A stretch of 64,000 nucleotides of DNA from an uncultured Nitrososphaerota archaeon. Its GTDB lineage: Archaea; Thermoproteota; Nitrososphaeria; Nitrososphaerales; CADDZS01. The DNA is taken from contig CAWCYI010000004.1 of assembly GCA_963799845.1 (NCBI GenBank), positions 1,312,001 through 1,376,000 of the forward strand. Reading direction: 5' to 3'. Positions 1 to 64,000 of this stretch are shown here, piece by piece; position 1 is the stretch's first letter, and each line of letters starts with the position of its first letter. A program made the position numbers and the translations under genes. The notes under the pieces were generated by a model. That model had not been told where the DNA came from, did no database searches, and saw nothing but the letters and a program-made list of their open reading frames with translations.

Positions 1-15
1 AATGATGTCGAGTAG

Positions 16-618
16 ATGTCCGCAAAACAAGTGACCAAGAGCAAGATCAGGTTTGCCAGATACGGACCTTCGGATCATTACGAGGAGGCTCCGGCGGCGG
101 GCATGTGCATTAGTGTGTTTGCACTGGTTAGGAGAGCTGGCAAAAAGGGAGTCCTGCTGGGACAGCCAAAGCAGGACAGTAGATGGGCTTCTGAGTGGCT
201 AGGTGCTTGGAAGGCGTACTCCGAAAAGGAACTTGCCGAAGCCTACCATCAGTGGAGGCTGCCGTCAAGTTATCTCATAGAAGGGGAACATCCTGAAGAT
301 GCGATCAAGCGGATAATGGTGGATCAGGTTGGGATGAGTGATTATATTATTTCGAAGAAAGGACCACGTGTGTTTTCGTACAGCACGCCTTCGGACTGGT
401 ACCCGGGAAATAATCACTGGGATCTTGTCTTCGTTTACGATCTTAAAGTCAAAACCAAAGGCAAGGACAAAGAAATCCCGAAATGGTGGCAGGAGCTTCT
501 ATTTGTAAAGAAAAAGAAAGATTTTCGCGACAAAGACTATGGCTGGAATGAAGACTTCATGCGCGACCTCGGCCTGATCGAACACGAGAGAACCTCGAAG
601 AAGAAAGAGGATCTTTGA
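16..618 (+). CDS. NUDIX-fold hydrolase-like protein
   Basis: Degenerate Nudix box WRLPSSYLIEGEHPEDAIKRIMVDQVG; 200 aa ORF. Confidence 0.55.
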   Translation: MSAKQVTKSKIRFARYGPSDHYEEAPAAGMCISVFALVRRAGKKGVLLGQPKQDSRWASEWLGAWKAYSEKELAEAYHQWRLPSSYLIEGEHPEDAIKRIMVDQVGMSDYIISKKGPRVFSYSTPSDWYPGNNHWDLVFVYDLKVKTKGKDKEIPKWWQELLFVKKKKDFRDKDYGWNEDFMRDLGLIEHERTSKKKEDL

Positions 619-655
619 TCCTCTTGAACTAGATCATGGTTGATGGTGCTCATTC

Positions 656-2182
656 TTGAACTCGGGCCTGAAGATCATGGTTCTCGCAACCTTGTTCTTG
701 CTCGTCGCTTCAAGTTTGCTGGCTTCAGCGATCCGCAAGGACGCTTTTTCGAAACAAACTCTACTTCCCGCTGCTCAATCGATAACAGTCCCTTCGCAGT
801 ACTTTATTCCGCTAGGAATCGATACTTTTTCAAACTCTAGCTTGATTGACTACTACGTTAATAGCAACGTTTCGATTTCGACGGCACTCATGAATTCTGA
901 GCAATTCAATTTGTTCAACAGCAGCAGTCCTGACAATACTGATGATATTTCAAATGCGCTATCGGATCGGAATGGAACGATTGATAATGAGCAGGTCAGC
1001 GTCTCCTCTGGTGCTTACTATCTAGTGTTCTTCGATTATTCGCAGTCGGACGCCAATGTGACATTCTCTTATCAAGCGTACCCCGTCACCCCATTTGTTG
1101 CCGGTCCCCTCTTCCCACCAGAACCGACAGGCCTTGCATCGTTCGGCATAAACAACGATTCGGGTAACGCGATACCTTACGAAATCAAGACAAGCAGCGT
1201 CGTTGGAGTTGCGAATATCTCCTCTATTCAGGCATACAACTCCTCGGCTCCCAGCCTCAATGACACGGTCTCGGGAGCAACTTTGCAGCTCAATGCCGTG
1301 TTGGTCGTCGACAAAAATGGAACGCAGTATGTATACTGGTGCCAGGACACCCCGGATTTTGTGACGAATGTCTCTCAGGTCTCGTTCGGCGATAACCTGT
1401 GGAACAATACGGACGTGACCGGATTTTTGTCAAACCAGTCGGTTACTTCTCCAAATGGAAACTCCGTCTATGCTACGGATGACAATGGAACTTCGCAGGA
1501 CTACTATGGATTTGGCACGAACAACTACACCTACGTCGAACCTTTCGACATCAGACTTCTGATGAACGAAAGCATTCTCTCGGGGGGCGTCCTTTTGCAA
1601 ATGGGGACCCAAGTGCTTCGCAATGGTTCCCAGACGTTTGCCCAACCGATTTTCTGGTTTGATAACATTACGATAAACGATCCCGGGGTTCAGAGCGCTT
1701 ACTTTTACGTTTCTGGGAATGATTCGACTCCGATCGGCAGCTTTTACGATGCCGAGCTGGTGTTTGCCGGTGAGGGAAATTTGGAGGCTACTAACTTTAC
1801 CCAGATGGATTCGACGCTGGGACTGTTTTACGTGAATTCTTCCAACGAATTGTCCCCCTTCCCCACCTACTACAGTTTCGGAGGAGACACTGGCGAAGCG
1901 ACATACAACCTGCACGTACAGTACTCTGGAAATGGCGTAGCCCAAGTGACGATTGGTTCGCCCAACTACATCTACCTGAACGCCGTTTCCAATTCTACCA
2001 CATCTTCATCAACTTCCGTGAATACTTCGACTGGGATAGGTACGGTGCTTTCATCAGCCACAACCGTGACTTCGCCGGGCGCTAGTAGTATTTCGAGCAG
2101 TTATCTTCTGGTCGTAATTCCAGTCGTTACGATCATGATCATTTTAGGGACTATCGCCTCTAGACGGAGGAGGATAGTCTAG
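656..2182 (+). CDS. Thermopsin-family (peptidase A5) secreted acid protease with Ser/Thr linker and C-terminal membrane anchor
   Basis: Signal peptide; motifs PTGLASFG, TLQLNAVL, YWCQD, DNLWN, YDAELVFAGEGN, YSFGGDTGE; C-terminal TM followed by RRRR. Confidence 0.85.
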   Translation: MNSGLKIMVLATLFLLVASSLLASAIRKDAFSKQTLLPAAQSITVPSQYFIPLGIDTFSNSSLIDYYVNSNVSISTALMNSEQFNLFNSSSPDNTDDISNALSDRNGTIDNEQVSVSSGAYYLVFFDYSQSDANVTFSYQAYPVTPFVAGPLFPPEPTGLASFGINNDSGNAIPYEIKTSSVVGVANISSIQAYNSSAPSLNDTVSGATLQLNAVLVVDKNGTQYVYWCQDTPDFVTNVSQVSFGDNLWNNTDVTGFLSNQSVTSPNGNSVYATDDNGTSQDYYGFGTNNYTYVEPFDIRLLMNESILSGGVLLQMGTQVLRNGSQTFAQPIFWFDNITINDPGVQSAYFYVSGNDSTPIGSFYDAELVFAGEGNLEATNFTQMDSTLGLFYVNSSNELSPFPTYYSFGGDTGEATYNLHVQYSGNGVAQVTIGSPNYIYLNAVSNSTTSSSTSVNTSTGIGTVLSSATTVTSPGASSISSSYLLVVIPVVTIMIILGTIASRRRRIV

Positions 2183-3026
2183 TCAGGTCATTTGCGCAGG
2201 GAAGATTCTGTTTTTTACGTTATGAGCTCCCACCAGCAGCAAGATTGGCGAGACAAAATCGAGCAATGGAATTATGAGAAGTATTGCTGCCACCTTGATC
2301 AATGTATCGTCGTACCTGGAGCCCATTCGCCACAACCCAAGGATTGGTCCCCCAATTATTCCCACAAATGCAATGATGCCACCGATGGAGGTAATCACTA
2401 GACCGCCTAAAAATACGCCGAGGCTTCCGGCCGGAAAAGAATTGATTGGCTGTCCTAGATGTTGACCGATTTCGTTGAGTATAGGTTGCATTCCCGAGAG
2501 GACGACGAGATACCCGAGGAACACTATTCTAACTCTCCTCTTGATGATAATCTTGCCAATAGATGGTATTCTGAAATGTGGTCTGTCGACCGTAGCAAGA
2601 CTCTTGAAAGCGGAACGTCAGCTGCTGATAAGTTATGGTCTCAACCACTATCCCGACTAGAATAATTATTGCAAATATCGTCAAGTAATTGGGAGCAAAG
2701 CTAAAACTTGTCGGAGTGGCGCTCGTAGAATTTCGGTTTACGATTACCAAGTCCCTAAACGGATTCAGAAGGAAGGTGGATACAAAACCAATTACAATTG
2801 ATGCAAGAATTATCGCCGAGAATATTGTGAGCTTTCTCAGCGCCTTCCTGTCTGCATCGCCAAATACTGAAGGGATGATTGTTGGTTGATAGTGGGAACT
2901 AGGTGGGGGCGGCGGTGCGACTGTCCCGGGAACAGTGCTTGTAGTCGAAAGCCGCTTGCCGCAGGCCGGGCAGTAGAGTGCGTTGTCTTCCAGACTGTGA
3001 CCGCACGCTGGGCAGAATGGCATCAT
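2183..3026 (-). CDS. Zinc-ribbon plus multi-TM membrane protein (DUF973-like), split by frameshift(s) around 2520-2620
   Basis: N-terminal CPACG..CPACG ribbon, Pro-rich linker, TM helices in ORFs 2529-3026 and 2183-2524. Confidence 0.6.
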
Positions 3027-3243
3027 CAGATGATTTTTGTATGCGACTAATCAATATTCTCAGAGTTTTCAAAGATCGTAACTAATTTTGCCTCATGTTT
3101 CGAATGGAGGAATTATGGATTTCAGATACCGATCGCAGATTCCATATCGAAATCTATTCCCAAGATCTGTTTAGCCCTAATTTTTGTTTCTGGCAAGTTT
3201 TGCTTTATCCCGCTTTTCGCGTTTGGTCTCGCTTGTGCTTTAA

Positions 3244-5439
3244 TTGCCAGAGGCATCTCACTCCAAGCGTCGTTTATTTGTTGTAGGTATCGTTGGATCA
3301 ATTATCGTCGTTGCTTTGATGGTCGGAGTTATTCTCGTTCAAACCGGATCAAACGTCAATGAAGTTTCAATCTCATCCTCATCTGCATCTCTCGGATCAG
3401 AAACGAGTTCTCAAATTGTTTCTACAACTAGTTCAGGAACCACGAGCGAATCCTCTTCGACCAGTTCCACATCGACCTATACCGGTCCGACCGGCATATT
3501 GGGGGTCTCTCTGACAGATCCTCCAATTGTTCCGCCCGGAGTGACTAATATTTACATTTCTTATTCCAGCGTCCAAGTCCATGTAGCCGAAGCTGGTAAC
3601 CAAGATGGTTGGTACCTGGTCGCCGAATCTGGCAGTGTCGATCTTATGAGTTTAGTGAATGTTAGTTTGACGCTCGGCAGCGCTGCAGTCCAGACTGGTG
3701 TATTCAATCTAATTTCTTTCAATATTACTTCGGCCTCAGTGACGATAAATGGACAGAATGAAACTGCCTACGTTCCGGCAAACAGGATCAATGTCCCAAT
3801 CGTTGGCGGAATATCTGTAACTTCCGACAACTCCTCAGGGGTGCTCGTAGATCTCAGCCCGGAGGTCGTCCCGTACCAGAATGGAACCTCGGTGTCCTAC
3901 GTTCTTGTGCCGGAAGCAAGAAGCCTTCCAATACCTAGTGATGTGTGGAACTACAGGCTTGAAGTGAAAGGAGCAAAGATAGATGAAATTCAGAACCAGA
4001 CGTGGGTCTCGCAGGCCGCAGGACAGGTTGTGGTCACTGGAGTCCACCTGACTCCCAACTCTTTCTCGCTCACTCTTCAAAATCAGGGAACGACAAACGC
4101 GAGCTTCTCCTCCATAGTCCTTGGACAGGTTTTGCAACTGCCACAGTGTCTGGCTGCTTCTGCGCCTGATTCACCCAGGCCGACTGATGAAAATGGGAGC
4201 TATGTTTCAGTGTCAGTAGAAGGAGGATCATTTGTCGGTGCGCAATCAGTATTCGTCGGCGGCAGGGTCTATCCCCCTCCAAGTGTTCCCAATACTACGG
4301 CGGCTGTACTTGTGACCGATCCGAATGGCGTCGTCGTAGAGTCGCTAAATTCTTCTGTTGAAGTTTCAGGAGCATTCCATGCAACTTTTATTTCTGGAGG
4401 TTCCAGATTGCCTTGGATTGGCGGCCTGTATACGGTGTCCGCGACCTATAATGGTACGACAGCCAGAGCGACATTCAGCTGGACACCTGCGGTTGAAATT
4501 ACAACTAGCACGTCATATCAGTACACGAATGCAACTTCTTTCGCTACATCATATGATTCCAATACAACAACGCAAACTGAGCATTCTTACAATGCAACCA
4601 CGACGATTGAGTATCCAAATTCCACCTATGCTCGTCCCAACAATCTGACAGTTCTCACTAATGGCACTTCATATTACGGCCAGGCCAGAGTCTTTGTATA
4701 CGGTGGGGTCAGCCCTGTACCGACCAGCTCAGATTACTGGGTTTCCGTCCGTGTTTTGAACCCGAACAAAGTTGTCGTGTTCTCTACCGAAGTTCAAGTA
4801 TCATCGAATGGTCAGTTCAACGCCTCGTTCGTTGTAGGAACACCATCGGGCGATAGCGCTGGGAATTATCTTTGGACTAACGGCACTTACCTCGTCTATG
4901 CATATCACGGAAGTGTTGTTTCAGCTACGAAGTTTCAATGGAGCGGGCCCAGTCCGGTAGTTACCTCTTACACTGAGACGTCAACCTATGTGACGAATAC
5001 GACTCTGAACAGTGGAGGATTCCAGAAATATTTCTGCGGCCTGTACTCAAGTCAGGATCGTGGTCACCTTCCACCGAGCTTCCCGGTCGCCTACTATGCC
5101 ATCCTCGCCAATGGTACTCTGTATCCGGTAAATTACACGTCGTTGATCCTCAATGGAATCTCTCACTACTCAACCGTCCACCCGGATGAAAACAGTTCCA
5201 CGTCAAACCGCGTCTCCGGAAACATGTTGGTCTACACACTGGCACCTGGTCAGTCTGTTACATTCACATACAATGGCACGATCGACAGTCTGACAGGTGC
5301 TCTCATTTCCTACTTACCAGCCAACTTTGCTGTCCCGAGTTCACTCTTCCATATCAACCTCGGCCTAGAGTACACCGTGAGCGCATCCGGACCGTTTGAG
5401 ACAAGAATCGCGACCATCGTGAACGCAAGTACAAGTTAG
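3244..5439 (+). CDS. Membrane-anchored surface protein: DUF4382-like domain plus two internal Ig-like repeats
   Basis: N-terminal TM, Ser/Thr linker, LTDPP motif, many N-x-S/T sequons, duplicated V..DPNG..V...G.F.A.F...W..G.Y.V.A module. Confidence 0.65.
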   Translation: MPEASHSKRRLFVVGIVGSIIVVALMVGVILVQTGSNVNEVSISSSSASLGSETSSQIVSTTSSGTTSESSSTSSTSTYTGPTGILGVSLTDPPIVPPGVTNIYISYSSVQVHVAEAGNQDGWYLVAESGSVDLMSLVNVSLTLGSAAVQTGVFNLISFNITSASVTINGQNETAYVPANRINVPIVGGISVTSDNSSGVLVDLSPEVVPYQNGTSVSYVLVPEARSLPIPSDVWNYRLEVKGAKIDEIQNQTWVSQAAGQVVVTGVHLTPNSFSLTLQNQGTTNASFSSIVLGQVLQLPQCLAASAPDSPRPTDENGSYVSVSVEGGSFVGAQSVFVGGRVYPPPSVPNTTAAVLVTDPNGVVVESLNSSVEVSGAFHATFISGGSRLPWIGGLYTVSATYNGTTARATFSWTPAVEITTSTSYQYTNATSFATSYDSNTTTQTEHSYNATTTIEYPNSTYARPNNLTVLTNGTSYYGQARVFVYGGVSPVPTSSDYWVSVRVLNPNKVVVFSTEVQVSSNGQFNASFVVGTPSGDSAGNYLWTNGTYLVYAYHGSVVSATKFQWSGPSPVVTSYTETSTYVTNTTLNSGGFQKYFCGLYSSQDRGHLPPSFPVAYYAILANGTLYPVNYTSLILNGISHYSTVHPDENSSTSNRVSGNMLVYTLAPGQSVTFTYNGTIDSLTGALISYLPANFAVPSSLFHINLGLEYTVSASGPFETRIATIVNASTS

Positions 5440-5456
5440 ATCAAAAAATCTAACCT

Positions 5457-5924
5457 TCAGGGCGAGATCTCGTTTGGTACAACCTGCTGGATCGGTTGCT
5501 GAATTTTGGGTAACTTGTAGATCCATCCCGAGCCGTGCCGCGATCTCGTGAGCAGCCCTCTGCTTGCGAGACGTGAAAGGTAGGTAGAAACCACGCTCAG
5601 ACTGGTTGGGGTATGGAACTCTTCCAGATAGGCCTCAAGTGTATCGCTTGAAGTGAAAGATCCAAGGCGGAACCTGTCCTGAATCAAGGTGTATACTCTC
5701 GCGAAGTTTGTGTCCATCGGCTCCTGTTGTCCTGCATTCTGGGGTTCCTTTGTAGAGACAGCCTGCGCGAAATCTATCAGTTTGCTAATATTCTCCTTTG
5801 AGGTCCCCTCAATGTTGAATGAGTACTTCGTCCCAGAGTCGTCGGCAAACTCGATTTTTATCTTCACAGGCCTTTGAGGCGGCTTGAATGTGGCTGAAAG
5901 CGGAATTTCCTCTGGTGGTATCAT
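5457..5924 (-). CDS. Origin-adjacent winged-helix protein, divergent from cdc6
   Basis: C-terminal wHTH pattern FTSSD...SLSVVSTYLSRLASRGLLTRSRHGSGWIYK. Confidence 0.65.
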   Translation of the reverse strand: MIPPEEIPLSATFKPPQRPVKIKIEFADDSGTKYSFNIEGTSKENISKLIDFAQAVSTKEPQNAGQQEPMDTNFARVYTLIQDRFRLGSFTSSDTLEAYLEEFHTPTSLSVVSTYLSRLASRGLLTRSRHGSGWIYKLPKIQQPIQQVVPNEISP

Positions 5925-6127
5925 TCGAATTCACAGGTAGACAATTAACGGCTTCACACGGCCTGAAAGAGGAGTAGATAACATGTGAAGGTGTTAATCT
6001 GCTCAAGTGTTTGTCAAATTGATCGAAGCACCATGGGGTGATCAGAAATTGAATAGAAAGCTATTGGAACGTATATTCTGGATAGATTTTTTGTGAATTG
6101 ATTGAAACTCATAATTGGCGAATGCTT

Positions 6128-6148
6128 CTGCAGTGGAAATGAAGGGGT
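6128..6148 (+). promoter_or_regulatory. ORB element 1
   Basis: CTGCAGTGGAAATGAAGGGGT matches the archaeal ORB pattern TCCAGTGGAAA..AAGGGG. Confidence 0.8.
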
Positions 6149-6190
6149 GTGTAATAGAGCCCGTATACATGTTTAGAAGACCGATCCTAG

Positions 6191-6211
6191 CTCCAGTGGA
6201 AGAGAAGGGGT
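6191..6211 (+). promoter_or_regulatory. ORB element 2
   Basis: CTCCAGTGGAAGAGAAGGGGT. Confidence 0.85.
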
Positions 6212-6259
6212 CGCATTCAAGGACTTCATCGAATGCCTGAAGGATGCTGGTTCACAGGC

Positions 6260-6282
6260 ACCCTAGCAGTTCCAGTGGAAAT
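6260..6282 (-). promoter_or_regulatory. ORB element 3 (probably inverted)
   Basis: Core GTTCCAGTGGAAAT; minus strand reads TCCACTGGAACTGCTAGGGT with a G-string. Confidence 0.7.
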
Positions 6283-6437
6283 ATCCCGAAAGATAGGTCT
6301 TGTATATACGTGCTGATGTATGCTTGGAACAGACGGTGTTGATCATTATTGACTTTACTGTTTTTCATTACTATAGCATGATCGCTTCAATCATTATTTT
6401 TTAGATTGATTATGTAATGAAGACTCTAAAAGCACAC

Positions 6438-6455
6438 TTCCAATAGAAATCAAGG
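6438..6455 (+). promoter_or_regulatory. Degenerate ORB/mini-ORB abutting the cdc6 start
   Basis: TTCCAATAGAAATCAAGG immediately before GTG 6459. Confidence 0.5.
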
Positions 6456-6458
6456 TAG

Positions 6459-7676
6459 GTGGGTAGTTACTTGGATCAAAATTCAGAATCATTGGAAACT
6501 ATTTTCCAGAAGGCCCTTTCTGCTCCAACGCTTTTCAATAACCATGAAGCCCTGCGATCCGATTACGTCCCCGACCACCTACCGTTCCGGAGTGATCAGA
6601 TAACCTCCGTCGCCCAAGTGCTTTCACCTCTTTTACATTCATCCAAACCATCCAATCTTCTAATCTATGGAAAAACGGGAACCGGGAAGACTGCCGCTAC
6701 AAAACATGTAATTTCAAAACTTGCCCTAACATCGAAGACCAACAGAGTTAAAGCAAGCTTCGTTTACTCCAATGTCAGGATGGCCGGAACCGAGTACAGG
6801 GTCCTGGCGGACCTTGCAAATAATACCGGATTATCGATTCCTTTTACAGGCCTTGCTGTAAGCGAGGTCCTTTCCAGAGTACAAACCCAAATAAAAACAA
6901 AGAATCTTCACGTAGTATTTGTACTCGACGAGATAGACTTTCTCGTAAAATCGTTCGGAGACGGGTTGCTGTACGACCTAACTACTTCTTCTGATGCAAT
7001 CACTCCGGGGTTTCTCTCCCTGGTCGGCATTTCAAACGATTTACAGTTCAAAGAAGAATTAGGCGCAAGAGTCCTCAGCCGCCTGTCCGAAGAGGAAATT
7101 GTATTCCCACCGTACTCTGCGCAAGAACTCACGACGATCCTTCAAGAGAGGGCCAAATTCGCCTTTAATGCTGGCGCCTATACGGAGGCTGCGGTAAATC
7201 TCTGCGCCGCGTGTTCAGGGTTGGAACACGGAGACGCAAGACGCGCCGTAGATCTGCTAAGGATTGCCGGAGAAGTTGCGGAGAGAGAAGGATCAAGCCA
7301 GCTCGATGAGAAGCACGTGCGCATCGCGCTCCAAAAAATTGATCAGGACAGGATTAGTGACGCACTCAAGAGTCTCCCACTTCACGCTAAGCTCGTGCTA
7401 ATAGCCGTAGTGAGAAACAACCCGGAGAACAAGTCAAGCGGCTCAATTTACGAGAATTACTCTAGCCTCTGCAAGCGTTCAGGTATCGAGTCTCTTACAA
7501 CAAGGCGCGTATCCGGGCTTGTAACGGAGCTAGACACGCTTGGACTCGTCAGCGCGACTCTTGTGAACTATGGCAGGTACGGCAGGACGAAGAAGGTTAC
7601 TCCCCAGATATCTCAAGATGTGTTGAAACAGGCTTTCCAAGAAGATGGAAGTGTTAACCAGCTTCTGCAAGATTAG
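6459..7676 (+). CDS. cdc6: Orc1/Cdc6 replication initiator
   Basis: DYVPDHLPFR, Walker A GKTGTGKT, Walker B VLDEID, GDARRAVDLL, C-terminal winged helix with GRYGRTK. Confidence 0.95.
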   Translation: MGSYLDQNSESLETIFQKALSAPTLFNNHEALRSDYVPDHLPFRSDQITSVAQVLSPLLHSSKPSNLLIYGKTGTGKTAATKHVISKLALTSKTNRVKASFVYSNVRMAGTEYRVLADLANNTGLSIPFTGLAVSEVLSRVQTQIKTKNLHVVFVLDEIDFLVKSFGDGLLYDLTTSSDAITPGFLSLVGISNDLQFKEELGARVLSRLSEEEIVFPPYSAQELTTILQERAKFAFNAGAYTEAAVNLCAACSGLEHGDARRAVDLLRIAGEVAEREGSSQLDEKHVRIALQKIDQDRISDALKSLPLHAKLVLIAVVRNNPENKSSGSIYENYSSLCKRSGIESLTTRRVSGLVTELDTLGLVSATLVNYGRYGRTKKVTPQISQDVLKQAFQEDGSVNQLLQD

Positions 7677-9257
7677 CCTTGGATGTCGAGACTGCTTTCC
7701 CTTTGGCCGCAGGGATAGAACTAACTAGGAATTCGCGCAATCTTACTTCGAGAGTCGCAAGGTTGACTATCGGAACGAGACCAGGCCGGGGACTGATCCC
7801 CAGATTTGCCTGATATCCAGTCTGAGCCTGCCACGTCCCGGAGTTTATTATCAGGGTCGATTTGTATCGGTCAACTCCAACAGTGTGAACGTGACCGGCG
7901 TGGAAGATATCAGGGACCTGTTCGATTACCAGATGATCTTCAAGTTCCGGCGCAATAGGAGTTCTCAGGCCGAATATCGGCGCCAAGTGTCTTGCCCTGA
8001 GCAACACCTTCATCGCCTCTTCCGGTTTTTCGTAAGAAAGTCCGGGAGTGGTTGCAAGCACGTCGTCAAGGCTTCTGCCGTGATAGGCGAGTATGGAAAC
8101 TCCGTTTAGCTTGAACAGGCAGGGATCGCCCAGCATTGTGAGGTTTTTCAATTCATGAAGTGACGGAGCATATTTTTTTGGTATCATCGGCTGGGGGAGT
8201 GCTTGCCTTGTGGCATCATGGTTTCCCGGGATCATGAACATCTGCAGGTGCTGCGGTACGAGCTTCAACTTCTCGTAGACCATCTCATATTGCTTGAAAA
8301 TGTCCAGCTCGCTCAATTCATATTCTTGGTTCGGGAATACACCAACTCCGTCGACGACATCGCCTCCAATTACCACGTATTTCAGTCGACGCACAATCTC
8401 TTCGTCATCTTCTGAAATCACGCCCCGGCCTGCAATCCACTCAAGGAAGCGATCGAACGCTCCCTCAAGGAATTTGTTGCTACCAATGTGAAGGTCAGAA
8501 AGGAAAACGGCATAGACGGTCTTCTTTGAAGTAGACGGAACCCTGCTCGGAATGTCCGGCTGGATGACATTCTTCAGAATCAGTCTGCCCTGAACCGCTT
8601 CTACATCAGCGATCACGCACTGGTCCAGAGCTATCTCGCTTGCAGCTTCTTCGCCTCCGGACTGAGCGCAAGGATAGACGTACTTCCAGTGTCGTCGTCG
8701 ATCGTAAACTCGATCCCGTTTTTCGTCGGCCTGCGGGAGAAAACGAGCCCGGCGATCTTGGAGTTGCCCTTCTCTTTGTTTATCTTTGATACCTTCGTGA
8801 GAGAACGTCCTTCCGGCCTCTCGGAAAGAATGCGGACAATCTTCTCGTAGCGGCTCTTGAAAAGCTGGGGGAAACCTTCGATGCCGGTCGGCTGTATGTG
8901 GGAAGAAGGATCTCTTACGATTTCGACGTCCTGTTCAATCGACTCAGATGTCACGGCGACGGATTGAGAAACAACGGAGGGAGTCTCGGAGACATCAAAA
9001 ATCTCCGGGAAGGCCTCAACAAGGTCAACACGCTCGATTTCCAGCGACTTGGACTTGGCCCTCGCTTTAATTTCAATCACTTCTCGAATGATTGTTTCGA
9101 ATGTAATTTCGTTCTCGACAGGCCTGGGAGATTTTCTTCGCTCGCCGACCTTTTGAAGAATCTTGACCGCATCGGGGCTAATCTGGTAGCCGTGGGAAAG
9201 GGCTTCCTCGACCGCCCGCGTAATCAACGACGAGAACGAAAGATTGCTCCTGCTCAT
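7654..9257 (-). CDS. polD1: DNA polymerase D small subunit DP1, split by a 1-nt deletion near 8643
   Basis: OB fold (KIAGLV..IDDDTG) then calcineurin-like motifs SDLHIGS, GDVVDG, PGNHD, YHGRSLDD, HAGHVH, NSGTWQ; alternative frame restores KK-x-ASEIALDQCVIADVE. Confidence 0.92.
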
Positions 9258-10669
9258 TTCGCGCAACCAATCGCAATACTAACGGCAGAATCTAGCAGGC
9301 TTCGAGCCTCATCTTCCTTCGGCGATTCAACATACACCCGCACTTTCTTCTCAGTCCCGGAGCTTCGAACCATGAGCCAACCCCCACCTTTAAGATAGAG
9401 CTTGACGCCGTCAAGCTCGTCGAACCTGTCGACCTGTCCCGAGAATTTCTCGTACATTACCGAGCGAACGCAGCCCTGGTCAAGAACTCCAGAGGGGAGG
9501 AGGTTCTTCTGGTAGTTGTAGTAAACTGGGATCCAATCGAGAGCCTTACTCAAAGAGAGGTTGTTATTAGAGAGATACTGGGTGATCAACACGCTTGCGT
9601 AAATCCCATCCTCCCAGTAACCCCACCTAGGATCGACGATCTTGCTCGGTTCCGATCCGTAAATGCCTCGCCGTTTGTACAACTCCTCGAAAGTTTTGCC
9701 GAGCCGCGATCTCGTCACCGTGCAACCGGCATCGCGAGCGGTCTTTTCAAGAGCGCTCGAAGAGTTCACCGAGATGATCACATTTCCTTTCTTTACCCGC
9801 TCAAGGACTATCTTCAAGACAAGGGCGGAAAGCTTGTAATCCGGGACTACCTGCCCCTGTTCGTCTATCATCACGAGCCGGTCAGCGTCGCCATCATGAG
9901 CAACTGTAAAATCCGCTCCAGCAGCCTTCGAGAACTCTGCCACCTCACTGAGAGTCTCCAGCATGGGCTCTGGAAGACGACCTGGAAATTTCTCGCTTGG
10001 ATGGGCATTTATCGTGATTACATGGTGACCGAGTTCGGCCAGAATCCCGGGAGTGACTCCGCCAGCGGCTCCGTTGGCGCAATCGACGAGTATCTTGAAG
10101 GACTTTTTTCCGGGGGCTGCTCGCTTCAACAGAGCTTCACGGTACGAGAAAATCGCTTCCTCATTCTCGAATGTCGTGCCGAAGTTTGTGAGATCCTCGT
10201 CCCTTTTTACAAGGCTCGTACTCCCCTGGAGCAGCTGCTCGACCTTGTGTTCGGCCTCAAGGGAGAACTCTATCCCATCAGTACCAAAGACCTTGACCCC
10301 CGCGTATTCCGGCGGGTTGTGAGAGGCAGTGATAGAAAACCCGGCGTGAAGTTTGTTAACTTTGATGTTGTATGCGAGAACCGGTGTGGGAATCAGACCA
10401 TAGTTTTCAACGTCACTCCCGTACCAGTTCATCGCGGCACAAGCGATCCTGGCAAGTATGGCAGAAGTCTTTCGACTGTCATACCCGAGACCAAACTTAC
10501 CCTCTCCGAGCAATTCGTTCACTGCGAAGCAGACTGAGATAGTCTCGCGTATGGAGACCTCCTGTCCGTAAATACCTCTAATCCCCGCGGTACCGAACTT
10601 TACACGAATTTTTGGCCGTACTAGACCAGTTTCCTGGTCGATATCCTGTTGCACGTTTCTTGCTTTCAC
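9254..10669 (-). CDS. Phosphohexomutase (PGM/PMM/GlmM family)
   Basis: KFGTAGIRG, TASHNPPEY phosphoserine loop, HDGDADR metal loop, VRSSGTE; stop overlaps DP1 start. Confidence 0.92.
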   Translation of the reverse strand: MKARNVQQDIDQETGLVRPKIRVKFGTAGIRGIYGQEVSIRETISVCFAVNELLGEGKFGLGYDSRKTSAILARIACAAMNWYGSDVENYGLIPTPVLAYNIKVNKLHAGFSITASHNPPEYAGVKVFGTDGIEFSLEAEHKVEQLLQGSTSLVKRDEDLTNFGTTFENEEAIFSYREALLKRAAPGKKSFKILVDCANGAAGGVTPGILAELGHHVITINAHPSEKFPGRLPEPMLETLSEVAEFSKAAGADFTVAHDGDADRLVMIDEQGQVVPDYKLSALVLKIVLERVKKGNVIISVNSSSALEKTARDAGCTVTRSRLGKTFEELYKRRGIYGSEPSKIVDPRWGYWEDGIYASVLITQYLSNNNLSLSKALDWIPVYYNYQKNLLPSGVLDQGCVRSVMYEKFSGQVDRFDELDGVKLYLKGGGWLMVRSSGTEKKVRVYVESPKEDEARSLLDSAVSIAIGCAK

Positions 10670-10799
10670 AAGGTAAGAATGAGAGTGTAATCAGGTTTCT
10701 GTTGAACAAGACGAGGACAACGGTATCGTCAGAAAAGGCTAGGAAAAACGACCTAGCCAACTTTTTCGTGAATTAATCAACACATTTTGGCATCGAATT

Positions 10800-11237
10800 C
10801 TAGGCCGAGTAGACTGAAAGGAACATTACGAAGATTGAAAGAATCAATGCAGCCACAGCTTCAACGCTGATAGCGGTCAGGAAACTATCTGACAGATGTA
10901 CCGATCGCATAAGCAGCAGGATCAAGCCAAAGAAAGCAGCAAACCCGCACGTTACTGAAAATGTAATTTTGCTAAAATATCTGTACCTCAGCAGAAAAAG
11001 ACCTGTTAGAATTGCAAATATCGCTCCAAGCATATCCAGAGTTGCAAAAGTGTTGGTGGATACCACGCCATTCCCTAAACTCTCTAGGCTTTGGAAGGAA
11101 TTATTCGAAGAGAGCACAATTGCTGCAAGATCGGCCCCCAGGGCAATCGAGACGACGCCCATTGTCTTTCCGTACTTGGCCTTCTTTCTATCTTCAAGGA
11201 TCATCCTGTTTATCGGATTGTCGGCTTTGGGGAGCAA
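10800..11237 (-). CDS. Hypothetical 4-TM membrane protein
   Basis: Hydrophobic segments; no recognised motif. Confidence 0.55.
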   Translation of the reverse strand: MLPKADNPINRMILEDRKKAKYGKTMGVVSIALGADLAAIVLSSNNSFQSLESLGNGVVSTNTFATLDMLGAIFAILTGLFLLRYRYFSKITFSVTCGFAAFFGLILLLMRSVHLSDSFLTAISVEAVAALILSIFVMFLSVYSA

Positions 11238-11325
11238 TGCGATAATACACTGTAACCGGATTTATTTTCAATTATGAATTAGTGATTAGTAATCAACGCA
11301 TATATCGAATCACGCTATATTTTCC

Positions 11326-11712
11326 TCAACTTACTACAGCATCTGCTTCGATTTCCACCAGGATCTTAGGATCGAGGAAGCTGCAGACGAGCATGCTAGA
11401 GGCGGGCGCGATGGAACTAAAAAACTCCAGATGTGCCTTTGCAATATCCTGCCAGTCGGCCTTCGCACTGACAAACACTCTAGTTCTAACTACATCACTC
11501 AGGGAAGCGCCGGCTTTTTCTAGAGCAGTTTGGATATTCCGAACGGCTTGCTTTGCTTGGACATATGAATCATCGTCTGAGACTAGGTTGCCCATTGAAT
11601 CCGTTCCTGTGGTCCCGGAGATGAATATCATGTTCCCAAATTTTACAGCCCGCGAATAACCAACTACCTTTTCGAACTTTCCGCCAGATGAAATATTTTG
11701 ACGAGAAGACAT
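11326..11712 (-). CDS. RidA/YjgF family protein
   Basis: VGYSRAVK, ISGTTG, DVVRTRVF, LVEIEADA. Confidence 0.9.
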   Translation of the reverse strand: MSSRQNISSGGKFEKVVGYSRAVKFGNMIFISGTTGTDSMGNLVSDDDSYVQAKQAVRNIQTALEKAGASLSDVVRTRVFVSAKADWQDIAKAHLEFFSSIAPASSMLVCSFLDPKILVEIEADAVVS

Positions 11713-11834
11713 GATTTTAGACCACGCTTTGGACATCAATAAGGTTAGCATTCCAACCCGAAAAGACTGGAAAATTCACGACGCAAAGAAAAGTTAAATG
11801 AACGGCCGAGATTTTTCCGACAAATCCTCACGCG

Positions 11835-13502
11835 GTGACTCCCGAAATTCAAAATCTCGAAACTGACGTTCTCATTGTCGGCGGCGGAGGAGCGGGCGCG
11901 CGGGCAGCTATTGCGGCGCAAGAAAGTGGAGGAAAAGTAATCCTTGCGACAAAGCATTTCCTGGGGAGGAGCGGTTGCACGCCCCAGCTGGCATACATGT
12001 CAGCAGTGGGACCTTGGGGAGCTAAAGATGACAGCGTCGAGCTCGCAGTTCAAGATCTCCTAAAGTCTGGAGGAAACCTGGGAGATTCTGTACTTCTGAA
12101 GATACTCGTAGAAGAATCGCGAGACAGAATAGCGGATCTTGAATCTTACGGCGCCCGCTTTGACAAAGGTCAGGGCGGGAAGTACATCGTCGGTCAGCTG
12201 GCGGGACATTCGAAGCCGCGAACCCTGACCTTCAACGCAAGAAAGCTCGGCTCGACAATGATGCAAGCGCTGACGAACGAGATCCGAAGGAGGAAAATTC
12301 CCGTGCTGGAACAGGTGATGCTAACTAAAATTTTCACAAGGGATGGTTCTGTGATAGGTGGTTCCTTCTTAGATTACGCACGTGGTGAATATTTTACTGT
12401 TTCATCGAAATGCATCGTCATCGCTACTGGAGGGTACGGGGCGGTCTATTCTCCGTCAACGGTCTCAAAGGAGGATACCGGAGATGGTCTTGTGCTTGCT
12501 CTGGACGTGGGAGCCGAGGTTATCGACATGGAAAACGTCCCCTTTCTTCCAGGGAACAATAGAGCCTGGGGCTCCCAAAAGAGCTGGGGCGAGACGCCGC
12601 ATTTTCTGAACACGAAAGGTGAGAGATTCATGCTTCGATACAATCCAAGCGGGGCCGAATTTGGAACAAAGGAAGTTCTGGTTCAATCAATTGCGAAAGA
12701 GGTGAGGGAAGGACGAGGTACGAAGAGGGGTGGGATTTACTCTGATCTCTCTCATCTTCCATGGGACAAACCGAGCGTTCAAACAGACATGTCCGACCTC
12801 GTGGAGCACGGAAAGAATTTCGGCTACGACCCGAGAAAAGATCCGGTGGAGATGTGGCCAGTAGCTCACACGCCGACCGGAGGTATTCCTGTTGATGCGA
12901 ACGGAGAGACCAGCATTCCCGGATTGTACGCCGCGGGTTCTGTTGCATTCGGAATGTACGGCTTCGGGCGGATCGAGGGTTTCACATCGATGATAACTCA
13001 GGTGTTTGGGAAACGTGCAGGAGATGCGGCGGCGAAGAAGGCGGCATCAATTTCCTCGGCAAAGCCCACGGTCGAAGAAGTAGAGGAGGAAAGGAAAAAA
13101 GTGTATTCAGTCCTGGATCAGCAAGACGGTTTGCGTCCCGCTGAGATAAAGCAGCGAATACACTCCATCATGTATGAACACGCGTGGGTACTCCGGGATG
13201 AAAAGAGCCTCTCGGCCGGCCTGGGTGAAATCTTGAAGTTGCGCGAGAAGAAAATGATGGTGCAGTCAAAATCCGAAGTCCTCAACATTGACTGGCTCGA
13301 AGCCCTCGAAGTGCCAAATCTATTGCTCATGGCCGAACTGCTGCTCCGGGCGAGCATGATGAGGAAAGAATCGCGCGGTTCGTTCTCGAGAACCGACTAT
13401 CCGACCACCGATGAGGTAAACTGGCGTGTAAACATCGCTTTCAAGAAAAATGGAGGCTCGATCTCAATTTACACGAAGAAGGCTCCCAAGCTGATGACAT
13501 GA
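11835..13502 (+). CDS. SdhA/FrdA/NadB-superfamily flavoprotein with non-canonical active site
   Basis: GGGGAG FAD site, IATGG, TGDG, GLYAAG, RKESRG..SRTDYP; dicarboxylate residues not conserved. Confidence 0.85.
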   Translation: MTPEIQNLETDVLIVGGGGAGARAAIAAQESGGKVILATKHFLGRSGCTPQLAYMSAVGPWGAKDDSVELAVQDLLKSGGNLGDSVLLKILVEESRDRIADLESYGARFDKGQGGKYIVGQLAGHSKPRTLTFNARKLGSTMMQALTNEIRRRKIPVLEQVMLTKIFTRDGSVIGGSFLDYARGEYFTVSSKCIVIATGGYGAVYSPSTVSKEDTGDGLVLALDVGAEVIDMENVPFLPGNNRAWGSQKSWGETPHFLNTKGERFMLRYNPSGAEFGTKEVLVQSIAKEVREGRGTKRGGIYSDLSHLPWDKPSVQTDMSDLVEHGKNFGYDPRKDPVEMWPVAHTPTGGIPVDANGETSIPGLYAAGSVAFGMYGFGRIEGFTSMITQVFGKRAGDAAAKKAASISSAKPTVEEVEEERKKVYSVLDQQDGLRPAEIKQRIHSIMYEHAWVLRDEKSLSAGLGEILKLREKKMMVQSKSEVLNIDWLEALEVPNLLLMAELLLRASMMRKESRGSFSRTDYPTTDEVNWRVNIAFKKNGGSISIYTKKAPKLMT

Positions 13503-13509
13503 TAGTACA

Positions 13510-14232
13510 TCAGAAATATCCGCGGATCATTTCATTTAGGTGTTTTGCATCTGAATCGAAAGAGCTTGAAATTTTCTGCAATTCTTGAATGCAGCCGAGT
13601 ACGTTAATCTTTGCCGGACAGACCGTATTGCACGCGTAACACCGGGTGCAGTATTCGAGATTGGATTTCATTATAGATGAAAGAAAGTTTTTGGAAGCGC
13701 CCTCGCGATCCATGTGCGAAGCCAGCATGACGGAAATTGCCGGTCCGGCAAAACCAATTGGTTCCTTGATGTCTACCGTGGGGCACGCACCGACGCATGA
13801 AAAGCAGCGGATGCAGGTTGAAGCCGACTCTGACAGTTCCTCCTCCCTCTTACTAACTTTCTGAGATGATTGCTCGGGAAGAGTGGGAAGCAACTCCTCC
13901 ATCTTTCGCTCATAAGGGCCCCAGTCAACAACCAGGTCTTTCACAACTTTGAAGCCTGGCAACGGAGAAATTTCTTGCCCCTCGCGTACCGGAGTATAGC
14001 AAGCGAGAGAAATCTTCCCGTCAATTTTCATCGCGCAGGATCCACACCGCTGTTTCTGGCATGAATAATTGAAAGCAAGAGTACCGTCAATTTGCTCCCG
14101 GGCATACTGAAGTGCGTCAAGGACCGTCATCTGGTCTGATAGCGGGATTTCGAATTTTTCAAAGAAAGGTTTGATTTCTTTGCCGGTCGCATCCGATCTC
14201 GAGACTTCTATTGTGAGAGTTTCGTTGTTCAT
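13510..14232 (-). CDS. SdhB/FrdB-like iron-sulfur subunit
   Basis: SCQKQRCGSC..C 2Fe-2S motif; CIRCFSCVGACP and CTRCYACNTVCP cluster motifs. Confidence 0.88.
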   Translation of the reverse strand: MNNETLTIEVSRSDATGKEIKPFFEKFEIPLSDQMTVLDALQYAREQIDGTLAFNYSCQKQRCGSCAMKIDGKISLACYTPVREGQEISPLPGFKVVKDLVVDWGPYERKMEELLPTLPEQSSQKVSKREEELSESASTCIRCFSCVGACPTVDIKEPIGFAGPAISVMLASHMDREGASKNFLSSIMKSNLEYCTRCYACNTVCPAKINVLGCIQELQKISSSFDSDAKHLNEMIRGYF

Positions 14233-14440
14233 TGAACCGTCCTCTTAGAGTACGATGGATTAATCCAAACTCGCTATAGGGTCAGATCTTAAAAATGATT
14301 TATTGGTGATTCGATTCTCATAAACAAGCATATGAGATCGGCGTCCCACTAATTAGCGGGATACTTTTGACCATGGTCAAGGTAGACAACAAAATCCCGT
14401 AAATCTTGAAATACGGAAAATCGATCGCTAGAATCGGAAT

Positions 14441-15190
14441 TTGCTGTCCCTGCTGATCAACTTCAACACTTTTCTTCAAAAGCGCTACGTTGACATCGGC
14501 GGCGTCATCGTTCTCATCGTGGTGATATTTGGAATTGCCTACGGACTTTTGAGATGGCGAAAAGCTCTCGCGGAGAGACTGCCGCATATAACCAGCTACT
14601 CGCTCTCTGCTGCATCGAAGGCGAAGGTACTTGCGAATAATCTGGGAATTGATGTCTTTTACCAAAAGCCGATCGCGGATTGCAGCCGCGCTAGGTGGAT
14701 AGCCCACCTTGCCATTTTCTGGGGCTTCCTCGGACTGGCCGTTACCACAACTCTCGACGAAATTGTAAATCCAGCTGCCGCACCTCTTGGGCTGACCAGC
14801 CCGGTAAGAATTCTGGGAAATATCAGCGGGGTGTTGTTTGTTGCCGGTGTTTCTGTTTCGCTTGGCCGCCGGCTGTTCGTTCCTTCAGTTCGCGAGAACT
14901 CGACCCTCGGCGATTTCGTGTTTCTTTTGCTCCTATTTCTAACTGGAGTTAGCGGTTTTACGACGGAAATTTTTTCAGACCTGAACGTGGTTTTTCCCGA
15001 CGGTTTCTCGTACTGGTTTCACATAATTCTCGTGACGGCACTACTGGCGAGCGCTCCGTTCAGCAAATTTGTTCATACAATAGGGAGACCCATCCTGCTG
15101 TTGGTTAAGAGATCGGAAATTGAGAAATCAAAGCTGGCTGATTCCAAGAATCCAGTCCAGATGACTAGCCAAAAAGACGACACGAAATGA
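14441..15190 (+). CDS. TcuB/QmoC/NarI-like membrane cytochrome b subunit
   Basis: HLAIFWGF, PVRILGN, WFHIIL, PFSKFVH; 5 TM. Confidence 0.7.
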   Translation: MLSLLINFNTFLQKRYVDIGGVIVLIVVIFGIAYGLLRWRKALAERLPHITSYSLSAASKAKVLANNLGIDVFYQKPIADCSRARWIAHLAIFWGFLGLAVTTTLDEIVNPAAAPLGLTSPVRILGNISGVLFVAGVSVSLGRRLFVPSVRENSTLGDFVFLLLLFLTGVSGFTTEIFSDLNVVFPDGFSYWFHIILVTALLASAPFSKFVHTIGRPILLLVKRSEIEKSKLADSKNPVQMTSQKDDTK

Positions 15191-15255
15191 ATCCCATATC
15201 TTATCAAACTACCTCGCGAATAGTCTAAATTCTATTCTTCCTGCGGGAAGTCTCC

Positions 15256-16272
15256 ATGGACACTCTTAGAGTTGGACTGGTCGGCTTTGGAAGATTCGGA
15301 AAAATTCATGCAAGCGCGATCGATAAATTAATGGGTGTAAAAGTCGCCAGCATTTGCGTCGGAAGCGAAGAGAGCGCGACCGAAGCTAAAAAACAGCTGG
15401 ACGTTCCGGTTTATTCTAACTACGACAGTTTTTTGTCCCAAGGCGGTTTCGATATTATTGACATCGTATCGCCCAACTATCTTCATGCGAGTCAAGCGAT
15501 AAGCGCGATGGAAAAGGGAAAGGACGTAATTCTGGAAAAGCCGATTGCGATCAACATTGAAGACGCCCTAAGAATGTCCGAAGTTCAAAAAAAGACATCC
15601 ACCAAAGTTCAGGTTGTATTTGAGTACAGATATGCCCCGTTCTGGAAGTCATTCAAATCCGCGCTCAATGAAGATCTTGTCACCAATCCGACTTTTGCCA
15701 AGATTGAATCATGGCGAAGTCCATTTCGCACAGGTTCTAGAGGATGGCGGTACGATGGAGCAAGAGTTGGACACCAGCTTCTGGAGGAAGCGATACACTA
15801 CTTCGATCTCGCGGTATGGTATTTCGGAATGCCCCAGAAGGTCTCAGGCTTTACCGATTCTCCTTCGACTTGGAAGGAGGGCAAGTTTTCTACCGCCGTA
15901 ATTACTTTGGAATATGCAAGCGGCCTCAAAGTTTTGATCGAGGACACTTTGAATGGAGTTGCTGGACAGAACGTGGTGTCGGCGAGCGGGCAGGGAGCGA
16001 TGATCGGAATGATGTATTCCGGAGTAGAAAGCCCGGAAGAGACGGCCTGGATCAGGATAAGAGAAAAGGATGGGGGCTACAGGGCTGAGATGCTGAAAAC
16101 AATCGATGAAGTTGACGGCATTGCTTTACTCCTCGAGGATTTTGTGTCGAAACTGAGGAGGCGAGAAGAGCCCTCCGTGTCATTATCAGACGGTTTTAAC
16201 GCACTGTCCCTTGATCTGTCGTCAATTTCGGCGATCCAATCAGGCGTGCCTGAAATACCGAAGTCTGTCTAG
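15256..16272 (+). CDS. Gfo/Idh/MocA family NAD(P)-dependent oxidoreductase
   Basis: GFGRFG, SPNYLH, EKP, EEAIHYFD. Confidence 0.9.
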   Translation: MDTLRVGLVGFGRFGKIHASAIDKLMGVKVASICVGSEESATEAKKQLDVPVYSNYDSFLSQGGFDIIDIVSPNYLHASQAISAMEKGKDVILEKPIAINIEDALRMSEVQKKTSTKVQVVFEYRYAPFWKSFKSALNEDLVTNPTFAKIESWRSPFRTGSRGWRYDGARVGHQLLEEAIHYFDLAVWYFGMPQKVSGFTDSPSTWKEGKFSTAVITLEYASGLKVLIEDTLNGVAGQNVVSASGQGAMIGMMYSGVESPEETAWIRIREKDGGYRAEMLKTIDEVDGIALLLEDFVSKLRRREEPSVSLSDGFNALSLDLSSISAIQSGVPEIPKSV

Positions 16273-17302
16273 GATTTGTCCCAGTCAATTACAACAGCCA
16301 TGTACTCTTCTTTGTTGTTTAACAAGCCATCGTAAGCTCGTTTCATTTCCTCCGGAGCCACTACATGACTTACTAGCTCCTTGACTTTCAGCTTTCGTCG
16401 CTTAACGAGATCGAGAACGTGTGTTACGTCCCGGATATACGAATGGGGTGAATTATCGCCCGGCGGCGAGATCTGGTCTCGCTCAAGCGCTCCCCTTATG
16501 GTGAGCCACCTGAGATGTATTTGTCTGAAAAGCTGCGTGACGTCGGCGTTGTACGACGCGAAGGGTGTCCCGAGCAAGATCACCTGTCCCATCGGTCGGA
16601 CCAGTCCCACATTTGACATGATAAGCTGACTCACCCCGGTTGCATCAACGAGTGTATCAACTCCTTTTCCATCGTTGAATTCGGATGCTATGTCCTTGAG
16701 ATTGGTTTGGGAAGGGTCGTAAATCCCGACGCAATATCCAATGCCCCTCGCAATTGATCTCCTGAAATTTATGGGATCGAAAGCTACCACGTCTCCGCCG
16801 GCAAGGCTGAAGAGTGGGATGCGATCTGTCCAATTATTCCCAGACCGGTTAGAGCAATTTTGTCTCCGAGTTCGATTTTACTCAATCTAATGCTTCCACT
16901 GAGCACTATTGCTGCGAAACGGACCAGAGATACCTCGGGCAAAAGCAGATCTTCAGAAATGTTCGCATAGTGAGAGTAGCCGCTGTAGAGCTTGTCGTAA
17001 GTCGAGTGGTGGGCATGATGAAAGACTAGATCGCCAGGCTTGAGATCGACTTCCGAACCGGTTGCGATGACTTCGCCTAGTCCGGCATAACCCGGGACGT
17101 GTGGATAATTGCACCACGAATTTGGCTCGTACACTTTGGGGTTTGTGCCTGTGTATATTGAAAGCTCGGTACCGGCACTGATGGCCGTATACCTATTTTT
17201 AACGATGAATTCCGAGCTCCCAACATCAAAGTCGATAGAGTACTTTTCCACTTCAAGATCAAGCGGGCCCTTAATTACGAGGCGACGACCTTCCAAATTC
17301 AT
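16269..17302 (-). CDS. MDR (zinc-ADH-like) dehydrogenase, split by a 1-nt deletion near 16815
   Basis: ISAGTE, PGYAGLG, GLGIIG, DATG; frames join at IAS-(Q)-LFSLAGGDVVAFDP. Confidence 0.8.
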
Positions 17303-17384
17303 TGTGAACCTGGTTGGATATTGACTATCCCTAATTTATGTAATAGGAATCAACCCTTATCGCTGTTGGATTGGGTAAGAGAAT

Positions 17385-17758
17385 GTGTTGAATTACTCTA
17401 ATACAGAGAAAGAGCTCCTTGCTTCCAAGGATATCTGTCATCTTTCAGCACTGAGCGCAAACGGATGGCCGCACACAGTTCCTACTAGTTATATCTTGAT
17501 TGAAGGTGTGTTCTACATTCCTTCTGATCCTGAATCAAAGAAAGTGAAAACATTCGAAGGAATCCTAAATCGTCAATAACTATCGATGACGAGGTTTCCG
17601 AAGGCGGAATAACACTTGAAAGCGAGGCGAATATCCTCGCGGAGGGAGAAGCTACAGTCTTGAGAGACCAAATGAAAATCCTCAAGGGATGGACGAATAC
17701 TGTTTCAACAATAATAATCAAGCTGGATCCGCTTCGTAAGGCTAGTTGGTCTCTTTGA
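17385..17758 (+). CDS. Pyridoxamine 5'-phosphate oxidase-like (PPOX class) protein, frameshift in A-run near 17548
   Basis: GWPHTVP..SKKVK; adding one A gives NIRRNPKSSITIDD...KASWSL*. Confidence 0.7.
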
Positions 17759-19641
17759 CATTTGAAATAGCCAAAAATGGAATTCCCAAATGCGAAATCG
17801 CAATTCGGGAAAACAGCGAACTCCCGGAACGCTTTGCAGCTTCGGAACTTCAAAAATACTTGCAGCGGATTACAGGCGGACAATTTCCAGTTCGAGAAGC
17901 AAAAGAAAAGACAAAATCTACGTCAAATCGAAAGAAGTTACCAGTGATCATGGTTGGAGGCACACCAGCTTCTCGATCCAGTAAGTCCAGTAAGCAGAGA
18001 GAGGACGACAGCTTTTCAATCACTAGAACCAGAGCGAGTTTGGCAATTTCAGGCAATAACCCCCGGGCAACTCTTTTCGGGGTCTACTGGCTTATTCGGC
18101 AGCTGGGCGTCTCATTTCTTGCACCGGAATTCGATTATTACAGCCGTTTGGGCGGGAGTGAATTTGTCACTCTAAATCGTGACCTCAAAGTCTCTGAAAC
18201 ATGCTTCGGGACTCATAGACCCACTTTCGCTTGGCGACCGAAAGACATCGGAGAGGGGGCGAGCCACACAAAATCGAACATTTTACCATTGATAGATTGG
18301 ATGGCAAAAATGGGACACAACATACTGCGGTGCCCATCGCATGGCGAGGGAACCCATAGCAATCCTCACAGGACGAGCTGGGATATGTGGCGAGACTTCG
18401 TAACTCCTGAGTTGAAGAAAAGAGGAATCCTGATCCAGGTAGGCCAGCACGGGTATCAGAACTATTTGCCCACAGAGGAATACTTTCACGACCATCCGGA
18501 ATGGTTCGGCGAACTCAACGGGAAACGCGTTCCGATGAGCGAGTGCGTATTCTGCACTTCGAATTCTGATGTTTTGCAAGAATTCAAGAAGAATGTGATA
18601 AGCTACATTAAAGCGCGTCCGGAAATCAATATTTTTGATCTGTGGCCCCCAGACTCTGTTCCTTGGTGTGATTGCTCTAACTGCGTTGCATTGGGGAGCG
18701 AGTCCGAAAGACACGCTATAGTCGTTGAAACGATCAGGAGTGCCCTGAAAAGAGAGTGACCAGATGTCAAGTTAGGAATCCTCGCTTATGTCCACTATAC
18801 CGAGTTTCCCGAAAGGACTCCGATTTCATCGGAAGTTCGATTGGATTTTTGCCCGATTTATCGCGATTACAAATACAAGCTCAACGATGTCGTAAGCGAA
18901 TTTAACAGATCGGAATGCTGGGATAAGCTCCTGCGATGGAAGAACGGCTGGGCAGGAGAAATTGTGATCTACGAGTACTACATGAAATACCGATTTCGGA
19001 GTTTTCCGATAGTAATGCCGAGGCTTATTGCAGACGAACACTCGACATACGAAAAACTTGGAATTCGCGGAGTGAGCAGCTACTCCGAACCTGACACTTG
19101 GCTCGCCTACGAGATTTCGCATTGGATGCTCGCGATTTGCGGTTGGAACGGTGCGGTGGATGTGGATAAGGAGGTGCTTCGCTGGGCTTCGCTGCGCGTC
19201 GGCGAAAATCTCTCCGGACGACTTGATGAGGCTCTAAAATTGATGGAGGGAAATCTGCGTGGCCTTTATTCCGGACATTTTGGGTTTCATCCCCTCTGCG
19301 CAGTGGGAAAACTCGCGGTTGCTAAAGACGAGATGCGTGAAAGGGTAAATGCTCTCAAAAATGCCTTGGGAATTCTCGACGAAATTGTGAAAAGCGCAAC
19401 CGCTCTGGGATCAAAGGCTTGGGTTGAACACCTGAGACGAGCTCTCTACTATGCGATATGTGATTTTGAAGTGCAAATTGCTTGGGATCAGAACGATTCC
19501 AGACAGATTGCGCTTGAAAATTACCAAAAGTCGCTTGCCGGCCCGCAGGAAGATTTTGATGGAGTGATTCACTACGGCGAGGCGGGTCGCAGGGGGTTGA
19601 GCATCCATTACGATTCTCTAGAGCTGAAACCTCACTGGTAA
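17746..19641 (+). CDS. DUF4838-type putative carbohydrate-active protein with GH67-like N-terminal domain; one in-frame TGA at 18757-18759
   Basis: AASELQKYLQRITG, RATLFGVY, HPEWF, FCTSN, WCDCSNC; reading through TGA gives PDVKLGILAY..., in frame with ORF 18841-19641. Confidence 0.7.
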
Positions 19642-19712
19642 TAGCGCTCAATCAATGTTTTTAGCGAGACCATAGCTGAAGCTGATCGCAAGGTTTTCGG
19701 GGTAAAGTCAAT

Positions 19713-21155
19713 TTGATGAAAGCAATTATCGGCGAAGAGTTTGTGGAAACGGAAAAACGGCTTCAGGTGATGGAGCCAGCAACTGGAAATGTCCTGGATG
19801 AAATACCGAGCCTGAGTATCGAGCAGGTTAGATACGCGATCGATGTCGCATACGATTCTCTCCCGAAACTACAGAGTCTCTCTATCGCTCAAAGAGGTTC
19901 TCTTCTCCGAAAAGTTGCGGAACTCATCAGGAGCGATCCGGAACCCCTTGCAACTCTCATGTCACGAGAAATTGGCAGGCCGTTGAAGAGTTCAAGAGGG
20001 GAAATTCAGAGAACCGCGCAGATTTTCGATCTTGCCTCAACGCAAGCTCGCGAAGTTTTCGCGGGGAGCTTCATACCGCTCGAAGCTTACGACTTTCCAC
20101 CGGGAAATGAAAAGAGAATCGCGATCCTCACGAGAGAACCAATGGGGGTAGTCGCCTCCATCACGCCGTTCAATTTTCCATCTTCGAGCATTGCTCACAA
20201 AGTTGCACCAGCTCTTGCTGTTGGAAACACGGTTGTTCACAAGCCGAGTGTATTTGCTCCGCTTGTTCAAATCAAGATTGGTGAAATTATTCTAAAGGCT
20301 GGTTTTCCAGCCGGTTCATTAAACATAGTGACCGGCGACTCGCGAATGATCGGAAACGAGTTCGTTGAAAACCCAAAGATTTCCCTGATCACGTTTACCG
20401 GCTCGGAAAAGGTGGGCCTCGATCTCGCTAGCAGAGCGACTCTGAGAGGCAAGAGGGCAATAATGGAGCTCGGGGGAAGCGATGCGCAGATAGTCCTGGA
20501 AGATGCGAATTTGGAGAAAGCAGCCGACGCAGCGATCCTGGGCAGGTTCGACTATTCCGGTCAATTCTGCAATTCCACAAAACGGCTTCTTGTCAGAAAG
20601 GAGATCGCGCAAAAATTCACTGAAATGGTGCGCGAACGCCTGATGAAAACCAAGGTTGGAGATCCGATGTCTCTTGACACAACGGTCGGACCACTCATAT
20701 CTAGCGATGCGGTAGCTTCGATGAAAAACTTTGTTGATGATGCCCAGAGAAACGGTGGGCATGTCATATATCAGGGAACGACACCGCAGGGCGGATACTA
20801 CTTTCCTCCAACTCTTATGACGGTTGAGGGTAACAGTGCGAAGGTACTCAGCGAGGAAGTGTTCGGCCCCATCTTTCCCGTGATCGAAATCGGGAGCGAC
20901 GACGAAGCAATCCAGATCGCTAACTCGACTCCGTACGGATTGGATGCCTCAATATTCACCAAAGATTTCCCCCGAGCATACCGGATTGCTGGGAAGCTCA
21001 AGGTAGGAGCCGTGTTGATCAACGACACGACAAGGCTTCGCTGGGACAATCTTCCATTCGGAGGCCCCAAGAAGAGCGGCATTGGGCGGGAGAGCGTGAC
21101 GGACTCGATGATGGAGATGACGGAACCCAAACTGATCGCGTACAATCTTGGATAG
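19713..21155 (+). CDS. NAD(P)-dependent aldehyde dehydrogenase
   Basis: ITPFNFP, FTGS, MELGGSD, GQFCNS catalytic Cys, EEVFGP, PFGGPKKSG. Confidence 0.93.
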   Translation: MMKAIIGEEFVETEKRLQVMEPATGNVLDEIPSLSIEQVRYAIDVAYDSLPKLQSLSIAQRGSLLRKVAELIRSDPEPLATLMSREIGRPLKSSRGEIQRTAQIFDLASTQAREVFAGSFIPLEAYDFPPGNEKRIAILTREPMGVVASITPFNFPSSSIAHKVAPALAVGNTVVHKPSVFAPLVQIKIGEIILKAGFPAGSLNIVTGDSRMIGNEFVENPKISLITFTGSEKVGLDLASRATLRGKRAIMELGGSDAQIVLEDANLEKAADAAILGRFDYSGQFCNSTKRLLVRKEIAQKFTEMVRERLMKTKVGDPMSLDTTVGPLISSDAVASMKNFVDDAQRNGGHVIYQGTTPQGGYYFPPTLMTVEGNSAKVLSEEVFGPIFPVIEIGSDDEAIQIANSTPYGLDASIFTKDFPRAYRIAGKLKVGAVLINDTTRLRWDNLPFGGPKKSGIGRESVTDSMMEMTEPKLIAYNLG

Positions 21156-21165
21156 GTGTAGATAA

Positions 21166-22035
21166 TTGGTTCACAGGATAGTCCCGGTAATCACTCCATT
21201 TAGGGCAAATAGAGTTGATATTGAGAAGCTCAAGCACCACGCTCGCGCACTCTTGGATGATGGGATGGATTTCTTGTTCATCGCCGGAACGACTGGCCTT
21301 GGACCCTCTTTGACCTCGGATGAAAAACTGCAGATGGTTGACGAGCTTCAAGAATTCTCATCAAAGTTGATTCTACAGGCAAGTTCGCTGGATCTTGCGG
21401 AGAGCGTGAAGCTAGCGGAGCATGCAAAGCGTTTGCATCTTCACGCGATCGCCTCCTACCCGCCGTACTTCTATCCAAGAATGCAGGATGATTGGGTTGT
21501 AAAGTACTTCCTTACGCTCTCCAAGATTTACCCGTTGCTCGCATACAATTATCCGCTCGCGACCGGGTACGAAATCGCGCCCGGAATTATCAAGAGGGTT
21601 ATTCAGGGCGGGGGCAACGTGATTGGTGTCAAAGATACTCTTCCAGAGCTTGCGCACATGCTCTCGTTCAAGTACCAGCTCGGAAATGATTTCCTCGTGT
21701 ACTCCGGTCCGGATACCGTCGTCACGTCGGCGGTAAGATCCGGATTGGACGGTTCAGTTGCGGGCAGCGCCAATTATGTCCCCGAGCTTCTCATAAAAGC
21801 CACCGACGTTGATTCGCCTTTGTCCGATGCTCTGAAGGCGCAAAAAACCATTACATCTCTCGCCGGCCTATCGAGGAAGTATGGCCAGTGGTCTGCAAAC
21901 TATAACCTCGTCAAGATAATCCGGGGATACGATGTTGGAGTCCCGCGAGAGCCGATCTATGCTCTTGGAAACGATGTGGAAGAAAAACTCGCGGCGGAGG
22001 CTCGCGCGGCGTATCCACTAATGAAATCGAAGTAG
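21166..22035 (+). CDS. Archaeal KD(P)G-type 2-keto-3-deoxy sugar acid aldolase (DHDPS/NAL superfamily)
   Basis: GTTGLGPSL, ASYPPYFYPR, YNYPLATG, GVKDT, VYSGPD, GLDGSVAGSANY resemble Sulfolobus/Thermoproteus KDG aldolase. Confidence 0.85.
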   Translation: MVHRIVPVITPFRANRVDIEKLKHHARALLDDGMDFLFIAGTTGLGPSLTSDEKLQMVDELQEFSSKLILQASSLDLAESVKLAEHAKRLHLHAIASYPPYFYPRMQDDWVVKYFLTLSKIYPLLAYNYPLATGYEIAPGIIKRVIQGGGNVIGVKDTLPELAHMLSFKYQLGNDFLVYSGPDTVVTSAVRSGLDGSVAGSANYVPELLIKATDVDSPLSDALKAQKTITSLAGLSRKYGQWSANYNLVKIIRGYDVGVPREPIYALGNDVEEKLAAEARAAYPLMKSK

Positions 22036-23134
22036 CTTCGAATCGGACGATTCCGGAATCGGTTCAACGGGCGCGATTCCCAGGCCCGGTCCGTCTACCT
22101 GTATTGACTGCTTGTCCAATTTCCCCTTGAATTCGAAATACTTTGCCGGGATTTCGTTGGGCGGGCTTTCGATTATTGCCGATCGGTCAAACGACGAAGC
22201 GACCTGCGCTCCGGCAACCAGACCGACCCATCCGTTGTGGGGCCGATTATGAAGAGCTACTCTTGAGCCATGAGACATGACTGCCTCGACAATTTCGCTT
22301 AGAGTCTGTTATGCCGCCGCACTTCGCCACGTCAGGCTGATAAAAAGTGAGAGAGTCAGTCTCGAGCAGTCTGCGATATTCGTGGATGCTGAAAAAGTTC
22401 TCACCGGCTGCCACAGGTCCAATTCGATTCAATTTTCGCAGCGACTCGAAATCATCGGGAGGCCAGACGGGCTCTTCTATCCACTTTAATTCAAATGGTC
22501 CGACCCGTCGCATAAATTCCTCTGCGGCGGAGTAACTAAATCCACAGTTCAGATCAACCATCAGTTCAAAATTTTTTCCAAAAGACTGTCTCAGAATTCT
22601 TACTCCGTCAAGTGTATCTTCTGCCGACTGATGAATTTTGATTGATTTGTATCCCTGCTCAATCAGATTTCCAACAGCGTCCCTGAGCTTTTTATTGTCC
22701 GAATATCTCGACAGGGAAACATATCGAGCTAATTTAGGCGGTGAGGTTGACTTTCCTCCCAACAACCTGAACAGCGACGAATAATGTTTTTTCCCTCGAA
22801 TATCCCAGAGAGCGATGTCAATTCCGGACATCGCGCCCGTCGTTATGCCATAGCCTCCGGTGAAACTCATCCTGCGCATCGTTTTCCAAAGTTTTTTGAT
22901 CCCGGCTTCGTTCTCTCCAGTGATTCCCTCGGCAAATCTCTGAATCATTGCTATGTACGGTTCCCTCGTATTGCCTGCCGCAGGAAGCACTTCGCCCCAG
23001 CCAACTACCCCACTCGCAGTCAGCCTCACAAACAACTGGTTGCTCCATTCGGCAATCCAGAGCTGCGGCGGTACAGTCTCAGAAAGCGGAATTGAACCCC
23101 TCCTGATCTGGATTTCTTCAATCATCGTGGGCAC
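22018..23134 (-). CDS. Mandelate racemase/enolase-superfamily sugar-acid dehydratase, frameshift near 22303
   Basis: GWGE, SGIDIALWDIRGK, MVDLN, WIEEP, AAGEN, QPDVAKCGGIT; second frame continues to GPGLGI. Confidence 0.85.
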
Positions 23135-23221
23135 ACGACGATTTTTCGTGAATCATATTCAAACTTTCGGACCAAGTACTAATGAAAATTTAAATCCGAA
23201 CCATAGAAAAGATGCAAAAAT

Positions 23222-23506
23222 ATGATGACCAAAGCGCTGATTCACGCTCACCCTGATTTTGTTGCAGTTGCAACTGACGATATAGCAAAAGGTGAAGAGA
23301 TCGTTGCTGTTTATATGGATGACAACAAGCAAACTTCTGTCCGAAGTAAGGAGGACATCGCTCTGGGACACAAGATTGCTCTAAGAAATATTGGAAAAGG
23401 CGAGAAGGTTATCGAGTACGGAGATGTCATCGGTGCTGCGATGAAGGACATCGCAACCGGGGAGCACGTGCACGTTCACAACTTGAAGTCGCTGAGATGG
23501 CAGTAG
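23222..23506 (+). CDS. suyA: SAF-domain small subunit of sulfolactate sulfo-lyase (SuyA-like)
   Basis: DFVAVA, IALGHKIAL, VIEYG..IG, GEHVHVHNLKSLRW; overlaps the start of suyB. Confidence 0.72.
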   Translation: MMTKALIHAHPDFVAVATDDIAKGEEIVAVYMDDNKQTSVRSKEDIALGHKIALRNIGKGEKVIEYGDVIGAAMKDIATGEHVHVHNLKSLRWQ

Positions 23507-24669
23507 GTGCAGAGCAATTGACAACCTTCATGGGATTTGAAAGAGAAAACGGCAGGGTCGGAACCAGAAATCACGTCCTGATCATTCCTCTTGATGACCT
23601 GTCCAACTCGTCGGCGGTCGCGGTCGAGAAGGAGATTTGGGGAACTCGGGCGATCCCCCATCCTTACGGTCGACTGCAGTTTGGAGCTGATCTCGATCTG
23701 ATGTTCAAAACGCTCTCCGGATTTGGGAAGAATCCAAACGTCGCGAGCGCAATCGTCATCGGGATTGAACCGAACTGGACGCAGAAGATCGCGGACGACA
23801 TCGCGAAGACTGGAAAAAACGTCGAAGCTCTTTCCATCGAGGAGAACGGGGATCTCAAGACAATTGAAAGGGCTTCGAGGTTCGCAAAGAAGATGGTAGT
23901 CGATGCCTCTGAGAAACAACGGAAAGAATTTGATGTGTCAAACCTCGTGGTCAGCACAAAATGCGGAGAGTCTGACACAACATCTGGTTTAGCATCAAAC
24001 CCGACCGTCGGTGTTCTTTATGACCGACTCGTCGATGAAGGTGCAACCCTCTTGATCGGAGAGACTTCAGAACTAACCGGCGCTGAACAGTATTTCGCCC
24101 AAAAGATGGTGACCCCCGAGCTCAAGCGAAAGTTCCTCAAAATGTTTGATGACTATACCAAGGAGTTGACGAGCAAGGGGGCTGATCTGTTCGGCTCGCA
24201 GCCAACGCAGGGCAACATCAAAGGAGGACTGAGTACCATCGAAGAAAAGGCACTAGGAAACATCCAGAAAGCCGGAAAGAGCCCGATGGTGGATGTCCTG
24301 GAGTACGCGGAAGAACCCACGAAAAAGGGGCTGAGCTTCATGAACTCTTCCTCAGCGGCTGCGGAATGCGTCACGCTGTTTGCTGCGGCCGGAGCAGTGG
24401 TGCACGTTTTTCCCACCGGGCAGGGTAACGTTATAGGAAATCCCATCGAGCCGGTCATCAAAATCTCCGCGAATCCGAAAACAGTCAGGACGATGTCAGA
24501 ACACATAGATCTCGACGTGTCCGGCTTGTTGCGACACGAGATCAATCTGAAGGAAGCTGGAGATCGCCTGTACAAACTTCTGATCAAGACTGCCTCCGGA
24601 AGAATGTGCGCGAACGAGGTTTTAGGACACTTTGAATTCGCTCCGACGAAACTGTACATTTCAGCGTAA
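23497..24669 (+). CDS. suyB: UxaA-family large subunit, SuyB-like (2R)-sulfolactate sulfo-lyase
   Basis: RENGRVG.RNHVLI.P.DD.SN, IPH.YGRLQFG.DLDL, STKCGESDTT, SSSAAAECVTL, FPTGQGNV.GNPI.PVIKIS.NP.T.RTMSEHID, C-terminal TKLYISA. Confidence 0.78.
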   Translation: MAVGAEQLTTFMGFERENGRVGTRNHVLIIPLDDLSNSSAVAVEKEIWGTRAIPHPYGRLQFGADLDLMFKTLSGFGKNPNVASAIVIGIEPNWTQKIADDIAKTGKNVEALSIEENGDLKTIERASRFAKKMVVDASEKQRKEFDVSNLVVSTKCGESDTTSGLASNPTVGVLYDRLVDEGATLLIGETSELTGAEQYFAQKMVTPELKRKFLKMFDDYTKELTSKGADLFGSQPTQGNIKGGLSTIEEKALGNIQKAGKSPMVDVLEYAEEPTKKGLSFMNSSSAAAECVTLFAAAGAVVHVFPTGQGNVIGNPIEPVIKISANPKTVRTMSEHIDLDVSGLLRHEINLKEAGDRLYKLLIKTASGRMCANEVLGHFEFAPTKLYISA

Positions 24670-24732
24670 ATATCTCCACTGCCAAGATACGTGTTTGGCC
24701 TCCAGGCCTGTCCTAATTTTTACGAGAACAGA

Positions 24733-25563
24733 TTAGGTTGAAGCTTCAACAAGTTTCTCTGGAGTGGCTGACAAAAGATCCTTCGTATACTGCTCCTTGG
24801 GATTTCCGAGGACATTGTCTTTGCTTCCATATTCCACAATCCTTCCTTTTTGCATGATCGCGACATCATCGCAGATATCAGCAGCGATAGATAGATCATG
24901 AGTGATCAGAAGGAATGACGTATTGAACTCCGTTTTCAGTCTCTGAAGAAGTTCGAGAATGGAGTTTCGATGAATGGAGTCAATCATCGTTGTCGGTTCG
25001 TCGGCCACCGCATAAACCGGATTTGTAATAAATGCCCTCGCGATCATAATCCTTTGTCTTTCCCCACCACTAAGTTCCTGCACTCTTTTGTCCAGAAAAG
25101 TCATGTCCAGTCCGATAACCTCCATCATCCGCGCTATTGGTTCCCGGAGTTCCTTTTGCTTCCAATTGAGCAGGAATCTCAATGGCCTTTCGAGCACTTC
25201 CCGAACCGACATGTACGGATCAAGCGAACTGTAAGGATCCTGATGGATGTACTGAGCCTTTACCCAGAGTTGTTTTCGATCTTTGATCTTTCCGACGTCG
25301 ATCCCGTCAACAAGGACACGACCCTTGCTCGCCGGCGTTAGCGCGACAGAGATTCTTGCCGCAGTTGTCTTGCCTGAACCACTTTGACCGACAAGTCCAA
25401 GTATCTTCCCCTTTCCGATGCTAAAAGAAATATCATCTACCGCGGTTACGATATTCTTGTTTCTGTCCCTGAAGTACTTGCTGACCGATTGGAATTCAAC
25501 GATTGTTGGTGAGCTCAAAAATTCACTCCCCTCCATAGAGAAAACAAGCAACCTTACGCCCAT
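24733..25563 (-). CDS. Opp/Dpp-type ABC transporter ATP-binding subunit (OppF-like)
   Basis: GQSGSGKT, LSGGERQR, ADEPT, ITHDL. Confidence 0.9.
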   Translation of the reverse strand: MGVRLLVFSMEGSEFLSSPTIVEFQSVSKYFRDRNKNIVTAVDDISFSIGKGKILGLVGQSGSGKTTAARISVALTPASKGRVLVDGIDVGKIKDRKQLWVKAQYIHQDPYSSLDPYMSVREVLERPLRFLLNWKQKELREPIARMMEVIGLDMTFLDKRVQELSGGERQRIMIARAFITNPVYAVADEPTTMIDSIHRNSILELLQRLKTEFNTSFLLITHDLSIAADICDDVAIMQKGRIVEYGSKDNVLGNPKEQYTKDLLSATPEKLVEAST

Positions 25564-26494
25564 CAGGAGTTACGATAGTCTCTGGAAATTTCTCGGAACA
25601 TATCTTCATGGCGTATGGACAAAACACAACATACGGACAAGACTCACTTCCAAGACTGGAAATCGATGGATCGCTTCTGTTAACCGCTTTCTCTTTCTTT
25701 CCTCCTATTCGAATCGAGCTTATCAATAATTTCGTGTATGGGTGAAGCGGATTCGCAATAACTTCTTTGGTCTTGCCCTCCTCGATTTGGCGCCCCCTGA
25801 ACATTACTACGAGCCGATCTGTCATTAAGGCGTGGACAGAGATGTCATGCGAGATGAATATGATGCTCCGGATCTTTGAATCCTTCCTCAATGACTTGAT
25901 TACTTTGAGAATAGAGGATTGTGTTATAGTATCCAAAGCGGTCGTCGGTTCGTCTGCGACTAAAATCGTCGGATTTGTGGAGATAGCCATCGCAATGGCA
26001 ACACGTTCCTTCATGCCGCCACTTAGTTGGTGGGGATAAGCATCAATTACCGAAGGATCAAGTTCCACCAGCTTTAGCGTCTCCCGAACTAATTCCTTCG
26101 CTTCATTTTTGTTAGCAGTTACTTTTTTGCTCTTCAAAAGATCAACAAAACTGGTGCCCACAGTAGTTACAGGGTCTAGAGTGTTCATTGAAGCTTGGAA
26201 AATCATTGATGCCTTACTCCACCTGTAAGTCCTCAGCTCAGAATCGTTCATTTCAAGCACATTCTTTTGATCTACCATAATCCGACCAGTCACAACGTTG
26301 GGTTTGGTTATCATACCCAGAATCGCCCAACCGACTGTACTTTTGCCGGCTCCACTTTCGCCCAAAAGTCCAACCGATTCACCAATTTGGAGTTCCAGTC
26401 CAAAGCTCTTGACAGCTTGAATGTTGTGATTTCTTGTTACATACTCAACGTCTAGGTTTTCGATGTCAAGACTAACGTTGGTGCTGTCTCCCAA
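25523..26494 (-). CDS. Opp/Dpp-type ABC transporter ATP-binding subunit (OppD-like)
   Basis: GESGAGKS, YPHQLSGGM, ADEPTTALD, HPYT, C-terminal Cys cluster. Confidence 0.9.
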   Translation of the reverse strand: MGDSTNVSLDIENLDVEYVTRNHNIQAVKSFGLELQIGESVGLLGESGAGKSTVGWAILGMITKPNVVTGRIMVDQKNVLEMNDSELRTYRWSKASMIFQASMNTLDPVTTVGTSFVDLLKSKKVTANKNEAKELVRETLKLVELDPSVIDAYPHQLSGGMKERVAIAMAISTNPTILVADEPTTALDTITQSSILKVIKSLRKDSKIRSIIFISHDISVHALMTDRLVVMFRGRQIEEGKTKEVIANPLHPYTKLLISSIRIGGKKEKAVNRSDPSISSLGSESCPYVVFCPYAMKICSEKFPETIVTPDGRKVACFLYGGE

Positions 26495-26557
26495 ATTCTT
26501 CCACTATTCCCTCGTCTCAGCAGACTTTTTCATGAGACATTTTTGATACGTTTCTCC

Positions 26558-27991
26558 TCACGTCACTATTTCTGATATTGCTTTTCTTTTGGCAAATGAA
26601 GCGGGGAAGATAGCTAGGCCATTAATGATGGCAAGAACTACCGCAACAATTTGAAACCCAATGATAAATTCCTGTTTAGCAGCAAATGTTTGCACCTGAG
26701 TCGTATTGCCTAACACTAGAAGGCTGAGTGTTTTAAACGGAATAGCTAATGTCATCAGGAGGATGGCGAAACCAAAACTCAGGGTATCTCCAATATTTGA
26801 AAGCGTAATTCTAAATGCCGACGCTATTCCTCTGCGATTTGCCGGGACCGAACCCATAACTGAGCTAATATTTGGTGGGATCCATAATCCTTCCCCTAGA
26901 CCAAAGGTTACTAGTGCAATAAGCAAGATTGGGATGGTCTTGATTGAGTTAATAAATACAAACATGAAAAAACCTACGCTGCAAATAGCGAGACCAATAA
27001 TCGCGAATTTTCTCGATCCGAATCTGTCTGATAGTCTTCCGCTCAAAGGCGCAACAACCAGCACGGTAAGATCAAGAGCTAGAAATTGTAATCCTGTCTC
27101 AAGAGGCGTATAACCCATTACAACTTGCAAATAGAAAGAGGCCATAATCACTATTCCAGATGAAGCGATTGCGTTGATCAGTTGAGCAATCGATCCTCCA
27201 GCAAATTGCTTAATCTTGAAAAGACTGGGATCAAGCAAAGGAGCAATTTTTCTATCTTTTAGTTCAAGTAGAACAAATTGTATCAGGAGTCCTGATCCAA
27301 CGGCCAGCAATGTGAACCCCCATAAGTAACCAGAAAGACCGTAACTGAGTAATGTAATTGAAAGTAAAACCAAACTTAGTCCAGCGGTAAACAAGACGAA
27401 TCCAATCCAATCCATTTCCCTCTTTTCGATCTTGCCGGAAATATCCTTCAGTCTCTTGTAAGCCCATACTGTACCGAATATCCCTATCGGGATGTTGATG
27501 TAGAATAATGCTCTCCAACTTGTGATGGCAAGTATTACTCCAGATAACGTTAATCCGGCCATAGATCCGATCCTATAAGCAATACTGTTTATACCAAGGA
27601 ATTTCCCTAACTCATTTCTTGGTACGGCGTCAGTGATTATTGCAGCACTGTTAGAAAGAATCATGGAAGCGCCGATGCCCTGTACAATCCGCGCGGCTAT
27701 TAGCTCAAGACCTGTAAATGAAAAGGTTGCAAGCGCAGATCCAATGGTGAACACAAGAAAGCCGTAATTGTATATCCTCACCCTTCCAACCACATCAGCG
27801 GTCCTTCCAATGAACAGTAAACCAATAGTACTTGCGAGAAGATATGCCTGGCTGACCCAAATAATCTGATCTACATTGGCGCCCAGCTGTTTCGCAATAC
27901 TTGGAAGACCGACAAGAACGATTCTCGCATCTACGCCGGCCATGAGGGCGCCCACTGTGGTTACACTTAGGGCGACCCATTTGTATTGCAA
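26558..27991 (-). CDS. MFS transporter (DHA2/EmrB-like, 14 TM)
   Basis: GRTADVVGR, ARIVQGIG, WRALFYINIPIG, GRLSDRFG. Confidence 0.9.
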   Translation of the reverse strand: MQYKWVALSVTTVGALMAGVDARIVLVGLPSIAKQLGANVDQIIWVSQAYLLASTIGLLFIGRTADVVGRVRIYNYGFLVFTIGSALATFSFTGLELIAARIVQGIGASMILSNSAAIITDAVPRNELGKFLGINSIAYRIGSMAGLTLSGVILAITSWRALFYINIPIGIFGTVWAYKRLKDISGKIEKREMDWIGFVLFTAGLSLVLLSITLLSYGLSGYLWGFTLLAVGSGLLIQFVLLELKDRKIAPLLDPSLFKIKQFAGGSIAQLINAIASSGIVIMASFYLQVVMGYTPLETGLQFLALDLTVLVVAPLSGRLSDRFGSRKFAIIGLAICSVGFFMFVFINSIKTIPILLIALVTFGLGEGLWIPPNISSVMGSVPANRRGIASAFRITLSNIGDTLSFGFAILLMTLAIPFKTLSLLVLGNTTQVQTFAAKQEFIIGFQIVAVVLAIINGLAIFPASFAKRKAISEIVT

Positions 27992-28532
27992 TTGATCTCC
28001 TTGATTTCTGGAGAAAAGTAATAAACTGAGATGTCTATGTAACCATCAGAATTCAGGTTGTAATTTCTGTTAAGATCTTGCTGCTTTCGAAAGATTTGTA
28101 TCCGTACATCAGATTAGTCCATGAGGACTAAATTCTTCGTTCGTTTGATTTTGGAGAGACAAGACTGGTTCGCATTTCAGCTTATCAATCCCTACTAGCA
28201 TGTAGCTACGATTCTTCAGCCTGCTCACACCCGAGCATTTATACAAGGTCCAACAGATCAATCCTGTTGGTAGAGTAGAGCGACAACTTCAGCGTTAAAC
28301 AGGAAGGATTCGCTTCATGGTAAGCTCGGGCACTCAACCCGCCATACAGAAATCGTAAGCTGAAATCATACGGATCAAGACCCGAGAGCCCAGGTTCACG
28401 GAGGAGAAACCTCGAGCACAGTGAACGGAGAACCCATTTGGCAACCAAGAAACATCGTAAGGATTGCATAACGGAAGTTCTGTAGATTCACAGAAGAGTT
28501 TTATTATCTGAGCCCATTCCTCGTAATTTCAT

Positions 28533-29561
28533 TTGCAGGCTCCAAGATCGTCAATTTCTCGCTTTCTAGATAGATACACTCGTGGTTATCTTATACGAAG
28601 ACTTGGCAATCTTGCAATAATTTTCTTCATAACAGTAACGATCAACTTTGTCCTGCCAAGATTGGAGCCGGGGAATTTCGCACAGACTTACATCGCGCAG
28701 CTGGTGGCGGACGCCCATGATGTCAGCCCAGCCACTCAACACATTCTAGTCCAGCACATGACGAGTGTTTTCGGTCTGAATGAACCCGAATACGTACAAT
28801 ATGTGAAATATCTAGAGGCGCTGTTTTCATTTCCTCCCAATTTTGGCTTTTCGTTCGAGTTTTATCCTACATCTGCTTGGCAAATAATTTCAATCGCATT
28901 ACCCTGGACTCTCCTCCTGGTTGGCTCTTCCCAGATCATAGCTTGGGTTATAGGAATCTTCTTGGGAGTGAGTATGGCTCTGCGGAAGGGAAGTATATTT
29001 GACAGATTGATGCAACCTCTAAACATCTCGTTGCTGACCGTTCCTGCGTTCTGGCTCGCAACGGTCTTCATCGTGGTCTTTGCAATAGATCTAAGGGTGT
29101 TGCCTGCCGCTACGGCTTATACAATTACCCCGACTGTTCCAAGCGTTCTCGTGCACATGATCCTACCTCTTTCAGTGCTCGTGATCACAACGCTTCCCTC
29201 CCACGTTATCGTGATACGTAGCGCGGCATTGGAGGTTCTCCAAAGCGACTTTGTGACCGCAATGAGGGCACAGGGGCTGGGAGGAGGACTGCTCCTCAAA
29301 CGCGTAATGAAGAACTCGATGCTCCCTTCTCTCACCGCATTCTTCCTCACTTTAGGCAATGTGATTGGGGGGGTCTTTGTAGTGGAGTATACATTTTCCT
29401 ACCCTGGACTCGGTAGTGTATTTGCAGACGCTATCTTTGCGAGAGACTATCCTGTTTTGCAAGCGGGCCTCTTCATGACAGTGGTGGTTGTGTTGCTTGC
29501 CAATCTCGCTGCCGACTTGATGTATCCCATCATCGATCCGAGAGTATCGTACACCAGGTGA
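28533..29561 (+). CDS. Opp/Dpp-type ABC permease (OppB-like)
   Basis: NFVLPRL.PG, LPWTLLL, DFVTAMRAQGL, FSYPGLG, RDYPVLQ, IIDPRV. Confidence 0.9.
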   Translation: MQAPRSSISRFLDRYTRGYLIRRLGNLAIIFFITVTINFVLPRLEPGNFAQTYIAQLVADAHDVSPATQHILVQHMTSVFGLNEPEYVQYVKYLEALFSFPPNFGFSFEFYPTSAWQIISIALPWTLLLVGSSQIIAWVIGIFLGVSMALRKGSIFDRLMQPLNISLLTVPAFWLATVFIVVFAIDLRVLPAATAYTITPTVPSVLVHMILPLSVLVITTLPSHVIVIRSAALEVLQSDFVTAMRAQGLGGGLLLKRVMKNSMLPSLTAFFLTLGNVIGGVFVVEYTFSYPGLGSVFADAIFARDYPVLQAGLFMTVVVVLLANLAADLMYPIIDPRVSYTR

Positions 29562-30403
29562 TTCGCCAAGAGTTGAACCTTCGAGATTCAGGTTTCATAA
29601 GGGTAGTAAGGGAACGACTTTACGTGAAAGTGGGTCTAATCATTATCTCATTCTTCGTTGGGCTTGCGATCCTGAGTTTCGTTTACTTATTGTACAATCC
29701 TTTAGCAACAACCGGACCAAATTTCGCTCCCCCCTCGTTTGCTCATCCCTTTGGAACCACAGTAATCGGACAGGACGTTTTCAGCCAGTGGATTTATGGG
29801 AGCAGGGCTACCCTGTTCGTAGGCTTTTTGACCGCAGTGCTCACAACAATCATCGGGACGACGACAGGAGTTGCATCCGGTTTTATCCGGAACCTCGATG
29901 AACCCTTGATGCGAATTGCCGATGTGGTACTAACACTGCCAACCCTGCCCCTACTCATTGTGATCTCTTCCTTCTTCAAACCGAGCCTCGTAATCGTCGC
30001 GGTGCTCATCTCGTTATTGGCGTGGCCCGCGATGGCGCGGGTGCTGCGATCAAGTGTCTTCTCGCTGCGCGAACTATCATATGTAGAGGTCGCTTTGTTA
30101 AGCGGGGTTCCTAGGGTGCGGATAATGTTTTCCGACCTTCTGCGACATCTCATCCCTCTAATAATTGCATACTCGCTGTTCGCGGTAATTGGGGCAATCC
30201 TAGCAGAAGCCGCTCTTGATTTTATAGGTGTGGGTCCGATCAACTCTTACAGTTGGGGAGCGATGCTCGCGCTGGCGCAGGATAGTTCAGCAGAGCTTTA
30301 CAATGCTTGGTGGTGGGTAGTTGTGCCAGGGTTAAGCATAGCTATTCTTGGAACAGGGTTTGCCTTCATAGCGTACGGTCTGGAAGATTATTACAAACGT
30401 TAG
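29558..30403 (+). CDS. Opp/Dpp-type ABC permease (OppC-like)
   Basis: PPSFAHPFGT..GQD, AEAALDFIG, SWGAML, WWWVVVPG. Confidence 0.9.
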   Translation: MIRQELNLRDSGFIRVVRERLYVKVGLIIISFFVGLAILSFVYLLYNPLATTGPNFAPPSFAHPFGTTVIGQDVFSQWIYGSRATLFVGFLTAVLTTIIGTTTGVASGFIRNLDEPLMRIADVVLTLPTLPLLIVISSFFKPSLVIVAVLISLLAWPAMARVLRSSVFSLRELSYVEVALLSGVPRVRIMFSDLLRHLIPLIIAYSLFAVIGAILAEAALDFIGVGPINSYSWGAMLALAQDSSAELYNAWWWVVVPGLSIAILGTGFAFIAYGLEDYYKR

Positions 30404-30496
30404 TTGTCAAAGGGCAGAAGCCCCAAAAGGGTCGAGCTCGGCACCTGTCACTTTCATAAAAAGTTTATATTAGGAAATTCGTCTTGTGGCTTTAGT

Positions 30497-32374
30497 TTGA
30501 ACGCGCTCAATACTAAATCTATACTTATCTTAATGATCTTTGTTGGCTCCGCCTTCGCAGTAGCGTACCATCCCACAGTTGTACATGCAGTGACTCCGGG
30601 GACGACACTGAATCTTGGCCTAAATCGATTTGCTACAATTCCATCTCTAAATCCATACTCGCCAGTCTATGTCAATCCACTCGATTCCGAGATGTACCTG
30701 CGTTGCATCCAAGTTGATTACGCGCCAGCTTCACATTTTACAGACACTCTTTGTAACTCGTGGAGTTCGAACGTTAACTACACCAGTTGGACAATGAACC
30801 TGATTCCCGGCCTCAAGTGGAGTGATGGTTCACCCTTGAATGCGACCGATCTCGCCTGGTCATTGCTTTATGGCAATGCTACTGGATATTTCGCGCCGTA
30901 CCTGACATCGGTAAAGACCGACAATGCGACTGCTGTCACCGTGACAGTGCCAATCTCTCAGCCGAACTGGCTCAATAACATGGAAAATATTTTCATCGTT
31001 CCATACGAAAACTTTGGCAAGACTCCCCTTTCGAGCATTGCTAACTACACTGCTTTCTCGAATATAGTCGCTGCAGGTCCGTACATTCTCCCTTCATACA
31101 CAGCTGGTACTAATCCGCTGATAATGATTCCCAACCAGTATTACTATCAGGGCAATAATCAATACTACAGCCAAGTGGCGGTACACATTTTCTCATCCTT
31201 GTCATCAATGGAATCCGCAATTCTTGCAGGTCAGATAAACATCATGTGGTACTCGGGCACGACACAATCCACAAGTGCATTCAACTCGAGCAAGAGCGTT
31301 TCGATCTTCGAATTTACTGCTACTGACGAATATCAGATACTAAATCTCAACTATCTTCAGGCCCCGCTCAACAACGTCTCTTTTAGAGAAGGGTTGGCTT
31401 ACGCTACTGATAGAAACGCACTTTCATTGACGGTAAATGGTCCAGGATACTCGCTAGTAAACTATGGTGGAGGACCAACGGTCCAACCGGGCGAGAACAC
31501 CTATCAGTACAATACTACTACGGCGGAGTCAGAGTTTGCCAAGGCCGGCCTCACTGAATCTGGTGGAAAATTAATGTATGCTAATGGAACTCAGGTCTCG
31601 CTGACTATACAGATTCCAACCGGAGAACCTGACTCTCAGAACATCGCTACCGTGATTTCACAACAATGGGACAAGGTGGGCATAAATGCGATGACGGAAG
31701 TTACCGACGCTACCACCCTCTACTCAGACTTTGGCACCGGAGCTTGGCAGATTGCGAGCTTGACGGAAGATGGGACAACTGGCACCCCGATTCGATACAC
31801 CGACCAGTTGCAGAGCTCTGGCCTCACGATAATAACACTCGCAGCAACTCCAGGGGCTGCGGCAACTGCAGATCAGTACATAACGCCCCAAATTGGTCAA
31901 TTGATAATCAACCAATCGTTGGTACCCACCGGTTCTGCGCAGTATAACGCAATACAGGCTCAGATTACCCCCTTCATCGCCCAACTAGTTCCGTCTATCC
32001 CATTCTACACAGAGGCGGACATAGTAGTATACACCACTGGCATAACCTTCGGATCTAATTCAACAAATGCAAACGATGCCACGGGGATCTACGACTATCA
32101 GACTAACGTGCAGCAACCATACAATGCGGGGACATTCTACTATGCCGCCCCGCTGGCAATCACTTCTAGCTCGACAAGCAGTTCTACGGCACAGCCAACT
32201 TCTACCGTAATACCTTCTCCTACAACAACAGCTAGTAGCACCAGCAGCAGTTCGTCCACCGCCATAACTAACTCCATTTACTTGGAGCTTGCCGTTGCCG
32301 CGACTGTAATAGCTGTGACAGGAATCCTAGCCTTCTCAAGAAGGTCCAGAGGCAGCTCCCCATCTCGAAGCTGA
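30497..32374 (+). CDS. Family 5 extracellular solute-binding protein (probably sugar-binding) with Ser/Thr linker and C-terminal anchor
   Basis: KWSDGSPLNATD, AAGPY, FREGLAYATDR; likely TTG start 30497, about 26 nt after TATA-like TTTATAT at 30465. Confidence 0.85.
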   Translation: MNALNTKSILILMIFVGSAFAVAYHPTVVHAVTPGTTLNLGLNRFATIPSLNPYSPVYVNPLDSEMYLRCIQVDYAPASHFTDTLCNSWSSNVNYTSWTMNLIPGLKWSDGSPLNATDLAWSLLYGNATGYFAPYLTSVKTDNATAVTVTVPISQPNWLNNMENIFIVPYENFGKTPLSSIANYTAFSNIVAAGPYILPSYTAGTNPLIMIPNQYYYQGNNQYYSQVAVHIFSSLSSMESAILAGQINIMWYSGTTQSTSAFNSSKSVSIFEFTATDEYQILNLNYLQAPLNNVSFREGLAYATDRNALSLTVNGPGYSLVNYGGGPTVQPGENTYQYNTTTAESEFAKAGLTESGGKLMYANGTQVSLTIQIPTGEPDSQNIATVISQQWDKVGINAMTEVTDATTLYSDFGTGAWQIASLTEDGTTGTPIRYTDQLQSSGLTIITLAATPGAAATADQYITPQIGQLIINQSLVPTGSAQYNAIQAQITPFIAQLVPSIPFYTEADIVVYTTGITFGSNSTNANDATGIYDYQTNVQQPYNAGTFYYAAPLAITSSSTSSSTAQPTSTVIPSPTTTASSTSSSSSTAITNSIYLELAVAATVIAVTGILAFSRRSRGSSPSRS

Positions 32375-32407
32375 AGCGAGAATAACAGTTAGCGTCAACT
32401 TACTATC

Positions 32408-32450
32408 GGGGGTTTTTGAAATAACCCCCTGACGCTTCTTTATTTCTACT
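32408..32450. terminator. Hairpin plus T-rich tract between convergent genes
   Basis: GGGGGTT-8 nt-AACCCCC followed by CTTCTTTATTTCTACTT. Confidence 0.5.
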
Positions 32451-32507
32451 TCTAAAGATGTCAATTCAAAGGGGAGCTAGAAAGAGAGTTCGTCCGAATT
32501 CACCAAA

Positions 32508-34553
32508 TCACAGTGTGAATGTCCAGAGGGCAGGACTACCTAAGTAGTGGTCTAGGAAGTAGACCTCGTTTGGATCTGGCTTCCCTGTTCTTCCATCAAC
32601 TCTCGAAGGTTGGTCCCACGGAAGCCCCTGCGCGATCAGGTTGTTCCATTCCTTCCTAGAAACATCCAGCCAGCGATTATCCCCTAGGCGGTACCTGAGG
32701 CCAGAGAGAGCGAAGACCAATCTCGGCCAGGATGAGTAAGCCTGTATGCTAATCTCGGAGATCCTCATGCTCTCGTGAACGAGATTTGGAGTGCAAAATC
32801 GCGACGCCTGAGCATTGATGTTAAGGAGATGTTCGTACGCCGAGTCAGACTTTTCCTTGTCGGTGATCGATTCCAAACCTAGTATGTTCGTCCACCAGTC
32901 CCCGAAGAGTTGACCCATGAAGAGCAACCCCTTGTGGTCAGGCTCTCCGATCCAGGCTTCGAAGTATTTTCCATTGTAAAGCTCTGAAAAGGACCGCTTG
33001 GCCTTTGTGAGGAGCTGGTCAAGTTTCTCATTATCATCGCGCTGGAAGAGGAGCTCGCTCGATTTTTTCATTGCGAGAAGAGCTGCGATGAATACAGAAG
33101 AGACAAAGCTGTCCCGGCCGCTGTGCGGAAACGCATCAAATGAAGAGTCAGCTTGCCCCTCAAGGTCAGGCAGACCATCGGCGTCCCGATCCTGCCTCAG
33201 CTCCCATTCTATCGCCTTCATCATCTTCGGGTACATCTCTTTGAGGAACTCTAGATCATTCATCCAGCTCGCGTATCTGTAAGCGATGAGGACGAATGTT
33301 GACGGAAGATCCTTTCGACCAGGCGGGTAGGTGCTGCAACCAGTAGGGTGATCGAATGATAGTATTCCGAAGTCATGTAACACGTACCCGTCCTCTCTAA
33401 CATTCGCAGCAATTTGTTGGACGAACTTTTTCTCTAGCTCCGGGAACATTTTCAAAATAGGCAGGGAACCAGCCTCGTGTAGCAGCCCGGTTATCGATCC
33501 GACCTGCCGATCGTTTTTTGTAGCCTCGATCATGGAGAAGCGCCCCTTCTCGTCAAACCACGAACTCGCTGAAAGGATGTTGGTGCTGTTGATAATCGCG
33601 TCCCTCAGCCATTCGGGAAGATCCCTGCGGATCATCGTCCCATGCCAGACGCGGGACTGCATCCTCAGCCGGTCAAACTCGCGCAACATGTACCTTCCGA
33701 CCTCTTCAGCACTTCCGAACTTTGTGTGATAGTAGTGACCGTAGGGATAGAAAACCCACCTACCGGTGAAGTACCAGGAGAAAACATATTTGATCTCCTT
33801 CCCCGGGCTGTATTTGCTCACAACCACCCCAGCCGGATCGTCCCACTGCCCTAAGACCTCGTGTGGGTCGTCATTGAAAGATCCACCGTTGATTATCGAG
33901 AGCCAAGGTTGGTCAGATTCGTAAGTGTATTTCCAATGTTTCTCCGCTGTTGCGACTCCTGGACGAACATTGAGGTTGTACTGGGTGCATGTATTTAACA
34001 TGTCCCCGGCGAGCAGGCAGACCTCTCCTTTGGCGCCGTCATAGTCGTTTGAACGAGGATTTAGGAACTTCACCCCACCATTGATTGACTCATTCTTTCT
34101 TCCGATTTCGTTTGTCCCCGTAATGTTCGACGCTGATATCGCGACGATGCCGTCGCTACCTCCATCGACCGAGACGGACATGCCAAATGCGGGCAGGATA
34201 GAGTCGTTGAGGTTGTGGGGAATGATCGAAGAAAAGACCTCCATTGTCGCCTTGAGACTATCCTTTTTCGCTTCAATCTTGGCAAACGGATATTCGCCTG
34301 TGTACGTCATAGAATCGGGTTCATACTGGTAGAATTTCTTGATCGGCAGACCGTACTCCAGAAAGAAAGGATTCGAATCCTCCGGTTTTATCATAACGTG
34401 AAATGCTCTCATCCAAGGGATGGGCATTGACCAGTTATTCGCGATGGTGAGATTGACCAACTTGCCTTTGTTATTCAGCTCTACCTTTCCTGCGCCTATG
34501 CCTCCGAGCGGCACACCAGAAGTTAGATTATCGCCAGGACCGAGAGTGACCAT
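32508..34553 (-). CDS. GH116 family glycoside hydrolase, paralog 1
   Basis: GVPLGGIGAGK, GEYPFA, WLRDAIIN, FPELEK, HDFG, DRDADGLP..SFD. Confidence 0.88.
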   Translation of the reverse strand: MVTLGPGDNLTSGVPLGGIGAGKVELNNKGKLVNLTIANNWSMPIPWMRAFHVMIKPEDSNPFFLEYGLPIKKFYQYEPDSMTYTGEYPFAKIEAKKDSLKATMEVFSSIIPHNLNDSILPAFGMSVSVDGGSDGIVAISASNITGTNEIGRKNESINGGVKFLNPRSNDYDGAKGEVCLLAGDMLNTCTQYNLNVRPGVATAEKHWKYTYESDQPWLSIINGGSFNDDPHEVLGQWDDPAGVVVSKYSPGKEIKYVFSWYFTGRWVFYPYGHYYHTKFGSAEEVGRYMLREFDRLRMQSRVWHGTMIRRDLPEWLRDAIINSTNILSASSWFDEKGRFSMIEATKNDRQVGSITGLLHEAGSLPILKMFPELEKKFVQQIAANVREDGYVLHDFGILSFDHPTGCSTYPPGRKDLPSTFVLIAYRYASWMNDLEFLKEMYPKMMKAIEWELRQDRDADGLPDLEGQADSSFDAFPHSGRDSFVSSVFIAALLAMKKSSELLFQRDDNEKLDQLLTKAKRSFSELYNGKYFEAWIGEPDHKGLLFMGQLFGDWWTNILGLESITDKEKSDSAYEHLLNINAQASRFCTPNLVHESMRISEISIQAYSSWPRLVFALSGLRYRLGDNRWLDVSRKEWNNLIAQGLPWDQPSRVDGRTGKPDPNEVYFLDHYLGSPALWTFTL

Positions 34554-34684
34554 AAGTCTCCGACCGAATTCATTCTCACTCTTAAGAATTTTCTAAAAGC
34601 ACAAGAATCGAGGCTCTTCTTTTTACAACTAAAAACAGGATATATAGCGGTCGAACCACTCGAATTTCTCGAGTGAGACTATAG

Positions 34685-35581
34685 TTGTTGGAACTAAAGG
34701 GTGTCATGCCGGCTCTCGTTACCCCATTCACAAAATCTGATGAAGTTGACACGAATGGTTCACGATGGCTCTGCCGGAACGCGATTGACGGCGGGGTTCA
34801 CGCAGTCGTTTGTGCCGGCAGTTTGGGCGAATTTCCCTGTTTAACGGATGAGGAGCGCCGCGCTGTCATAAAGGCCGTAGTTGACGAAGCGAACGGTAAA
34901 GTCCCAGTTATCGCCGGGGTAGGAAGCGGCTCTACCAAAATTTCGGTGATGATTGCAAAAGAAGCCGCTGACATTGGAGTTGATGCAATCGAAGCTCTGC
35001 CCCCATATTACTTCAACATAGGCGACGACGCGGTGTATGCCCACTACGAAAAACTCGCTTCCTCCGTGAAAGTTCCGGTAATAATATACAACTTCCCAGG
35101 TACGACCAAGGTCAACATGTCTCCCGCCTTGATTGCAAGACTCGCTGACGTTCCAAATATTGTTGGAATCAAGAACAGCGTTGACAGCTTTCTGCACTTG
35201 AGGCAGATCATAAGAAGCACACGAAACTCGAAAAAACCATTCACCGTACTCGCTGGAATCGAGGATTACCTCATCCCCGGAATGTTGCTTGGAATAAAGG
35301 GGACGGTCTCCGGGTTCAGCAATTTCATTCCGAAGACGCTCGTGCAGATTTACGACTATTGCGCAAGCGGAAAGGTGAAAGAAGCTTCGGACATCTACAA
35401 CAGGATAATAACTCCGCTGAAAGAGATGGCTCCGCCTCCAGAACCAATTGGTGCCCTAAAGATCGGTGCGAGCCTTTTCGGCCCGATAAATACAATGGTC
35501 AGGTTACCCCTGCTCAATCCACCAGCGGACACCGCAGAAAAAATGCGTGCTTTCCTCAAGAGCGAGGGAATGCTTCATTGA
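34685..35581 (+). CDS. DHDPS/NAL-family class I aldolase or dehydratase
   Basis: PALVTPF, GSLGEF, PPYY, YNFP, GIKNS. Confidence 0.88.
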   Translation: MLELKGVMPALVTPFTKSDEVDTNGSRWLCRNAIDGGVHAVVCAGSLGEFPCLTDEERRAVIKAVVDEANGKVPVIAGVGSGSTKISVMIAKEAADIGVDAIEALPPYYFNIGDDAVYAHYEKLASSVKVPVIIYNFPGTTKVNMSPALIARLADVPNIVGIKNSVDSFLHLRQIIRSTRNSKKPFTVLAGIEDYLIPGMLLGIKGTVSGFSNFIPKTLVQIYDYCASGKVKEASDIYNRIITPLKEMAPPPEPIGALKIGASLFGPINTMVRLPLLNPPADTAEKMRAFLKSEGMLH

Positions 35582-35666
35582 ATTCATTATCCGAACTTTC
35601 ATAGGAAAAGAACACCATATTGAAAATTACCAAAGGCTAACTGATGAGGATTAGAAAAACTGCTTT

Positions 35667-35927
35667 CTACTCTTCGTCCAAAGCAAAAACCTCTATGGCT
35701 CGCTGCCTCAGATGAAACAAAGCCTCACGCCGAGTCCTGCTAGTTTCGCGACTTAGATCTGCGTTAATTAATCGGGCGAACTCGGCTGGGTTCTCGCTCT
35801 TCAGAACAAATTCTCTCGCCAAAGTTTTCAGATATTTGTAGGCTACTCCTTCATTTTCCAAATTCGGCACGAGAAGGGAAACTGCCAGATCGGGATTGTT
35901 GAAGAGGTTATTTTTAGAGTTGGCCAT
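35667..35927 (-). CDS. Hypothetical protein (86 aa)
   Basis: ATG-started ORF with ordinary composition; no motif. Confidence 0.45.
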   Translation of the reverse strand: MANSKNNLFNNPDLAVSLLVPNLENEGVAYKYLKTLAREFVLKSENPAEFARLINADLSRETSRTRREALFHLRQRAIEVFALDEE

Positions 35928-36051
35928 TAATCAACAAAAAGGGCAAAAATGACGCTTTTGTTTCTTTCGCCCTTGCTGCACATCAATGCTTCTAGAGAAA
36001 ATCAGTCAGAACGAGTGAATTACACGAAAGCTGTTCGAACACTGCTAAGAC

Positions 36052-36107
36052 TAATTTGTAAATTTATGCGGATCCCACATCTCACACTCGGGATTTAATA
36101 GTAAATT
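36052..36107 (+). repeat. Palindromic intergenic repeat family, copy A
   Basis: TAATTTGTAAATTTATGCGGATCCCACATCTCACACTCGGGATTTAATAGTAAATT; shares ATCCCACATCTC..ACTCGGGATT with copy F. Confidence 0.75.
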
Positions 36108-36161
36108 AGAGATGTTGGGATTTACCGTGTTATCAAGTACTTGGACTGATTTCGAATCATC

Positions 36162-36593
36162 TCAGTGGAGCGCGACGGGCTGTGCAGGCGAGGTGTCAGG
36201 CTCCACAACCACCGCGGTCCCGTACGCGAGAACCTCAGTCATCGATCCGCCCATTTCCGACGTGTCAAAGCCGACGGAGACGACCGCGTTTGCTCCTAGG
36301 CTCCTTGCGTGGTCGGCTAGCCGCTGTAGGGCTTGGTGGCGCACTTGTTCTAAGAGATTCGTGTACACCTTGATTTCCCCGCCACCCCAAGCCCTGAAGA
36401 AGGCAAAGATATTCTGCCCCAGCCCCCGCGACCGTACGATTAACCCAAACGTCGCACCAATCACCCGAGTCACGTGATACCCTGACACGAACGGCGTCGT
36501 AACGATGATCAGGTCAGTTGGCGGCTTGAATGGATCTTCGATAGCATCAGGAACCTTCATTCTATGATTACTCACTCTTCCGAGGGACTCCAA
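36162..36593 (-). CDS. YbjQ/UPF0145 family protein
   Basis: GLIVRSR, GGEIKVYT, LGANAVV, EVLAYGTAV. Confidence 0.9.
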   Translation of the reverse strand: MESLGRVSNHRMKVPDAIEDPFKPPTDLIIVTTPFVSGYHVTRVIGATFGLIVRSRGLGQNIFAFFRAWGGGEIKVYTNLLEQVRHQALQRLADHARSLGANAVVSVGFDTSEMGGSMTEVLAYGTAVVVEPDTSPAQPVALH

Positions 36594-36640
36594 GTTATAT
36601 ACATCTTCGAGGATTGCAAGATTTTCAATGCTGCATAATC

Positions 36641-36697
36641 TTGATAGTAAATTGGAGTTATGATCATCACCATCTCAGAACGTTCAGAATAATAGTA
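36641..36697 (+). repeat. Palindromic intergenic repeat family, degenerate copy B
   Basis: TTGATAGTAAATTGGAGTT..ATC..CACCATCTC...AATAGTA. Confidence 0.5.
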
Positions 36698-36727
36698 TGA
36701 TACTTTAGAGAAAATAATCGATTCTTA

Positions 36728-37132
36728 TTGTCTGTAAGTACAGGATTAAAAATCGGCTCGGTTGTCGTAGATTGCATTAATTTCGAAAGAATGCTAGAAT
36801 TCTGGCAGGAGGCTCTCCACTACGTCCCGAGACAGCCAGCGCAGGGCGACTGGGTAGTACTCGTTGATCCCGATGGAAGAAATACGAGCGTGTCCTTGAA
36901 TAGGGTCCTGCCTTCAGAAAAACTGACGGGGAGAAACTGGTTGCACTTCGATCTTTACACCAAAGACCGAGCGAGAGAAGTAAAGCGACTTCTCAAGCTT
37001 GGTGCTAGCCGTCATCCACAAGAGTACGATCCTGAAGATGATTTTATTGTTCTTGAGGATCCTGACGGCAATTTATTTTGCGTTGTACAGTTAGGGCGAA
37101 ATTTCAGAAATACTGATCCTATTGATAAATAG
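36728..37132 (+). CDS. VOC/glyoxalase family protein
   Basis: SVVVDC, FWQEAL, NWLHFDL, DPDGNLFCV. Confidence 0.88.
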   Translation: MSVSTGLKIGSVVVDCINFERMLEFWQEALHYVPRQPAQGDWVVLVDPDGRNTSVSLNRVLPSEKLTGRNWLHFDLYTKDRAREVKRLLKLGASRHPQEYDPEDDFIVLEDPDGNLFCVVQLGRNFRNTDPIDK

Positions 37133-37401
37133 AAGACGCCCTCACATTCTACACACAAGGATATGTCTGAATCCACTCCGTCTAGTATACGTAGACTCTT
37201 TTAGTCATAGCTTTTCACTTCCGGCCATATAGTGCCCGTGAGAGATCTTATGTTGAATATGCGTGGGGTGATTTTGATTCGGTTTTTCTAAGTTTTTTTC
37301 TGTTTCTGAAACTTTCAATGTCGGATATAGGCCCTTCGATTACTGATTTGGTGGATTAATAAACCGGGGTAGTTGTTTAATGGTCCAGTCGGGAAAAATC
37401 A

Positions 37402-38016
37402 ATGGAGCACCAAAATCAACCAGAATCAGATCCATTCCTGCCTCCGATAGAAAACCCGCCGGGGGTACGGATGAAGATCGCATACTATTTTACGCGACGC
37501 CAATTTGGCAAGGTTATCACTGGAGTCAAGGTTCACTCTGCGAGACTCCCACCCGCATTCGGCCAGTTCTATGCAAAGGTTCCCTCGCTGGACAAGAAAC
37601 TCCAGCTACCTAGGGAGACCGTCATGCTAATCCGCGATCAGGTCTCACGCCTAAACGTCTGCCTCTTTTGCATGGACAGCAACAGGTGGGCAGAGATCAA
37701 AGAGTCGATGAATGAAGCAAAATTCAATTCAATAGAAGAATACAGGACGAGCCCTCTTTTCACTGAAGCGGACCGCGCAGCTCTCGACTATGTCAGCGAA
37801 CTAACGAAGGAAAAGAAGGTAGATCCTAAAACCTTTGCACGGTTGTCCAAGTATTACTCCGACCGAGAGATCTGTGAGATTGTCTGGTTAGTTTCAAGCG
37901 AGCATCTCTACAATATGACCAACATTGGCCTGAACATTCACTCGGACATACTTTGCGACCTCGTCAGGAAAAGGAAGAGTGAGATTGCTTCAACGCAAAG
38001 GAGAAAAAAGAGTTGA
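37402..38016 (+). CDS. Carboxymuconolactone decarboxylase/AhpD-like protein
   Basis: VSRLNVCLFCMD, SPLFTEADRAALDY. Confidence 0.85.
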   Translation: MEHQNQPESDPFLPPIENPPGVRMKIAYYFTRRQFGKVITGVKVHSARLPPAFGQFYAKVPSLDKKLQLPRETVMLIRDQVSRLNVCLFCMDSNRWAEIKESMNEAKFNSIEEYRTSPLFTEADRAALDYVSELTKEKKVDPKTFARLSKYYSDREICEIVWLVSSEHLYNMTNIGLNIHSDILCDLVRKRKSEIASTQRRKKS

Positions 38017-38223
38017 GACTTGGAAGTAGCCACTCGGAAACAGAACGTATGAATATTTGAAAGATATCTGATAATATAGCGATAACCAGAGCAACTCAGG
38101 TGGAATTTTTCTCATTTTCTTCGTGCATTCTCTGGCCGCGCCCAGCAAAAGGACTCTAGGTCTGGGTGTTACTAGTGATTCCTATGACTATCCTTGAAAA
38201 GACAGAATGTAAAATCGAAGGAT

Positions 38224-39264
38224 ATGTATCAACAAAATGAGGTAATCTACATAGGAGCTGACGTTCACTAAAGAGAAACTCAGCTAGCAATCTTTGAACC
38301 AAGAGGCACTCTTCTGCAGGAGGAGAGAATTCTCACAAAGGATCTTCAAAGCTTCATTCAGTCTCTGCCGGCGAAGGAGAAACATCTAGCTCTAGAATCT
38401 GTTGGATTCATCTACCCGTTGTACGATAAGCTCAGACAGATTCCAAGGTGCGAGGTTGCAGTAGCAAATCCGAAGAGGCTGAGACGAGATTCCGGTTCGA
38501 AGCAAAAACATGACAGAATAGATGCAAAACTACTTGGGGATCAAATCAGGACCAACTACCTCAAGAGATCCTACATGCCTGAAGAAGAAACTAGGGAGAA
38601 GAGGTTTCTCATCAACGACAGGGTGAAGTACGGCCTCAGGAGGGCGGAGCTGAGAGGCTCGATACGATGGCTTCTGAAGAGGAGGGGAATCGTCGTTGAT
38701 AGTCCGTTTAGTGCAGAGGGAAGAAGGAAGCTCAAAGAAGAGATTTCCCTCCAGGAGATAGATATCAGATTGCAGGAACTCGAACTCGTGGAATCAATCA
38801 CTGAGAAGCTCGACCCGCAGATTTCTCTGATCGTCGCGCATGATGAAAAGGCAAAACTCATGGACACGTTGCCTGGCGTTGCACCCTACACGGCTCTTTT
38901 TCTTTCATCGGCTCTTGACAACATCGATAGATTCCCCGACTCGAAACATGCGTGCGCCTACTTGGGTCTCGTTCCTTCCCTGCACCAGTCAGGTGATGCA
39001 TCTTTCACAGGTCACATAACGAAGGATGGAAACAAGTTTCTCCGGAGGAATCTGATCGAGTGTGCGAGAGTAGCTGTCAGAAAGGATCCTCGCCTCAAAG
39101 AGTTCTATACCAAGTTAAGGCGTACGAGGGGTGAAAGGAAAGCTTTGATCGCTGTGGCAAGGAAGATGGTTTCGTACGCCTATTGGATGCTGAAGAGGAA
39201 TCGAACCTACGAAGAGCTGAGCTCCTTGGACGAATTTATGGAGACAACAATCATCTCCGTCTAG
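38224..39264 (+). pseudogene. IS110-family DEDD recombinase with in-frame TAA at codon 16 (38269-38271)
   Basis: YIGADVH*RET, ALES, KHDRIDA, LPGVAP, AYLGLVPSLHQSG, ITKDGNKFLRR, ALIAVARK. Confidence 0.88.
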
Positions 39265-39270
39265 TGAATA

Positions 39271-39367
39271 GGGAACGCGTTTCGTAGAGGCGAATTGTAA
39301 GGAAAATGGGGACCTCCCCGAATAGTTGAATGCCAGCCTCTCCAGAAAAAACGCTCGTGCAATTCCC
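39271..39367 (+). ncRNA. Predicted bridge/seek RNA in the 3' non-coding end of the IS
   Basis: Nested stems GGGAA/TTCCC, GCGTTT/AAACGC, AGAGGC/GCCTCT, GGGG/CCCC enclosing a 16+16 nt internal loop. Confidence 0.65.
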
Positions 39368-39434
39368 AGCTAAACTTAGATAGTCATAGTTAAATTCATG
39401 TCAGAGTCCGGTATTGTGTACAAATTTGCTCAGT

Positions 39435-40535
39435 TTAGATATAATTCAAATCATCAGTCATCATCAAGGGAATCCCTAGGTTATCTTCACTGGAACCAAA
39501 GAGCCAGCTGGACATGGCTTCGTAGCTCCCGATGACTTTCTTTCCAAAAGGTCCTTCAGCCAACCATGAGCCTTTCCAGCGAAAAATTCTGGCCTTGCCA
39601 CCAAGATTTTTTTCAAACCAGGAGTGGAGTTCGGAGAAAAGATATTCCACGTTCAGCGGCCGAATCGTTCCCTGCAGCGGCTCCTCTCGAAAGTTCATTT
39701 TAAGATCATCAACATACTTCATCATTTCAACATCGGATGGAAGGACATGCAATTCCACAAACTCTGCTACATAGTGCTCCGAAATTCTTGATAAACTGGA
39801 AACCACAGCTCTGCATGATCCTGCCCACTCGATTATTCTCACGAATCTCGGTTCTGCTATCAAACTATCAATGGATGCAACGACATACCCGACAGTTTTT
39901 CCTTGATGCTTTATTTCGAAAAGCTGGCGATCAGAATACCTGCGGAGATATCCGAGCGTGCGAAGGAAGACCGCCATTTGTGAAATATTTCTTGCGTATC
40001 TGATCGGTTCATTCTCGTGAATTTCTAAAAGCTCCGTCGCATGCGATTCTCTATCTTCTGGCTTTACAAGGATTGTTTGAAAACCGTCCGATGTGACATC
40101 TCCTCTAGTACCGCGTTCGAAAATTGCAACAATCATCCTTCCGACTGAGGAACACCCGATTCTTGTGTAGATGCTCTCGTCTCCAGAAACCAGCAGCAGT
40201 GAGACCGGTTCTTGTTCCAGATCCTTGACAATTTCTCCAATGATTCTCGAAGCTAGTTTTTCACCGCGATGCTCCGGCAGTGTCCAAACATTACCCAGGG
40301 ATGCCACGTGAATTTGCAGCCCATTCAACGAGCAAACGCTCTTGCATACACCAGCCGAGCTTATCGGATTTCCCTTTTCATCCTCGATATAGTAAAGATT
40401 CTTTGAATTATCCGCCGAGTAGAAAAGCGGAAAATCATCGAGCAGTCCCGGTTCATTGCAGGGCCTGAACACCGTGTCTCCGGTCTTTGCAAGGGTTTTC
40501 GAAAGTTCGGGAGTGGCGCGTTTTACTTCGTACAA
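39435..40535 (-). CDS. GNAT-family N-acetyltransferase (Eis-like N-terminal domain)
   Basis: VASLGNVWTLPEHRGEKLAS, LLLVSG..SIYTRIG. Confidence 0.8.
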   Translation of the reverse strand: MYEVKRATPELSKTLAKTGDTVFRPCNEPGLLDDFPLFYSADNSKNLYYIEDEKGNPISSAGVCKSVCSLNGLQIHVASLGNVWTLPEHRGEKLASRIIGEIVKDLEQEPVSLLLVSGDESIYTRIGCSSVGRMIVAIFERGTRGDVTSDGFQTILVKPEDRESHATELLEIHENEPIRYARNISQMAVFLRTLGYLRRYSDRQLFEIKHQGKTVGYVVASIDSLIAEPRFVRIIEWAGSCRAVVSSLSRISEHYVAEFVELHVLPSDVEMMKYVDDLKMNFREEPLQGTIRPLNVEYLFSELHSWFEKNLGGKARIFRWKGSWLAEGPFGKKVIGSYEAMSSWLFGSSEDNLGIPLMMTDDLNYI

Positions 40536-40567
40536 TCAATCCGCCACTCCACTGGCGAACTTAACTC

Positions 40568-42616
40568 CTACATAGTAAAAGTCCACGGAGCTGCGCTGCC
40601 GATATAGTGGTCGAGGAAGTATACCTCAGGGTCGGGCCGTCCCGTTCTTCCGTCTATCCTTGACGGCTGGTTCCACACCAGTCCCTGCTCAACGATGTTG
40701 TCCCACTCTTTCTTTGCGACTTCGAGCCACTTCCTGTCTCCAATCCGGTACCTGTATCCTGCCAGCCCGAAGACAAGGCGGGGCCACGAAGAGTACGACT
40801 GAACGCTCAGCTCCCAGATCTTCCCGTTTTCGTTAACGAGGTTCGGAGTGGCGTACTTGGATGCCTGCGCGTTCACCTTGTACTGCCACTCAAAGGCGGA
40901 ATCAATCTTATCTTTGGGTGCAATTGATTCGAGCTCAAGCACGTGCATCCACCACTCGCCAGTGAGCTGAGCCATGAACACGTATCCCGTTGGATCCGGA
41001 TCACCCCGCCATGCTTCGAAGTACCTTCCGTTGTAGAGATCTAGAAATGAACTTCTAGCCTTGGTCAAGAGTGCATTGTACCACTCTTGGTCCTTCGGAT
41101 TGTTCAAGATCTTTGCCGTTTCTCTTAGGGCGGTCAGGCATGCTACGAAAACAGATCCACAATAGCTGTCCTTTCCCTTGATTGCAGTTGCATCAAACCC
41201 CGCATCCGCCTGCCCCTCCGCATCTGGAATCCCGTCACCATCCTTGTCCTGCTTCAGGTCCCACTGCAGAGTCTTCAACATCGCGGGATACATCTCTCGG
41301 AGGAACTGGACGTCCTTCGTAAACTTGTAGTACCGGAACACGAGTAAGATGAATGACGGGCCCAGGTCCTTCCATCCCGGAGGCGAGGTCGTTCCGTCGG
41401 TTGCATGATCAAACGAGTTCAGTCCCAGGTCATGGGGAATGTACCCGTCCGGTCTCGCAGCTTTTGCAAGCAACCCGAGGAAGGTTTTCTCGAGCTGGGG
41501 GAACATGATAAGATGGGGGAGGGATCCGCCCTCGTGGCAAAATCCGGCAATTGTTCCGAGCATCGGGTCATTTTTGGTGGCCTCAAAAATTGCAAACCTC
41601 CCCTTTTCATCGAGCCATGTCGCCGCGAATAGTGTGTATGTAGTGTTGATTATGGCATCCTTCAACCAGTCCGGCAGGTCATTTTTTATGAGAGTTTTGT
41701 GCCACGCGCGGGATTGATCTCTGAGCCGGTCGTAGTTGGAGAGAAAGTGGCGCGCGAACTGTTCAGATCCGGTAAACTTGTTGTGGTAGTAGTGCCCGTA
41801 GGGATACAGCACGCAGCGCCCAGTAAAGTACCATGAAAAGACGTACTTCACTTCTTGCTCCTCCCGGTCATACCTGCAGACGATCACACCGGCAGGATCG
41901 TCCCACTGCCCTAAGACTTCATGAGGATCGTCGGTGGGGAGCGTTCCTCCCTTTGCAATTGACAGCCAGGGTTCCTCATTTTCAAATATGTACTTCCACA
42001 CTCTCTGGGAGATCGCGACACCCGGCGGCACGTTGAGGTTGTACTGCACGATTTTCTGAGACGGATTCTCCGCGATGAGGCACAGGTCTCCTTTCGCGCC
42101 GTCGTAATCGTTACACTGCCGGTTTACAAACGCGATACCACCCTCGACTGATTCATTCACCCTTCCGATCAGGTTCGTCCCGGTAATGTTTGAGACCGAG
42201 ACTGCGATCCTGCCGCTCTTGCTTCCCTTGACCCGCACGGATATTCCGAGAGCCGGCATCGAAGACTCGTCCAGGTTCCCCGGAATGAGTGACGAGAAGA
42301 CCTCCATCGTCGCTTCGATAGTTCCCTTCTTGGCTTTTAGAGTCGCAAACGGAAATTCTCCCCTGTACGACAGTTCGTCCGGTTCGTAATCGGAGAAGTT
42401 TTTCATTGGAAGAAATTTTTCAATGAAGAATGGCGCTCCGTCATCCGGAACCACAAACACGTGAAAAGCACGCATCTTCGGAGTCGGGCTCCCCCAGTTG
42501 TGTAAAATCGTAAGATTGGACATCTTGCCTTCGTTATCGATCTCTACCTTACCGGTTCCGATTCCGCCAAAGGGAACGCCGCCCTCTAGATTTGCGTTGG
42601 GTCCATATTCTACCAT
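40568..42616 (-). CDS. GH116 family glycoside hydrolase, paralog 2
   Basis: GVPFGGIGTGK, PHDLG, WKDL, DKDGDGIPD..GFD; collinear with 32508-34553. Confidence 0.88.
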   Translation of the reverse strand: MVEYGPNANLEGGVPFGGIGTGKVEIDNEGKMSNLTILHNWGSPTPKMRAFHVFVVPDDGAPFFIEKFLPMKNFSDYEPDELSYRGEFPFATLKAKKGTIEATMEVFSSLIPGNLDESSMPALGISVRVKGSKSGRIAVSVSNITGTNLIGRVNESVEGGIAFVNRQCNDYDGAKGDLCLIAENPSQKIVQYNLNVPPGVAISQRVWKYIFENEEPWLSIAKGGTLPTDDPHEVLGQWDDPAGVIVCRYDREEQEVKYVFSWYFTGRCVLYPYGHYYHNKFTGSEQFARHFLSNYDRLRDQSRAWHKTLIKNDLPDWLKDAIINTTYTLFAATWLDEKGRFAIFEATKNDPMLGTIAGFCHEGGSLPHLIMFPQLEKTFLGLLAKAARPDGYIPHDLGLNSFDHATDGTTSPPGWKDLGPSFILLVFRYYKFTKDVQFLREMYPAMLKTLQWDLKQDKDGDGIPDAEGQADAGFDATAIKGKDSYCGSVFVACLTALRETAKILNNPKDQEWYNALLTKARSSFLDLYNGRYFEAWRGDPDPTGYVFMAQLTGEWWMHVLELESIAPKDKIDSAFEWQYKVNAQASKYATPNLVNENGKIWELSVQSYSSWPRLVFGLAGYRYRIGDRKWLEVAKKEWDNIVEQGLVWNQPSRIDGRTGRPDPEVYFLDHYIGSAAPWTFTM

Positions 42617-42724
42617 GGAAATTCGGAATTTTGTCCAGAATTAAAACCATTTAGTAGAAGGTAGGATCTCGAGCTAGCCTTCCTCTAAACCAATATATCT
42701 CATCCTTCTGGGAAGGCTCACAAA

Positions 42725-43870
42725 TTGAAGATCAAGGACATTTCCGTTCATCTCGTGAACGCGGTCTGGAGAAATTTCATCATTGTGAAAGTGACCTCCG
42801 ATGACGGAATCATCGGTTATGGCGAGGGGACGCTTGCAGATTTTGAGAGAACCATCGAGGCGGCGGTCTACGATTACAAACCGTTCCTGATCGGGAAGGA
42901 AATCAACATCCCGGAGATTACCCAGTTCCTTTTCAGGCACTTTTACTGGCGCGGCGGACCAATGCTGATGAGCGCGATAAGCGCAATCGAGCAGGCGCTC
43001 TGGGATATTCTCGGCAAATCCGTAAACCGGCCAGTATATTCTCTTCTAGGGGGGAAAGCAAACAACAGAATTAGGGCATACGCGAACGGCTTTATCTCGG
43101 GCAGCGCGACTCCCGAGGAATTTGGATCGGCCGCCGCAAAAGTAGTGAAGGAAGGCTACAACGCCGTGAAGTTTGACCCCTTTGGCGCCGCAGGCCCCAG
43201 GATAACCAAGGAAGAAATGATAACCGCGATCTCGCGGATCGAGGCGATCAGAAATGCCGTCGGCGAAAACCCGGACATCCTGATCGAGGCGCACGGCCGC
43301 TTTGATTCTACTACCGCGATCAGCATCGCCGCCGAATTGAAACGATTCTCGCCGCTCTGGTTTGAGGAGCCGGTGCCGGAGGACGACATCACCTCCATGG
43401 CCGAAGTAAAGGCAAAGTCACCAGTTCCAATTGCAACCGGCGAAAGGATCGTCACGAAATACAGGTTCCAGGAGCTTCTTGCGGCGAGAGCGGCTGACAT
43501 CATCCAGCCTGACGTGTGTCACATGGGCGGTATCCGTGCCATAGAAGAGGTTGCTTCGATGGCGGAGGTCAACTACATCCCGGTTGCCCCGCACAACCCC
43601 AATGGCCCGGTAGCGACCGCCGCAACGCTCAACGCCCTAATTGCCATGCCGAACGCGCTGATAATCGAGTACTGGGTGGATGCGCAGAAGGTCAGGCGCG
43701 ATCTGATAAAGGAGTACTTCGACGTGCGGGACGGCTACATTTATCCTTCGAGCAAGCCAGGCCTGGGGATTGGGGTCAACGAATCCGCGCTTGATAGGTA
43801 CCCATACAAGAAGCTGCATCTAGAATATTTCGGGAACGATTACAAGTACCACGACACTCGGAGCAAGTGA
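42725..43870 (+). CDS. Galactonate dehydratase (DgoD)-like enolase-superfamily enzyme
   Basis: [50 protein letters not shown]. Confidence 0.85.
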
Positions 43871-44187
43871 ACTTTGGAAAATTAGGGCATTCCGGGCGTC
43901 GTTCCGCTTCTATATTCTTTTGGAGTCTTTAATTACAAGTTCTCATTGATTCATTAAGAAAAAAATTTTTCTGCGTTTCACACACGCGAGCACTTTTTGG
44001 CCGAAGAGATACGTTCGAGCTCTGTTCAATGCGTTCAGCTCGTTTCAAGATCTGTAAGCTCAGAAGAGCTCGTTTCAAGCTATTACACAGAGAGGGCCCC
44101 CTAGGGAAGCTCCGCATCCGCGCGTTTAGAGCTGGACGGAGCTTAGAAAGCTCGAAACGTTGGGTCTAAGTTGAAAAACGGGATAAA

Positions 44188-45003
44188 TCAGATCGTTTGC
44201 AGCTGGATTTCCTGCGGATCAGCCTTTCTGCTGATCAGCCGCCCGCCATCAACCACAATCGTGTTGCCCGTCATGAACGAGTTGTTGTCGCTCGCAAGGA
44301 ACGCGAGCAGCTTCGCCATCTCCGACGGCCTGCCCATCCGGCCGAGGACCGACGCGGCCCTCGAATCGAGACCCTCCGGCATCGGTTCGTCCTTGATGTA
44401 AAAGGGGCCGGGCAAAACCGCAATCGCCTGGATCCCGTAGCGGCCCAGATCCACCGCCATGCTCCGCACCATCGAGATCAAACCGCCTTTGCACGTGGCG
44501 TATGCGATAGACCGTTCGAGCGGAGACTTTGCCTGTATTGCGCTGATGATTATTATCTTCCCCTTCTTCTTCTCCGCAATCATCCGTCCCGCGGCCCATC
44601 TCGACAGCAGGAACGGCGCGGTGAGGAGCAGGCTGAGCATCCTGTCCCACTCTTCAAGCTCGACGTTCAGGATGTCGTACCGGGAATTTCTCGCCGCGTT
44701 GCTGATCAAAACGTCAACCGAGCCAAAATTTTTGTCGAGCCAGTTCACCAGATCAATCACGTCCTTCCGGTCTTCGAGATCCGCCCTGTGGAAAGTGATC
44801 CCCTTGGAGTTTGACTGGATTCGCAGGCCCCTCTCTTCATCCCTGCCCGTGATGAGAACTCGAGTCCCCAATTTTGCAAAAAGTTTCGCCGTAGCTTCAC
44901 CCAGTCCTCTGGTACCGCCGGTAATTACACAGGTCTTGTTTTCTAGGTTGTCAAAGATTCTCTCGTCGGTCAAACTGTTGTTCACGATAATTTTTGCATT
45001 CAC
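44188..45003 (-). CDS. Short-chain dehydrogenase/reductase
   Basis: [18 protein letters not shown]. Confidence 0.88.
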
Positions 45004-45047
45004 AGCCTTGATATATAAGAATCAAAAATGTTCGCAGATTATCCGCT

Positions 45048-46289
45048 TTGAATAAGATCGATTCTGGAATCTTCGTGCATCCGTGGGATATAGTGCATGA
45101 GGGCGCGGAGCAGGTTCTGGAAACCATCTCCGATCTCGGAGTGTCAAGGATCAACCTCGCAACTTCCTACCACGCGGGGCGGTACATTCTACCGCGTGAT
45201 CCGGAGCAGAGAGTGTTCCACGCCGAGGAGGGCGTCGTCTATTTCAAGCCGGATATGGGCTACTTTGTACAATCTGTCCTGAAGCCGATCCGCTCGTCCA
45301 AGTTCGCTGATATCGATGTTGTCGAAATGGTGACTAGAGAATCGAAGAACTACAACCTCGGTGTCAACAGCTGGACCGTGACTTTACACAACTCCAATTT
45401 TGCAAAGAGCCACCCCGAGCTTGCGGTGGTGGACGCATTCGGCGACGTTGACCAGAATTTCATCTGCCCCAGCCACGAAGAGACGATTGAGTACGTGAAG
45501 GGGCTAGTGCAAAATCTCGCCGGGCAGTACGATCTGAATGCGATCCAGCTCGAGTCGATCGGGTACCCCTGGTCTCTGAAGCACAACGATCAGCATGAGA
45601 TATTCGGATCCCGACTGGAGCCCCTCGTTTCCGAATTGATCACCACGTGCTTTTGCGACAGCTGCACCGAGCTGATGGCAAAGTCAAACTTGGAACCGCA
45701 AGAAATGAGAAAGCTCGCCGTAAAGATTGTTGATACAAGCTTGGGGATGCCCTCGAACGTGATGCAGTCCGTTCCACCTGAGGAAATAATGCGGAACGCC
45801 TACGTCTTGTCTTCCGACATCGACCTCCTGCACGACCTCCTGGAATTCAAACACCAGTGCACGAACGAGACTCTTCAGCAGGTCAGAAACGCTCTAAAAG
45901 ATATCCGGAGCCGGAAGACGCAACTTCGTCTTTTGGCCCAGGGAGGATCGTCGATGGAGTTCTCGGTCGGAAGGGGTTGCGAGGGGATAAACTTGGGCAG
46001 CGCGAGCAAGATTCTGGACGGAATTGATCTCGTGACCTACGTCAAGGAGCCGGAGAACGTCTACTATCAAGTCCTCTGGACAAAGTTCGAGATCCAAGAG
46101 GCCTGCTCGCTGCATGCGTCACTCCGGATCAATTTTCCAATCACGACGAGCAGGGGAGCGCTTGAAGCGCAGATGAATGCTGCACTCGAAGCGGGCGCGA
46201 CTGGACTGGAGTTTTACAACTACGGCTGGACCAACATGAAGGGGCTGGAGTGGTTGAAGAAAAGTTTGAGCAACGTAGAAAATTTCTAG
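45048..46289 (+). CDS. Uncharacterised TIM-barrel (glycoside hydrolase-like) protein
   Basis: FVHPWD, LATSYHAGR, WTVTLHN, ICPS, IQLES, CFCDSC, FYNYG. Confidence 0.6.
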   Translation: MNKIDSGIFVHPWDIVHEGAEQVLETISDLGVSRINLATSYHAGRYILPRDPEQRVFHAEEGVVYFKPDMGYFVQSVLKPIRSSKFADIDVVEMVTRESKNYNLGVNSWTVTLHNSNFAKSHPELAVVDAFGDVDQNFICPSHEETIEYVKGLVQNLAGQYDLNAIQLESIGYPWSLKHNDQHEIFGSRLEPLVSELITTCFCDSCTELMAKSNLEPQEMRKLAVKIVDTSLGMPSNVMQSVPPEEIMRNAYVLSSDIDLLHDLLEFKHQCTNETLQQVRNALKDIRSRKTQLRLLAQGGSSMEFSVGRGCEGINLGSASKILDGIDLVTYVKEPENVYYQVLWTKFEIQEACSLHASLRINFPITTSRGALEAQMNAALEAGATGLEFYNYGWTNMKGLEWLKKSLSNVENF

Positions 46290-47437
46290 CGAACGATTGA
46301 CCCGCCCTTCACGACGTGAACCGGCGCGATTATTTCGCCAGCTTTTTCGCTCTTCCCGTAAGAGTCAGTGAGCACCTTGGTCTTGTGCTGCAGCTTGAAT
46401 GCCACGACGTCAGTCTGAGTACCAATCTTGAGAGTTCCAAATTCTCCTATTTTCCCTAGGACAGAAGTAGGCTTCGAAGTCACCGCCTCGACCACCCTCT
46501 CAAGGCTCATGCCGAGGTGCAGGAATTTGGACATCGTCGTCGGAAGATCGTAGACCGGGCCGTTGACGTTCCCGACCCACAGATCGGTGCTGATCGTATC
46601 CGGCTCGAGACCTTCCTTCAGGGCAAGCCGAGCGACATCCCAGGAGAAGCTTCCCTTTCCGTGACCGACGTCGAGGACGACGCCCCGCTTTGCGGCCGAG
46701 AAAACTTCCGGATGGATCGTCTTGCAATCTTCGGTAATCCCGTCGTGCCTCTTGGTGATGCGATGGAGCGCGTAATGAAAGATGTGTGTTGCAATGTCAC
46801 CCTTTTTCAGATACTTGAGTGAGGTGGGAACGTGGCGGCTTTCGGCCATCACTTTGCATCCAAGCTCATCAGCAGTTTTTCTTGCAAGCTCCAGGAGATC
46901 CAGGCCGTGGTGAGCCCACTTTATTCCCAGAATGATCTGTTTGTTTTTTCGTATCGTTTTCTTGGTGTTTTCCAGATTCACGAACATCGGGGCCTGCGGC
47001 GAGTTCAGGAGCTGGGCCCACTCCTGGTCAGTATTTCCAGATGGAGAATCGATGAATTCAATCATCCCGAGCGACTCGATGTTGAGAAATGCAAGAATAC
47101 GGATGTTGCTTTTCTTGATTACGAAATCTCTGAAGGGTATAAAGTTCAGCTCGCCGCTTGAACCGGCATCCACTACCGTAGTAGTACCCTGCATCAGGCA
47201 GTTTTCTTCCGGGTCAATACTCAGACGGAGAACGTCGCGCGCCACGTGAGCGTGAATGTCGACAAAGCCCGGAGTCACGATCAGTCCTGAGGCGTCGATG
47301 ACTTTCAGGGCGTTCCCCGCGGAGATTCTATCTTCGATTTCTTCGATCTTTCCATTTGAGACGGCGATGTCTTTTTTCTCATGAATTCCTTGGAACGGGT
47401 CGAGAAGCGTTCCACCCCTGATGACGAGATCGTACAC
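46286..47437 (-). CDS. Amidohydrolase/deacetylase (dihydroorotase-like) metallohydrolase
   Basis: PGFVDIHAH, GTTTVVDAGS, DVGHGKGSF, PDTISTD, MSKFLHLG. Confidence 0.85.
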   Translation of the reverse strand: MYDLVIRGGTLLDPFQGIHEKKDIAVSNGKIEEIEDRISAGNALKVIDASGLIVTPGFVDIHAHVARDVLRLSIDPEENCLMQGTTTVVDAGSSGELNFIPFRDFVIKKSNIRILAFLNIESLGMIEFIDSPSGNTDQEWAQLLNSPQAPMFVNLENTKKTIRKNKQIILGIKWAHHGLDLLELARKTADELGCKVMAESRHVPTSLKYLKKGDIATHIFHYALHRITKRHDGITEDCKTIHPEVFSAAKRGVVLDVGHGKGSFSWDVARLALKEGLEPDTISTDLWVGNVNGPVYDLPTTMSKFLHLGMSLERVVEAVTSKPTSVLGKIGEFGTLKIGTQTDVVAFKLQHKTKVLTDSYGKSEKAGEIIAPVHVVKGGSIVR

Positions 47438-47521
47438 AATCGAACATTGGTTTTGCGGTAGGATTAAAATTGATCTTCTACGCGAAAGAATCTTGGATCA
47501 CAATCAGGTGTATCAGAAAAA

Positions 47522-48148
47522 ATGAAGCTCGCAGTTCTCGGCGCGACCGGTCTGACCGGCATGGAAATAATCAAGCAGTCCCTCGCTGGCGGGCATGAGA
47601 TCACGGCGGTCGCGCGAAATCCAACAAGGTTAGGAGAATTTCAGTCTAAACTAAGAGTGGTTCAGGGAGACGTTACTGACCCGAAGACCGTTGACGATGC
47701 AGTAGCTGGCACTGAGGCCGTCCTATCGGCGTTGGGACACGCAAAAGGTTCTCCCCCAGACCTCCTTTCAAAGTCGGCTTCAAACATTGTGACATCGATG
47801 CGCGCTCATGGAATAAAACGATTTGTAGGCTTGACGAACATCGCTGTTAAGGACGCGGGAGACAGTCCAAGACTGTACCATCGGTTTCTCCGGTTCTTGC
47901 TTAATCTAACTATGAGCGGGATGTGCAAGGACACGGCTGCTGAGGCAAGAATCATTTCTGAAAGCAGGCTTGAATGGACAATTGTCAGGGCAGTAATCTT
48001 GACTGACGGACCGGCGTCGGGAAAGTATCGAATAGGCATGCTCGATCATGGCGCTGGCACAAGAATTTCGCGCGCGGATGTTGCCAACTTTATGATTGCT
48101 TGTGCTGTCGGGTCACAGTACTTTAGAGCAAAACCGCTTATCAGTTAG
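47522..48148 (+). CDS. NAD(P)H-binding flavin reductase/BVR-B-like oxidoreductase
   Basis: GATGLTG, WTIVR, ISRADVA. Confidence 0.85.
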   Translation: MKLAVLGATGLTGMEIIKQSLAGGHEITAVARNPTRLGEFQSKLRVVQGDVTDPKTVDDAVAGTEAVLSALGHAKGSPPDLLSKSASNIVTSMRAHGIKRFVGLTNIAVKDAGDSPRLYHRFLRFLLNLTMSGMCKDTAAEARIISESRLEWTIVRAVILTDGPASGKYRIGMLDHGAGTRISRADVANFMIACAVGSQYFRAKPLIS

Positions 48149-48207
48149 CGAACTGACGAAATACAGACCCTGCACTCGGCGTTCCCGCAGGGGACCAGCG
48201 GAGCAAT

Positions 48208-48435
48208 ATGCATATACCCATTCAGCTTCATACGTTGACTGGATTGTCTTCACCGCCAGACTCTACCCGATTGTTTCACTTTGCAGAATGCACGAACTGC
48301 CACCATCTCCTTCCGCTTTCTACTACAACTGAAAAGTACTTTGTAATTCTCGCCAAAGACCCTAGGAAGCCCACTGCGCTTGGGGAAAAATGCATGAGAT
48401 GCGGAGCTGACAGCTGGGTTCTCGCCAGAGACTAG
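48208..48435 (+). CDS. Small putative zinc-binding protein
   Basis: CTNC...CMRC. Confidence 0.45.
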   Translation: MHIPIQLHTLTGLSSPPDSTRLFHFAECTNCHHLLPLSTTTEKYFVILAKDPRKPTALGEKCMRCGADSWVLARD

Positions 48436-48519
48436 TTTTCGTGGACTCACGATAATTGGGAAGGCCTTCCCATCAGGAAAATTGTTCTCACCCGGGAACG
48501 GAGAATTCTTGAGAACGCG

Positions 48520-49456
48520 CATGGCTCTAGATCCAATTTTCATTTTTACAGACCCCGGGATAGATGATGCGCTCGCCATTGCGATGGCCACGAGTAGGAC
48601 GCTTGACCTTCGCATTATTGGTGCCTGTGGTGTGGATGGAAACGTACGAGCGAAACTCGCCGCTGCAAACTTGGCACGGCTATTCAAATTATTTGGCGCA
48701 AGTGATATTCCAGTTTTTCAGAGCAACATCGACGATCCGAAGCACGCTTATCCTTTTTCGGTTCACGGAAAAAATGGTCTGGGGAATGTAAAACTCGCGA
48801 AATCCTCATCACGCATCCGATTAAACTGCGTCGGTGATTTCTTGAAGACGAAGGGGCGGTTTCGAGTTTTGTCTCTGGGGCCACTGACCGCTGTAACCGA
48901 GTTAATCTCAAAGTCACCCGAGGTCACAAAACAGATTTCGGAGTGCGTGATAATGGGCGGGGGAATTGCGGGGGGTAACGTTACTCCGCATGCAGAGTTC
49001 AACATCTACAGCAACCCGAAAGCCGCAAACAGCATCTTTCAATCAAGTATCCCCAAAGTTCTAGTTCCCCTAGATATCACGGAAAAAGTATGTTTGTATT
49101 CTGAAGATTTGGAATTGTTGAAGAGATCCACGCGACAAGCCACGAGAAAGGTTGCACGGATGCTCGAATTTTACTTTGAGTTCCAGCGGAAGAAAAATGG
49201 ATTCTTCGGGGGATACATGCACGACCCCACGGCGCTGGTTGCGATGCTCAGACCAGAACTCTTCCGCTTCCGCCCGGCAGAGGTCCACGTTGATACGACC
49301 AAAAGAAAAACTCGTGGGAGAACGGTGGTAGAGTTCTCAAACGCCAAGCGCGCTAGCACAAAAGTTGCGATGAGCGTTAACGAAGATTCGGCGAGAGCAG
49401 TAATCATGAACGCCCTCACTAGGACTGTGATAGACGATTGCAAAGGGTTGATATGA
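48520..49456 (+). CDS. Inosine/uridine-preferring nucleoside hydrolase family
   Basis: TDPGIDDA, HGKNGLG, LGPLT, AEFNI, PLDIT, MHDP. Confidence 0.9.
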
Positions 49457-49478
49457 AAGTCCAAAAACGGAGACTATC

Positions 49479-49890
49479 ATGGCAGATCTATTTGAATTGA
49501 GCCGACGGTTTATCGATGCGGGCTTGAAGAAAGCAACGGAGCTGGGAGTGAAAGTTTCAATTGTAGTGGTCGATGTTCACGGAGACCTCATCATCCTTGA
49601 ACGGATGCGCGGAGCGGTTTCACTATCTCCAAAGATTGCGATGGGCAAAGCCTCGGCCTCGGCAATTTTCATGAGACCGACGGCTGAATTCGAGCAAAGG
49701 ATCCAGCAAAATTCGGCGTTCTGGGCTGGCGTTTCGTCGATGACGTCGGGTATCTCTCCTGTTCGGCAGGGGTGCCGTGCCGTTGAAGAAAGACGGGGAA
49801 TTTGTTGGAGCGATCGGAGTTAGTGGTGCGACTTCGGAACAAGATGAAATGATCGCGCATTTTGCGGCCGCCGAACTAGAAAAAGAGTAA
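49479..49890 (+). CDS. GlcG/HbpS heme-binding family protein, frameshift near 49756
   Basis: VSIVVVD.HG, IAMGKA; second frame GAVPL...VGAIGVSGATSEQD. Confidence 0.8.
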
Positions 49891-49896
49891 TGGGTT

Positions 49897-51507
49897 ATGA
49901 CGAGCCAGAGCTTGCAGGTAAAGGGAAAAACCGATCTACCTAATTTTTCTCTTGTCCTCACTGGCGAGGCTCTGGAATTCGTGGAGAAAATTCAGCGAAA
50001 ATTCTCCAGCGAGCGAAAAAGATTGCTCCAGCTTAGAACGGGGCGACAGGAGAATTTCGATCAGGGCGCTCGCCCCAACTTCCTGTCCGAGACTGAGAAT
50101 ATCAGAAAATCAGAGTGGAGGACGAGTCTGATCCCGAACGACCTCCTGGATAGGCGGGTCGAGATCACGGGCCCATCGGGCGATACGAAGATGGTGATAA
50201 ACGCGTTCAACTCGGGAGCGAACGTGTACATGGCAGATTTCGAGGATGCGCAGTCGCCGACGTGGGAAAACACGATTCAGGGACAGATTAACTTGGGCGA
50301 GGCAATCGAGAGAAAGATTGCGTTCAAGAGCCCTGAAGGCAAGGACTACAAGCTCAACGAAAAAATTTCAACCCTGATCGTGAGACCGAGGGGATGGCAC
50401 CTGCTTGAAAAACACGTCGAACTGGACGGCGAGCCCGTCTCGGCATCAATTTTTGATTTTGCGGTATTTCTGTTTCACAACGCGCGCAAGCTTATGGCGA
50501 AGGGTAGCGGGCCGTACTACTACCTGCCGAAGCTCGAGAGTCATCTGGAAGCCAAGCTGTGGAACGACGTGTTTGATTTCGCGGAGGACGAGCTCGGGCT
50601 ACCACACGGGACGATCAAAGTTACGGTGCTGATCGAGACGATCGTCGCAGCTTTTGAAATGGATGAAATCCTTTACGTCCTGAAAGATCACATCGTCGGG
50701 CTGAACTGCGGTAGGTGGGATTACATCTTCAGCTTCATCAAAAAGTTCAGAAATGATCCCTCTCTAGTACTTCCCGAGCGCTCCCAGGTAACCATGGACA
50801 AGGATTTTCTCGCAGCTTATGTTGCGCTTCTGATCAAAACGTGCCACAGGCGCGGAGCGAGCGCGATCGGCGGCATGTCGGCATTCATCCCCGTGAAAAA
50901 CGACGACAGGGCAAACCAGCTCGCTTTTGAAAATGTCAGGAAGGACAAGGAGCGGGAAGTTAGAGCAGGGCACGACGGTACATGGGTCGCGCATCCGGGG
51001 CTAGTCATGCTCGCAAAGGAAGTGTTCGACGCTGGGATGAAGGGACCAAACCAGCTCTCCAATCTGCGGAGTGATGTCAGTGCTACTCCGACCGATCTGC
51101 TTCGAGTCCACAAAGGCACGATAACCGAGAATGGCTTGCGAACCAATGTATCCGTCGGGATCCAGTACATTGAGGCGTGGCTCGGCGGCAAGGGAAGCGT
51201 TCCGATCAACAACCTGATGGAGGACGCCGCGACTGCGGAGATCTGCAGGGCGCAGCTGTGGCAGTGGATCAGACACGGCTCGAAACTTACGGACGGGCGC
51301 GTCGTGACTACGCAGCTCTGCCTTGAAATCGTCGGGGAGGAACTGGAAAAGATTCACAAGCAGCTCGGGGACAATAGGTATGACTCTGGGCATTTTGTTC
51401 TGGCGAGATCGCTGTTTGAGGAATTGATTACATCGGATACGTTCGCGGAATTCCTGACGTTGAAGGCGTATGATCAATTGCTGTCTTTAGAGAAAATGGA
51501 AAACTAA
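49897..51507 (+). CDS. aceB: Malate synthase A
   Basis: DRRVEITGP, MADFED, VRPRGWHL, YLPKLE, LNCGRWDYIFS, GHDGTWVAHP, LMEDAATAEI. Confidence 0.95.
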   Translation: MTSQSLQVKGKTDLPNFSLVLTGEALEFVEKIQRKFSSERKRLLQLRTGRQENFDQGARPNFLSETENIRKSEWRTSLIPNDLLDRRVEITGPSGDTKMVINAFNSGANVYMADFEDAQSPTWENTIQGQINLGEAIERKIAFKSPEGKDYKLNEKISTLIVRPRGWHLLEKHVELDGEPVSASIFDFAVFLFHNARKLMAKGSGPYYYLPKLESHLEAKLWNDVFDFAEDELGLPHGTIKVTVLIETIVAAFEMDEILYVLKDHIVGLNCGRWDYIFSFIKKFRNDPSLVLPERSQVTMDKDFLAAYVALLIKTCHRRGASAIGGMSAFIPVKNDDRANQLAFENVRKDKEREVRAGHDGTWVAHPGLVMLAKEVFDAGMKGPNQLSNLRSDVSATPTDLLRVHKGTITENGLRTNVSVGIQYIEAWLGGKGSVPINNLMEDAATAEICRAQLWQWIRHGSKLTDGRVVTTQLCLEIVGEELEKIHKQLGDNRYDSGHFVLARSLFEELITSDTFAEFLTLKAYDQLLSLEKMEN

Positions 51508-51829
51508 TTCCTAGATTAGGTCGTTTCTCCAAGGGGATCGGTCCCAGATACCGTCCCTTATGACCGGATGCCTGGTAATATTCATAACCAAGTAATGCAT
51601 TATCATCGTTAAAAATGAGAGAGCAGAGGATTGTATGATTGACATACTCCTAATTCATTTTCCTTGATCATTTAGGAAGAAACGTTTGAACGGGTTTTTT
51701 CGCAACTGAAACTTGAATATCGAATCGAACGGGCCGGAACATACACTGATCAAATGTTCCCGTAGCTGTTCACGCGTAAGTATTGTGCAATCAGACTTCC
51801 TGGCTTCACATAACAAAAGATCCATAAGA

Positions 51830-52140
51830 TTCGCGCGCGCGCTTCTGTAGCCCGTCGCTGAAACAATCATGATGAAGGCCCCGAGGCCTGCGCTGAAGAT
51901 CGCAAGGATCGTAATTAGATAGTAAATGTAATTGGCGACGCCTGGGCTCGACACGGCTAGCTGGGAAAATGGGGTGCCAGTCAGGGTCTCGACAGCATTT
52001 TCGGCGCTGGTGAGGATTCCAGGAAAAAAGATAGTGACAGCCATGGAGACCAAGAAGAATAGACCCATCACGAAGGGAATTATCCAGGCATACTTTTCGT
52101 ACGCTTTCTCCTTTCGAACTACAACCATGAAACTTAGCAA
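51830..52140 (-). pseudogene. Truncated membrane protein (ORF 51655-52140 runs into unrelated sequence)
   Basis: Two TM helices end abruptly at SATGYRS, followed by a non-protein-like tail. Confidence 0.4.
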
Positions 52141-52226
52141 CGGATGATTGTTATTTTATCCTTTGGAAAGATCTTCGGGGCAAAGAGGGACGCTTAAAGC
52201 CGAGAGCCACTAGCTTCGTTCCCGTA

Positions 52227-52721
52227 ATGCCAACTGAAGGAGTAGAATCCATCAGCGGGGTGAACGCGAATTTGGTTGTACCCAAAATAAAGATGGGTGC
52301 GATATGTCAGATTGGAATCGTTGTCAGGGATTTGCAAAAGGCAGTGGACAACTATTGGGAGAAATTGGGAATCGGCCCTTGGATAACAGTCAGAATCGAG
52401 CCACCACTCCTCAGGGATTTGACCTTGCGGGGGAAACCCGTTGAGGCCTCAATGATGGCGGCAATTGCGCAGAGTGGTAACATTCAGCTGGAACTGATAC
52501 AGCCCCTTGAAGGCCCAAGCATCTGGAAGGAGTTCCTGGAGACACGGGGTGGGGGTCTCCATCACGTCCAGTCGCTTGATCAGGACCCCAAGGCGGCGCT
52601 CGCCGCGTTTAGAGAGATGGGCGTCGACGTGCTCATGAGCGGCAGGATTGGTGACAACATATTTTACTACATGGACACTGAGCCGCTTCTAGGAACCATC
52701 TATGAGTTCATAAGACACTGA
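52227..52721 (+). CDS. VOC family protein (methylmalonyl-CoA epimerase-like)
   Basis: QIGIVVRDL, LGIGPW, QLELIQP, GGGLHH, YYMDT. Confidence 0.85.
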   Translation: MPTEGVESISGVNANLVVPKIKMGAICQIGIVVRDLQKAVDNYWEKLGIGPWITVRIEPPLLRDLTLRGKPVEASMMAAIAQSGNIQLELIQPLEGPSIWKEFLETRGGGLHHVQSLDQDPKAALAAFREMGVDVLMSGRIGDNIFYYMDTEPLLGTIYEFIRH

Positions 52722-52991
52722 TTCGCGTGGGTTGTGATCGAATCCAATTAGGGCGACTCGTGTATACCCTAGAATACGCCAAGATGTTTTAGGGGTAACA
52801 AAGGCCTATCTCCGTCAAGGAGAGCCTCATTGGAAAGTGTAACATTCCCAACTTTTCCAGCCATTTAGAGCCACTTAGGAGAGTAGGAAGAGCTATTTGT
52901 TCAAACTTCGGGGAAAAATGGATGAAAGACAGGTATAGTAGTTTCACACTCTGATCACAGATAGATTTTGTCAAACCAGAATAACGAAACA

Positions 52992-53394
52992 ATGATACCA
53001 AGGGATGCATCAGCTTGGGTAACCTTGCACTTCCAGGGGAAGAACAGCGACTTGGACCAACTCTCGCAAAAGATAGAGCAGGAGCTGAAAGACCGAGCAT
53101 TACAAGACCCAGTCGACGAAGGCAACCATCGGCAACGTTGTTCAGGCACAAAAAGCTGGCGTACTCCGCGGCATCGTCGATGCAAACAGGGCATTCTCGA
53201 TATTAATCGCAGGACAGCCCAACGACTTTTCAGTCAATATAGGCATCGGAAAATGGATTCAGAACCTGGGAGTTGCTGCCGTTGAAACGGTTCTCTTTGG
53301 TCCACTTGCTATAGCAGTAGATGGAGCAGAGATTCTCTGGACCACGCACGTTGAAAGCGGGTTGGCGAAGCAGATAACCCAGATTGTTGGCTAG
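52992..53394 (+). CDS. Hypothetical protein with +1 frameshift near 53088
   Basis: Removing one base gives ...QAQKAGVLRGIVDANRAFSILIAGQPNDFSVNIGIGKWIQNL...QIVG*. Confidence 0.6.
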
Positions 53395-53576
53395 CAAATA
53401 GAGAAGATTTGAATCATAGCCGCTAGGCTGAGATCCGATTTGCAGGAAGCCCCCAGAAGGGCTTCCCCTGCGAGCTCTGGTTGAACGCTTTGTCGATGAA
53501 GAGTAAGTCAATCACAGAGTAGAAGTGGAAAATATCAATGCTAAGTGCATCCAGTCAAGTAAAGATGGATGCCCTA

Positions 53577-54569
53577 ATGAAGGCGGCTGTGTACACAAAA
53601 TACGGGCCTCCAGAAGTTCTTCAACTAAAAGAGGTAGAGAAACCTACTCCCAAGGATAACGAGGTGCTGATAAAAGTACATGCGACGACGGTAAACCGAA
53701 CAGATTGTGGCTTTCTTCGGGCAAAGCCATTTTTTATCAGATTTATCAGTGGACTCGCCGGACCAAAAAGAACGATATTAGGTTGTGAGTTCGCCGGCGA
53801 AATTGAAGCGGTCGGTAAAAACGTCAAATCATTAGTGAGCGGTGACCATGTTTTTGGATATAGCGGAGTCAGTTTCGGTGCTCAGGCAGAGTACATGACC
53901 ATGCCCGAACAAGGCATGCTAACAACCGTGCCAGCGAGTATGAGTGATGAAGAAGCCGCTCCGATTACGGAAGGTGCGCACTACGCGCTAAACAATATTA
54001 GAAAAGCAAACGTTCGAGGTGGCCAAAGAGTCCTGATTAATGGGGCAACGGGTGGTATTGGTTCAGCGGCCGTCCAGCTTGTGAAATATTATGGAGCGAA
54101 CGTTACAGCGGTATGCGGTACCAAGAATGCAGAATTAGTAAAATCTCTTGGAGCCGATGAAGTAATTGATTACGCTGTAGAAGATTTTACAAAAAGTGGA
54201 AAGAAGTATGATTTTGTTTTTGACGCAGTTGGCAAAAGTTCCTTCGGTGCCTGTAAAAAATTGCTAAAACCAGGCGGGATCTATTGTTCAACCGAACTTG
54301 GTTTCATGTGGCAGAATCCCTTTTTGGCACTATGGACTTCGAAATTTGGCAGTAAAAAAGTCATATTTCCGATTCCAACAGAAGAAAAAGAAGACGCGCT
54401 CTTTTTCAAAGAGCTTATCGAGACCGGGAAATTTAGACCTGCCATAGATAGATGCTACCCGCTGGAAAAGATTGTCGATGCTTACAAGTACGTCGAAACG
54501 GGTCAAAAAACAGGAAATGTGGTCATCACCGTGGGACATAATTATCAGAACCAAAGGCAACTTTTCTGA
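53577..54569 (+). CDS. MDR NAD(P)-dependent oxidoreductase (quinone reductase-like)
   Basis: MKAAVYTKYGPPEVL, GCEFAG, NGATGGIG, FDAVG, GQKTGNVVI. Confidence 0.9.
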   Translation: MKAAVYTKYGPPEVLQLKEVEKPTPKDNEVLIKVHATTVNRTDCGFLRAKPFFIRFISGLAGPKRTILGCEFAGEIEAVGKNVKSLVSGDHVFGYSGVSFGAQAEYMTMPEQGMLTTVPASMSDEEAAPITEGAHYALNNIRKANVRGGQRVLINGATGGIGSAAVQLVKYYGANVTAVCGTKNAELVKSLGADEVIDYAVEDFTKSGKKYDFVFDAVGKSSFGACKKLLKPGGIYCSTELGFMWQNPFLALWTSKFGSKKVIFPIPTEEKEDALFFKELIETGKFRPAIDRCYPLEKIVDAYKYVETGQKTGNVVITVGHNYQNQRQLF

Positions 54570-54707
54570 CTTATCTATTGTGGACTAGCCCCAGGTCTTC
54601 TTAGCGAGTCTTTTCATGACTATCCAAGTCTTGTAATTATTACAGCCATCAGCACAACAGAATCGACCTGTTGACTGCGTTGTTTGATATTTATAATGAA
54701 TTAATAT

Positions 54708-55697
54708 TCATTCATTGATGACATATTGAAACATGTCGGCCACAGCTTTGTATAGATTGGGCGGATACTCCGCAATTCTTTGGCACATGTAGAGGAACCA
54801 TTCTCTTCCGTAAGGAAGGTACACTCGTGCCCGGAATCCGTCATCTTTCACTTTTTGCAAACGGTCTGGAGAAATTCCGTAGTTCATCTCGAATTCAACG
54901 GTTCCTTTGTCGACAGCGAGTTTTTTGCAAAGCTTTAGGGCGTATCCGATTATTGTTTGATCGTGTGTCGCGATTGAAACAGGGTGCCTGTTTTCGAGGA
55001 TCGTCTCGAGAAATCGACAATACTTGATTGTTAGTTCGTCGCTTTTGCGGTCGATCGCAACGTCCGGTGGTTCGCTATACGCACCCTTGACAAGTCGAAT
55101 TTTGCTTCGTTCTCGTCTTCGCATTATGGATTGAAGATCTTCTTCACTTCGGTTGAGATAAGCCTGGATCGTTATCCCGATGTTTGGAAACTCCCCAGAG
55201 AGCATGCGTTGAACTTCTAAGATTTCTGAAGTACGCTCCGACCACTCCATGTTCACTATGATCTCCACATCGTGATCAATCGCGGCCCTTCCGATTTTCC
55301 TCATGTTTTCCAGAGCTAGTTCCTTATCAATGGTCAAGCCGACGTGGGAGAGATCGAGCGAAACAGAAGAATTTAATCCGTGCTTTACGATCGTGTCAAT
55401 TACTGAAAGGAACTCGTCGGTTGTAGATTTTGCCAGATCCTCACTCCTCGTAGATTCTCCCATAAAGTCAATCGCCTGAAGGAAACCAAGATCTCTTAAC
55501 CTCTCTGCTACATGTAGACAATCGGACAACGTTTCACCACCTATGTAACGACGCGCAGCCCGAAGGGCCACATCATAAAGTCTAGTGTTCTGTAGAACGT
55601 AAGACTTTAGCTCTTCGTCCCGAGCGATATGACGCAGTGCCTCCGACATTTCGTCTGCCCAATCGGCGTCTCTTTCCATTTCGTCTTTTTCTTCCAT
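54708..55697 (-). CDS. Monofunctional proline dehydrogenase family
   Basis: RYIGGE, DFMGE, TIQAYL, RLVKGAY, IATHD, VYLPYG.EWF.Y..QRIAE. Confidence 0.88.
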   Translation of the reverse strand: MEEKDEMERDADWADEMSEALRHIARDEELKSYVLQNTRLYDVALRAARRYIGGETLSDCLHVAERLRDLGFLQAIDFMGESTRSEDLAKSTTDEFLSVIDTIVKHGLNSSVSLDLSHVGLTIDKELALENMRKIGRAAIDHDVEIIVNMEWSERTSEILEVQRMLSGEFPNIGITIQAYLNRSEEDLQSIMRRRERSKIRLVKGAYSEPPDVAIDRKSDELTIKYCRFLETILENRHPVSIATHDQTIIGYALKLCKKLAVDKGTVEFEMNYGISPDRLQKVKDDGFRARVYLPYGREWFLYMCQRIAEYPPNLYKAVADMFQYVINE

Positions 55698-55705
55698 ATT
55701 TCTCT

Positions 55706-56329
55706 CTATCCTATCTTGCTTTGTTGCGTGACTCGTGCCAACACCATTTGCTTAGCTTCCCTCAGAAGTTCATTCATCGACAAGGAGTGATTGATGAGGA
55801 GTTGCTGAGATGCTCCCGCCAGAATGCCGATAATTTCGTGTGCGATGAGATTTGAATTGAGTTCCTTACTAAAATCGCCTGTCTTCTTTCCGCCATCTAG
55901 AATCCGTGCCACAAAACGAATTGTCTGAGTCAACATTTGTCCTATTTCAGGGGAGAATAGTTTGTCATCTTCGAGCAATGTACGTTGAATGAACAAACAT
56001 ATTTCAGGATCCTGGACGAACAACTCTTGATAACAATCAAACAGTTTCTCCAGCTTATGAAATGAAGAGCTTTCTAAAGAAACAGGGTACAGTACTATTA
56101 GCTTCCATCGTACGCGAATAGTTTCGAGAATAGCATGGAATAGCTTTTCCTTGCTATCAAAATGCCAATAAATGGCACCTTTTGTGATGCCTGCAGCACC
56201 TGCAATATCATCTATGGATGTGCTTGCAAAACCGCGCCTTGCGAAGAGCTTGAGGCAACTAGCAAGTATCGCTTCCCTTGTTTCTGCGCTGTGTTTGGCC
56301 TTCAAGGAGATTGTTTTCGGTGGCCACAT
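55706..56329 (-). CDS. TetR/AcrR family transcriptional regulator
   Basis: LFARRGFASTSIDDIAGAAGITKGAIYWHFDSKEKL. Confidence 0.92.
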   Translation of the reverse strand: MWPPKTISLKAKHSAETREAILASCLKLFARRGFASTSIDDIAGAAGITKGAIYWHFDSKEKLFHAILETIRVRWKLIVLYPVSLESSSFHKLEKLFDCYQELFVQDPEICLFIQRTLLEDDKLFSPEIGQMLTQTIRFVARILDGGKKTGDFSKELNSNLIAHEIIGILAGASQQLLINHSLSMNELLREAKQMVLARVTQQSKIG

Positions 56330-56660
56330 ACCGACCGTTTAGTATATTTCTCCGATTATAAGAGTTTGCCCACAATTCATCAACAATTGTTGGCAATGTT
56401 AACAGGTAATGGAATGCGATGATGAATCCGTACTAAAGAAATGGATACTTAACTGGAAGACTTGATTGAGTTCTATATTATCCGAGTATTGAATGGGATA
56501 GAGGCTGCGGCGTTAAACGAAAAAGATTCATGAAGATTGATGCGTGATCATTAAGCTGTATTCGTATTTTTTTACTTCCACCTCACGAGTATCGCCCCTC
56601 TCTCTTGAACTGTGAAATCGTCAGTTTTAAGAGGTCTATACGTACGAGTGTTGTGAGACT

Positions 56661-57305
56661 TCAGATTGCTTGAGGAGTCTGTTTCGAAGACGAGTGCATA
56701 CTTTCATGAACGCACTCCATTGCTCCCCTGGCAATTGATTGCTTCAAAGTTATACTTGGTCTGTCGAGTACCTTACCAAGGAAAGCAGTGTGAAACGTAT
56801 CGCATGTCAGTTCTGGATACTTGGTGGCTAATTTAGCAAATGGACAGTTCTTGCTAATGATCAGATCTTTGCTTCTTTCTCTCCTCAATTGGGGCTGGAA
56901 ACCCAAGTCACTCAGGACCGGGAGAAGAGAGTCCGCATTTTCTCGCCTGCCTACATTCTCTGTGAGCATCCTGGCAGCAGAAGCAAAAATGGCCTTCGTC
57001 TTTTCGGCACCTATGTCCTCTATCATAGCCGCCGTTATGAGATCGAGGATGAGATCATATTTGGCAGAGATTCTACCTCGTCCTTCGAGGGTTATAGAAT
57101 AATACTTGCTAGGCCGTCCACTGCCCGTGTTTCTGAAAGAGGAGTCAACCAATTTGTCTGCCACCATATCTTCAAGATGCCTCCTGACTACACTGAGATT
57201 CATGCCAATCTTAGATGCAAGGTCTTCAGCTGTTGTCTCTCCGCCTAGGAGAAGTACAAGTATGCAATATTTTGTTTGGCCAAGCGGAGAACGCACCTCA
57301 ATCAA
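56661..57305 (-). CDS. SufR-like ArsR-fold HTH regulator with C-terminal Cys ligands
   Basis: VVRRHLEDM, GRPSKYY, KNCPF..TCD..H, MEC. Confidence 0.8.
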   Translation of the reverse strand: MIEVRSPLGQTKYCILVLLLGGETTAEDLASKIGMNLSVVRRHLEDMVADKLVDSSFRNTGSGRPSKYYSITLEGRGRISAKYDLILDLITAAMIEDIGAEKTKAIFASAARMLTENVGRRENADSLLPVLSDLGFQPQLRRERSKDLIISKNCPFAKLATKYPELTCDTFHTAFLGKVLDRPSITLKQSIARGAMECVHESMHSSSKQTPQAI

Positions 57306-57401
57306 GAAATGTAGTGGTTTACCGAGTAAAAAGCATTGAGAGGCTTGTGTGGGTTTTATGCCATAATAACATTTAATAGGTCTGGATTTTTAATGCAACT
57401 T

Positions 57402-57811
57402 ATGACAGAGCCTAGTCTATTCGAACGTCTGGGTGGAGTATACGCAATCGCGGCTGTTGTGGATCGCTTCAGTGACCAACTTTTGAAAAATCCGAAGATC
57501 GTTAATTCAAACCCCGAACTGAAAAAGTGGCACACTGAAGAGTACAAAACTCGGTTGCCTTGTCTAAAAGTTCGGGCGGACATTGTGGATGTGCTCGGTT
57601 GCAGGCGGGCCATACCAATACACGGGTAAGCCCCTATCCGAAGCCCATTTCGCATTTCACATCCCACCAGAAGTATTCGATGGTTTCGGCCGAGCTCGGA
57701 CTCGCACTTGATTATTTCAAGGTGCCCAAGCGCGAAAAGGAGGAAGCCTTGGCTGCCTTCAATGCGCAAAAGCGCGATGTGACTTCTGGTGCCAGGCCCA
57801 CGACGGCATAG
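57402..57811 (+). CDS. Group I truncated hemoglobin, two frameshifts (near 57570 and 57680)
   Basis: SLFERLGG..AIAAVVD; middle frame AGGPYQYTGKPLSEAH; last frame ALDYFKVPKREKEE. Confidence 0.8.
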
Positions 57812-57862
57812 TGAACTTTTGACGACCTAAATCGGTACTGAGGAACAGAAACGAAGGTTCCC

Positions 57863-58192
57863 TTGGCGATCGACCTCAGTTGGCTTCTCGGTGCGGTCCT
57901 CGACTCGATCATTCCCTTCCTCGAGCTAGTGGCAGCTTTTGTTATTCTCGGTGGTGGCGTTTGGACTCTTATGATCTTCGTGCGCCGCCACGATGCCGCG
58001 CAAGCGAGGCATGAGTTCAGTCACGCTCTTCTCTTAGGCTTGGATTTCACAATTGGCGCAGATATGTTGAAACTCACCGTGGCACCTGACCTCTCGGCGG
58101 CTGCCTTGGCCGCAGGAGTTACGGCAGTCCGTATCGCCCTAACACTGACACTCCTTAGGGAGCAGCGTCAAGCGATTTCAGAAAACAAATAA
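57863..58192 (+). CDS. DUF1622 family membrane protein
   Basis: ALLLGLDFTIGADML, VRIALT..L.RE. Confidence 0.8.
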   Translation: MAIDLSWLLGAVLDSIIPFLELVAAFVILGGGVWTLMIFVRRHDAAQARHEFSHALLLGLDFTIGADMLKLTVAPDLSAAALAAGVTAVRIALTLTLLREQRQAISENK

Positions 58193-58215
58193 CTGATGTG
58201 GTCTGGTTCAAAACA

Positions 58216-58533
58216 ATGACAAACGAATTCGTGAAGATCGCTGAGATTTCCGAGATTCCTCAAGGGACGACCAAAATTGTGAATGTAGCAGGAGTTGAAT
58301 TATTTGTAGCGAATGTCGAGGGATCATTTTACGCTCTGCCTAACAAATGCACTCATGTTGGCGGACTGCTGGGAAGAGGGAAGCTTTCTGGTAACATCAT
58401 TCAGTGTCCTTGGCACGGATCGAAATTTGATGTGAAGACTGGGGCAGTCGTTGCCGGCCCTGCACAAAGCCCAGAACCAACTTACGAGGTGAGGGTGGAA
58501 GGGTCAAGCGTCTTCGTGAAAAAACCGACCTGA
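58216..58533 (+). CDS. Rieske-type [2Fe-2S] ferredoxin
   Basis: CTH...CPWHGSKFD. Confidence 0.9.
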   Translation: MTNEFVKIAEISEIPQGTTKIVNVAGVELFVANVEGSFYALPNKCTHVGGLLGRGKLSGNIIQCPWHGSKFDVKTGAVVAGPAQSPEPTYEVRVEGSSVFVKKPT

Positions 58534-58678
58534 CTTCAGTTCCTTCAGGCACGCTGTCTAAAATTTCGAATTTCATATAATTCACTGAGGAAACCAGACA
58601 CAACGACTAAAATATGACGCATAACACCTATTCCCAAAGTTCTTCGGGATAAGCTATATCCTCAGACTCGAGCCTTAA

Positions 58679-59146
58679 TTGGTGATGGTAAGGACTATGA
58701 GTTTCAGAGTAGATCACAATGAACCAATATCTGATCTCTTGACAAGATTAACAGAGGAACATGGAGAAATCAATCGAAAGCTCGAGAGGATCTCAGAAAT
58801 CTCTGCCAAAAATGACGGAGACTTGAAACTGGCAGTCAGTTTGCTGAATGCTGTGAGTACCGAGATACTTCGGCACGCTGTCGAGGAAGAGGCTAGGCTT
58901 GCACGCGTAATAATGGAATCAGATGTAACGCGTGAATCTTCAGACGAGTCAGTAAAAATTCTTCAGGAGCACAGGCGCATTAAGGAGTTTTTCGACGATG
59001 AATTGCCGTACATCTTAGATGAGAATTCTGAGAAACAAGCAAGAAAGAAAATCATCGAGTTTACCGATTTGGTAATTAGACACCATAAGGAAGAAGAGAA
59101 AGAGCTATTCCCTCTTTCTTTGAGAGCGGCAGCATCAAACGGGTAG
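58679..59146 (+). CDS. Hemerythrin-like HHE cation-binding protein
   Basis: EEH, RHAVEEE, QEH, HHKEEE..LFP. Confidence 0.85.
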   Translation: MVMVRTMSFRVDHNEPISDLLTRLTEEHGEINRKLERISEISAKNDGDLKLAVSLLNAVSTEILRHAVEEEARLARVIMESDVTRESSDESVKILQEHRRIKEFFDDELPYILDENSEKQARKKIIEFTDLVIRHHKEEEKELFPLSLRAAASNG

Positions 59147-59158
59147 CGTGGTGCCTGT

Positions 59159-59554
59159 TTGGAGAAGACTGTTTCAAAGATCATTCCTTTATCAGAAGAA
59201 AGCTCGCACAGTCATCCCAGAAGCAAGCAAGAAACTCTTCCAACAGCAGAATCTATCCATCTTGTCAAATTGGCAAGCTATGAAGATGATGCAATCGTCA
59301 GCAGGACGCTGATTAATCGTAAATCTGGAACTATTACGATGTTCGCATTTGATCAGGGGCAAGGTTTGAGCGAACACACTTCACCATTCGATGCTTTTGT
59401 ACAGATTCTGGAAGGCAGCTCCGAGATTACCATTTCAGGAAAGCACTTTCCGGCGAGTGAAGGCGAAGTCGTGATCTTACCTGCAAATCAACCTCATGCA
59501 CTGAGTGCACTTTCTAAATTCAAAATGCTTCTAACCCTGATCCATTCTGAATAA
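59159..59554 (+). CDS. Cupin domain protein
   Basis: FAFDQGQGLSEHT.PFDA, PANQPHAL. Confidence 0.9.
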   Translation: MEKTVSKIIPLSEESSHSHPRSKQETLPTAESIHLVKLASYEDDAIVSRTLINRKSGTITMFAFDQGQGLSEHTSPFDAFVQILEGSSEITISGKHFPASEGEVVILPANQPHALSALSKFKMLLTLIHSE

Positions 59555-59560
59555 TCTGAG

Positions 59561-59953
59561 TTGCAAAAATGGAAAAGCTCTATTACCGCGGAGGACGGAG
59601 TCGCTTTTGTGACCGCAACGATTTGCTACTTTGACTCCCCTCCAAAAAACGAATTCTTTGTATTCTTCAAAGGGACATTGCTACCAATACTAGTGCGATA
59701 TGGTGCTCCATGTCTTGCTACTTTTGTCACCGAATCCAGCCCCAATAACTATCCAAGACTAGCAGTGAGAGAAGGAGAATACGTGTTTGTCTGGTTCAGC
59801 TTATTTACAAACGGAACATCTTACGAGAATCACATTCGAGCTTTGGAAGAAAGTTCTGACTGGTTAAAGATCCAGGTTCAACTTAAGGAATTCTTGATCA
59901 AGCCGGTAGAGATCTTGAAGCTTTCACCGACTCCGCGTTCAAAGCTAATCTAA
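59561..59953 (+). pseudogene. C-terminal half of a NIPSNAP-like protein
   Basis: FVTE.SPNNYPRLAVREGEYVFVWF, LSPTPRS; N-terminal domain absent. Confidence 0.6.
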
Positions 59954-59961
59954 CTCTAATG

Positions 59962-60006
59962 CTATTAGTAAATACGTGCGCGAATCCCGTACCTCGCATG
60001 ATCTTT
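59962..60006 (+). repeat. Palindromic intergenic repeat family, partial copy D
   Basis: CTATTAGTAAATACGTGCGCGAATCCCGTACCTCGC. Confidence 0.5.
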
Positions 60007-60040
60007 ACGTTTCATCTTTCAAAAATTCTATGAATTGACG

Positions 60041-60109
60041 TGTATTTTTACTAGTTAATTGGTGCGGAAGTCCCACATTCCGCGTACGAGATTTACTAGT
60101 AAGACCAAA
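60041..60109 (+). repeat. Palindromic repeat family, copy E
   Basis: 59/69 ungapped identity to copy H by manual alignment. Confidence 0.9.
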
Positions 60110-60339
60110 TCTTTGCGTCAGTATTTTGTGATTTCCGCGATTAACCAATCTTGTTCTTCGTGAGACAGTTATTGTTACTGTTTCGCCAATATTTACCAAT
60201 TGACGTGAAAAGTGTTGTAGTGCTCGTCTCACTTCACTCGAGGAGAGATTAGTTCTTTCTTCATACCAGTATCCGAATCCCATACATAACTTGAATTAAT
60301 CAGCAACCTAAAACGGTCGCACATTGATTTTCAAACGAC

Positions 60340-61113
60340 CTAGGGACGTTTCTTTATTCCGGCAGTACGGCCACCGTCTACGGCTATCGTGACGCCGGTC
60401 ACATATGACGCCTCGTCAGAAGCCAGGAAAGCTGCTACGGCCGCAATCTCTTTTGGTTCAGCAAGTCTCCCCATAGGCACTATACCTATCCATGCCTCCC
60501 TTTCCGCAGGAGTCATTGAAGCCTCCATGAATGATTTGAGCAGCGGAGTTGCAGTACCTCCGGGACAGATGCAATTTGCCCTAACATTCTTGGAGCCAAA
60601 GTCCTGGGCGACCGATTTTGTCAGAGCTATGATCCCGGCCTTTGATACTTCATAGGCGGTCTGGCTCACGGGCCCAGCTTCAATTCCCGAAGCGGAACCT
60701 GTGTTGATGATGGATCCGCCGCCACCGTTAATCATAACGGGAATTGCATACTTGCACCCAAGGAAGTAACTCTTCAGGTTTACGCGCATCACGCTGTCCC
60801 AATCTTCAAGAGATGTTTCCACGCAAGTACCTACGGGATTGATTCCGACATTGTTCATAAGAATATCGAGCTTCCCGTACTTCTGAACTGTATCAGCGAT
60901 CATATGATCCACTTCTCTGACCGATGTTACATCAGTATGAACATATCCCGCTCTTTTACCATGATTTGTAATATCTTCCACTACCTTGAGCCCAGCTTCA
61001 TCATTGATGTCAGCAATTACCACCGTCGCACCCTCGACAGCAAATTTGTGTGCGCAGGCTGTGCCGATTCCCGAAGATCCGCCAGTGATGATTGCTATTT
61101 TGCCAGTTAACAT
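60340..61113 (-). CDS. Short-chain dehydrogenase/reductase
   Basis: TGGSSGIG, NNVG, YEVSK, ICPG, AVDGG. Confidence 0.92.
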   Translation of the reverse strand: MLTGKIAIITGGSSGIGTACAHKFAVEGATVVIADINDEAGLKVVEDITNHGKRAGYVHTDVTSVREVDHMIADTVQKYGKLDILMNNVGINPVGTCVETSLEDWDSVMRVNLKSYFLGCKYAIPVMINGGGGSIINTGSASGIEAGPVSQTAYEVSKAGIIALTKSVAQDFGSKNVRANCICPGGTATPLLKSFMEASMTPAEREAWIGIVPMGRLAEPKEIAAVAAFLASDEASYVTGVTIAVDGGRTAGIKKRP

Positions 61114-61299
61114 GATGTCTGTGCATTACGCGGCTCTTTAAAAAATAAATCCCGTGTAAAGCCCGATTCCGTGAAGAGTCTTCGTTCCGACCCAAGATTC
61201 ACTGCTTTCTTGAAAAGACTGGACTCGAAGCTTAGTAAAGGGGTATCAAAACGCTCGATTGCTCCAAAATGCGAACCTTTGCTCTTTGCCTATTTGCAC

Positions 61300-61360
61300 A
61301 TTTTTACTAGTAAATTGGGGTTCAAATCCCACATCTCGTACTCGGGATTACGGCAAACCA
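61300..61360 (+). repeat. Palindromic intergenic repeat family, copy F
   Basis: ATTTTTACTAGTAAATTGGGGTTCAAATCCCACAT identical (35 nt) to 62961-62995. Confidence 0.9.
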
Positions 61361-61523
61361 GAATGGCAAAGACCATTAGTCATGAATCTTCCAATAAATA
61401 TCGCTACTGCGATGTGATCATGGTACCGAGTTTAATACCCTAAAATATCCACGTAAGCAACGGATAGATCCCTAGAATGGAGTTTTACATCCGAAATTCA
61501 AAATTTGAAGAGATAAGATTTCG

Positions 61524-61832
61524 ATGATGAACGAAGGTTATAGGCTATGCTCGGGATGCAATAGGGAGATAATGGTCTCATCCAGAGGTTTGTTTCTACC
61601 TCATAAAAACAAGAAAAAGAAAATTGTTTGTCCTATGTCTAGCAAAGCGCCTAATTATGACATATGTGATTTATGCGGAAAGAAAATTGCAAATCCTGAC
61701 AATAAAACAAGATATTGTTCAGAAGACTGTGAGAAAAGAGATTCTCGTCGTTCCTTAATGCCTGTTAATCAGGAGATCTCCAAAAGAAAAATCAAGGCGT
61801 TAAAATTTTCAAACCCTCTTTACTTTGACTGA
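61524..61832 (+). CDS. Small basic zinc-finger protein
   Basis: CSGC..H..C and CDLCG..YCSEDC; AT-rich. Confidence 0.55.
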   Translation: MMNEGYRLCSGCNREIMVSSRGLFLPHKNKKKKIVCPMSSKAPNYDICDLCGKKIANPDNKTRYCSEDCEKRDSRRSLMPVNQEISKRKIKALKFSNPLYFD

Positions 61833-61879
61833 GGGCTAAAGTCGTGGAGTAGGCCGGATTCTAACCTACTTCGATTCGA

Positions 61880-61936
61880 TATTTTACCAGTAAATTCGCG
61901 CTCTAATTTAGCCAAAAGTGGCGGGATTAGTAAAAA
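61880..61936 (+). repeat. Palindromic intergenic repeat family, degenerate copy G
   Basis: TATTTTACCAGTAAATT...GGGATTAGTAAAA. Confidence 0.65.
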
Positions 61937-62219
61937 GTGCTCTGAACTCGATATACGAAGTATCACGTTCGCTTGCTTCTTAGTCTTAAAATCGAGTCCC
62001 TAGATAATCGGACTTAGCGCCGCAGACTTTCTGGCTCGTACCTTCGATAGGCTTCGTAGTTTCGACGCTGGGAGTTAGTACGGCATGAATCTTACTCGCT
62101 TGAAGAAGTGCAGAATATCCTCGCTTGAGGAATTTCAGTAGTCAATATTCTTCTCTTAAAGCAGCGAAGGATATAATCAAAAAAATTGAAGAAGAGGCTC
62201 CAGCAAAGCCGGTGATATT

Positions 62220-62798
62220 ATGAGAAAAATTTTCTTGTATATGACAATGACCTTCGATGGTTGCATTTCAGCACCTAATGGGGAACTTGACTGGTTTGAC
62301 CCATCAAAAGCAGACAAAGAGATGCATGATGACATAATAGGGATAGTTAGCAGTGCTGACAGCTGGATGATGGGATATCCGACAGGTCCAGGCCTGATAG
62401 CTTACTGGAAAAATGTTGAGAACGAGGGAAGGGCTGACAAATGGGAAATGGAAATTGCCACGGCGGTAAACAAGTTACGAATAATCATAATTTCAAACAA
62501 ACCAGAAAAGTCCGTAAATAGTGCAGAACTTATCGTAGCAAAAAATGACAAGGAGCTAGTCGATGCGGTCATGAAAATAAAACAGAGCAACGGGGGCGAC
62601 ATATACGTACCTGGTGGTGTGCGCACCGCGCAGAACTTCTCAAGGGTTGGACTGATAGATGAATACATCATAATGGTGCATCCGGTCGCAATAGGAGAAG
62701 GCAAGCACCTGTTTACGAACGAGAAAAAACTAGAGCTGATGAACGTAAAGCCGTACAAATCTGGGGTAGTGCAGATGCGCTACCGTCCTCGAAGCTAG
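62220..62798 (+). CDS. Dihydrofolate reductase-like (RibD C-terminal) family protein
   Basis: MTFDGCI, DIYVPGG, GLIDEY, HPVAIGEGKHLF, SGVVQMRY. Confidence 0.9.
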   Translation: MRKIFLYMTMTFDGCISAPNGELDWFDPSKADKEMHDDIIGIVSSADSWMMGYPTGPGLIAYWKNVENEGRADKWEMEIATAVNKLRIIIISNKPEKSVNSAELIVAKNDKELVDAVMKIKQSNGGDIYVPGGVRTAQNFSRVGLIDEYIIMVHPVAIGEGKHLFTNEKKLELMNVKPYKSGVVQMRYRPRS

Positions 62799-62957
62799 TT
62801 ACCTTGTTGCAGTGTTCGCAACCGCAACCAATCCACTTCGGCATCATGTTCAACAGAGCGGAGGCATCTCCCATGAAGACCTGTCCGATAAAGATCGGTA
62901 GTGGCGTGTATCGATAGTCCGCTATTGAGCACATCTCTTGAAGATTTACAATCGGGT

Positions 62958-63026
62958 TGTATTTTTACTAGTAAATTGGGGTTCAAATCCCACATTCCGC
63001 CTATGGGATTTACTAGTAAAACCAAA
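62958..63026 (+). repeat. Palindromic intergenic repeat family, copy H (most intact)
   Basis: TTTTACTAGTAAAT-TGGGGTTCAAAT-CCCA-11 nt-TGGG-ATTTACTAGTAAAA. Confidence 0.9.
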
Positions 63027-63152
63027 GGTGTAGCTGAAGTTGTTCACACTGTCAGTAAACCAGGCGCAGACATCGCTTTAGGTTCTCTGCAGATACTAAC
63101 TTCTCTCCCTGTCTCAGTGTGCGGTCTGCGGAACATGATGGTCAGATAAAGC

Positions 63153-63888
63153 TTACTTCCACTTTGTCAATATCTCTTCTCGTTTGAAAGTGGATTTACT
63201 CACAAAAAAGAGAAGCAAATCAAAAAGCAGCACAACAACAGAAATGATCAGAAGAGTATCGATGTCGAGCGAAATAATCCCTTCCACCCCAGCAAGGAAG
63301 ACCCCCATGAATGGAATGAACATGAGGCTCCCGATCTGGTTTGCGCCTCGAACATCGTTGACCCGAGCCGATACAATTACTCCCAGTTCAATACTTAAGA
63401 TCGCTGCAAGCGGGGCTATCAGGATAAGCATCACCCCGGAATTCCAATTTGGGAAATAATAGTACGACAACAAATTGTAGGTCATGTAATCCGTTACTGC
63501 CATGAAGACAGAAGCTGCCGCCCAAATTGAAAGCATGGGTGGCAGAAATGCAGCGATGCCTTTTCCCAAGAGGATTTCATCATCCGTAATCGGAGCTGCA
63601 AGTAACGGTTCCAGGCTCTTCTCAATTTTTTCGCCCACAATGCTGTACGCCGCGATCGAGCTGGGAACGATTGCTGCCAAAACAACATAGAAGTAAGTAA
63701 GTGATTCGAGACCCAGTTGATAATTCGAGGAGATCCCCGAAGATTGCGCTATATCGCTCTTAACTACGAGTAAGAAACCGATTGACAGGAAGAAGGGAAA
63801 CAAAATTGTATAAAGAATAATACTCTTCTTTCTCCGGATCACTTTCAACTCCTTTTTCAGCTATCTTCCAAGGCATCCACATGCTCAT
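63153..63888 (-). CDS. ABC-2 type exporter permease, frameshift in A-run near 63855
   Basis: SIVGEK..KSLEPLLAAPI..EILLGK, SARVNDVRGANQ. Confidence 0.85.
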
Positions 63889-64000
63889 CATGCATCCTCC
63901 TTCACGAGCTTGAGATAAGCATCTTCCAAGGTACTGCCTAACACTGTGACAGTCTGGATGCGGCCTCCCGCCCCAATGATTGCGTTCACTATGTCAGGAT
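63888..64000 (-). CDS. C-terminus of ABC exporter ATP-binding subunit (partial, runs off window)
   Basis: ...IIGAGGRIQTV...STLEDAYLKLVKEDA*, stop overlaps the permease start. Confidence 0.7.
   Translation of the reverse strand, partial: PDIVNAIIGAGGRIQTVTVLGSTLEDAYLKLVKEDA

Follow-up and report, generated by a model that had tools for sequence, protein, structure and literature searches.

The cluster at positions 15256 to 32374 of the 64-kb stretch analyzed here (the window) combines a two-subunit sulfo-lyase-like protein with sugar-acid enzymes, a putative glycoside hydrolase and transport genes, and a second sugar-acid module lies downstream (Table 1). All genes listed in the first-pass annotation were recovered, at the positions it gave, from ORFs and from Pfam and NCBIfam matches, but the MDR and enolase-superfamily genes are interrupted, and it had missed the DUF4838/GH67N-like gene (631-aa type). 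As it had reported, the cluster contains no sugar kinase, with zero Pfam kinase-family matches across 15256 to 32374. The proposed host, a PolD-containing member of the Nitrososphaerota (Thaumarchaeota), was borne out by the affiliation of the Cdc6 homologues and by the presence of the PolD small subunit DP1; among the 120 Cdc6 matches listed, the named ones all come from Nitrososphaerales, Nitrososphaerota or Thaumarchaeota, and one is labeled "archaeon" only. The organism is an acidophile-like, non-ammonia-oxidizer-like member of this phylum. A fragment of an IS110-family transposase lies near the cluster.

TABLE 1 Genes of the putative sulfo-lyase cluster and of the second sugar-acid module
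Feature	Position	Strand	Basis or remark
Gfo/Idh/MocA oxidoreductase, candidate sugar dehydrogenase	15256-16272	+	Pfam
MDR (zinc-type) dehydrogenase, -1 frameshift near 16802-16814	16269-17302	-	Pfam ADH_N + ADH_zinc_N in two ORFs
DUF4838/GH67N-like putative glycoside hydrolase, in-frame TGA at 18757-18759	17746-19641	+	Pfam
Aldehyde dehydrogenase (ALDH), candidate sulfolactaldehyde dehydrogenase	19713-21155	+	Pfam Aldedh, 476 bits
DHDPS-family 2-keto-3-deoxy-acid aldolase	21166-22035	+	Closest to Sulfolobus KD(P)G aldolase
Enolase-superfamily (MR/MLE) acid-sugar dehydratase, +1 frameshift near 22302-22307	22018-23134	-	Pfam MR_MLE_N/C
SuyA-like small subunit, 94 aa	23222-23506	+	Pfam SAF
SuyB-like large subunit, 390 aa, putative (2R)-3-sulfolactate sulfo-lyase catalytic subunit	23497-24669	+	Pfam GD_AH_second + GD_AH_C
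OppF ATPase, Opp/Dpp-class ABC importer	24733-25563	-	Pfam ABC_tran, oligo_HPY
OppD ATPase, same importer class	25523-26494	-	Pfam ABC_tran, oligo_HPY
MFS transporter, DHA2/EmrB-like	26558-27991	-	Pfam MFS_1; TIGR00711, 198.8 bits (cutoff, 230.2)
OppB permease	28533-29561	+	Pfam BPD_transp_1
OppC permease	29558-30403	+	Pfam BPD_transp_1
Family-5 substrate-binding protein, 656 aa	30404-32374	+	Pfam SBP_bac_5; hydrophobic segments at both ends
GH116-family glycosidase	32508-34553	-	Pfam Glyco_hydr_116N + DUF608
DapA-like DHDPS-family protein	34685-35581	+	TIGR00674, 200.2 bits (cutoff, 206)
GH116 paralogue, second module	40568-42616	-	
Gluconate/galactonate-dehydratase-like enolase-superfamily enzyme, second module, intact	42725-43870	+	Pfam, NCBIfam
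SDR, glucose-1-dehydrogenase-like, second module, intact	44188-45003	-	Pfam, NCBIfam
ORF of 413 aa, second module	45048-46289	+	
Amidohydrolase, second module	46286-47437	-	

Affiliation of the putative sulfo-lyase subunits

The stop of the small-subunit gene and the start of the large-subunit gene overlap by 10 nt. At the thresholds used here, 78 of 80 related loci carry a small homologous ORF immediately 5' of the large-subunit gene, the exceptions being L080, where it is cut by the contig end, and L058, where none was found. The small subunit alone is nondiscriminating, since it is 38 to 50% identical to SuyA and also to other UxaA-family small subunits or N termini. The large subunit, for which the first-pass annotation had named grouping with altronate or galactarate dehydratases as one result that would refute its proposal, falls into the SuyB clade and carries the SuyB Cys pattern. 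In a larger tree, this clade comprises the window, the 80 loci and two plasmid loci (SH-aLRT, 100; stem, 1.78), and it recurs in a careful 46-row tree (UFBoot/SH-aLRT, 100/100; stem, 1.41), with UxaA, GarD and four other UxaA-family proteins outside it. The window protein is 56.3 to 65.7% (median, 61.6%) identical to the 70 bacterial clade members, against 27 to 40% for UxaA, GarD and other UxaA-family proteins. Of the 130 columns with at least 97% invariance among the bacterial clade members, it preserves 124. At the four Cys positions of the dehydratases it has L35, R59, I90 and C156, so that three of the four Cys are absent, as in SuyAB (PMC6336799).

Several clade members are encoded next to sulfonate genes, in loci of the DHPS, sulfolactate, sulfite-exporter or sulfosugar type. 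The Cupriavidus pinatubonensis plasmid carries hpsN-hpsO-MFS-ADH followed by the small and large subunits, while Paracoccus versutus pTAV3 has a GntR gene, both subunits, a putative sulfate exporter and a sulfite oxidase. 2-Hacid_dh, Ldh_2, PF03601 and TRAP genes lie nearby in B. litorisediminis, TauE is found in the locus of an actinomycete, TctCBA and a sulfite-reductase-like protein accompany the Desulfovibrio member, and Athalassotoga and L017 combine sulfosugar-type genes with LarA. Recombinant SuyAB of Desulfovibrio sp. DF1 cleaves sulfolactate, and proteins more than 70% identical to it were found in SuyAB-using proteobacteria (PMC6278857). Like the SuyAB (EC 4.4.1.24) of strain DF1, C. 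pinatubonensis and Paracoccus pantotrophus, the window protein combines SAF and GD_AH subunits, clade membership and the Cys pattern, at 58 to 64% identity. By sequence, positions 23222 to 24669 thus appear to encode a genuine SuyAB-type (2R)-3-sulfolactate sulfo-lyase.

Unlike these bacterial proteins, the window protein belongs to a separate archaeal branch (support, 100/95 in the 46-row tree), which is nested among bacteria in the larger tree and sister to all bacteria in two others, including the 46-row tree; in an AU test the sister position was favored or allowed. Because the placement of this branch shifts between trees, phylogenetic bracketing of its function is unavailable. The archaeal proteins may have switched substrate and act as a lyase or dehydratase whose substrate is a different 2-hydroxy acid or a sugar acid formed by the neighboring enzymes, with no sulfolactate involved, but we consider this very improbable. 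The distinctness and possible sister position of the branch would fit such a switch, yet the branch leading to it (0.2 to 0.3) is much shorter than the stem of the SuyB clade as a whole (1.4 to 1.8). Substitutions shared by the archaeal clade at positions that are invariant elsewhere (D283N, I74S/A and P306T) also speak for it, D283N being found in 13/13 archaeal rows where 68 of 70 bacterial rows have D; nevertheless, all 13 archaeal rows keep 116 of the 130 invariant columns and 34 of the 40 clade-specific ones, and three of the four Cys common to dehydratases are absent. The identity of the window protein to anchors from sulfonate loci (57.6 to 63.9%), taken here as equal to that among the anchors themselves (64.5 to 72.1%), likewise argues against a switch, while the occurrence of other two-subunit UxaA-family proteins in fucose-type or KDG-type sugar-acid clusters (L085 and L086) and the lack of sulfite-handling genes in the window are in its favor.

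Gene neighborhoods of SuyAB

SuyAB is associated with sugar-acid genes not only in the window, where this was first noted, but also in related archaeal genomes. Seven of the 12 archaeal loci (8 of 13 counting the window) have an orthologous enolase-superfamily dehydratase no more than about 3.5 kb from SuyAB, with intact copies of 43 to 77% identity adjoining SuyAB in L001, L004 and L007 to L011, and L002 has a different enolase-superfamily gene in this place; any such match occurs in only 1 of 68 bacterial SuyAB loci. The arrangement of the dehydratase, SuyAB and their neighbors varies among archaeal loci. Aldolase orthologues lie near SuyAB in three of the 12 (L001, L004 and L010) and ALDH orthologues (50 to 62%) in four (L002, L004, L005 and L010). 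Orthologues of the Gfo/Idh/MocA protein were found in L001 (71%) and L002 (56%). Genes of the second module also have orthologues flanking SuyAB elsewhere, namely, the dehydratase (65%) and SDR (53%) in L010, the SDR (65%) in L002 and the amidohydrolase (36%) in L004. Nearly full sets of SDR or MDR, dehydratase, ALDH and transporter surround SuyAB in L010 and L002, the latter with OppD/OppF orthologues (58 to 63%) 2.7 kb downstream of SuyB. L001, the closest syntenic relative, lacks an ALDH as well as the Opp/MFS/GH116 block on the contig examined; there, an 84% orthologue of the DapA-like protein directly follows SuyB. In the DapA-like protein of the window, the Arg pair of the KD(P)G-type aldolase is missing.

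A genuine SuyAB could instead serve free environmental C3 sulfonates (sulfolactate, cysteate derived or DHPS derived) within a shared carbon-scavenging island, its neighbors forming an ordinary nonphosphorylative route for nonsulfonated sugars such as glucose/galactose, deoxyhexoses (fucose or rhamnose) giving lactaldehyde, or pentoses. We regard this as possible but on balance unlikely. In bacteria, most SuyAB loci function in the use of C3 sulfonates (cf. PMC6278857), and no sugar-acid genes were found near SuyAB in 3 of the 12 archaeal loci (L003, L006 and L012), with Sdh and fumarase genes standing in their place in L003 and L009. However, the dehydratase-SuyAB adjacency in 7 of 12 archaeal loci, in several arrangements, against 1 of 68 bacterial ones, speaks against mere colocalization, and L013 and L017, which some trees place closest among the bacteria, lie in sulfosugar-type clusters. 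Whereas the SuyAB of Desulfovibrio sp. DF1, C. pinatubonensis and P. pantotrophus are accompanied by DHPS or sulfolactate dehydrogenases, C3-sulfonate transporters and sulfite exporters, here the neighbors are sugar-acid enzymes, and no C3-sulfonate transporter (TRAP or TTT), DHPS or sulfolactate dehydrogenase gene was found beside SuyAB in the window.

Sugar-acid enzymes and interrupted genes

The aldolase has an archaeal KD(P)G aldolase as its best NCBIfam model (288 bits; cutoff, 390) and matches PDB entry 1w37 at 220 bits, compared with 60 bits for the Picrophilus KDG aldolase (4uxd). Its Lys156, Tyr127/129, Arg105 and Arg237 align with K155, Y130/Y132, R106 and R237 of the Sulfolobus (Sso) enzyme, whose two Arg we take to bind the C6 phosphate; this phosphate-type pair is retained although the cluster has no kinase. 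The best matches of the ALDH are lactaldehyde dehydrogenase in NCBIfam (448 bits; cutoff, 650) and 8hap in the PDB (475 bits), with lactaldehyde dehydrogenase and GAPN structures at about 320 bits. Both enzymes would suit nonsulfonated sugars equally well, and the lactaldehyde dehydrogenase match, the KD(P)G type of the aldolase, the gluconate/galactonate-dehydratase-like and glucose-1-dehydrogenase-like enzymes of the second module and the relation of the GH116 enzymes to beta-glucosidases all fit a C3-sulfonate role of SuyAB beside an ordinary sugar route. The GH116 protein at 32508 to 34553 scores 86.9 bits against solved GH116 beta-glucosidases and is 58% identical to its paralogue. Inositol dehydrogenases are the best NCBIfam and PDB matches (the latter at 69 bits) of the Gfo/Idh/MocA protein, and its suggested GH188 identity was not upheld: the match to PDB entry 8QC2, a GH188 structure (PMC11465081), reaches 58.7 bits and covers only residues 2 to 186, the Rossmann half. 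The MFS protein contains at least 10 hydrophobic segments; its designation as an exporter is only a family-level guess.

The dehydratase of the cluster, whose best NCBIfam match is galactonate dehydratase (137 bits, under the cutoff), is at most 36% identical to plasmid-borne homologues. Both frameshifts were called by comparison with L001, the closest relative, in which the orthologues are intact. The dehydratase runs in two frames with one extra base (a 1-nt insertion near 22302 to 22307), and the L001 MDR protein gives two frames in tblastn, with one base missing in the window. The DUF4838 gene is a single frame with one stop, at a codon that is Thr in the intact 631-aa ORF of L001; its family profile matches GH67 alpha-glucuronidase (62 bits) and also GH20, GH115 and GH84 enzymes. 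Among the ordinary stop codons of the window, TGA is the most frequent (16/34).

These three genes could be true pseudogenes of a decaying cluster, leaving the pathway incomplete here whatever its ancestral role, but this seems improbable. Three interruptions fall within 6 kb, none in a long homopolymer and one of them a nonsense codon, not an indel, and the nearby IS110-family fragment and a gene content unlike that of L001 are also consistent with decay. Yet the presumably indispensable DP1 is likewise split by a frameshift, which makes sequencing error plausible for the interruptions in the cluster as well; the Cdc6 protein of the window is recorded on a 2.14-Mb contig, probably of an assembly kind in which single-base indels are common, and the second dehydratase and SDR (42725 to 45003) are intact.

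A proposed archaeal route to sulfolactate cleavage

Archaeal nonphosphorylative and branched Entner-Doudoroff (ED) pathways, as in Sulfolobus, Thermoplasma and Picrophilus, use an MDR or SDR sugar dehydrogenase, an enolase-superfamily aldonate dehydratase, a DHDPS-type KD(P)G aldolase and an ALDH. The module described here is built from these families and not from those of bacterial sulfo-ED; it differs from the archaeal pathways in scores below the NCBIfam equivalog cutoffs (aldolase, 288/390; dehydratase, 315/750), in the lack of a glycerate or KDG kinase and in the embedded SuyAB. In the sulfo-ED route of Pseudomonas putida SQ1, a 6-sulfo-aldose is reportedly converted, without phosphorylation, via a 2-keto-3-deoxy-6-sulfo-aldonate to pyruvate and sulfolactaldehyde, which an ALDH oxidizes to sulfolactate. 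The proposed route would share this nonphosphorylated logic and the ALDH step to sulfolactate; SQ1 is said to excrete sulfolactate, whereas here SuyAB would mineralize it. By family, the module is not homologous to the bacterial route: of the families of the latter (PF13561, PF08450, PF00920 and PF03328 in PMC12421959), the PF00920 dehydratase, PF03328 aldolase, lactonase and SDR of SQ1 are all missing from the cluster, and only the ALDH family is common.

A characterized precedent for an enolase-superfamily dehydratase followed by SuyAB is sulfofucose degradation in Paracoccus wurundjeri (Stewart et al., mBio 2025, PMC12421959), compared here by the described families of SfcD/E/F/H. Its tandem sulfofucolytic ED and sulfolactate sulfolyase pathway has the same succession of dehydrogenase, (lactonase), dehydratase, aldolase, SLA oxidation and terminal SuyAB, a galactonate-dehydratase-like enolase-superfamily dehydratase (PF13378/PF02746) and an ABC importer in the cluster. 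In contrast, the present host is archaeal, the aldolase is class I DHDPS type (PF00701) instead of HpcH/HpaI (PF03328), the in-cluster dehydrogenases are Gfo/Idh/MocA and MDR instead of SDR, the PF08450 lactonase and ComC/SlcC have no counterparts, and an ALDH is present where the Paracoccus SLA dehydrogenase is given as unidentified.

A complete pathway in one locus, as first proposed, is not what the window contains, since two pathway genes carry frameshifts in the present sequence and neither a lactonase (PF08450 type), a ComC/SlcC/LarA-type sulfolactate racemase, a TauE or PF03601 sulfite exporter nor a sulfite oxidase was found within its 64 kb. S-Sulfolactate from the aldolase route requires racemization before SuyAB acts, according to PMC12421959. 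Overall, the earlier observation is partly confirmed and its interpretation partly supported.

On balance we lean, by a little, towards SuyAB as the last step of a nonphosphorylative ED-like route for a 6-deoxy-6-sulfohexose, either sulfoquinovose or sulfofucose, with all substrates, the order of steps and the working of the interrupted genes inferred. A sulfosugar glycoside or oligosaccharide would be imported by the Opp-class ABC system and the sulfosugar freed by GH116 and/or the DUF4838 protein. A sugar 1-dehydrogenase (Gfo, MDR or the SDR at 44188) would then oxidize it, the enolase-superfamily dehydratase would form the 2-keto-3-deoxy-sulfo-aldonate, and the KD(P)G-type class I aldolase would release pyruvate and sulfolactaldehyde. 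The ALDH may oxidize the latter to sulfolactate, from which SuyAB would yield a second pyruvate and sulfite. Beta-linked sulfoquinovose occurs in Sulfolobus N-glycans (PMC8993221) and sulfofucose in those of Thermoplasma (PMC12421959). The locus is best read as a nonorthologous archaeal counterpart of the sulfo-ED/sulfofucolytic-ED plus SuyAB pathway (cf. PMC12421959) and is, on this reading, a candidate first example of sulfosugar degradation in archaea.

Identity of the two-subunit lyase

The lyase of the cluster is encoded by a small SAF-domain subunit directly upstream of a GD_AH subunit of ∼390 amino acids, an arrangement kept in 78 of the 80 related loci that a genome scan with the large subunit yielded. 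Of these loci, 12 are archaeal (Nitrososphaerota, Thermoplasmatota, and unclassified archaea; L001 to L012), with large subunits 71 to 91% identical to that of the window, and 68 are bacterial (56 to 66%). The archaeal contig L001, a syntenic Nitrososphaerales metagenome-assembled genome (MAG) contig with a 91% identical large subunit, is the closest. SuyAB (EC 4.4.1.24) is a (2R)-3-sulfolactate sulfo-lyase whose Fe2+-dependent reaction yields sulfite and pyruvate. It is described as the sole heteromeric enzyme among the four functions then known (PMC6336799); split forms occur in other UxaA-family subfamilies, too. Database homologues with 74 to 99% identity are abundant, and their automatic JGI name is sulfolactate sulfo-lyase subunit beta, while NCBI names the same homologues UxaA-family hydrolase or galactarate dehydratase. 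The sole solved relative of the large subunit is GarD (135 bits), the model TIGR03248 reaches 172 bits against a cutoff of 731, and UxaA and GarD are only 27 to 29% identical to it. Among the 60 plasmid matches listed, 13 show 57.7 to 63.3% identity, and the next show at most 41%.

The first-pass annotation had named a grouping with altronate or galactarate dehydratases as grounds to refute its reading, and both the trees and the cysteine pattern speak against such a grouping. In an 89-row tree, the window groups with all 80 loci and two plasmid loci in a single clade (SH-aLRT 100, stem 1.78), with Escherichia coli UxaA, GarD, and four other UxaA-family proteins outside it; a more careful 46-row tree recovers the SuyB clade with 100/100 support and a stem of 1.41. 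SuyB anchors were identified by locus context and literature. The clade member of C. pinatubonensis follows hpsN-hpsO as both subunits, and that of P. versutus lies with GntR, both subunits, a putative sulfate exporter, and sulfite oxidase. Further members are found beside 2-Hacid_dh, Ldh_2, PF03601, and TRAP genes (Bacillus litorisediminis), TauE (an actinomycete), TctCBA and a sulfite-reductase-like protein (Desulfovibrio), ComA (Gaiellales), or transaldolase/isomerase-type sulfosugar genes and a LarA homologue (Athalassotoga and the bacterial locus L017). Recombinant SuyAB of Desulfovibrio DF1 is reported to cleave sulfolactate, with >70% identical proteins in proteobacteria that use SuyAB (PMC6278857). 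The window protein is 57.6 to 63.9% identical to the anchors, which share 64.5 to 72.1% among themselves, and we count it as equally close. It keeps 124 of 130 columns that are nearly invariant across 70 bacterial rows, and the 13 archaeal rows all retain 34 of 40 columns specific to the clade. Four cysteines are described as conserved across the superfamily, SuyAB excepted (PMC6336799). At these positions, the window has L35, R59, I90, and C156, and all 83 clade rows share L/I, R, I, and C, whereas UxaA, GarD, and two other two-subunit UxaA-family proteins from sugar-acid clusters (L085 and L086) have all four cysteines in the alignment. The lyase is thus SuyB-like rather than UxaA/GarD-like and is predicted from its sequence to be a sulfolactate sulfo-lyase. 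The automatic SuyB label on the archaeal proteins appears defensible, and the galactarate dehydratase labels on their relatives are probably wrong.

A first quick tree had nested the archaeal clade inside bacterial SuyB. We dropped this placement after an AU test, in which archaea outside all bacterial rows were better by 18.3 lnL units (p-AU 0.916), and after the 46-row trees, both quick and careful, which put the archaeal clade as sister to all bacterial rows. Given this sister placement, the argument that the archaeal proteins are bracketed by bacterial SuyB was abandoned as well. The archaeal rows also carry clade-wide changes, e.g., D283N. A separate two-subunit UxaA-family branch, 40% identical and likewise short of three of the four cysteines, is encoded on a Variovorax plasmid (L087:5720-7167) together with GntR, an Ldh-family oxidoreductase, a hydroxyacid dehydrogenase, and a TTT binding protein; it may be a further lyase acting on an acid that resembles sulfolactate.

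Gene content and interrupted genes

The listing of open reading frames (ORFs) and the Pfam and NCBIfam scans bore out the gene list and coordinates of the first-pass annotation, including the absence of a sugar kinase, as no kinase family matched in 15256-32374. That annotation had missed the DUF4838/GH67N-like gene, a GH116 glycosidase just beyond its interval, and a second sugar-acid module composed of a GH116 paralogue, a gluconate/galactonate-dehydratase-like enzyme, a short-chain dehydrogenase (SDR), and an amidohydrolase. Scans of the window found neither Rfam families nor tRNAs, and a scan for bacterial-type promoters and terminators yielded as much as shuffled sequence did.

Features of the sulfolactate-lyase locus and its surroundings, in window coordinates
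Feature	Position	Strand	Remark
Thermopsin-family acid protease	656-2182	+	
PolD small subunit (DP1), split over two ORFs	7654-9266	-	different frames
DP1 phosphoesterase part	7654-8616	-	
DP1 OB part	8631-9266	-	matches DP1 structures
TfrA/TfrB-like flavoprotein and FeS protein with QmoC/NarI-like membrane protein	11835-15190		just upstream of cluster
Gfo/Idh/MocA oxidoreductase	15256-16272	+	338 aa; Pfam/NCBIfam
MDR dehydrogenase	16269-17302	-	Pfam/NCBIfam
DUF4838/GH67N-like gene	17746-19641		
Aldehyde dehydrogenase (ALDH)	19713-21155	+	Pfam/NCBIfam
DHDPS-family aldolase	21166-22035	+	Pfam/NCBIfam
Enolase-superfamily dehydratase	22018-23134	-	Pfam/NCBIfam
SAF-domain small subunit	23222-23506	+	overlaps large subunit
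GD_AH large subunit	23497-24669	+	Pfam/NCBIfam
Opp-class ABC ATPases	24733-26494	-	Pfam/NCBIfam
DHA2-type MFS	26558-27991	-	Pfam/NCBIfam
Opp permeases and family-5 binding protein	28533-32374	+	Pfam/NCBIfam
GH116 glycosidase	32508-34553		
ORF preceding transposase ORF	37402-38016	+	204 aa; no family match
IS110-family transposase ORF	38419-39264	+	C-terminal Transposase_20 domain only
Second sugar-acid module	40568-47437		
Dehydratase of second module	42725-43870		gluconate/galactonate-dehydratase-like
Amidohydrolase of second module	46286-47437		
Malate synthase	49897-51507	+	

Judged against the intact L001 orthologues, several genes are interrupted. The MDR gene misses one base near 16802-16814, and the dehydratase gene has one extra base near 22302-22307, both sites lying outside long homopolymers. 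At 18757-18759, the frame of the DUF4838 gene is broken by TGA; L001 codes for Thr at this site. Recoding of this codon is ruled out, since TGA is the commonest ordinary stop in the window, ending 16 of 34 confident genes. The split of DP1 suggests single-base sequence errors, or else an unusual division of an essential gene. Given that DP1 is also split and that the Cdc6 protein of the window is recorded on a 2.14-Mb contig, the interrupted cluster genes may equally be pseudogenes or products of single-base errors in the assembly, and we retain both interpretations.

Two further observations concern the surroundings of the cluster. The region 37402-39264 may be a broken insertion sequence separating the two sugar modules. 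Scored with models of CoM/CoB fumarate reductase, the TfrA/TfrB-like flavoprotein gives 394 bits and the FeS protein 166 bits, neither reaching the cutoff. The SdhA found beside SuyAB in L003 shares just 26.5% identity with this flavoprotein.

Association with sugar-acid genes and the proposed pathway

Neighborhoods were compared by tblastn searches of the window proteins against the loci, together with Pfam matches of the neighbors. An orthologue (43 to 77%) of the frameshifted dehydratase adjoins SuyAB in 7 of the 12 archaeal loci (L001, L004, and L007 to L011), a different enolase-superfamily gene lies directly upstream of SuyAB in L002, and the L005 contig stops just past SuyB. Among the bacterial loci, any enolase-superfamily dehydratase match was found in 1 of 68. 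The dehydratase is placed divergently upstream of SuyAB (window and L001), convergently downstream (L004 and L007 to L011), or on the same strand (L002 and L010). Orthologues of the ALDH (50 to 62%) occur in L002, L004, L005, and L010, and those of the aldolase (46 to 72%) in L001, L004, and L010. In L010 (Thermoplasmatota), SuyAB is surrounded by the aldolase, a 2-hydroxyacid dehydrogenase, an MBL-fold hydrolase, the ALDH, GntR, a sugar MFS, orthologues of the second-module dehydratase (65%) and SDR (53%), and another dehydratase. In L002, the genes on a single strand run Gfo, SDR, MDR, dehydratase, SuyAB, ALDH, a cyclase-family hydrolase, OppD/F, and Gfo. Counting against the link, sugar genes are absent near SuyAB in L003, L006, and L012, and the L001 contig lacks both the ALDH (19713-21155) and the Opp/MFS/GH116 block (24733-34553). 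No repeats bounding the 24.7- to 34.6-kb block were found. L001 has a DapA-like gene directly after SuyB. It also carries a macro-domain protein and an N6/N4 DNA methylase (L001:4198-5643) between the MDR and DUF4838 genes, which are absent there in the window.

The steps of a sulfoglycolytic Entner-Doudoroff (sulfo-ED) route could be carried out here by families of the archaeal nonphosphorylative Entner-Doudoroff (npED) type in place of the bacterial ones. The aldolase scores 220 bits against the bifunctional Sulfolobus KD(P)G aldolase and 60 bits against the KDG-specific Picrophilus enzyme, and its catalytic Lys and Tyr and both Arg align with the Sulfolobus enzyme. Arg105 and Arg237 correspond to Sso R106 and R237, which we take to hold the C6 phosphate; with no kinase present to make that phosphate, a C6 sulfonate may take its place. 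Since it scores 288 bits against the archaeal KD(P)G aldolase equivalog NF040954, below the cutoff of 390, the aldolase is regarded as a paralogue. The ALDH might correspond to the ALDH-family sulfolactaldehyde dehydrogenase of the bacterial sulfo-ED pathway; its best named relatives are lactaldehyde dehydrogenase, GAPN, and SSADH, and its best PDB match is 8hap.

Complete mineralization in one locus, as first proposed, did not stand, since lactone hydrolysis, sulfolactate racemization, and sulfite export or oxidation have no candidate in the 64-kb window, unless the amidohydrolase of the second module is the lactone hydrolase. The usual SuyAB companions (ComC/SlcC/LarA, sulfolactate dehydrogenases, sulfite/sulfate exporter, and sulfite oxidase) are likewise absent from the window; over the 80 loci, 2-Hacid_dh accompanies SuyAB in 27, Ldh_2 in 12, and a PF03601-like protein in 6. 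The bacterial sulfo-ED pathway of P. putida SQ1 is described as using an SDR sulfoquinovose dehydrogenase (PF13561), a lactonase (PF08450), an IlvD/Edd dehydratase (PF00920), and an HpcH/HpaI aldolase (PF03328) (PMC12421959), whereas none of these families is found in 15256-32374, and an SDR lies 20 kb from the cluster. Paracoccus wurundjeri offers the nearest precedent, a tandem sulfofucolytic-ED/SuyAB pathway that is reported to require SlcC/ComC to racemize S-sulfolactate (PMC12421959). Its sulfo-aldonate dehydratase belongs to the enolase superfamily (PF13378/PF02746). The window has a candidate counterpart of this family beside SuyAB, but its gene is frameshifted, and its best plasmid-borne homologue is 36% identical. 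The remaining P. wurundjeri enzymes belong to PF13561, PF08450, and PF03328; here, the corresponding steps would fall to npED-type families. A plasmid search with the intact L001 dehydratase for similar bacterial (Sfc-like) clusters gave nothing above 36% identity.

The related loci offered two further observations. In two sulfosugar-type clusters, a homologue of the lactate racemase LarA immediately follows SuyB (L013:11143-12363 and L017:11164-12435) and may be a sulfolactate racemase that does in one enzyme the work of SlcC/ComC. Also, in 9 to 10 of the 80 loci, spanning five phyla and including archaeal ones (L003, L009, L016, L018, L019, L026, L031, L068, L076, and in part L040), the neighbors of SuyAB include a class I fumarase-like pair of two subunits, along with an SdhA/SdhB-like flavoprotein/FeS pair; the Gaiellales locus of this type also holds a homologue of ComA (phosphosulfolactate synthase). 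We speculate that this neighborhood might serve a sulfonate analogue of the succinate-fumarate-malate sequence, from 3-sulfopropanoate via sulfoacrylate to sulfolactate.

Possible substrates, host, and meaning

The Gfo protein had been suggested to be a GH188 sulfoquinovosidase. This was rejected, as its 338 amino acids match the GH188 structure 8QC2 (∼390 amino acids; sulfonate-site residues R166/L170/K172 [PMC11465081]) over residues 2 to 186 only, at 58.7 bits and below inositol dehydrogenases. Candidate glycosidases are at hand: both GH116 paralogues belong to a beta-glucosidase family, and the DUF4838 family profile reaches alpha-glucuronidases of GH67 and GH115, enzymes that deal with an anionic C6, as well as GH20 and GH84; a PDB sequence search with the DUF4838 protein gave no match. 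Sulfolobus N-glycans are reported to carry Glc-beta1-4-sulfoquinovose-beta1-3 (PMC8993221), and sulfofucose is reported in Thermoplasma glycans (PMC12421959). Any link of the GH116 and DUF4838 proteins to sulfosugar glycans is a lead only.

We put forward, as a tentative and rather doubtful possibility, that acidophilic archaea of two phyla, Nitrososphaerota and Thermoplasmatota, have in common a module spread by lateral exchange that mineralizes sulfosugars from the surface glycans of archaea (beta-linked sulfoquinovose from N-glycans of the Sulfolobales type and sulfofucose of Thermoplasma). The sulfoglycan would be imported by the Opp-class system; the GH116 paralogues and/or the GH67/GH115-like DUF4838 protein would be new kinds of sulfoquinovosidase or sulfofucosidase recognizing the anionic C6; npED-type enzymes recruited through nonorthologous replacement would carry out sulfo-ED; and SuyAB would set sulfite free. 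If real, such a module would represent the first sulfoglycolysis in archaea, and sulfosugars would cycle entirely among archaea in acid habitats.

The host had been taken for a PolD-containing, Thaumarchaeota-like archaeon, and this holds, as the window encodes PolD and Cdc6, and all named organisms among the 120 Cdc6 matches listed are Nitrososphaerales, Nitrososphaerota, or Thaumarchaeota, save one labeled "archaeon." The window also encodes thermopsin, noted in acid-soil, non-ammonia-oxidizing Thaumarchaeota (PMC10640624). Thermopsin and malate synthase fit an acidophilic heterotroph better than an ammonia oxidizer, and no amo genes were seen within the window. Relatives of this lineage are also described as having acquired UDP-sulfoquinovose synthase (PMC10640624).

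According to a 2026 review, the known pathways of sulfoquinovose degradation are all bacterial, with none characterized in archaea (PMC12890257). Literature searches combining sulfolactate, suyB, or sulfoquinovose with archaea, Thermoplasma(t), Thaumarchaeota, or Nitrososphaer returned no account of sugar-acid genes clustered with SuyAB in archaea. The kind of pathway and the SuyB label in automatic annotation are already known, and the archaeal association is new to the searched literature. Glycans bearing sulfosugars are nevertheless made by thermoacidophilic archaea themselves. While its importance depends on biochemical confirmation, the locus, if read correctly, would provide a defined set of enzymes, open to cloning, for the first sulfoglycolysis in archaea. 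It would also show how a pathway can be reassembled from nonorthologous enzyme families and would offer heterotrophic Thaumarchaeota and Thermoplasmata in acid environments a possible route of sulfite release from organosulfur carbon.

Follow-up and report, generated by a model that had tools for sequence, protein, structure and literature searches.

To our knowledge, no well-described system other than the integron stockpiles single genes behind recombination sites, and reports of integrons in archaea have so far been confined to canonical attC sites and IntI. In Xer-exploiting elements and in the bacterial pdif modules, short Xer-type sites bracket gene modules that move between replicons. 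Archaeal elements that target tRNA genes by means of tyrosine integrases, tandem integrations included, are treated by Krupovic et al. 2019 (PMC6563490) and in the review by Badel et al. 2021 (PMC8371274). As far as the main-text passages of these two papers go, the elements recombine with the 3′ part of the tRNA, are flanked by short direct repeats (median 17 bp for the att repeats of thaumarchaea; PMC6563490), have an integrase adjoining the tRNA and can stack, features shared with the elements described below; a palindromic repeat of the present kind is unmentioned in those passages. Integrons and CALINs (clusters of attC sites without an integrase), the archaeal examples of which were described by Ghaly et al. 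2022 (10.1101/2022.02.06.479319), resemble the present locus, in the portions of that source used here, in that small accessory genes are separated by imperfect-palindrome sites, co-oriented and spaced at less than 4 kb, in that most clusters have no adjoining integrase, and in a recombinase that belongs to the Xer-like branch of the tyrosine recombinases.

The window, meaning the whole 64-kb stretch of DNA analysed, belongs to a Nitrososphaerales genome (G000). The palindrome TTTACTAGTAAA occurs in it seven times with at most one mismatch, compared with 0.08 expected occurrences, and none of 100 shuffles reaches seven. An nhmmer profile locates four strong copies on the + strand (36055–36109, 60035–60112, 61294–61362 and 62952–63028; E 1e-10 to 5e-18) and no strong copy in the rest of the window. 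The excess over shuffles and the four profile copies bear out the original prediction of a real repeat family. Its count of about eight copies stands for these four; those at 59962 and 61880 are partial (nhmmer E 1.6e-4 and 3.4e-3, small database), 38165/39391 is a mere palindrome remnant split by an insertion sequence, and 36641 is doubtful. Re-measurement gave the same identity of 59/69 nt between 60041 and 62958, the same exact 35-mer common to 61300 and 62958, and the same 45-bp distance between paired palindromes, at 60047/60092 and 62964/63009. The features are as follows.

36052..36120, + strand: site A, with a degenerate first palindrome, a tRNA-like core and a second palindrome, TTTAATAGTAAA, at 36094–36105 (nhmmer E 1.1e-10)
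36641..36665, + strand: doubtful partial copy, half a palindrome and a few bases, read by eye and absent from the nhmmer matches
38165..38177, + strand: left half of the palindrome remnant, GTTACTAGT, directly against the end of the insertion sequence
38178..39391, + strand: IS110-family insertion sequence inside the palindrome; transposase at 38419–39264 (Pfam Transposase_20 and DEDD_Tnp_IS110), 11-bp terminal inverted repeats
39392..39412, + strand: right half of the interrupted site, TAAATT and then a degenerate core
59962..59998, + strand: partial site of a second class, a palindrome-like stretch and a core; 59982–59998 matches the 3′ end of the tRNA at C7:113855–113947 (17/17)
60041..60108, + strand: complete site, a tRNA-like core between palindromes at 60047 and 60092 (nhmmer E 1.2e-17)
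60340..61113, − strand: module gene, short-chain dehydrogenase (Pfam adh_short_C2, 4e-69), with no match in 12 family relatives
61300..61350, + strand: site without a second palindrome, the first palindrome at 61303–61314 and a core (nhmmer E 8e-15)
61524..61832, + strand: module gene, small zinc-finger protein, in a module found again in relatives beside other neighbours
61880..61907, + strand: partial site, palindrome TTTACCAGTAAA at 61883–61894 and a degenerate core
62220..62798, + strand: module gene, RibD_C/dihydrofolate-reductase-like (Pfam RibD_C, 1.4e-17)
62958..63026, + strand: complete site H, a T-arm-like core between palindromes at 62964 and 63009 (nhmmer E 5e-18)

Across G000 the profile gives 66 nhmmer matches at E ≤ 0.01 and 53 at E ≤ 1e-4, the latter clustered in islands that occupy 18 of 92 50-kb bins. 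The site count is the highest among the genomes compared (at least 39, with at most 12 in relatives). Each unit is built from the 12–14 bp palindrome followed by sequence copied from the 3′ end of a tRNA (T-loop, T-stem and acceptor strand), and a second palindrome often lies 45 bp beyond the first. Both palindromes are present in 22 of the 53 sites (with 45-nt spacing in 13 of the 22), one in 27 and none in 4. The co-orientation first claimed for the window extends to the genome, where orientation is far from random: 36 of 39 pairs of neighbouring sites share one direction, irrespective of gene strand. Gaps between neighbours span 38 bp to 35 kb and are below 4 kb in 22 of 39 cases. The midpoints of 47 of the 53 sites fall outside ORFs of ≥100 aa, and the sites bound accessory-gene modules of 0.7–5 kb that contain no integrases. 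As in CALINs, small ORFs in G000 are separated by two or more co-oriented sites less than 4 kb apart.

The sites differ from those of integrons in that there is no IntI and no attI beside an integrase, the core copies the 3′ end of a tRNA, and module genes lie on either strand; on reading the aligned sites, the attC boxes R″ (RYYYAAC) and R′ (GTTRRRY) are absent from the site ends. Whereas pdif sites are modelled on dif (11-6-11) and occur in alternating orientations, the present sites mimic a tRNA end and are co-oriented. The irregular gaps, without repeat-spacer periodicity, distinguish them from CRISPR. The sites are thus not canonical attC, dif or CRISPR, as had been stated from the window.

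As single-stranded DNA, copy H (62958) folds at −11.7 kcal/mol (z −4.3), and none of 200 shuffles folds equally well; hairpin potential is found in four of the five copies folded (z −4.3 to −7.0). One explanation of the repeats is that they are operator or terminator sites, or a small tRNA-like RNA, that regulate or process neighbouring transcripts. A perfect 12–14 bp palindrome is typical for a dimeric DNA-binding protein, the core resembles a T-arm and, in the integrase-bearing elements of other archaea, the palindrome is located directly upstream of the TATA-like box of a gene pair, a 175-aa ORF and the integrase. This explanation is nevertheless scarcely credible: the distance and orientation of sites to flanking genes take no fixed value, RNAalifold returns no consensus structure for the sites, covariation in the inner stem does not exceed that of shuffles (observed values attained by 58 and 71 of 500), and in the window neither Rfam 15 at gathering score nor ARAGORN reports a match or a tRNA.

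The link between the repeats and tRNA elements rests on relatives and on Bathyarchaeia. Five loci, one in Bathyarchaeia (L069) and four in three Nitrososphaerales families (L080, L083, L084 and L085), share one layout: the palindrome comes 1–3 nt after an intact class II Leu-like tRNA and is followed by an ORF of about 175 aa and then by the gene of a Xer-like tyrosine integrase. The integrase (321–334 aa) has PF00589 and SAM-like domains; its nearest NCBIfam model is archaeal XerA (168 bits, under the cut-off of 220), and on the integron-integrase model, with its cut-off of 265, the integrase of these related elements reaches only 50.8 bits. At the far end of the L069 element (5.46 kb), the palindrome is accompanied by a direct repeat, 20 bp long, that copies the tRNA 3′ end, and at that of L083 (7.1 kb) by one of about 17 bp; after excision, the site would therefore be ordered palindrome–tRNA piece–palindrome, the same as an intact copy in the window, and the palindrome-to-palindrome spacing implied for attP is 42 nt. 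A direct repeat of the tRNA 3′ end is also present at the element ends in L021, and in L011 an 18-bp repeat is common to tRNA-Leu and a site 2.07 kb away. In G045, an array starts at tRNA-Leu, with one site immediately after the gene and three more co-oriented sites within 15.7 kb; contig C16 of G048 holds four to five co-oriented sites within 5.4 kb. An intact tRNA stands at one end of the array or element in G045, L069, L080 and L083–L085.

Within G000, a second site class of six copies is identical over 17/17 positions to the 3′ end of the genome's own tRNA at C7:113930. For the main core type, CCCACATYYCGCAC, no matching tRNA was found in the assembly, and this derived core stays conserved in two genera and in several metagenome bins despite the mismatch. 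In other genomes, the tRNA-like part tracks the acceptor sequence of the host tRNA-Leu (L021 compared with L011). No array in G000 begins at a tRNA, no tRNA is located at the arrays, and no tRNA has the palindrome after it. As this includes the tRNA-Leu genes, the palindrome appears to arrive with the element. The exact palindrome-plus-tRNA-end pattern is carried by 44 contigs of the genome collection, 43 of them archaeal and from many phyla; since the scan demanded the exact palindrome, its conservation across phyla is partly built into the search.

The repeats are probably att sites belonging to integrative elements of archaea for which the recombination partner is the 3′ end of a tRNA gene, mostly that of a Leu-like class II tRNA. 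The original prediction had proposed an undescribed kind of system, and in this respect it gives way to elements that insert at tRNA genes by means of a Xer-like tyrosine integrase; its proposal of recombination sites delimiting accessory-gene modules is supported at the level of sequence, by homology breaks inside sites and by the tRNA and integrase link in relatives. The element would carry the palindrome at both ends, and the excised attP would consist of a palindrome, about 30 nt taken from the T-arm and 3′ acceptor strand of the tRNA, and a palindrome. On insertion, the integrase would restore the tRNA, with a palindrome just after it (attL); the opposite end would receive a palindrome and the tRNA piece (attR). 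Further rounds of integration, whether they target the tRNA or an att copy already present, would give arrays of sites in the same direction, every junction being a palindrome–tRNA piece–palindrome unit. This process, or later exchange from site to site, may have left the >50 sites of this Nitrososphaerales genome, and an integrase acting in trans could excise, reinsert or shuffle modules without an integrase, much as in integrons. The crossover would be predicted to lie near the invariant TCCCAC, around which every one of the four pairings of left and right sequence variants is represented (by a rough classing), and the palindrome may be a protein-binding arm or operator. Compared with the tRNA-targeting elements described so far, the differences are a palindrome that flanks the tRNA piece on either side, strictly conserved and the same in many phyla, and one lineage with >50 sites away from tRNA, single-gene modules and no integrases.

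The original prediction had also offered a MITE or REP-like family, in which a unit of 65–130 bp multiplies itself, the palindromes are terminal repeats and the transposase is encoded elsewhere. The high copy number (66 matches), the intergenic location and the hairpin potential would be in keeping with this, and IS630, IS110 and DDE transposases are present in the site islands. REP/BIME sequences with RAYT are likewise abundant intergenic imperfect palindromes and frequent targets of the IS110 family. However, no RAYT lies beside the sites, the two Y1_Tnp (IS200/RAYT-type) genes of G000 (C4:750843 and C6:729242) being 15 kb or more from any site. The orientation is non-random, the cores copy tRNA 3′ ends (including the 17/17 match to the genome's own tRNA), co-oriented arrays in other genomes start at tRNA genes and adjoin an integrase, and target-site duplications were not noticed in the alignments of site flanks. 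An origin of this kind is very improbable.

The att-site reading is in agreement with the homology breakpoints, which fall inside sites. The block 59607–59990 is 99% identical to C7:21832–22215 and stops inside the site core, right after GAATCCCGT. The zinc-finger module (61302–61884) is 93% identical in G003, where the flanks are unrelated and homology ends at the 61880 site; in a contig from the metagenome of another study (run X5), homology with the window breaks at 61344 and 61898. This module retains its sites in three genomes with differing neighbours. Three non-IS duplicates of ≥85% identity exist within the genome; one end lies in a site in 3/3 and both ends in 0/3. Excision joints were not found in the metagenome contigs examined, the one joint detected being the paralogous C7 locus, and the viral contigs searched contained no episomal copy.

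The window has no cognate recombinase, as had been noted, and searches of G000 (87% complete) recovered homologues of neither the Xer-like integrase nor the 175-aa ORF; the three PF00589 matches of this genome are all far from any site. G004 and G007 each have 12 matches to the model, yet no PF00589 match. The sites could be inert scars, left by many ancient tandem integrations, the elements of which decayed to one or two genes, the cassette look being a by-product of deletion. Such decay would fit the lack of a cognate integrase in all three genomes, the many partial sites (27/53 with one palindrome, 4/53 with none), the single boundary that recent duplicates have in a site, and the missing excision joints. 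We regard it as unlikely overall, given that 22/53 sites keep both palindromes (13/22 at 45 nt), that the derived core has been kept in two genera and several metagenome bins though it matches no tRNA, that all four variant combinations are present, and that the zinc-finger module keeps its sites beside different neighbours.

A bolder reading, less likely than not, is that soil Nitrososphaerales possess a cassette platform independent of integrons, with sites derived from the attP of a tRNA-Leu element and single-gene modules excised, captured and shuffled by a Xer-like integrase that visiting elements supply in trans. The sites would have drifted from the tRNA and therefore would now recombine mainly with each other, and the long hairpin might act as a folded single strand, as in attC. 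Because no cognate integrase was found in G000, present-day cassette exchange, and with it a mobile, active gene-capture platform in this genome, is only what we infer.

The combination of a tRNA end and a conserved palindrome is a different site from attC and appears to mark a family of integrative elements that is widespread in archaea, and dozens of accessory-gene modules in a single soil lineage are bounded by such sites. Should the modules prove to be exchanged, cassette-style gene capture would have a second route that evolved independently, and the assembly of accessory islands in large-genome terrestrial relatives of ammonia oxidisers would be explained. The conserved palindrome provides a simple sequence tag for these elements and for integration arrays in metagenomes.

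The sites share a further property with those of integrons in being targeted by IS110-family elements; IS1111 elements target attC. Elements of the IS110 family aimed at the palindrome represent a natural case of programmable insertion into the site of a mobile element. Precise insertion into the palindrome is observed for two IS110 lineages.

The palindrome TTTACTAGTAAA occurs seven times in the window with at most one mismatch; 0.08 occurrences are expected by chance, and none of 100 shuffled sequences reaches seven. All seven are located in the two accessory tracts in which the original prediction had placed a repeat family, and the family is confirmed as real. Its figures (59 of 69 nucleotides identical between copies, an exact 35-mer and a 45-bp palindrome spacing) were all reproduced. 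Site counts come from a profile of three window copies, refined by one iteration on the whole genome containing the window (G000; 4.6 Mb in nine contigs, 47% G+C, 87% complete, contamination rating 4.9%). The profile gives 66 non-overlapping matches at E ≤ 0.01, 53 at E ≤ 1e-4 and 39 at E ≤ 1e-8.

Copies of the site in the window
36055-36109, + strand: strong site, profile match
36641: doubtful copy
38165/39391: palindrome remnant, halves separated by an IS110 element
59962 (core 59982-59998): partial copy, second site class
60035-60112, + strand: strong site, profile match
61294-61362, + strand: strong site, profile match
61880: partial copy
62952-63028, + strand: strong site, profile match

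Across G000 there are 40 exact and 79 one-mismatch palindromes, with 68 of the 79 no more than 100 bp from a profile match. The 53 good sites (E ≤ 1e-4) are confined to 18 of the 92 50-kb bins, and the midpoints of 47 lie outside ORFs of at least 100 aa. Neighbouring sites (less than 40 kb apart) have the same orientation in 36 of 39 pairs; the genes beside them are on either strand, at no fixed distance. The orientation switches from - to + across short stretches at C6:947-961 kb and C4:1952-1957 kb (contigs of G000). Both stretches contain insertion sequences (IS110, IS630-like, DDE) and ABC transporter genes, with no integrase, and the switches could stem from inversions between repeated elements. 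Contigs C7 (approximately 9981-14050) and C8 (approximately 2569-6638) have 4,071 bp in common at 99.9% identity, one site included, which could reflect either recent duplication or redundancy in the assembly.

In aligned copies, the palindrome is followed by two bases, a variable stretch of 5-10 nt and the core; 22 of the 53 sites have another palindrome after this. The first palindrome is often longer, extended to ATTTACTAGTAAAT. The core consists of an invariant TCCCA(C) and then about 12 nt with GCAC at the end. The spacing from palindrome to palindrome is 45 bp in 13 of the 22 two-palindrome sites and 61-62 bp in five that have an insertion. Since many sites have extra partial units before or after them, palindrome and core are repeated in short tandem runs at the junctions. 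The middle part of the site resembles the T-arm and 3' acceptor strand of a tRNA; tRNAs of G000 read GTGGGTTCAAATCCCAC, followed by the acceptor strand. ARAGORN finds no tRNA in the window, and no Rfam family matches it at the gathering score. The dominant core type has no matching tRNA in the assembly. A second class of site (six copies in G000, one at window 59982-59998) has a core identical at 17 of 17 positions to the end of a G000 tRNA at C7:113855-113947. As this core matches another tRNA, the palindrome is the arm that stays constant, and the core changes with the tRNA that is targeted.

When one genome per prokaryotic species was scanned for the exact pattern, 44 contigs matched, 43 of them archaeal; with 19 bases of the pattern fixed, a few matches by chance are expected. 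By record title, the contigs belong to Bathyarchaeia, Nitrososphaerales/Thaumarchaeota, Thermoplasmatota, Methanomethylicia, Micrarchaeota, Promethearchaeota, ANME-1, Methanothrix and Terraquivivens. The core reads as a true tRNA 3' end in most of them (for example, AAATCCCACCCCCCGCAC). An intact tRNA-Leu is recognised by ARAGORN in three of the 44 loci; it precedes the site by 2.1-3.8 kb, with both in one orientation. At one locus (L011), the tRNA end and the site are joined by an 18-bp direct repeat; at another (L021), the site tracks the different acceptor sequence of that host. In a Bathyarchaeon (G045), a site lies directly behind tRNA-Leu and is followed, within 15.7 kb, by another three in the same orientation; co-oriented arrays occur from Bathyarchaeia to Nitrososphaerales. 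The palindrome is absent behind the tRNA-Leu genes of G000 itself and is therefore part of the element rather than of the tRNA locus. Judged by title, no work on archaea was among the matches listed for the string TTACTAGTAA in the literature.

The complete arrangement is found in G003, of the same genus as G000. An intron-bearing Leu-like tRNA ending in CCA is followed by one base, the palindrome, a 174-aa ORF (product with no family match) and a 321-aa tyrosine integrase. The integrase matches PF00589 at 1e-28, has SAM-like N-terminal domains and is closest to the NCBIfam archaeal XerA (168 bits, under the cut-off of 220). A Bathyarchaeia locus (L069) has this gene pair, likewise behind a tRNA and palindrome; amino acid identities to G003 are 63.5% (integrase) and 74% (ORF). 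This identity between the Nitrososphaerales locus (L080) and L069 suggests that the element has moved between classes. The L069 element is 5.46 kb long; at its far end, the palindrome is followed after 9 nt by a 20-bp repeat of the end of the tRNA. The integrase is found at 50% identity or above in four of 151 genomes of the order. Three loci inspected (G011:C18, G094:C79 and G132:C23) all have the tRNA, 2-3 nt, the palindrome, an ORF of about 175 aa and the integrase; in G011:C18, the far end (palindrome and core) is 7.1 kb away. In the integrase-bearing elements, the palindrome directly precedes the TATA-like box of the ORF-integrase pair. Integrase remnants were matched in L014 and L067 by an HMM whose training set included a non-integrase G045 ORF. 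Viral contigs contain neither the site nor a relative of the Xer-like integrase. The target tRNA in G003 (L080:6681-6818, - strand) apparently has two introns at non-canonical positions, and ARAGORN misses the Leu-like tRNA or names the wrong isotype in four loci. The intron-bearing tRNAs are therefore assigned as Leu from their long variable arm and from an acceptor sequence that intron-less tRNA-Leu genes share.

At the level of sequence, these comparisons show the site to be the attachment (att) site of an element that integrates at tRNA genes and encodes a Xer-like integrase. The original prediction of recombination sites delimiting gene modules is thus correct in kind; the undescribed system that it proposed as one reading is replaced by att sites of such elements. 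With a palindrome at each end of the element, the excised attP is predicted to consist of a tRNA piece flanked by two palindromes whose starts are about 42 nt apart; the intact window copies are built in this way (45 nt). Strand exchange would take place in or beside the T-loop/TCCCAC region, a location chosen because tRNA identity and homology breaks start there. The palindromes are putative binding sites for an element protein. Origin-recognition box and rolling-circle nick site were considered as roles for the palindrome and dropped, as there was no supporting context. Arrays may grow through integration into existing att copies, and any module lying between two direct sites could be cut out and reinserted by an integrase supplied in trans.

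In Bathyarchaeia, a Zn-ribbon tyrosine integrase (398-434 aa, IS1-like N-terminal zinc ribbon; L011:322-1518 and L016:5538-6842) is encoded with its end 50-100 nt from the site, and L014, L019 and L031 contain remnants of it. It has no relative in G000. It had been considered as the palindrome's own integrase; we now regard these proteins as probably a second element family using the same tRNA-Leu core, stacked beside the first.

A sequence-only model of palindrome and core (R1) has at least 39 matches in G000 and no more than 12 in any of 12 family relatives. Several other families of the order also have scattered full-length matches. Most weak matches are restricted to model positions 18-49; being real tRNA ends, they show what is mimicked by the core. 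Some counts over relatives include a genome flagged as unpublished (G001), on which no specific claim rests. The modules bounded by sites in G000 are 0.7-5 kb long. Their products are a YbjQ protein, a glyoxalase, short-chain dehydrogenases, a zinc-finger protein, a RibD_C protein, ABC transporter parts, methyltransferases, and NIPSNAP and NHL proteins; a 17-member adenylate-cyclase/TPR family is also encoded in them. No recombinase gene is found among the module genes. The 17 paralogues are adenylate/guanylate cyclases fused to TPR repeats or alpha/beta hydrolase domains, concentrated in site-bearing islands (for example, loci L005:7132-9144, L004:6655-8610 and L009:3092-4435).

Window 61302-61884 (site, zinc-finger gene and next palindrome) recurs in G003 at 93% identity, where the flanks on either side are unrelated. 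The zinc-finger gene is found in five further relatives (75-93% identity) in other contexts. A metagenome contig of a different study covers 61480-61898, and its unmatched ends start at 61344 and 61898, just past the core and just past the next palindrome, respectively. A paralogous block (59607-59990, 99% identical to C7:21832-22215) ends sharply inside the core, right after GAATCCCGT. When left and right variants around the invariant TCCCAC are roughly classed, all four combinations are present, as exchange at TCCCAC would produce.

G000 (87% complete) has no relative of the Xer-like integrase or of the 175-aa ORF. Its three PF00589 matches are all far from sites; serine recombinase PF00239 has no match in it, and neither of its two Y1 transposase copies is near a site. 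Genomes G004 and G007 (12 R1 matches each) have no PF00589 match. No G000 array begins at a tRNA, and three recent non-IS duplicates each have only one boundary in a site. Contigs of four sequencing runs were compared with the window; they stop at sites, as expected for repeats, and contain no excision joints. The only joint present, from 59990 to 62954, was rejected as an excision, its sequence being that of the C7 paralogue.

As single-stranded DNA, four of five folded copies form a hairpin with z of -4.3 to -7.0; z is only -0.9 in the copy without a second palindrome. Two palindrome copies pair by necessity. No consensus structure emerged from RNAalifold on 28 sites of other phyla. In the proposed inner stem (columns 17-22 with 37-42 of alignment A2), 63% of cells are paired, a value reached by 71 of 500 shuffles, and the covariation score of the stem is reached by 58 of 500; structural covariation is therefore not claimed. 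Since the palindromes pair anyway and the inner stem shows no covariation above shuffles, use of the site as a folded single strand is only a possibility.

The nearest known kind is the tRNA-targeting integrative elements of archaea, tandem integrations included. Passages of two accounts (PMC6563490, PMC8371274) describe neither a conserved terminal palindrome nor arrays of integrase-less single-gene modules. Canonical integrons are now reported in Archaea too (10.1101/2022.02.06.479319). The sites share with integrons the array logic and the Xer-like recombinase branch but lack the defining attC boxes and IntI. Membership tests failed for REP/RAYT, CRISPR and Rfam families, and a MITE reading was also not supported. 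New here are the palindrome-tRNA mimic-palindrome design conserved across archaeal phyla, the expansion of sites into cassette-like arrays in one soil lineage and the homing of IS110 elements to the palindrome.

IS110-family insertions are located exactly inside the palindrome, without target duplication.

IS110-family copies in G000
C6:903.70-904.89 kb
C6:961.38-962.57 kb
C4:1954.61-1957.75 kb
window 38178-39391

At the left junction the sequence is ...TTTACTAG|GTGACATG; at the right, it is ...GACATGGGAG|TAAAT. Three of the copies are one lineage; the transposase of the window element shares about 27-39% identity with its counterparts in the other IS110-family copies that were compared, with the same palindrome occupied. 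There are IS110/IS1111 elements that target REP or attC sites, and the insertions in the palindrome resemble these. One IS110 copy has a group II intron reverse transcriptase/maturase gene (RVT_1 3e-38, GIIM 5e-14; L002:10596-11792, corresponding to C4:1955.6-1956.8 kb) nested in it, and the insertion splits the transposase gene.

Follow-up and report, generated by a model that had tools for sequence, protein, structure and literature searches.

An archaeal IS1111-type insertion sequence interrupting a hairpin repeat, and its predicted guides to that target

The IS1111 family is stated to be abundant in archaea too in a study whose own characterised elements are all bacterial (PMC11187229); 662 archaeal recombinases of the IS110 type have been counted (10.1101/2024.06.21.599552). 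IS1111 elements are described as having subterminal inverted repeats, usually of 11-13 bp, and more non-coding sequence after tnp than in their short left end (PMC11187229, PMC11208160), and their transposases as carrying the motif GL-P----S(T)G in 330-350 aa (PMC11187229). Here, we describe an element with this layout, IS-A, from the genome of an uncultured Nitrososphaerota archaeon, found in a stretch of 64,000 nucleotides (the window; contig C4, 1312001-1376000). ISPa11, an IS1111-family element that targets the REP sequences of Pseudomonas aeruginosa and whose seekRNA was reported by Siddiquee et al. 2024 (PMC11187229), shares with IS-A, according to its published description, a DEDD transposase, the long non-coding region after tnp, the short left end and the subterminal inverted repeats. 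Both are inserted orientation-specifically into an abundant extragenic palindromic repeat, and in both, the guides of IS-A being predicted, the guide that complements the top strand comes before the one that matches it. IS-A differs in its archaeal host, in the unrelated sequence of its repeat, in its terminal extensions of 6 and 1-2 nt, and in its predicted target loop, which overlaps the 3' end of the ORF, whereas that of ISPa11 is wholly non-coding. The seekRNA of ISPa11 has been demonstrated (PMC11187229), whereas IS-A is known from sequence alone.

The IS110-group element IS621, with its bridge RNA (Durrant et al. 2024, PMC11208160; PDB 8wt6), has a recombinase homologous to that of IS-A (E 7e-14), and the two resemble each other in having one internal loop for the target and, apparently, another for the donor, a short crossover core shared by element and target, and REP-type natural targets. 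In contrast to IS-A, whose predicted RNA lies at the right end, IS621 encodes its RNA in the left end with the guides in reversed order, and its inverted repeats are of 2-3 bp with the core CT, as against 11 bp and a single shared T in IS-A. In the IS1111-attC group (ISKpn4, ISPst6, ISPa25; PMC11187229), diverged transposases converge on one repeated site, as do IS-A and a second element, IS-B, in this genome. The target described here is, however, no integron attC, and an attC array was rejected as an identity for the repeat, whose flanking genes run in both directions and in which no GTTRRRY core was visible by eye. ISEc11 and ISXne4 (PMC11187229) are close relatives redirected by changes in the guide segments only, a likeness to the six targets seen here. 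ISPpu9 and ISPpu10 of Pseudomonas putida are also inserted into REP-type repeats, and recombine, as does IS-B, at an AG common to element and target; unlike IS-A, they belong to the IS110 group, lack long subterminal repeats and have a bacterial host (PMC12288879). The first-pass annotation of the window had stated that several IS110/IS1111 elements target repeated sites such as REP or attC sequences, and insertion into such repeats is indeed published (PMC11187229, PMC11208160, PMC12288879), as is natural re-programming of the guides. The present finding is an archaeal instance; less ordinary is that the predicted target loop sits within the coding end, and that two distant lineages have converged on a single site.

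Limits, layout and decay of the element

IS-A (Table 1) is flanked on the left by an ORF of 204 aa that has no Pfam match (37402-38016, + strand) and on the right by an ORF with a GNAT domain (39435-40535, - strand). With a caret marking the boundary of the element, the left junction reads ...GGGTGTTACTAG (to 38175)^TGATTCCTATGACTATC... and the right junction ...GATAGTCATAGT (to 39390)^TAAATTCATGTCAGAGTCC.... Deletion of the element yields GTGTTACTAGTAAATTCATG, that is, GTGTTACTAG joined to TAAATTCATG. The rebuilt site, GTTACTAG^TAAATTC, consists of the left palindrome and the first interior bases of a hairpin repeat of ~60 nt. Since T stands at both 38176 and 39391, the ends carry an ambiguity of 1 nt, and deletion of 38177-39391 gives the identical string. 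We scored a grid of 12 x 11 alternative boundaries on a profile built from 8 full repeat copies. The limits given here, with their equivalent, are the sole maximum at 14.0 bits, ahead of a runner-up at 9.3, most cells scoring 0-7. Homologues place the ends at the same bases: on the left, homology begins at T38176 in all seven homologues that have a left end (L013, L025, L026, L028, L030, L031 and L032, in which the start reads TGAxTxCTATGACTA) and in a partial copy on contig C6; on the right, it ceases at ...ATAGT, always followed by T, in 10 of the 10 homologues with a right end. The proposal that removal of the element restores the left arm of the repeat is therefore confirmed by the grid and by homology.

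The open reading frame of IS-A matches PF01548 (DEDD_Tnp_IS110; E 4.2e-10, 40.1 bits against a cut-off of 29) and PF02371 (Transposase_20; E 1e-22), and aligns with the transposases of IS621 (8wt6, E 7.3e-14) and ISCro4 (E 2e-10), both of known structure. It contains the motifs GADVH, ALESVG and DRIDA, and the IS1111 motif takes the form GLVPSLHQSG at residues 248-257; its 346 codons fall within the published size range. Non-coding DNA accounts for 48 nt on the left, before the ATG, and 126 nt on the right, after the stop codon, and the subterminal inverted repeats are perfect (11/11 bp complementary). Outside them lie 6 nt on the left and 1 nt plus the shared T on the right. Published extensions are 7/3 or 6/3, and those of IS-A agree with 7 and 3 only on a reading in which the inverted repeat has 10 bp and the shared T is counted on the right. 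IS-A thus has the IS1111 subterminal repeats, downstream non-coding region, GL-P----SG motif, size and predicted guide order, and its one possible departure is the length of the terminal extensions. The assignment to an IS1111-type element in the first-pass annotation stands on the two domains, the 11-bp repeats, the motif and the layout.

The copy in the window is a pseudogene. Its codon 16, directly after GADVH, is TAA; at the same position seven of eight homologues have a Glu codon and one has Gly. The TAA is also present in contigs of the sequencing runs X1 and X2, and because the contigs of two runs agree, we regard it as a real nonsense mutation and not an assembly error. One extra base is found near 39219 relative to the homologues and to an X1 contig. 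The assembly, of 4.6 Mb in 9 contigs, has a match to the archaeal SSU rRNA model. It contains one full copy of IS-A and no intact copy; given this and the nonsense codon, the window copy is immobile by itself. The partial copy is a 298-bp left-end fragment on contig C6, 81% identical, with a non-repeat left flank (GGGTCCGAATCTC; ...CGAATCTC^). Its guide is unreadable because the 3' part is missing.

Table 1 Features of IS-A, its target site and the IS-B copies (window positions unless a contig is named)
Feature	Position	Strand	Evidence
Left half-site TTACTAG of the interrupted palindrome, left flank of IS-A	38169..38175	+	ACTAG flank also in L025, L013
IS110-family IS with IS1111 layout, 1215 bp (IS-A)	38176..39390 (or 38177-39391)	+	homology limits and excision grid
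Left terminal extension TGATTC, outside the inverted repeat	38176..38181	+	
Left subterminal inverted repeat CTATGACTATC	38182..38192	+	kept in homologues
Pseudogene of the transposase, a DEDD recombinase; 346 codons, codon 16 (38269-38271) being an in-frame TAA	38224..39264	+	Pfam, IS621 match
Predicted target-binding loop; closing stem CCTT (39224-39227)/AGGG (39270-39273)	39224..39273	+	stem paired in 40/40 cells
Predicted right-target guide ACGAATTTA, complement of top strand TAAATTCGT; own flank TAAATTCAT	39230..39238	+	8/9
Predicted hairpin GGAGA-loop-TCTCC between the guides	39240..39258	+	two compensatory pairs, GGAGA/TCTCC vs GAGGA/TCCTC
Predicted left-target guide TCTAGT (39260-39265; left flank CTAG + T), then GAAT, similar to the IS left end	39260..39269	+	
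Second stem-loop, likely donor-binding: outer stem AGAGGC/GCCTCT, inner hairpin GGGGA-CC-TCCCC	39286..39341	+	
Right subterminal inverted repeat GATAGTCATAG	39379..39389	+	
Right half of the interrupted repeat: TAAATTC, decayed interior, decayed second palindrome	39391..39442	+	
IS-B copy	C6 ~903710-904913		
IS-B copy	C6 ~961386-962585		
IS-B copy, 5'-truncated	ending C4:1957753		

The interrupted hairpin repeat

The repeat unit has TTTACTAGTAAA on either side of an interior of ~33 nt, commonly TTCGTGCGGGGGTCCCACATCTCGCACTCGGGA or the GGGGTTCAAATCCCAC variant, and folds into a single long hairpin (-28.4 kcal/mol, z -7.1). A profile search with nhmmer (E<=1e-3) found 53 loci in the genome, clustered in few regions. 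The 12-nt palindrome TTTACTAGTAAA occurs 40 times in the 4.6-Mb genome, against ~0.3 expected from 12-mer arithmetic, and 0-6 times per genome in 60 relatives, many of them fragmented. Within the window, the motif TTACTAGTAAATT is found 13 times at no more than 2 mismatches (0.97 expected). Comparison of six window repeat copies with the ORF lists placed all of them in intergenic positions, at convergent and divergent gene pairs, as judged from ORF reading only; the adjoining genes are miscellaneous. The repeat is a REP-like extragenic palindromic element. A tRNA origin, prompted by the GGTTCAAATCC variant, was set aside, as the commoner variant GTGCGGGGGTCCCAC does not contain that motif, and Rfam yielded no family matching the repeat or the guide region.

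The copy that received IS-A is itself decayed: the rebuilt site matches only the left part of the profile (positions 5-32, 14 bits, E 0.18 genome-wide), and the remaining flank aligns weakly. The first-pass annotation had aligned the downstream flank loosely with another window repeat, copy E. This likeness persists in weak form, with a global score of 9 against 2.9 +/- 1.5 for shuffled sequences, 3 of 1000 of which reach it; under the same scoring, two other window repeat copies gave nothing.

Recurrent insertion and co-varying predicted guides

To the close clade of IS-A we assigned elements of at least 88% amino acid identity, from a genome of the same genus (G004) and from metagenome contigs. 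The left flank ends in ACTAG in all three members in which it is known, namely the window copy, L025 (...GGTTTACTAG^) and L013 (...TTTATACTAG^). The right flank reads TAA(A/T)TT and runs on into the repeat in five of five: the window copy, L025 (^TAATTTGGTGTTCAAATCCCAAATCCCGCACTCGGGATTT), L027 (^TAAATTCGTGTTCAAATCCCACATTTCGCACTAGGGATT), L023 (^TAAATTCGTGCG) and a 99-nt X1 contig, in which a variant right end runs into TAAATTC followed by GTGCGGGGGTCCCACATTCCGCG (continuing as GTGCGGGGGTCCCAC...). The copy on this contig is unlike the window copy in sequence and flank; X1 is possibly the source sample. Four further close-clade insertions (L025, L027, L023/L013 and the X1 contig) therefore occupy the same repeat position in the same orientation. 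Homologues of 68-81% identity have flanks unrelated to the repeat: ATT^TGAACCGTCGT in L026, L031 and L024, GTCTC^TGGGGATTCAC in L028, GTTTAG^TGTGTGTGT in L032, and right flanks ^TGGGGCCGGTG in L034 and ^TGAATGAATGG in L029 (L033, an internal piece only, was left out). The expectation in the first-pass annotation that empty sites of other copies and homologues would read TTACTAG^TAAATT thus holds for the close clade and fails for the 68-81% homologues and the C6 fragment. We attribute the unrelated flanks of these homologues to re-programming of the guides, not to low specificity.

An uninterrupted allele of the locus, the other check proposed at first pass, was not found in the genomes of relatives or in the contigs of four runs from one study. 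Twelve other genomes of the family were compared, and an orthologue of the right-flank gene is present in two of them, neither informative: the locus in G003 is cut by a contig end, and G004 has a different left neighbour and no repeat. Over 37600-39900, no contig of the four runs joins the flanks across IS-A, and contigs from X1, X2 and X3 bridge its left and right junctions. Contigs drop rare variants, so this is no proof that the empty allele is absent.

Alignment of the elements revealed a common architecture upstream of AGGGAA, comprising CC(C/T)TGG, a variable stretch of 9 nt, a hairpin (GGAGA..TCTCC or GAGGATAATCCTC), a second variable stretch of ~6 nt, GA(A/G)T and AGGG. In IS-A, the predicted target loop formed by this segment overlaps the last 14 codons and the stop codon of the transposase ORF. 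In each of the 11 elements with a right end (the window copy and 10 homologues), the 9-nt stretch that precedes the hairpin complements the right flank of that same element. The match is 9/9 in L027, L023, L028, L026, L031 and L032 and 8/9 in L025, L029 and the window copy, whose flank deviates from the guide at one of the nine positions; in L034, it is 9/9 after a 1-nt offset and 5/9 in register. With L024 dropped from the averages as a duplicate of L031, guides match their own target at a mean of 8.3/9, as against 3.2/9 across target groups. When one representative of each of the six targets was permuted, only the true assignment among 720 reached the observed total. The right guide of L025, ACCAATTTA, stands beside a TTGG variant of the repeat, a compensatory change.

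On the other side of the hairpin, the left guide is identical, in five of six elements, to the four terminal nt of the left flank followed by T; in L031, only three terminal nt precede the T. Over 6 positions, the five score 5/6 and L031 scores 4/6 (n=6, left flank known), with position -5 mismatched in all six; the permutation test is weak for this guide, the observed value being reached by 2 of 24 permutations. The two window guides jointly specify CTAG-T-AAATTCGT. All 13 exact genome matches to the predicted 13-nt site, CTAGTAAATTCGT, lie in repeat-family sequence, either in the hairpin unit or in a second repeat type after the same palindrome. Because the string specified by the guides is exact only in repeat-family sequence, landing in one orientation at TTACTAG^TAAATTC is expected. 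The order of the predicted guides, with the complement of the top strand 5' and the left flank plus T after it, both covering the insertion point, is the one published for seekRNAs of the IS1111 family (PMC11187229).

The proposed helices are paired in 95.5% of 198 cells, with 3 pairs doubly changed, and slid controls reach 45-65%; a single-sequence fold of the guide region was no better than shuffled sequences (z -0.52). In the 68-81% clade, a stop codon immediately follows the first guide, and in the repeat-targeting clade the ORF extends through the hairpin into the second guide. Searches of the main texts of PMC11187229 and PMC11208160, and of the wider literature, returned no guide overlapping a coding end; the supplements of the two papers may show cases.

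The second stem-loop contains a near-invariant strand, GAATAGTTGAATGCC (39320-39334), whose ATAGTTGA is equal to the abutted ends of the element, CATAGT^TGATT. This loop is likely to be the donor loop. In the alignment of homologues, its 5' strand showed no clear complementarity to, or co-variation with, the left end. We also considered 39292-39334 as the target loop and rejected it: the 3' strand, near-invariant whatever the target, corresponds to the abutted ends, and the 5' strand varies without tracking any flank. Neither the 5' leader loop nor the segment before the right inverted repeat tracked the targets as a guide, and a search for exact k-mer matches of at least 6 nt between the non-coding region and the target found none in the window copy.

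By analogy with the published mechanism of the family, elements of the IS-A type would be excised as a circle and re-inserted by the DEDD recombinase under the guidance of a small RNA that the 3' end of the element encodes. Such an RNA would be transcribed, bind the recombinase and direct strand exchange. Its target loop would straddle the end of the transposase ORF; the 9-nt guide may form base pairs with the right flank on its top strand (T+AAATTCGT), and, beyond the short hairpin, the second guide would carry the left-flank sequence (CTAG+T). The second stem-loop, with its strand matching the abutted ends, probably holds the donor. In the DNA contigs of the sequencing runs, we saw no joint of the two IS-A ends of the kind that a circle junction would give. 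We place at about 0.88 the probability that 38176-39390 is a decayed archaeal IS1111-type insertion sequence whose recombinase is guided by RNA to TTACTAG^TAAATTC of the hairpin repeat.

The site could instead be set by the protein, for instance if this recognised the TTTACTAGTAAA palindrome or a hairpin in the DNA, with the guides being coincidences in a coding tail. In favour of this, the target forms a perfect palindrome from which a hairpin could be extruded, two unrelated elements (IS-A and IS-B) use the same spot, the guide RNA is predicted from sequence, and one IS110 element has been reported to read target structure too (10.64898/2026.03.19.712850). Against this, elements that are 68-88% identical in amino acid sequence sit in six unrelated and mostly non-palindromic targets, every change of flank is accompanied by a change in the 9-nt segment, and orientation is set by the asymmetric AAATTCGT and not by the symmetric palindrome. 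We therefore judge recognition by the protein to be very improbable.

A second lineage at the same position

IS-B is a distant element of the IS110 family, 27-39% identical to IS-A in amino acid sequence, with PF01548 and PF02371 in split frames. Its three copies in the genome (Table 1) are all broken, and each is inserted at TTTACTAG^TAAA in another copy of the repeat (3/3). The 3' region of IS-B reads GGCTC-GAGAATTTACT-GCATC-TTCAGG-GATGC-GTTTACTAGG-GAGCC, and its loop strands, GAATTTACT and GTTTACTAG, correspond to the complement of AGTAAATTC and to the sequence TTTACTAG, respectively. In L020, which is 63% identical to IS-B, the loop strands CCTCTCTCT and ATTATAG match the element's own flanks, TATTATAG^AGAGAAGG. 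A further element, L017, whose left flank is missing, shows only a partial fit of its first strand.

Taken together, the recurrence of the site in the close clade, the guides that co-vary with the flanks and the presence of IS-B at the same position indicate that IS-A is specialised on the repeat, as the first-pass annotation had supposed. Its further suggestion, that such targeting is an independent sign of repeat function, does not follow: targeting needs just an abundant, conserved landing site, and the insertion should not be taken as evidence for a cellular function of the repeat.

The association would say nothing about targeting if the repeat were a by-product of the insertion sequences, such as solo ends, a footprint, or a miniature derivative that these recombinases mobilise. 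Repeat copies are clustered in the same regions as IS110-family elements, and a small element borrowing the ends of an IS110-family IS is described in the ISPpu9 paper (PMC12288879). However, the repeat has no sequence in common with the ends or inverted repeats of IS-A or IS-B, its 53 loci compare with one full and one partial copy of IS-A and three copies of IS-B, and relatives of IS-A with other guides sit in non-repeat DNA. We consider this origin of the repeat slightly less probable still than recognition by the protein. Finally, chance landing of a low-specificity IS beside a TTACTAG string, which the single full copy in the assembly and the degenerate host repeat might suggest, can be dismissed for practical purposes, as removal of the element restores 14 consecutive repeat-consensus bases at a junction whose position homology gives independently, and four more insertions, from other assemblies, lie at the same position.

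With RNA guidance as the preferred reading, we lean, with some reserve, towards a wider interpretation. The target loop would lie in the last codons of the recombinase, so that re-targeting rewrites the C-terminal tail of the protein, and an RNA of ~120 nt would carry both loops. The two lineages would have arrived independently at the same phosphodiester of one lineage-specific hairpin repeat, which would serve as a shared safe harbour for archaeal RNA-guided elements and, with the relatives of IS-A, provide a natural re-programming series of six targets.

For this locus, the analysis dates and explains the local structure as a dead element in a decayed repeat copy. For the family, IS-A and its relatives form a natural series in which one conserved scaffold meets six targets with 8-9 nt of exact complementarity between guide and flank. 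From this series, the guide positions of an archaeal clade so far uncharacterised can be defined without experiment.

A second element in the hairpin repeat

The source assembly contains a second IS110-family element with the IS1111 layout, whose transposase shares 27-39% identity with that of the window's element. All three copies are broken (one frameshifted, one with stop codons and one truncated), and all three are inserted at the same point of the same hairpin repeat, TTTACTAG^TAAA. The 3' region of this element holds the guide-like strands GAATTTACT and GTTTACTAG. The truncated copy (L038, a locus on contig C4) is adjoined by a group II intron, identified by two Rfam models that both score above the gathering score and carrying a reverse transcriptase/maturase ORF. 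The 5' truncation was probably caused by this abutting intron.

Coordinates of repeat copies and mobile elements (C4 and C6, contigs of source assembly G000)
Feature	Position	Details
Hairpin repeat, additional copies or half-copies	window 36072-36107; 36632-36659; 60041-60109; 61295-61350; 62958-63026	intergenic
Second IS110-family element	C6:903710-904913	L039
Second IS110-family element	C6:961386-962585 (L040)	
Second IS110-family element, 5'-truncated	C4:1956890-1957753	L038
Group II intron	C4:1954959-1956884 (L038:960-2884)	RF02003, RF00029; RVT_1 + GIIM ORF
Left-end fragment, window's element type	C6:1741266-1741560	298 bp; 81% nt identity
Third IS110-family element	C4:1233984-1234736; C6:927918-928670; C6:959902-960654; C6:1073031-1073783	four loci

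Relatives of the window's element

Compared with every close homologue and with a contig from sequencing run X1, the window copy carries one surplus base at position 39219. This base puts the tail of the ORF, which overlaps the guide loop, into a different frame. The left-end fragment on C6 has a Glu codon at the position of the window's TAA. Its left flank is GGGTCCGAATCTC, not the palindrome, and it lacks the 3' part that would hold the guides. Internal deletions have left two metagenome homologues, L031 and L032, with lengths of 1115 and 797 bp from one intact end to the other; both retain the guide region and both ends, and may be non-autonomous derivatives.

Repeat surroundings and a third element

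The genes that border the further repeat copies in the window are small accessory genes unrelated to one another (YbjQ, glyoxalase-like, cupin, SDR, RibD_C and ABC-2); the copies occupy the spaces between them, at convergent and divergent gene pairs alike. A second repeat type (ACGTGTCCGAATCCCGT...) often follows the TTACTAGTAAA palindrome, and similar strings (...CGAATC and CGGAC-like) are present in the flanks of a third IS110-family element. The four copies of the latter in the assembly, each about 1.55 kb, are 99.5% identical, and this element is therefore probably active.
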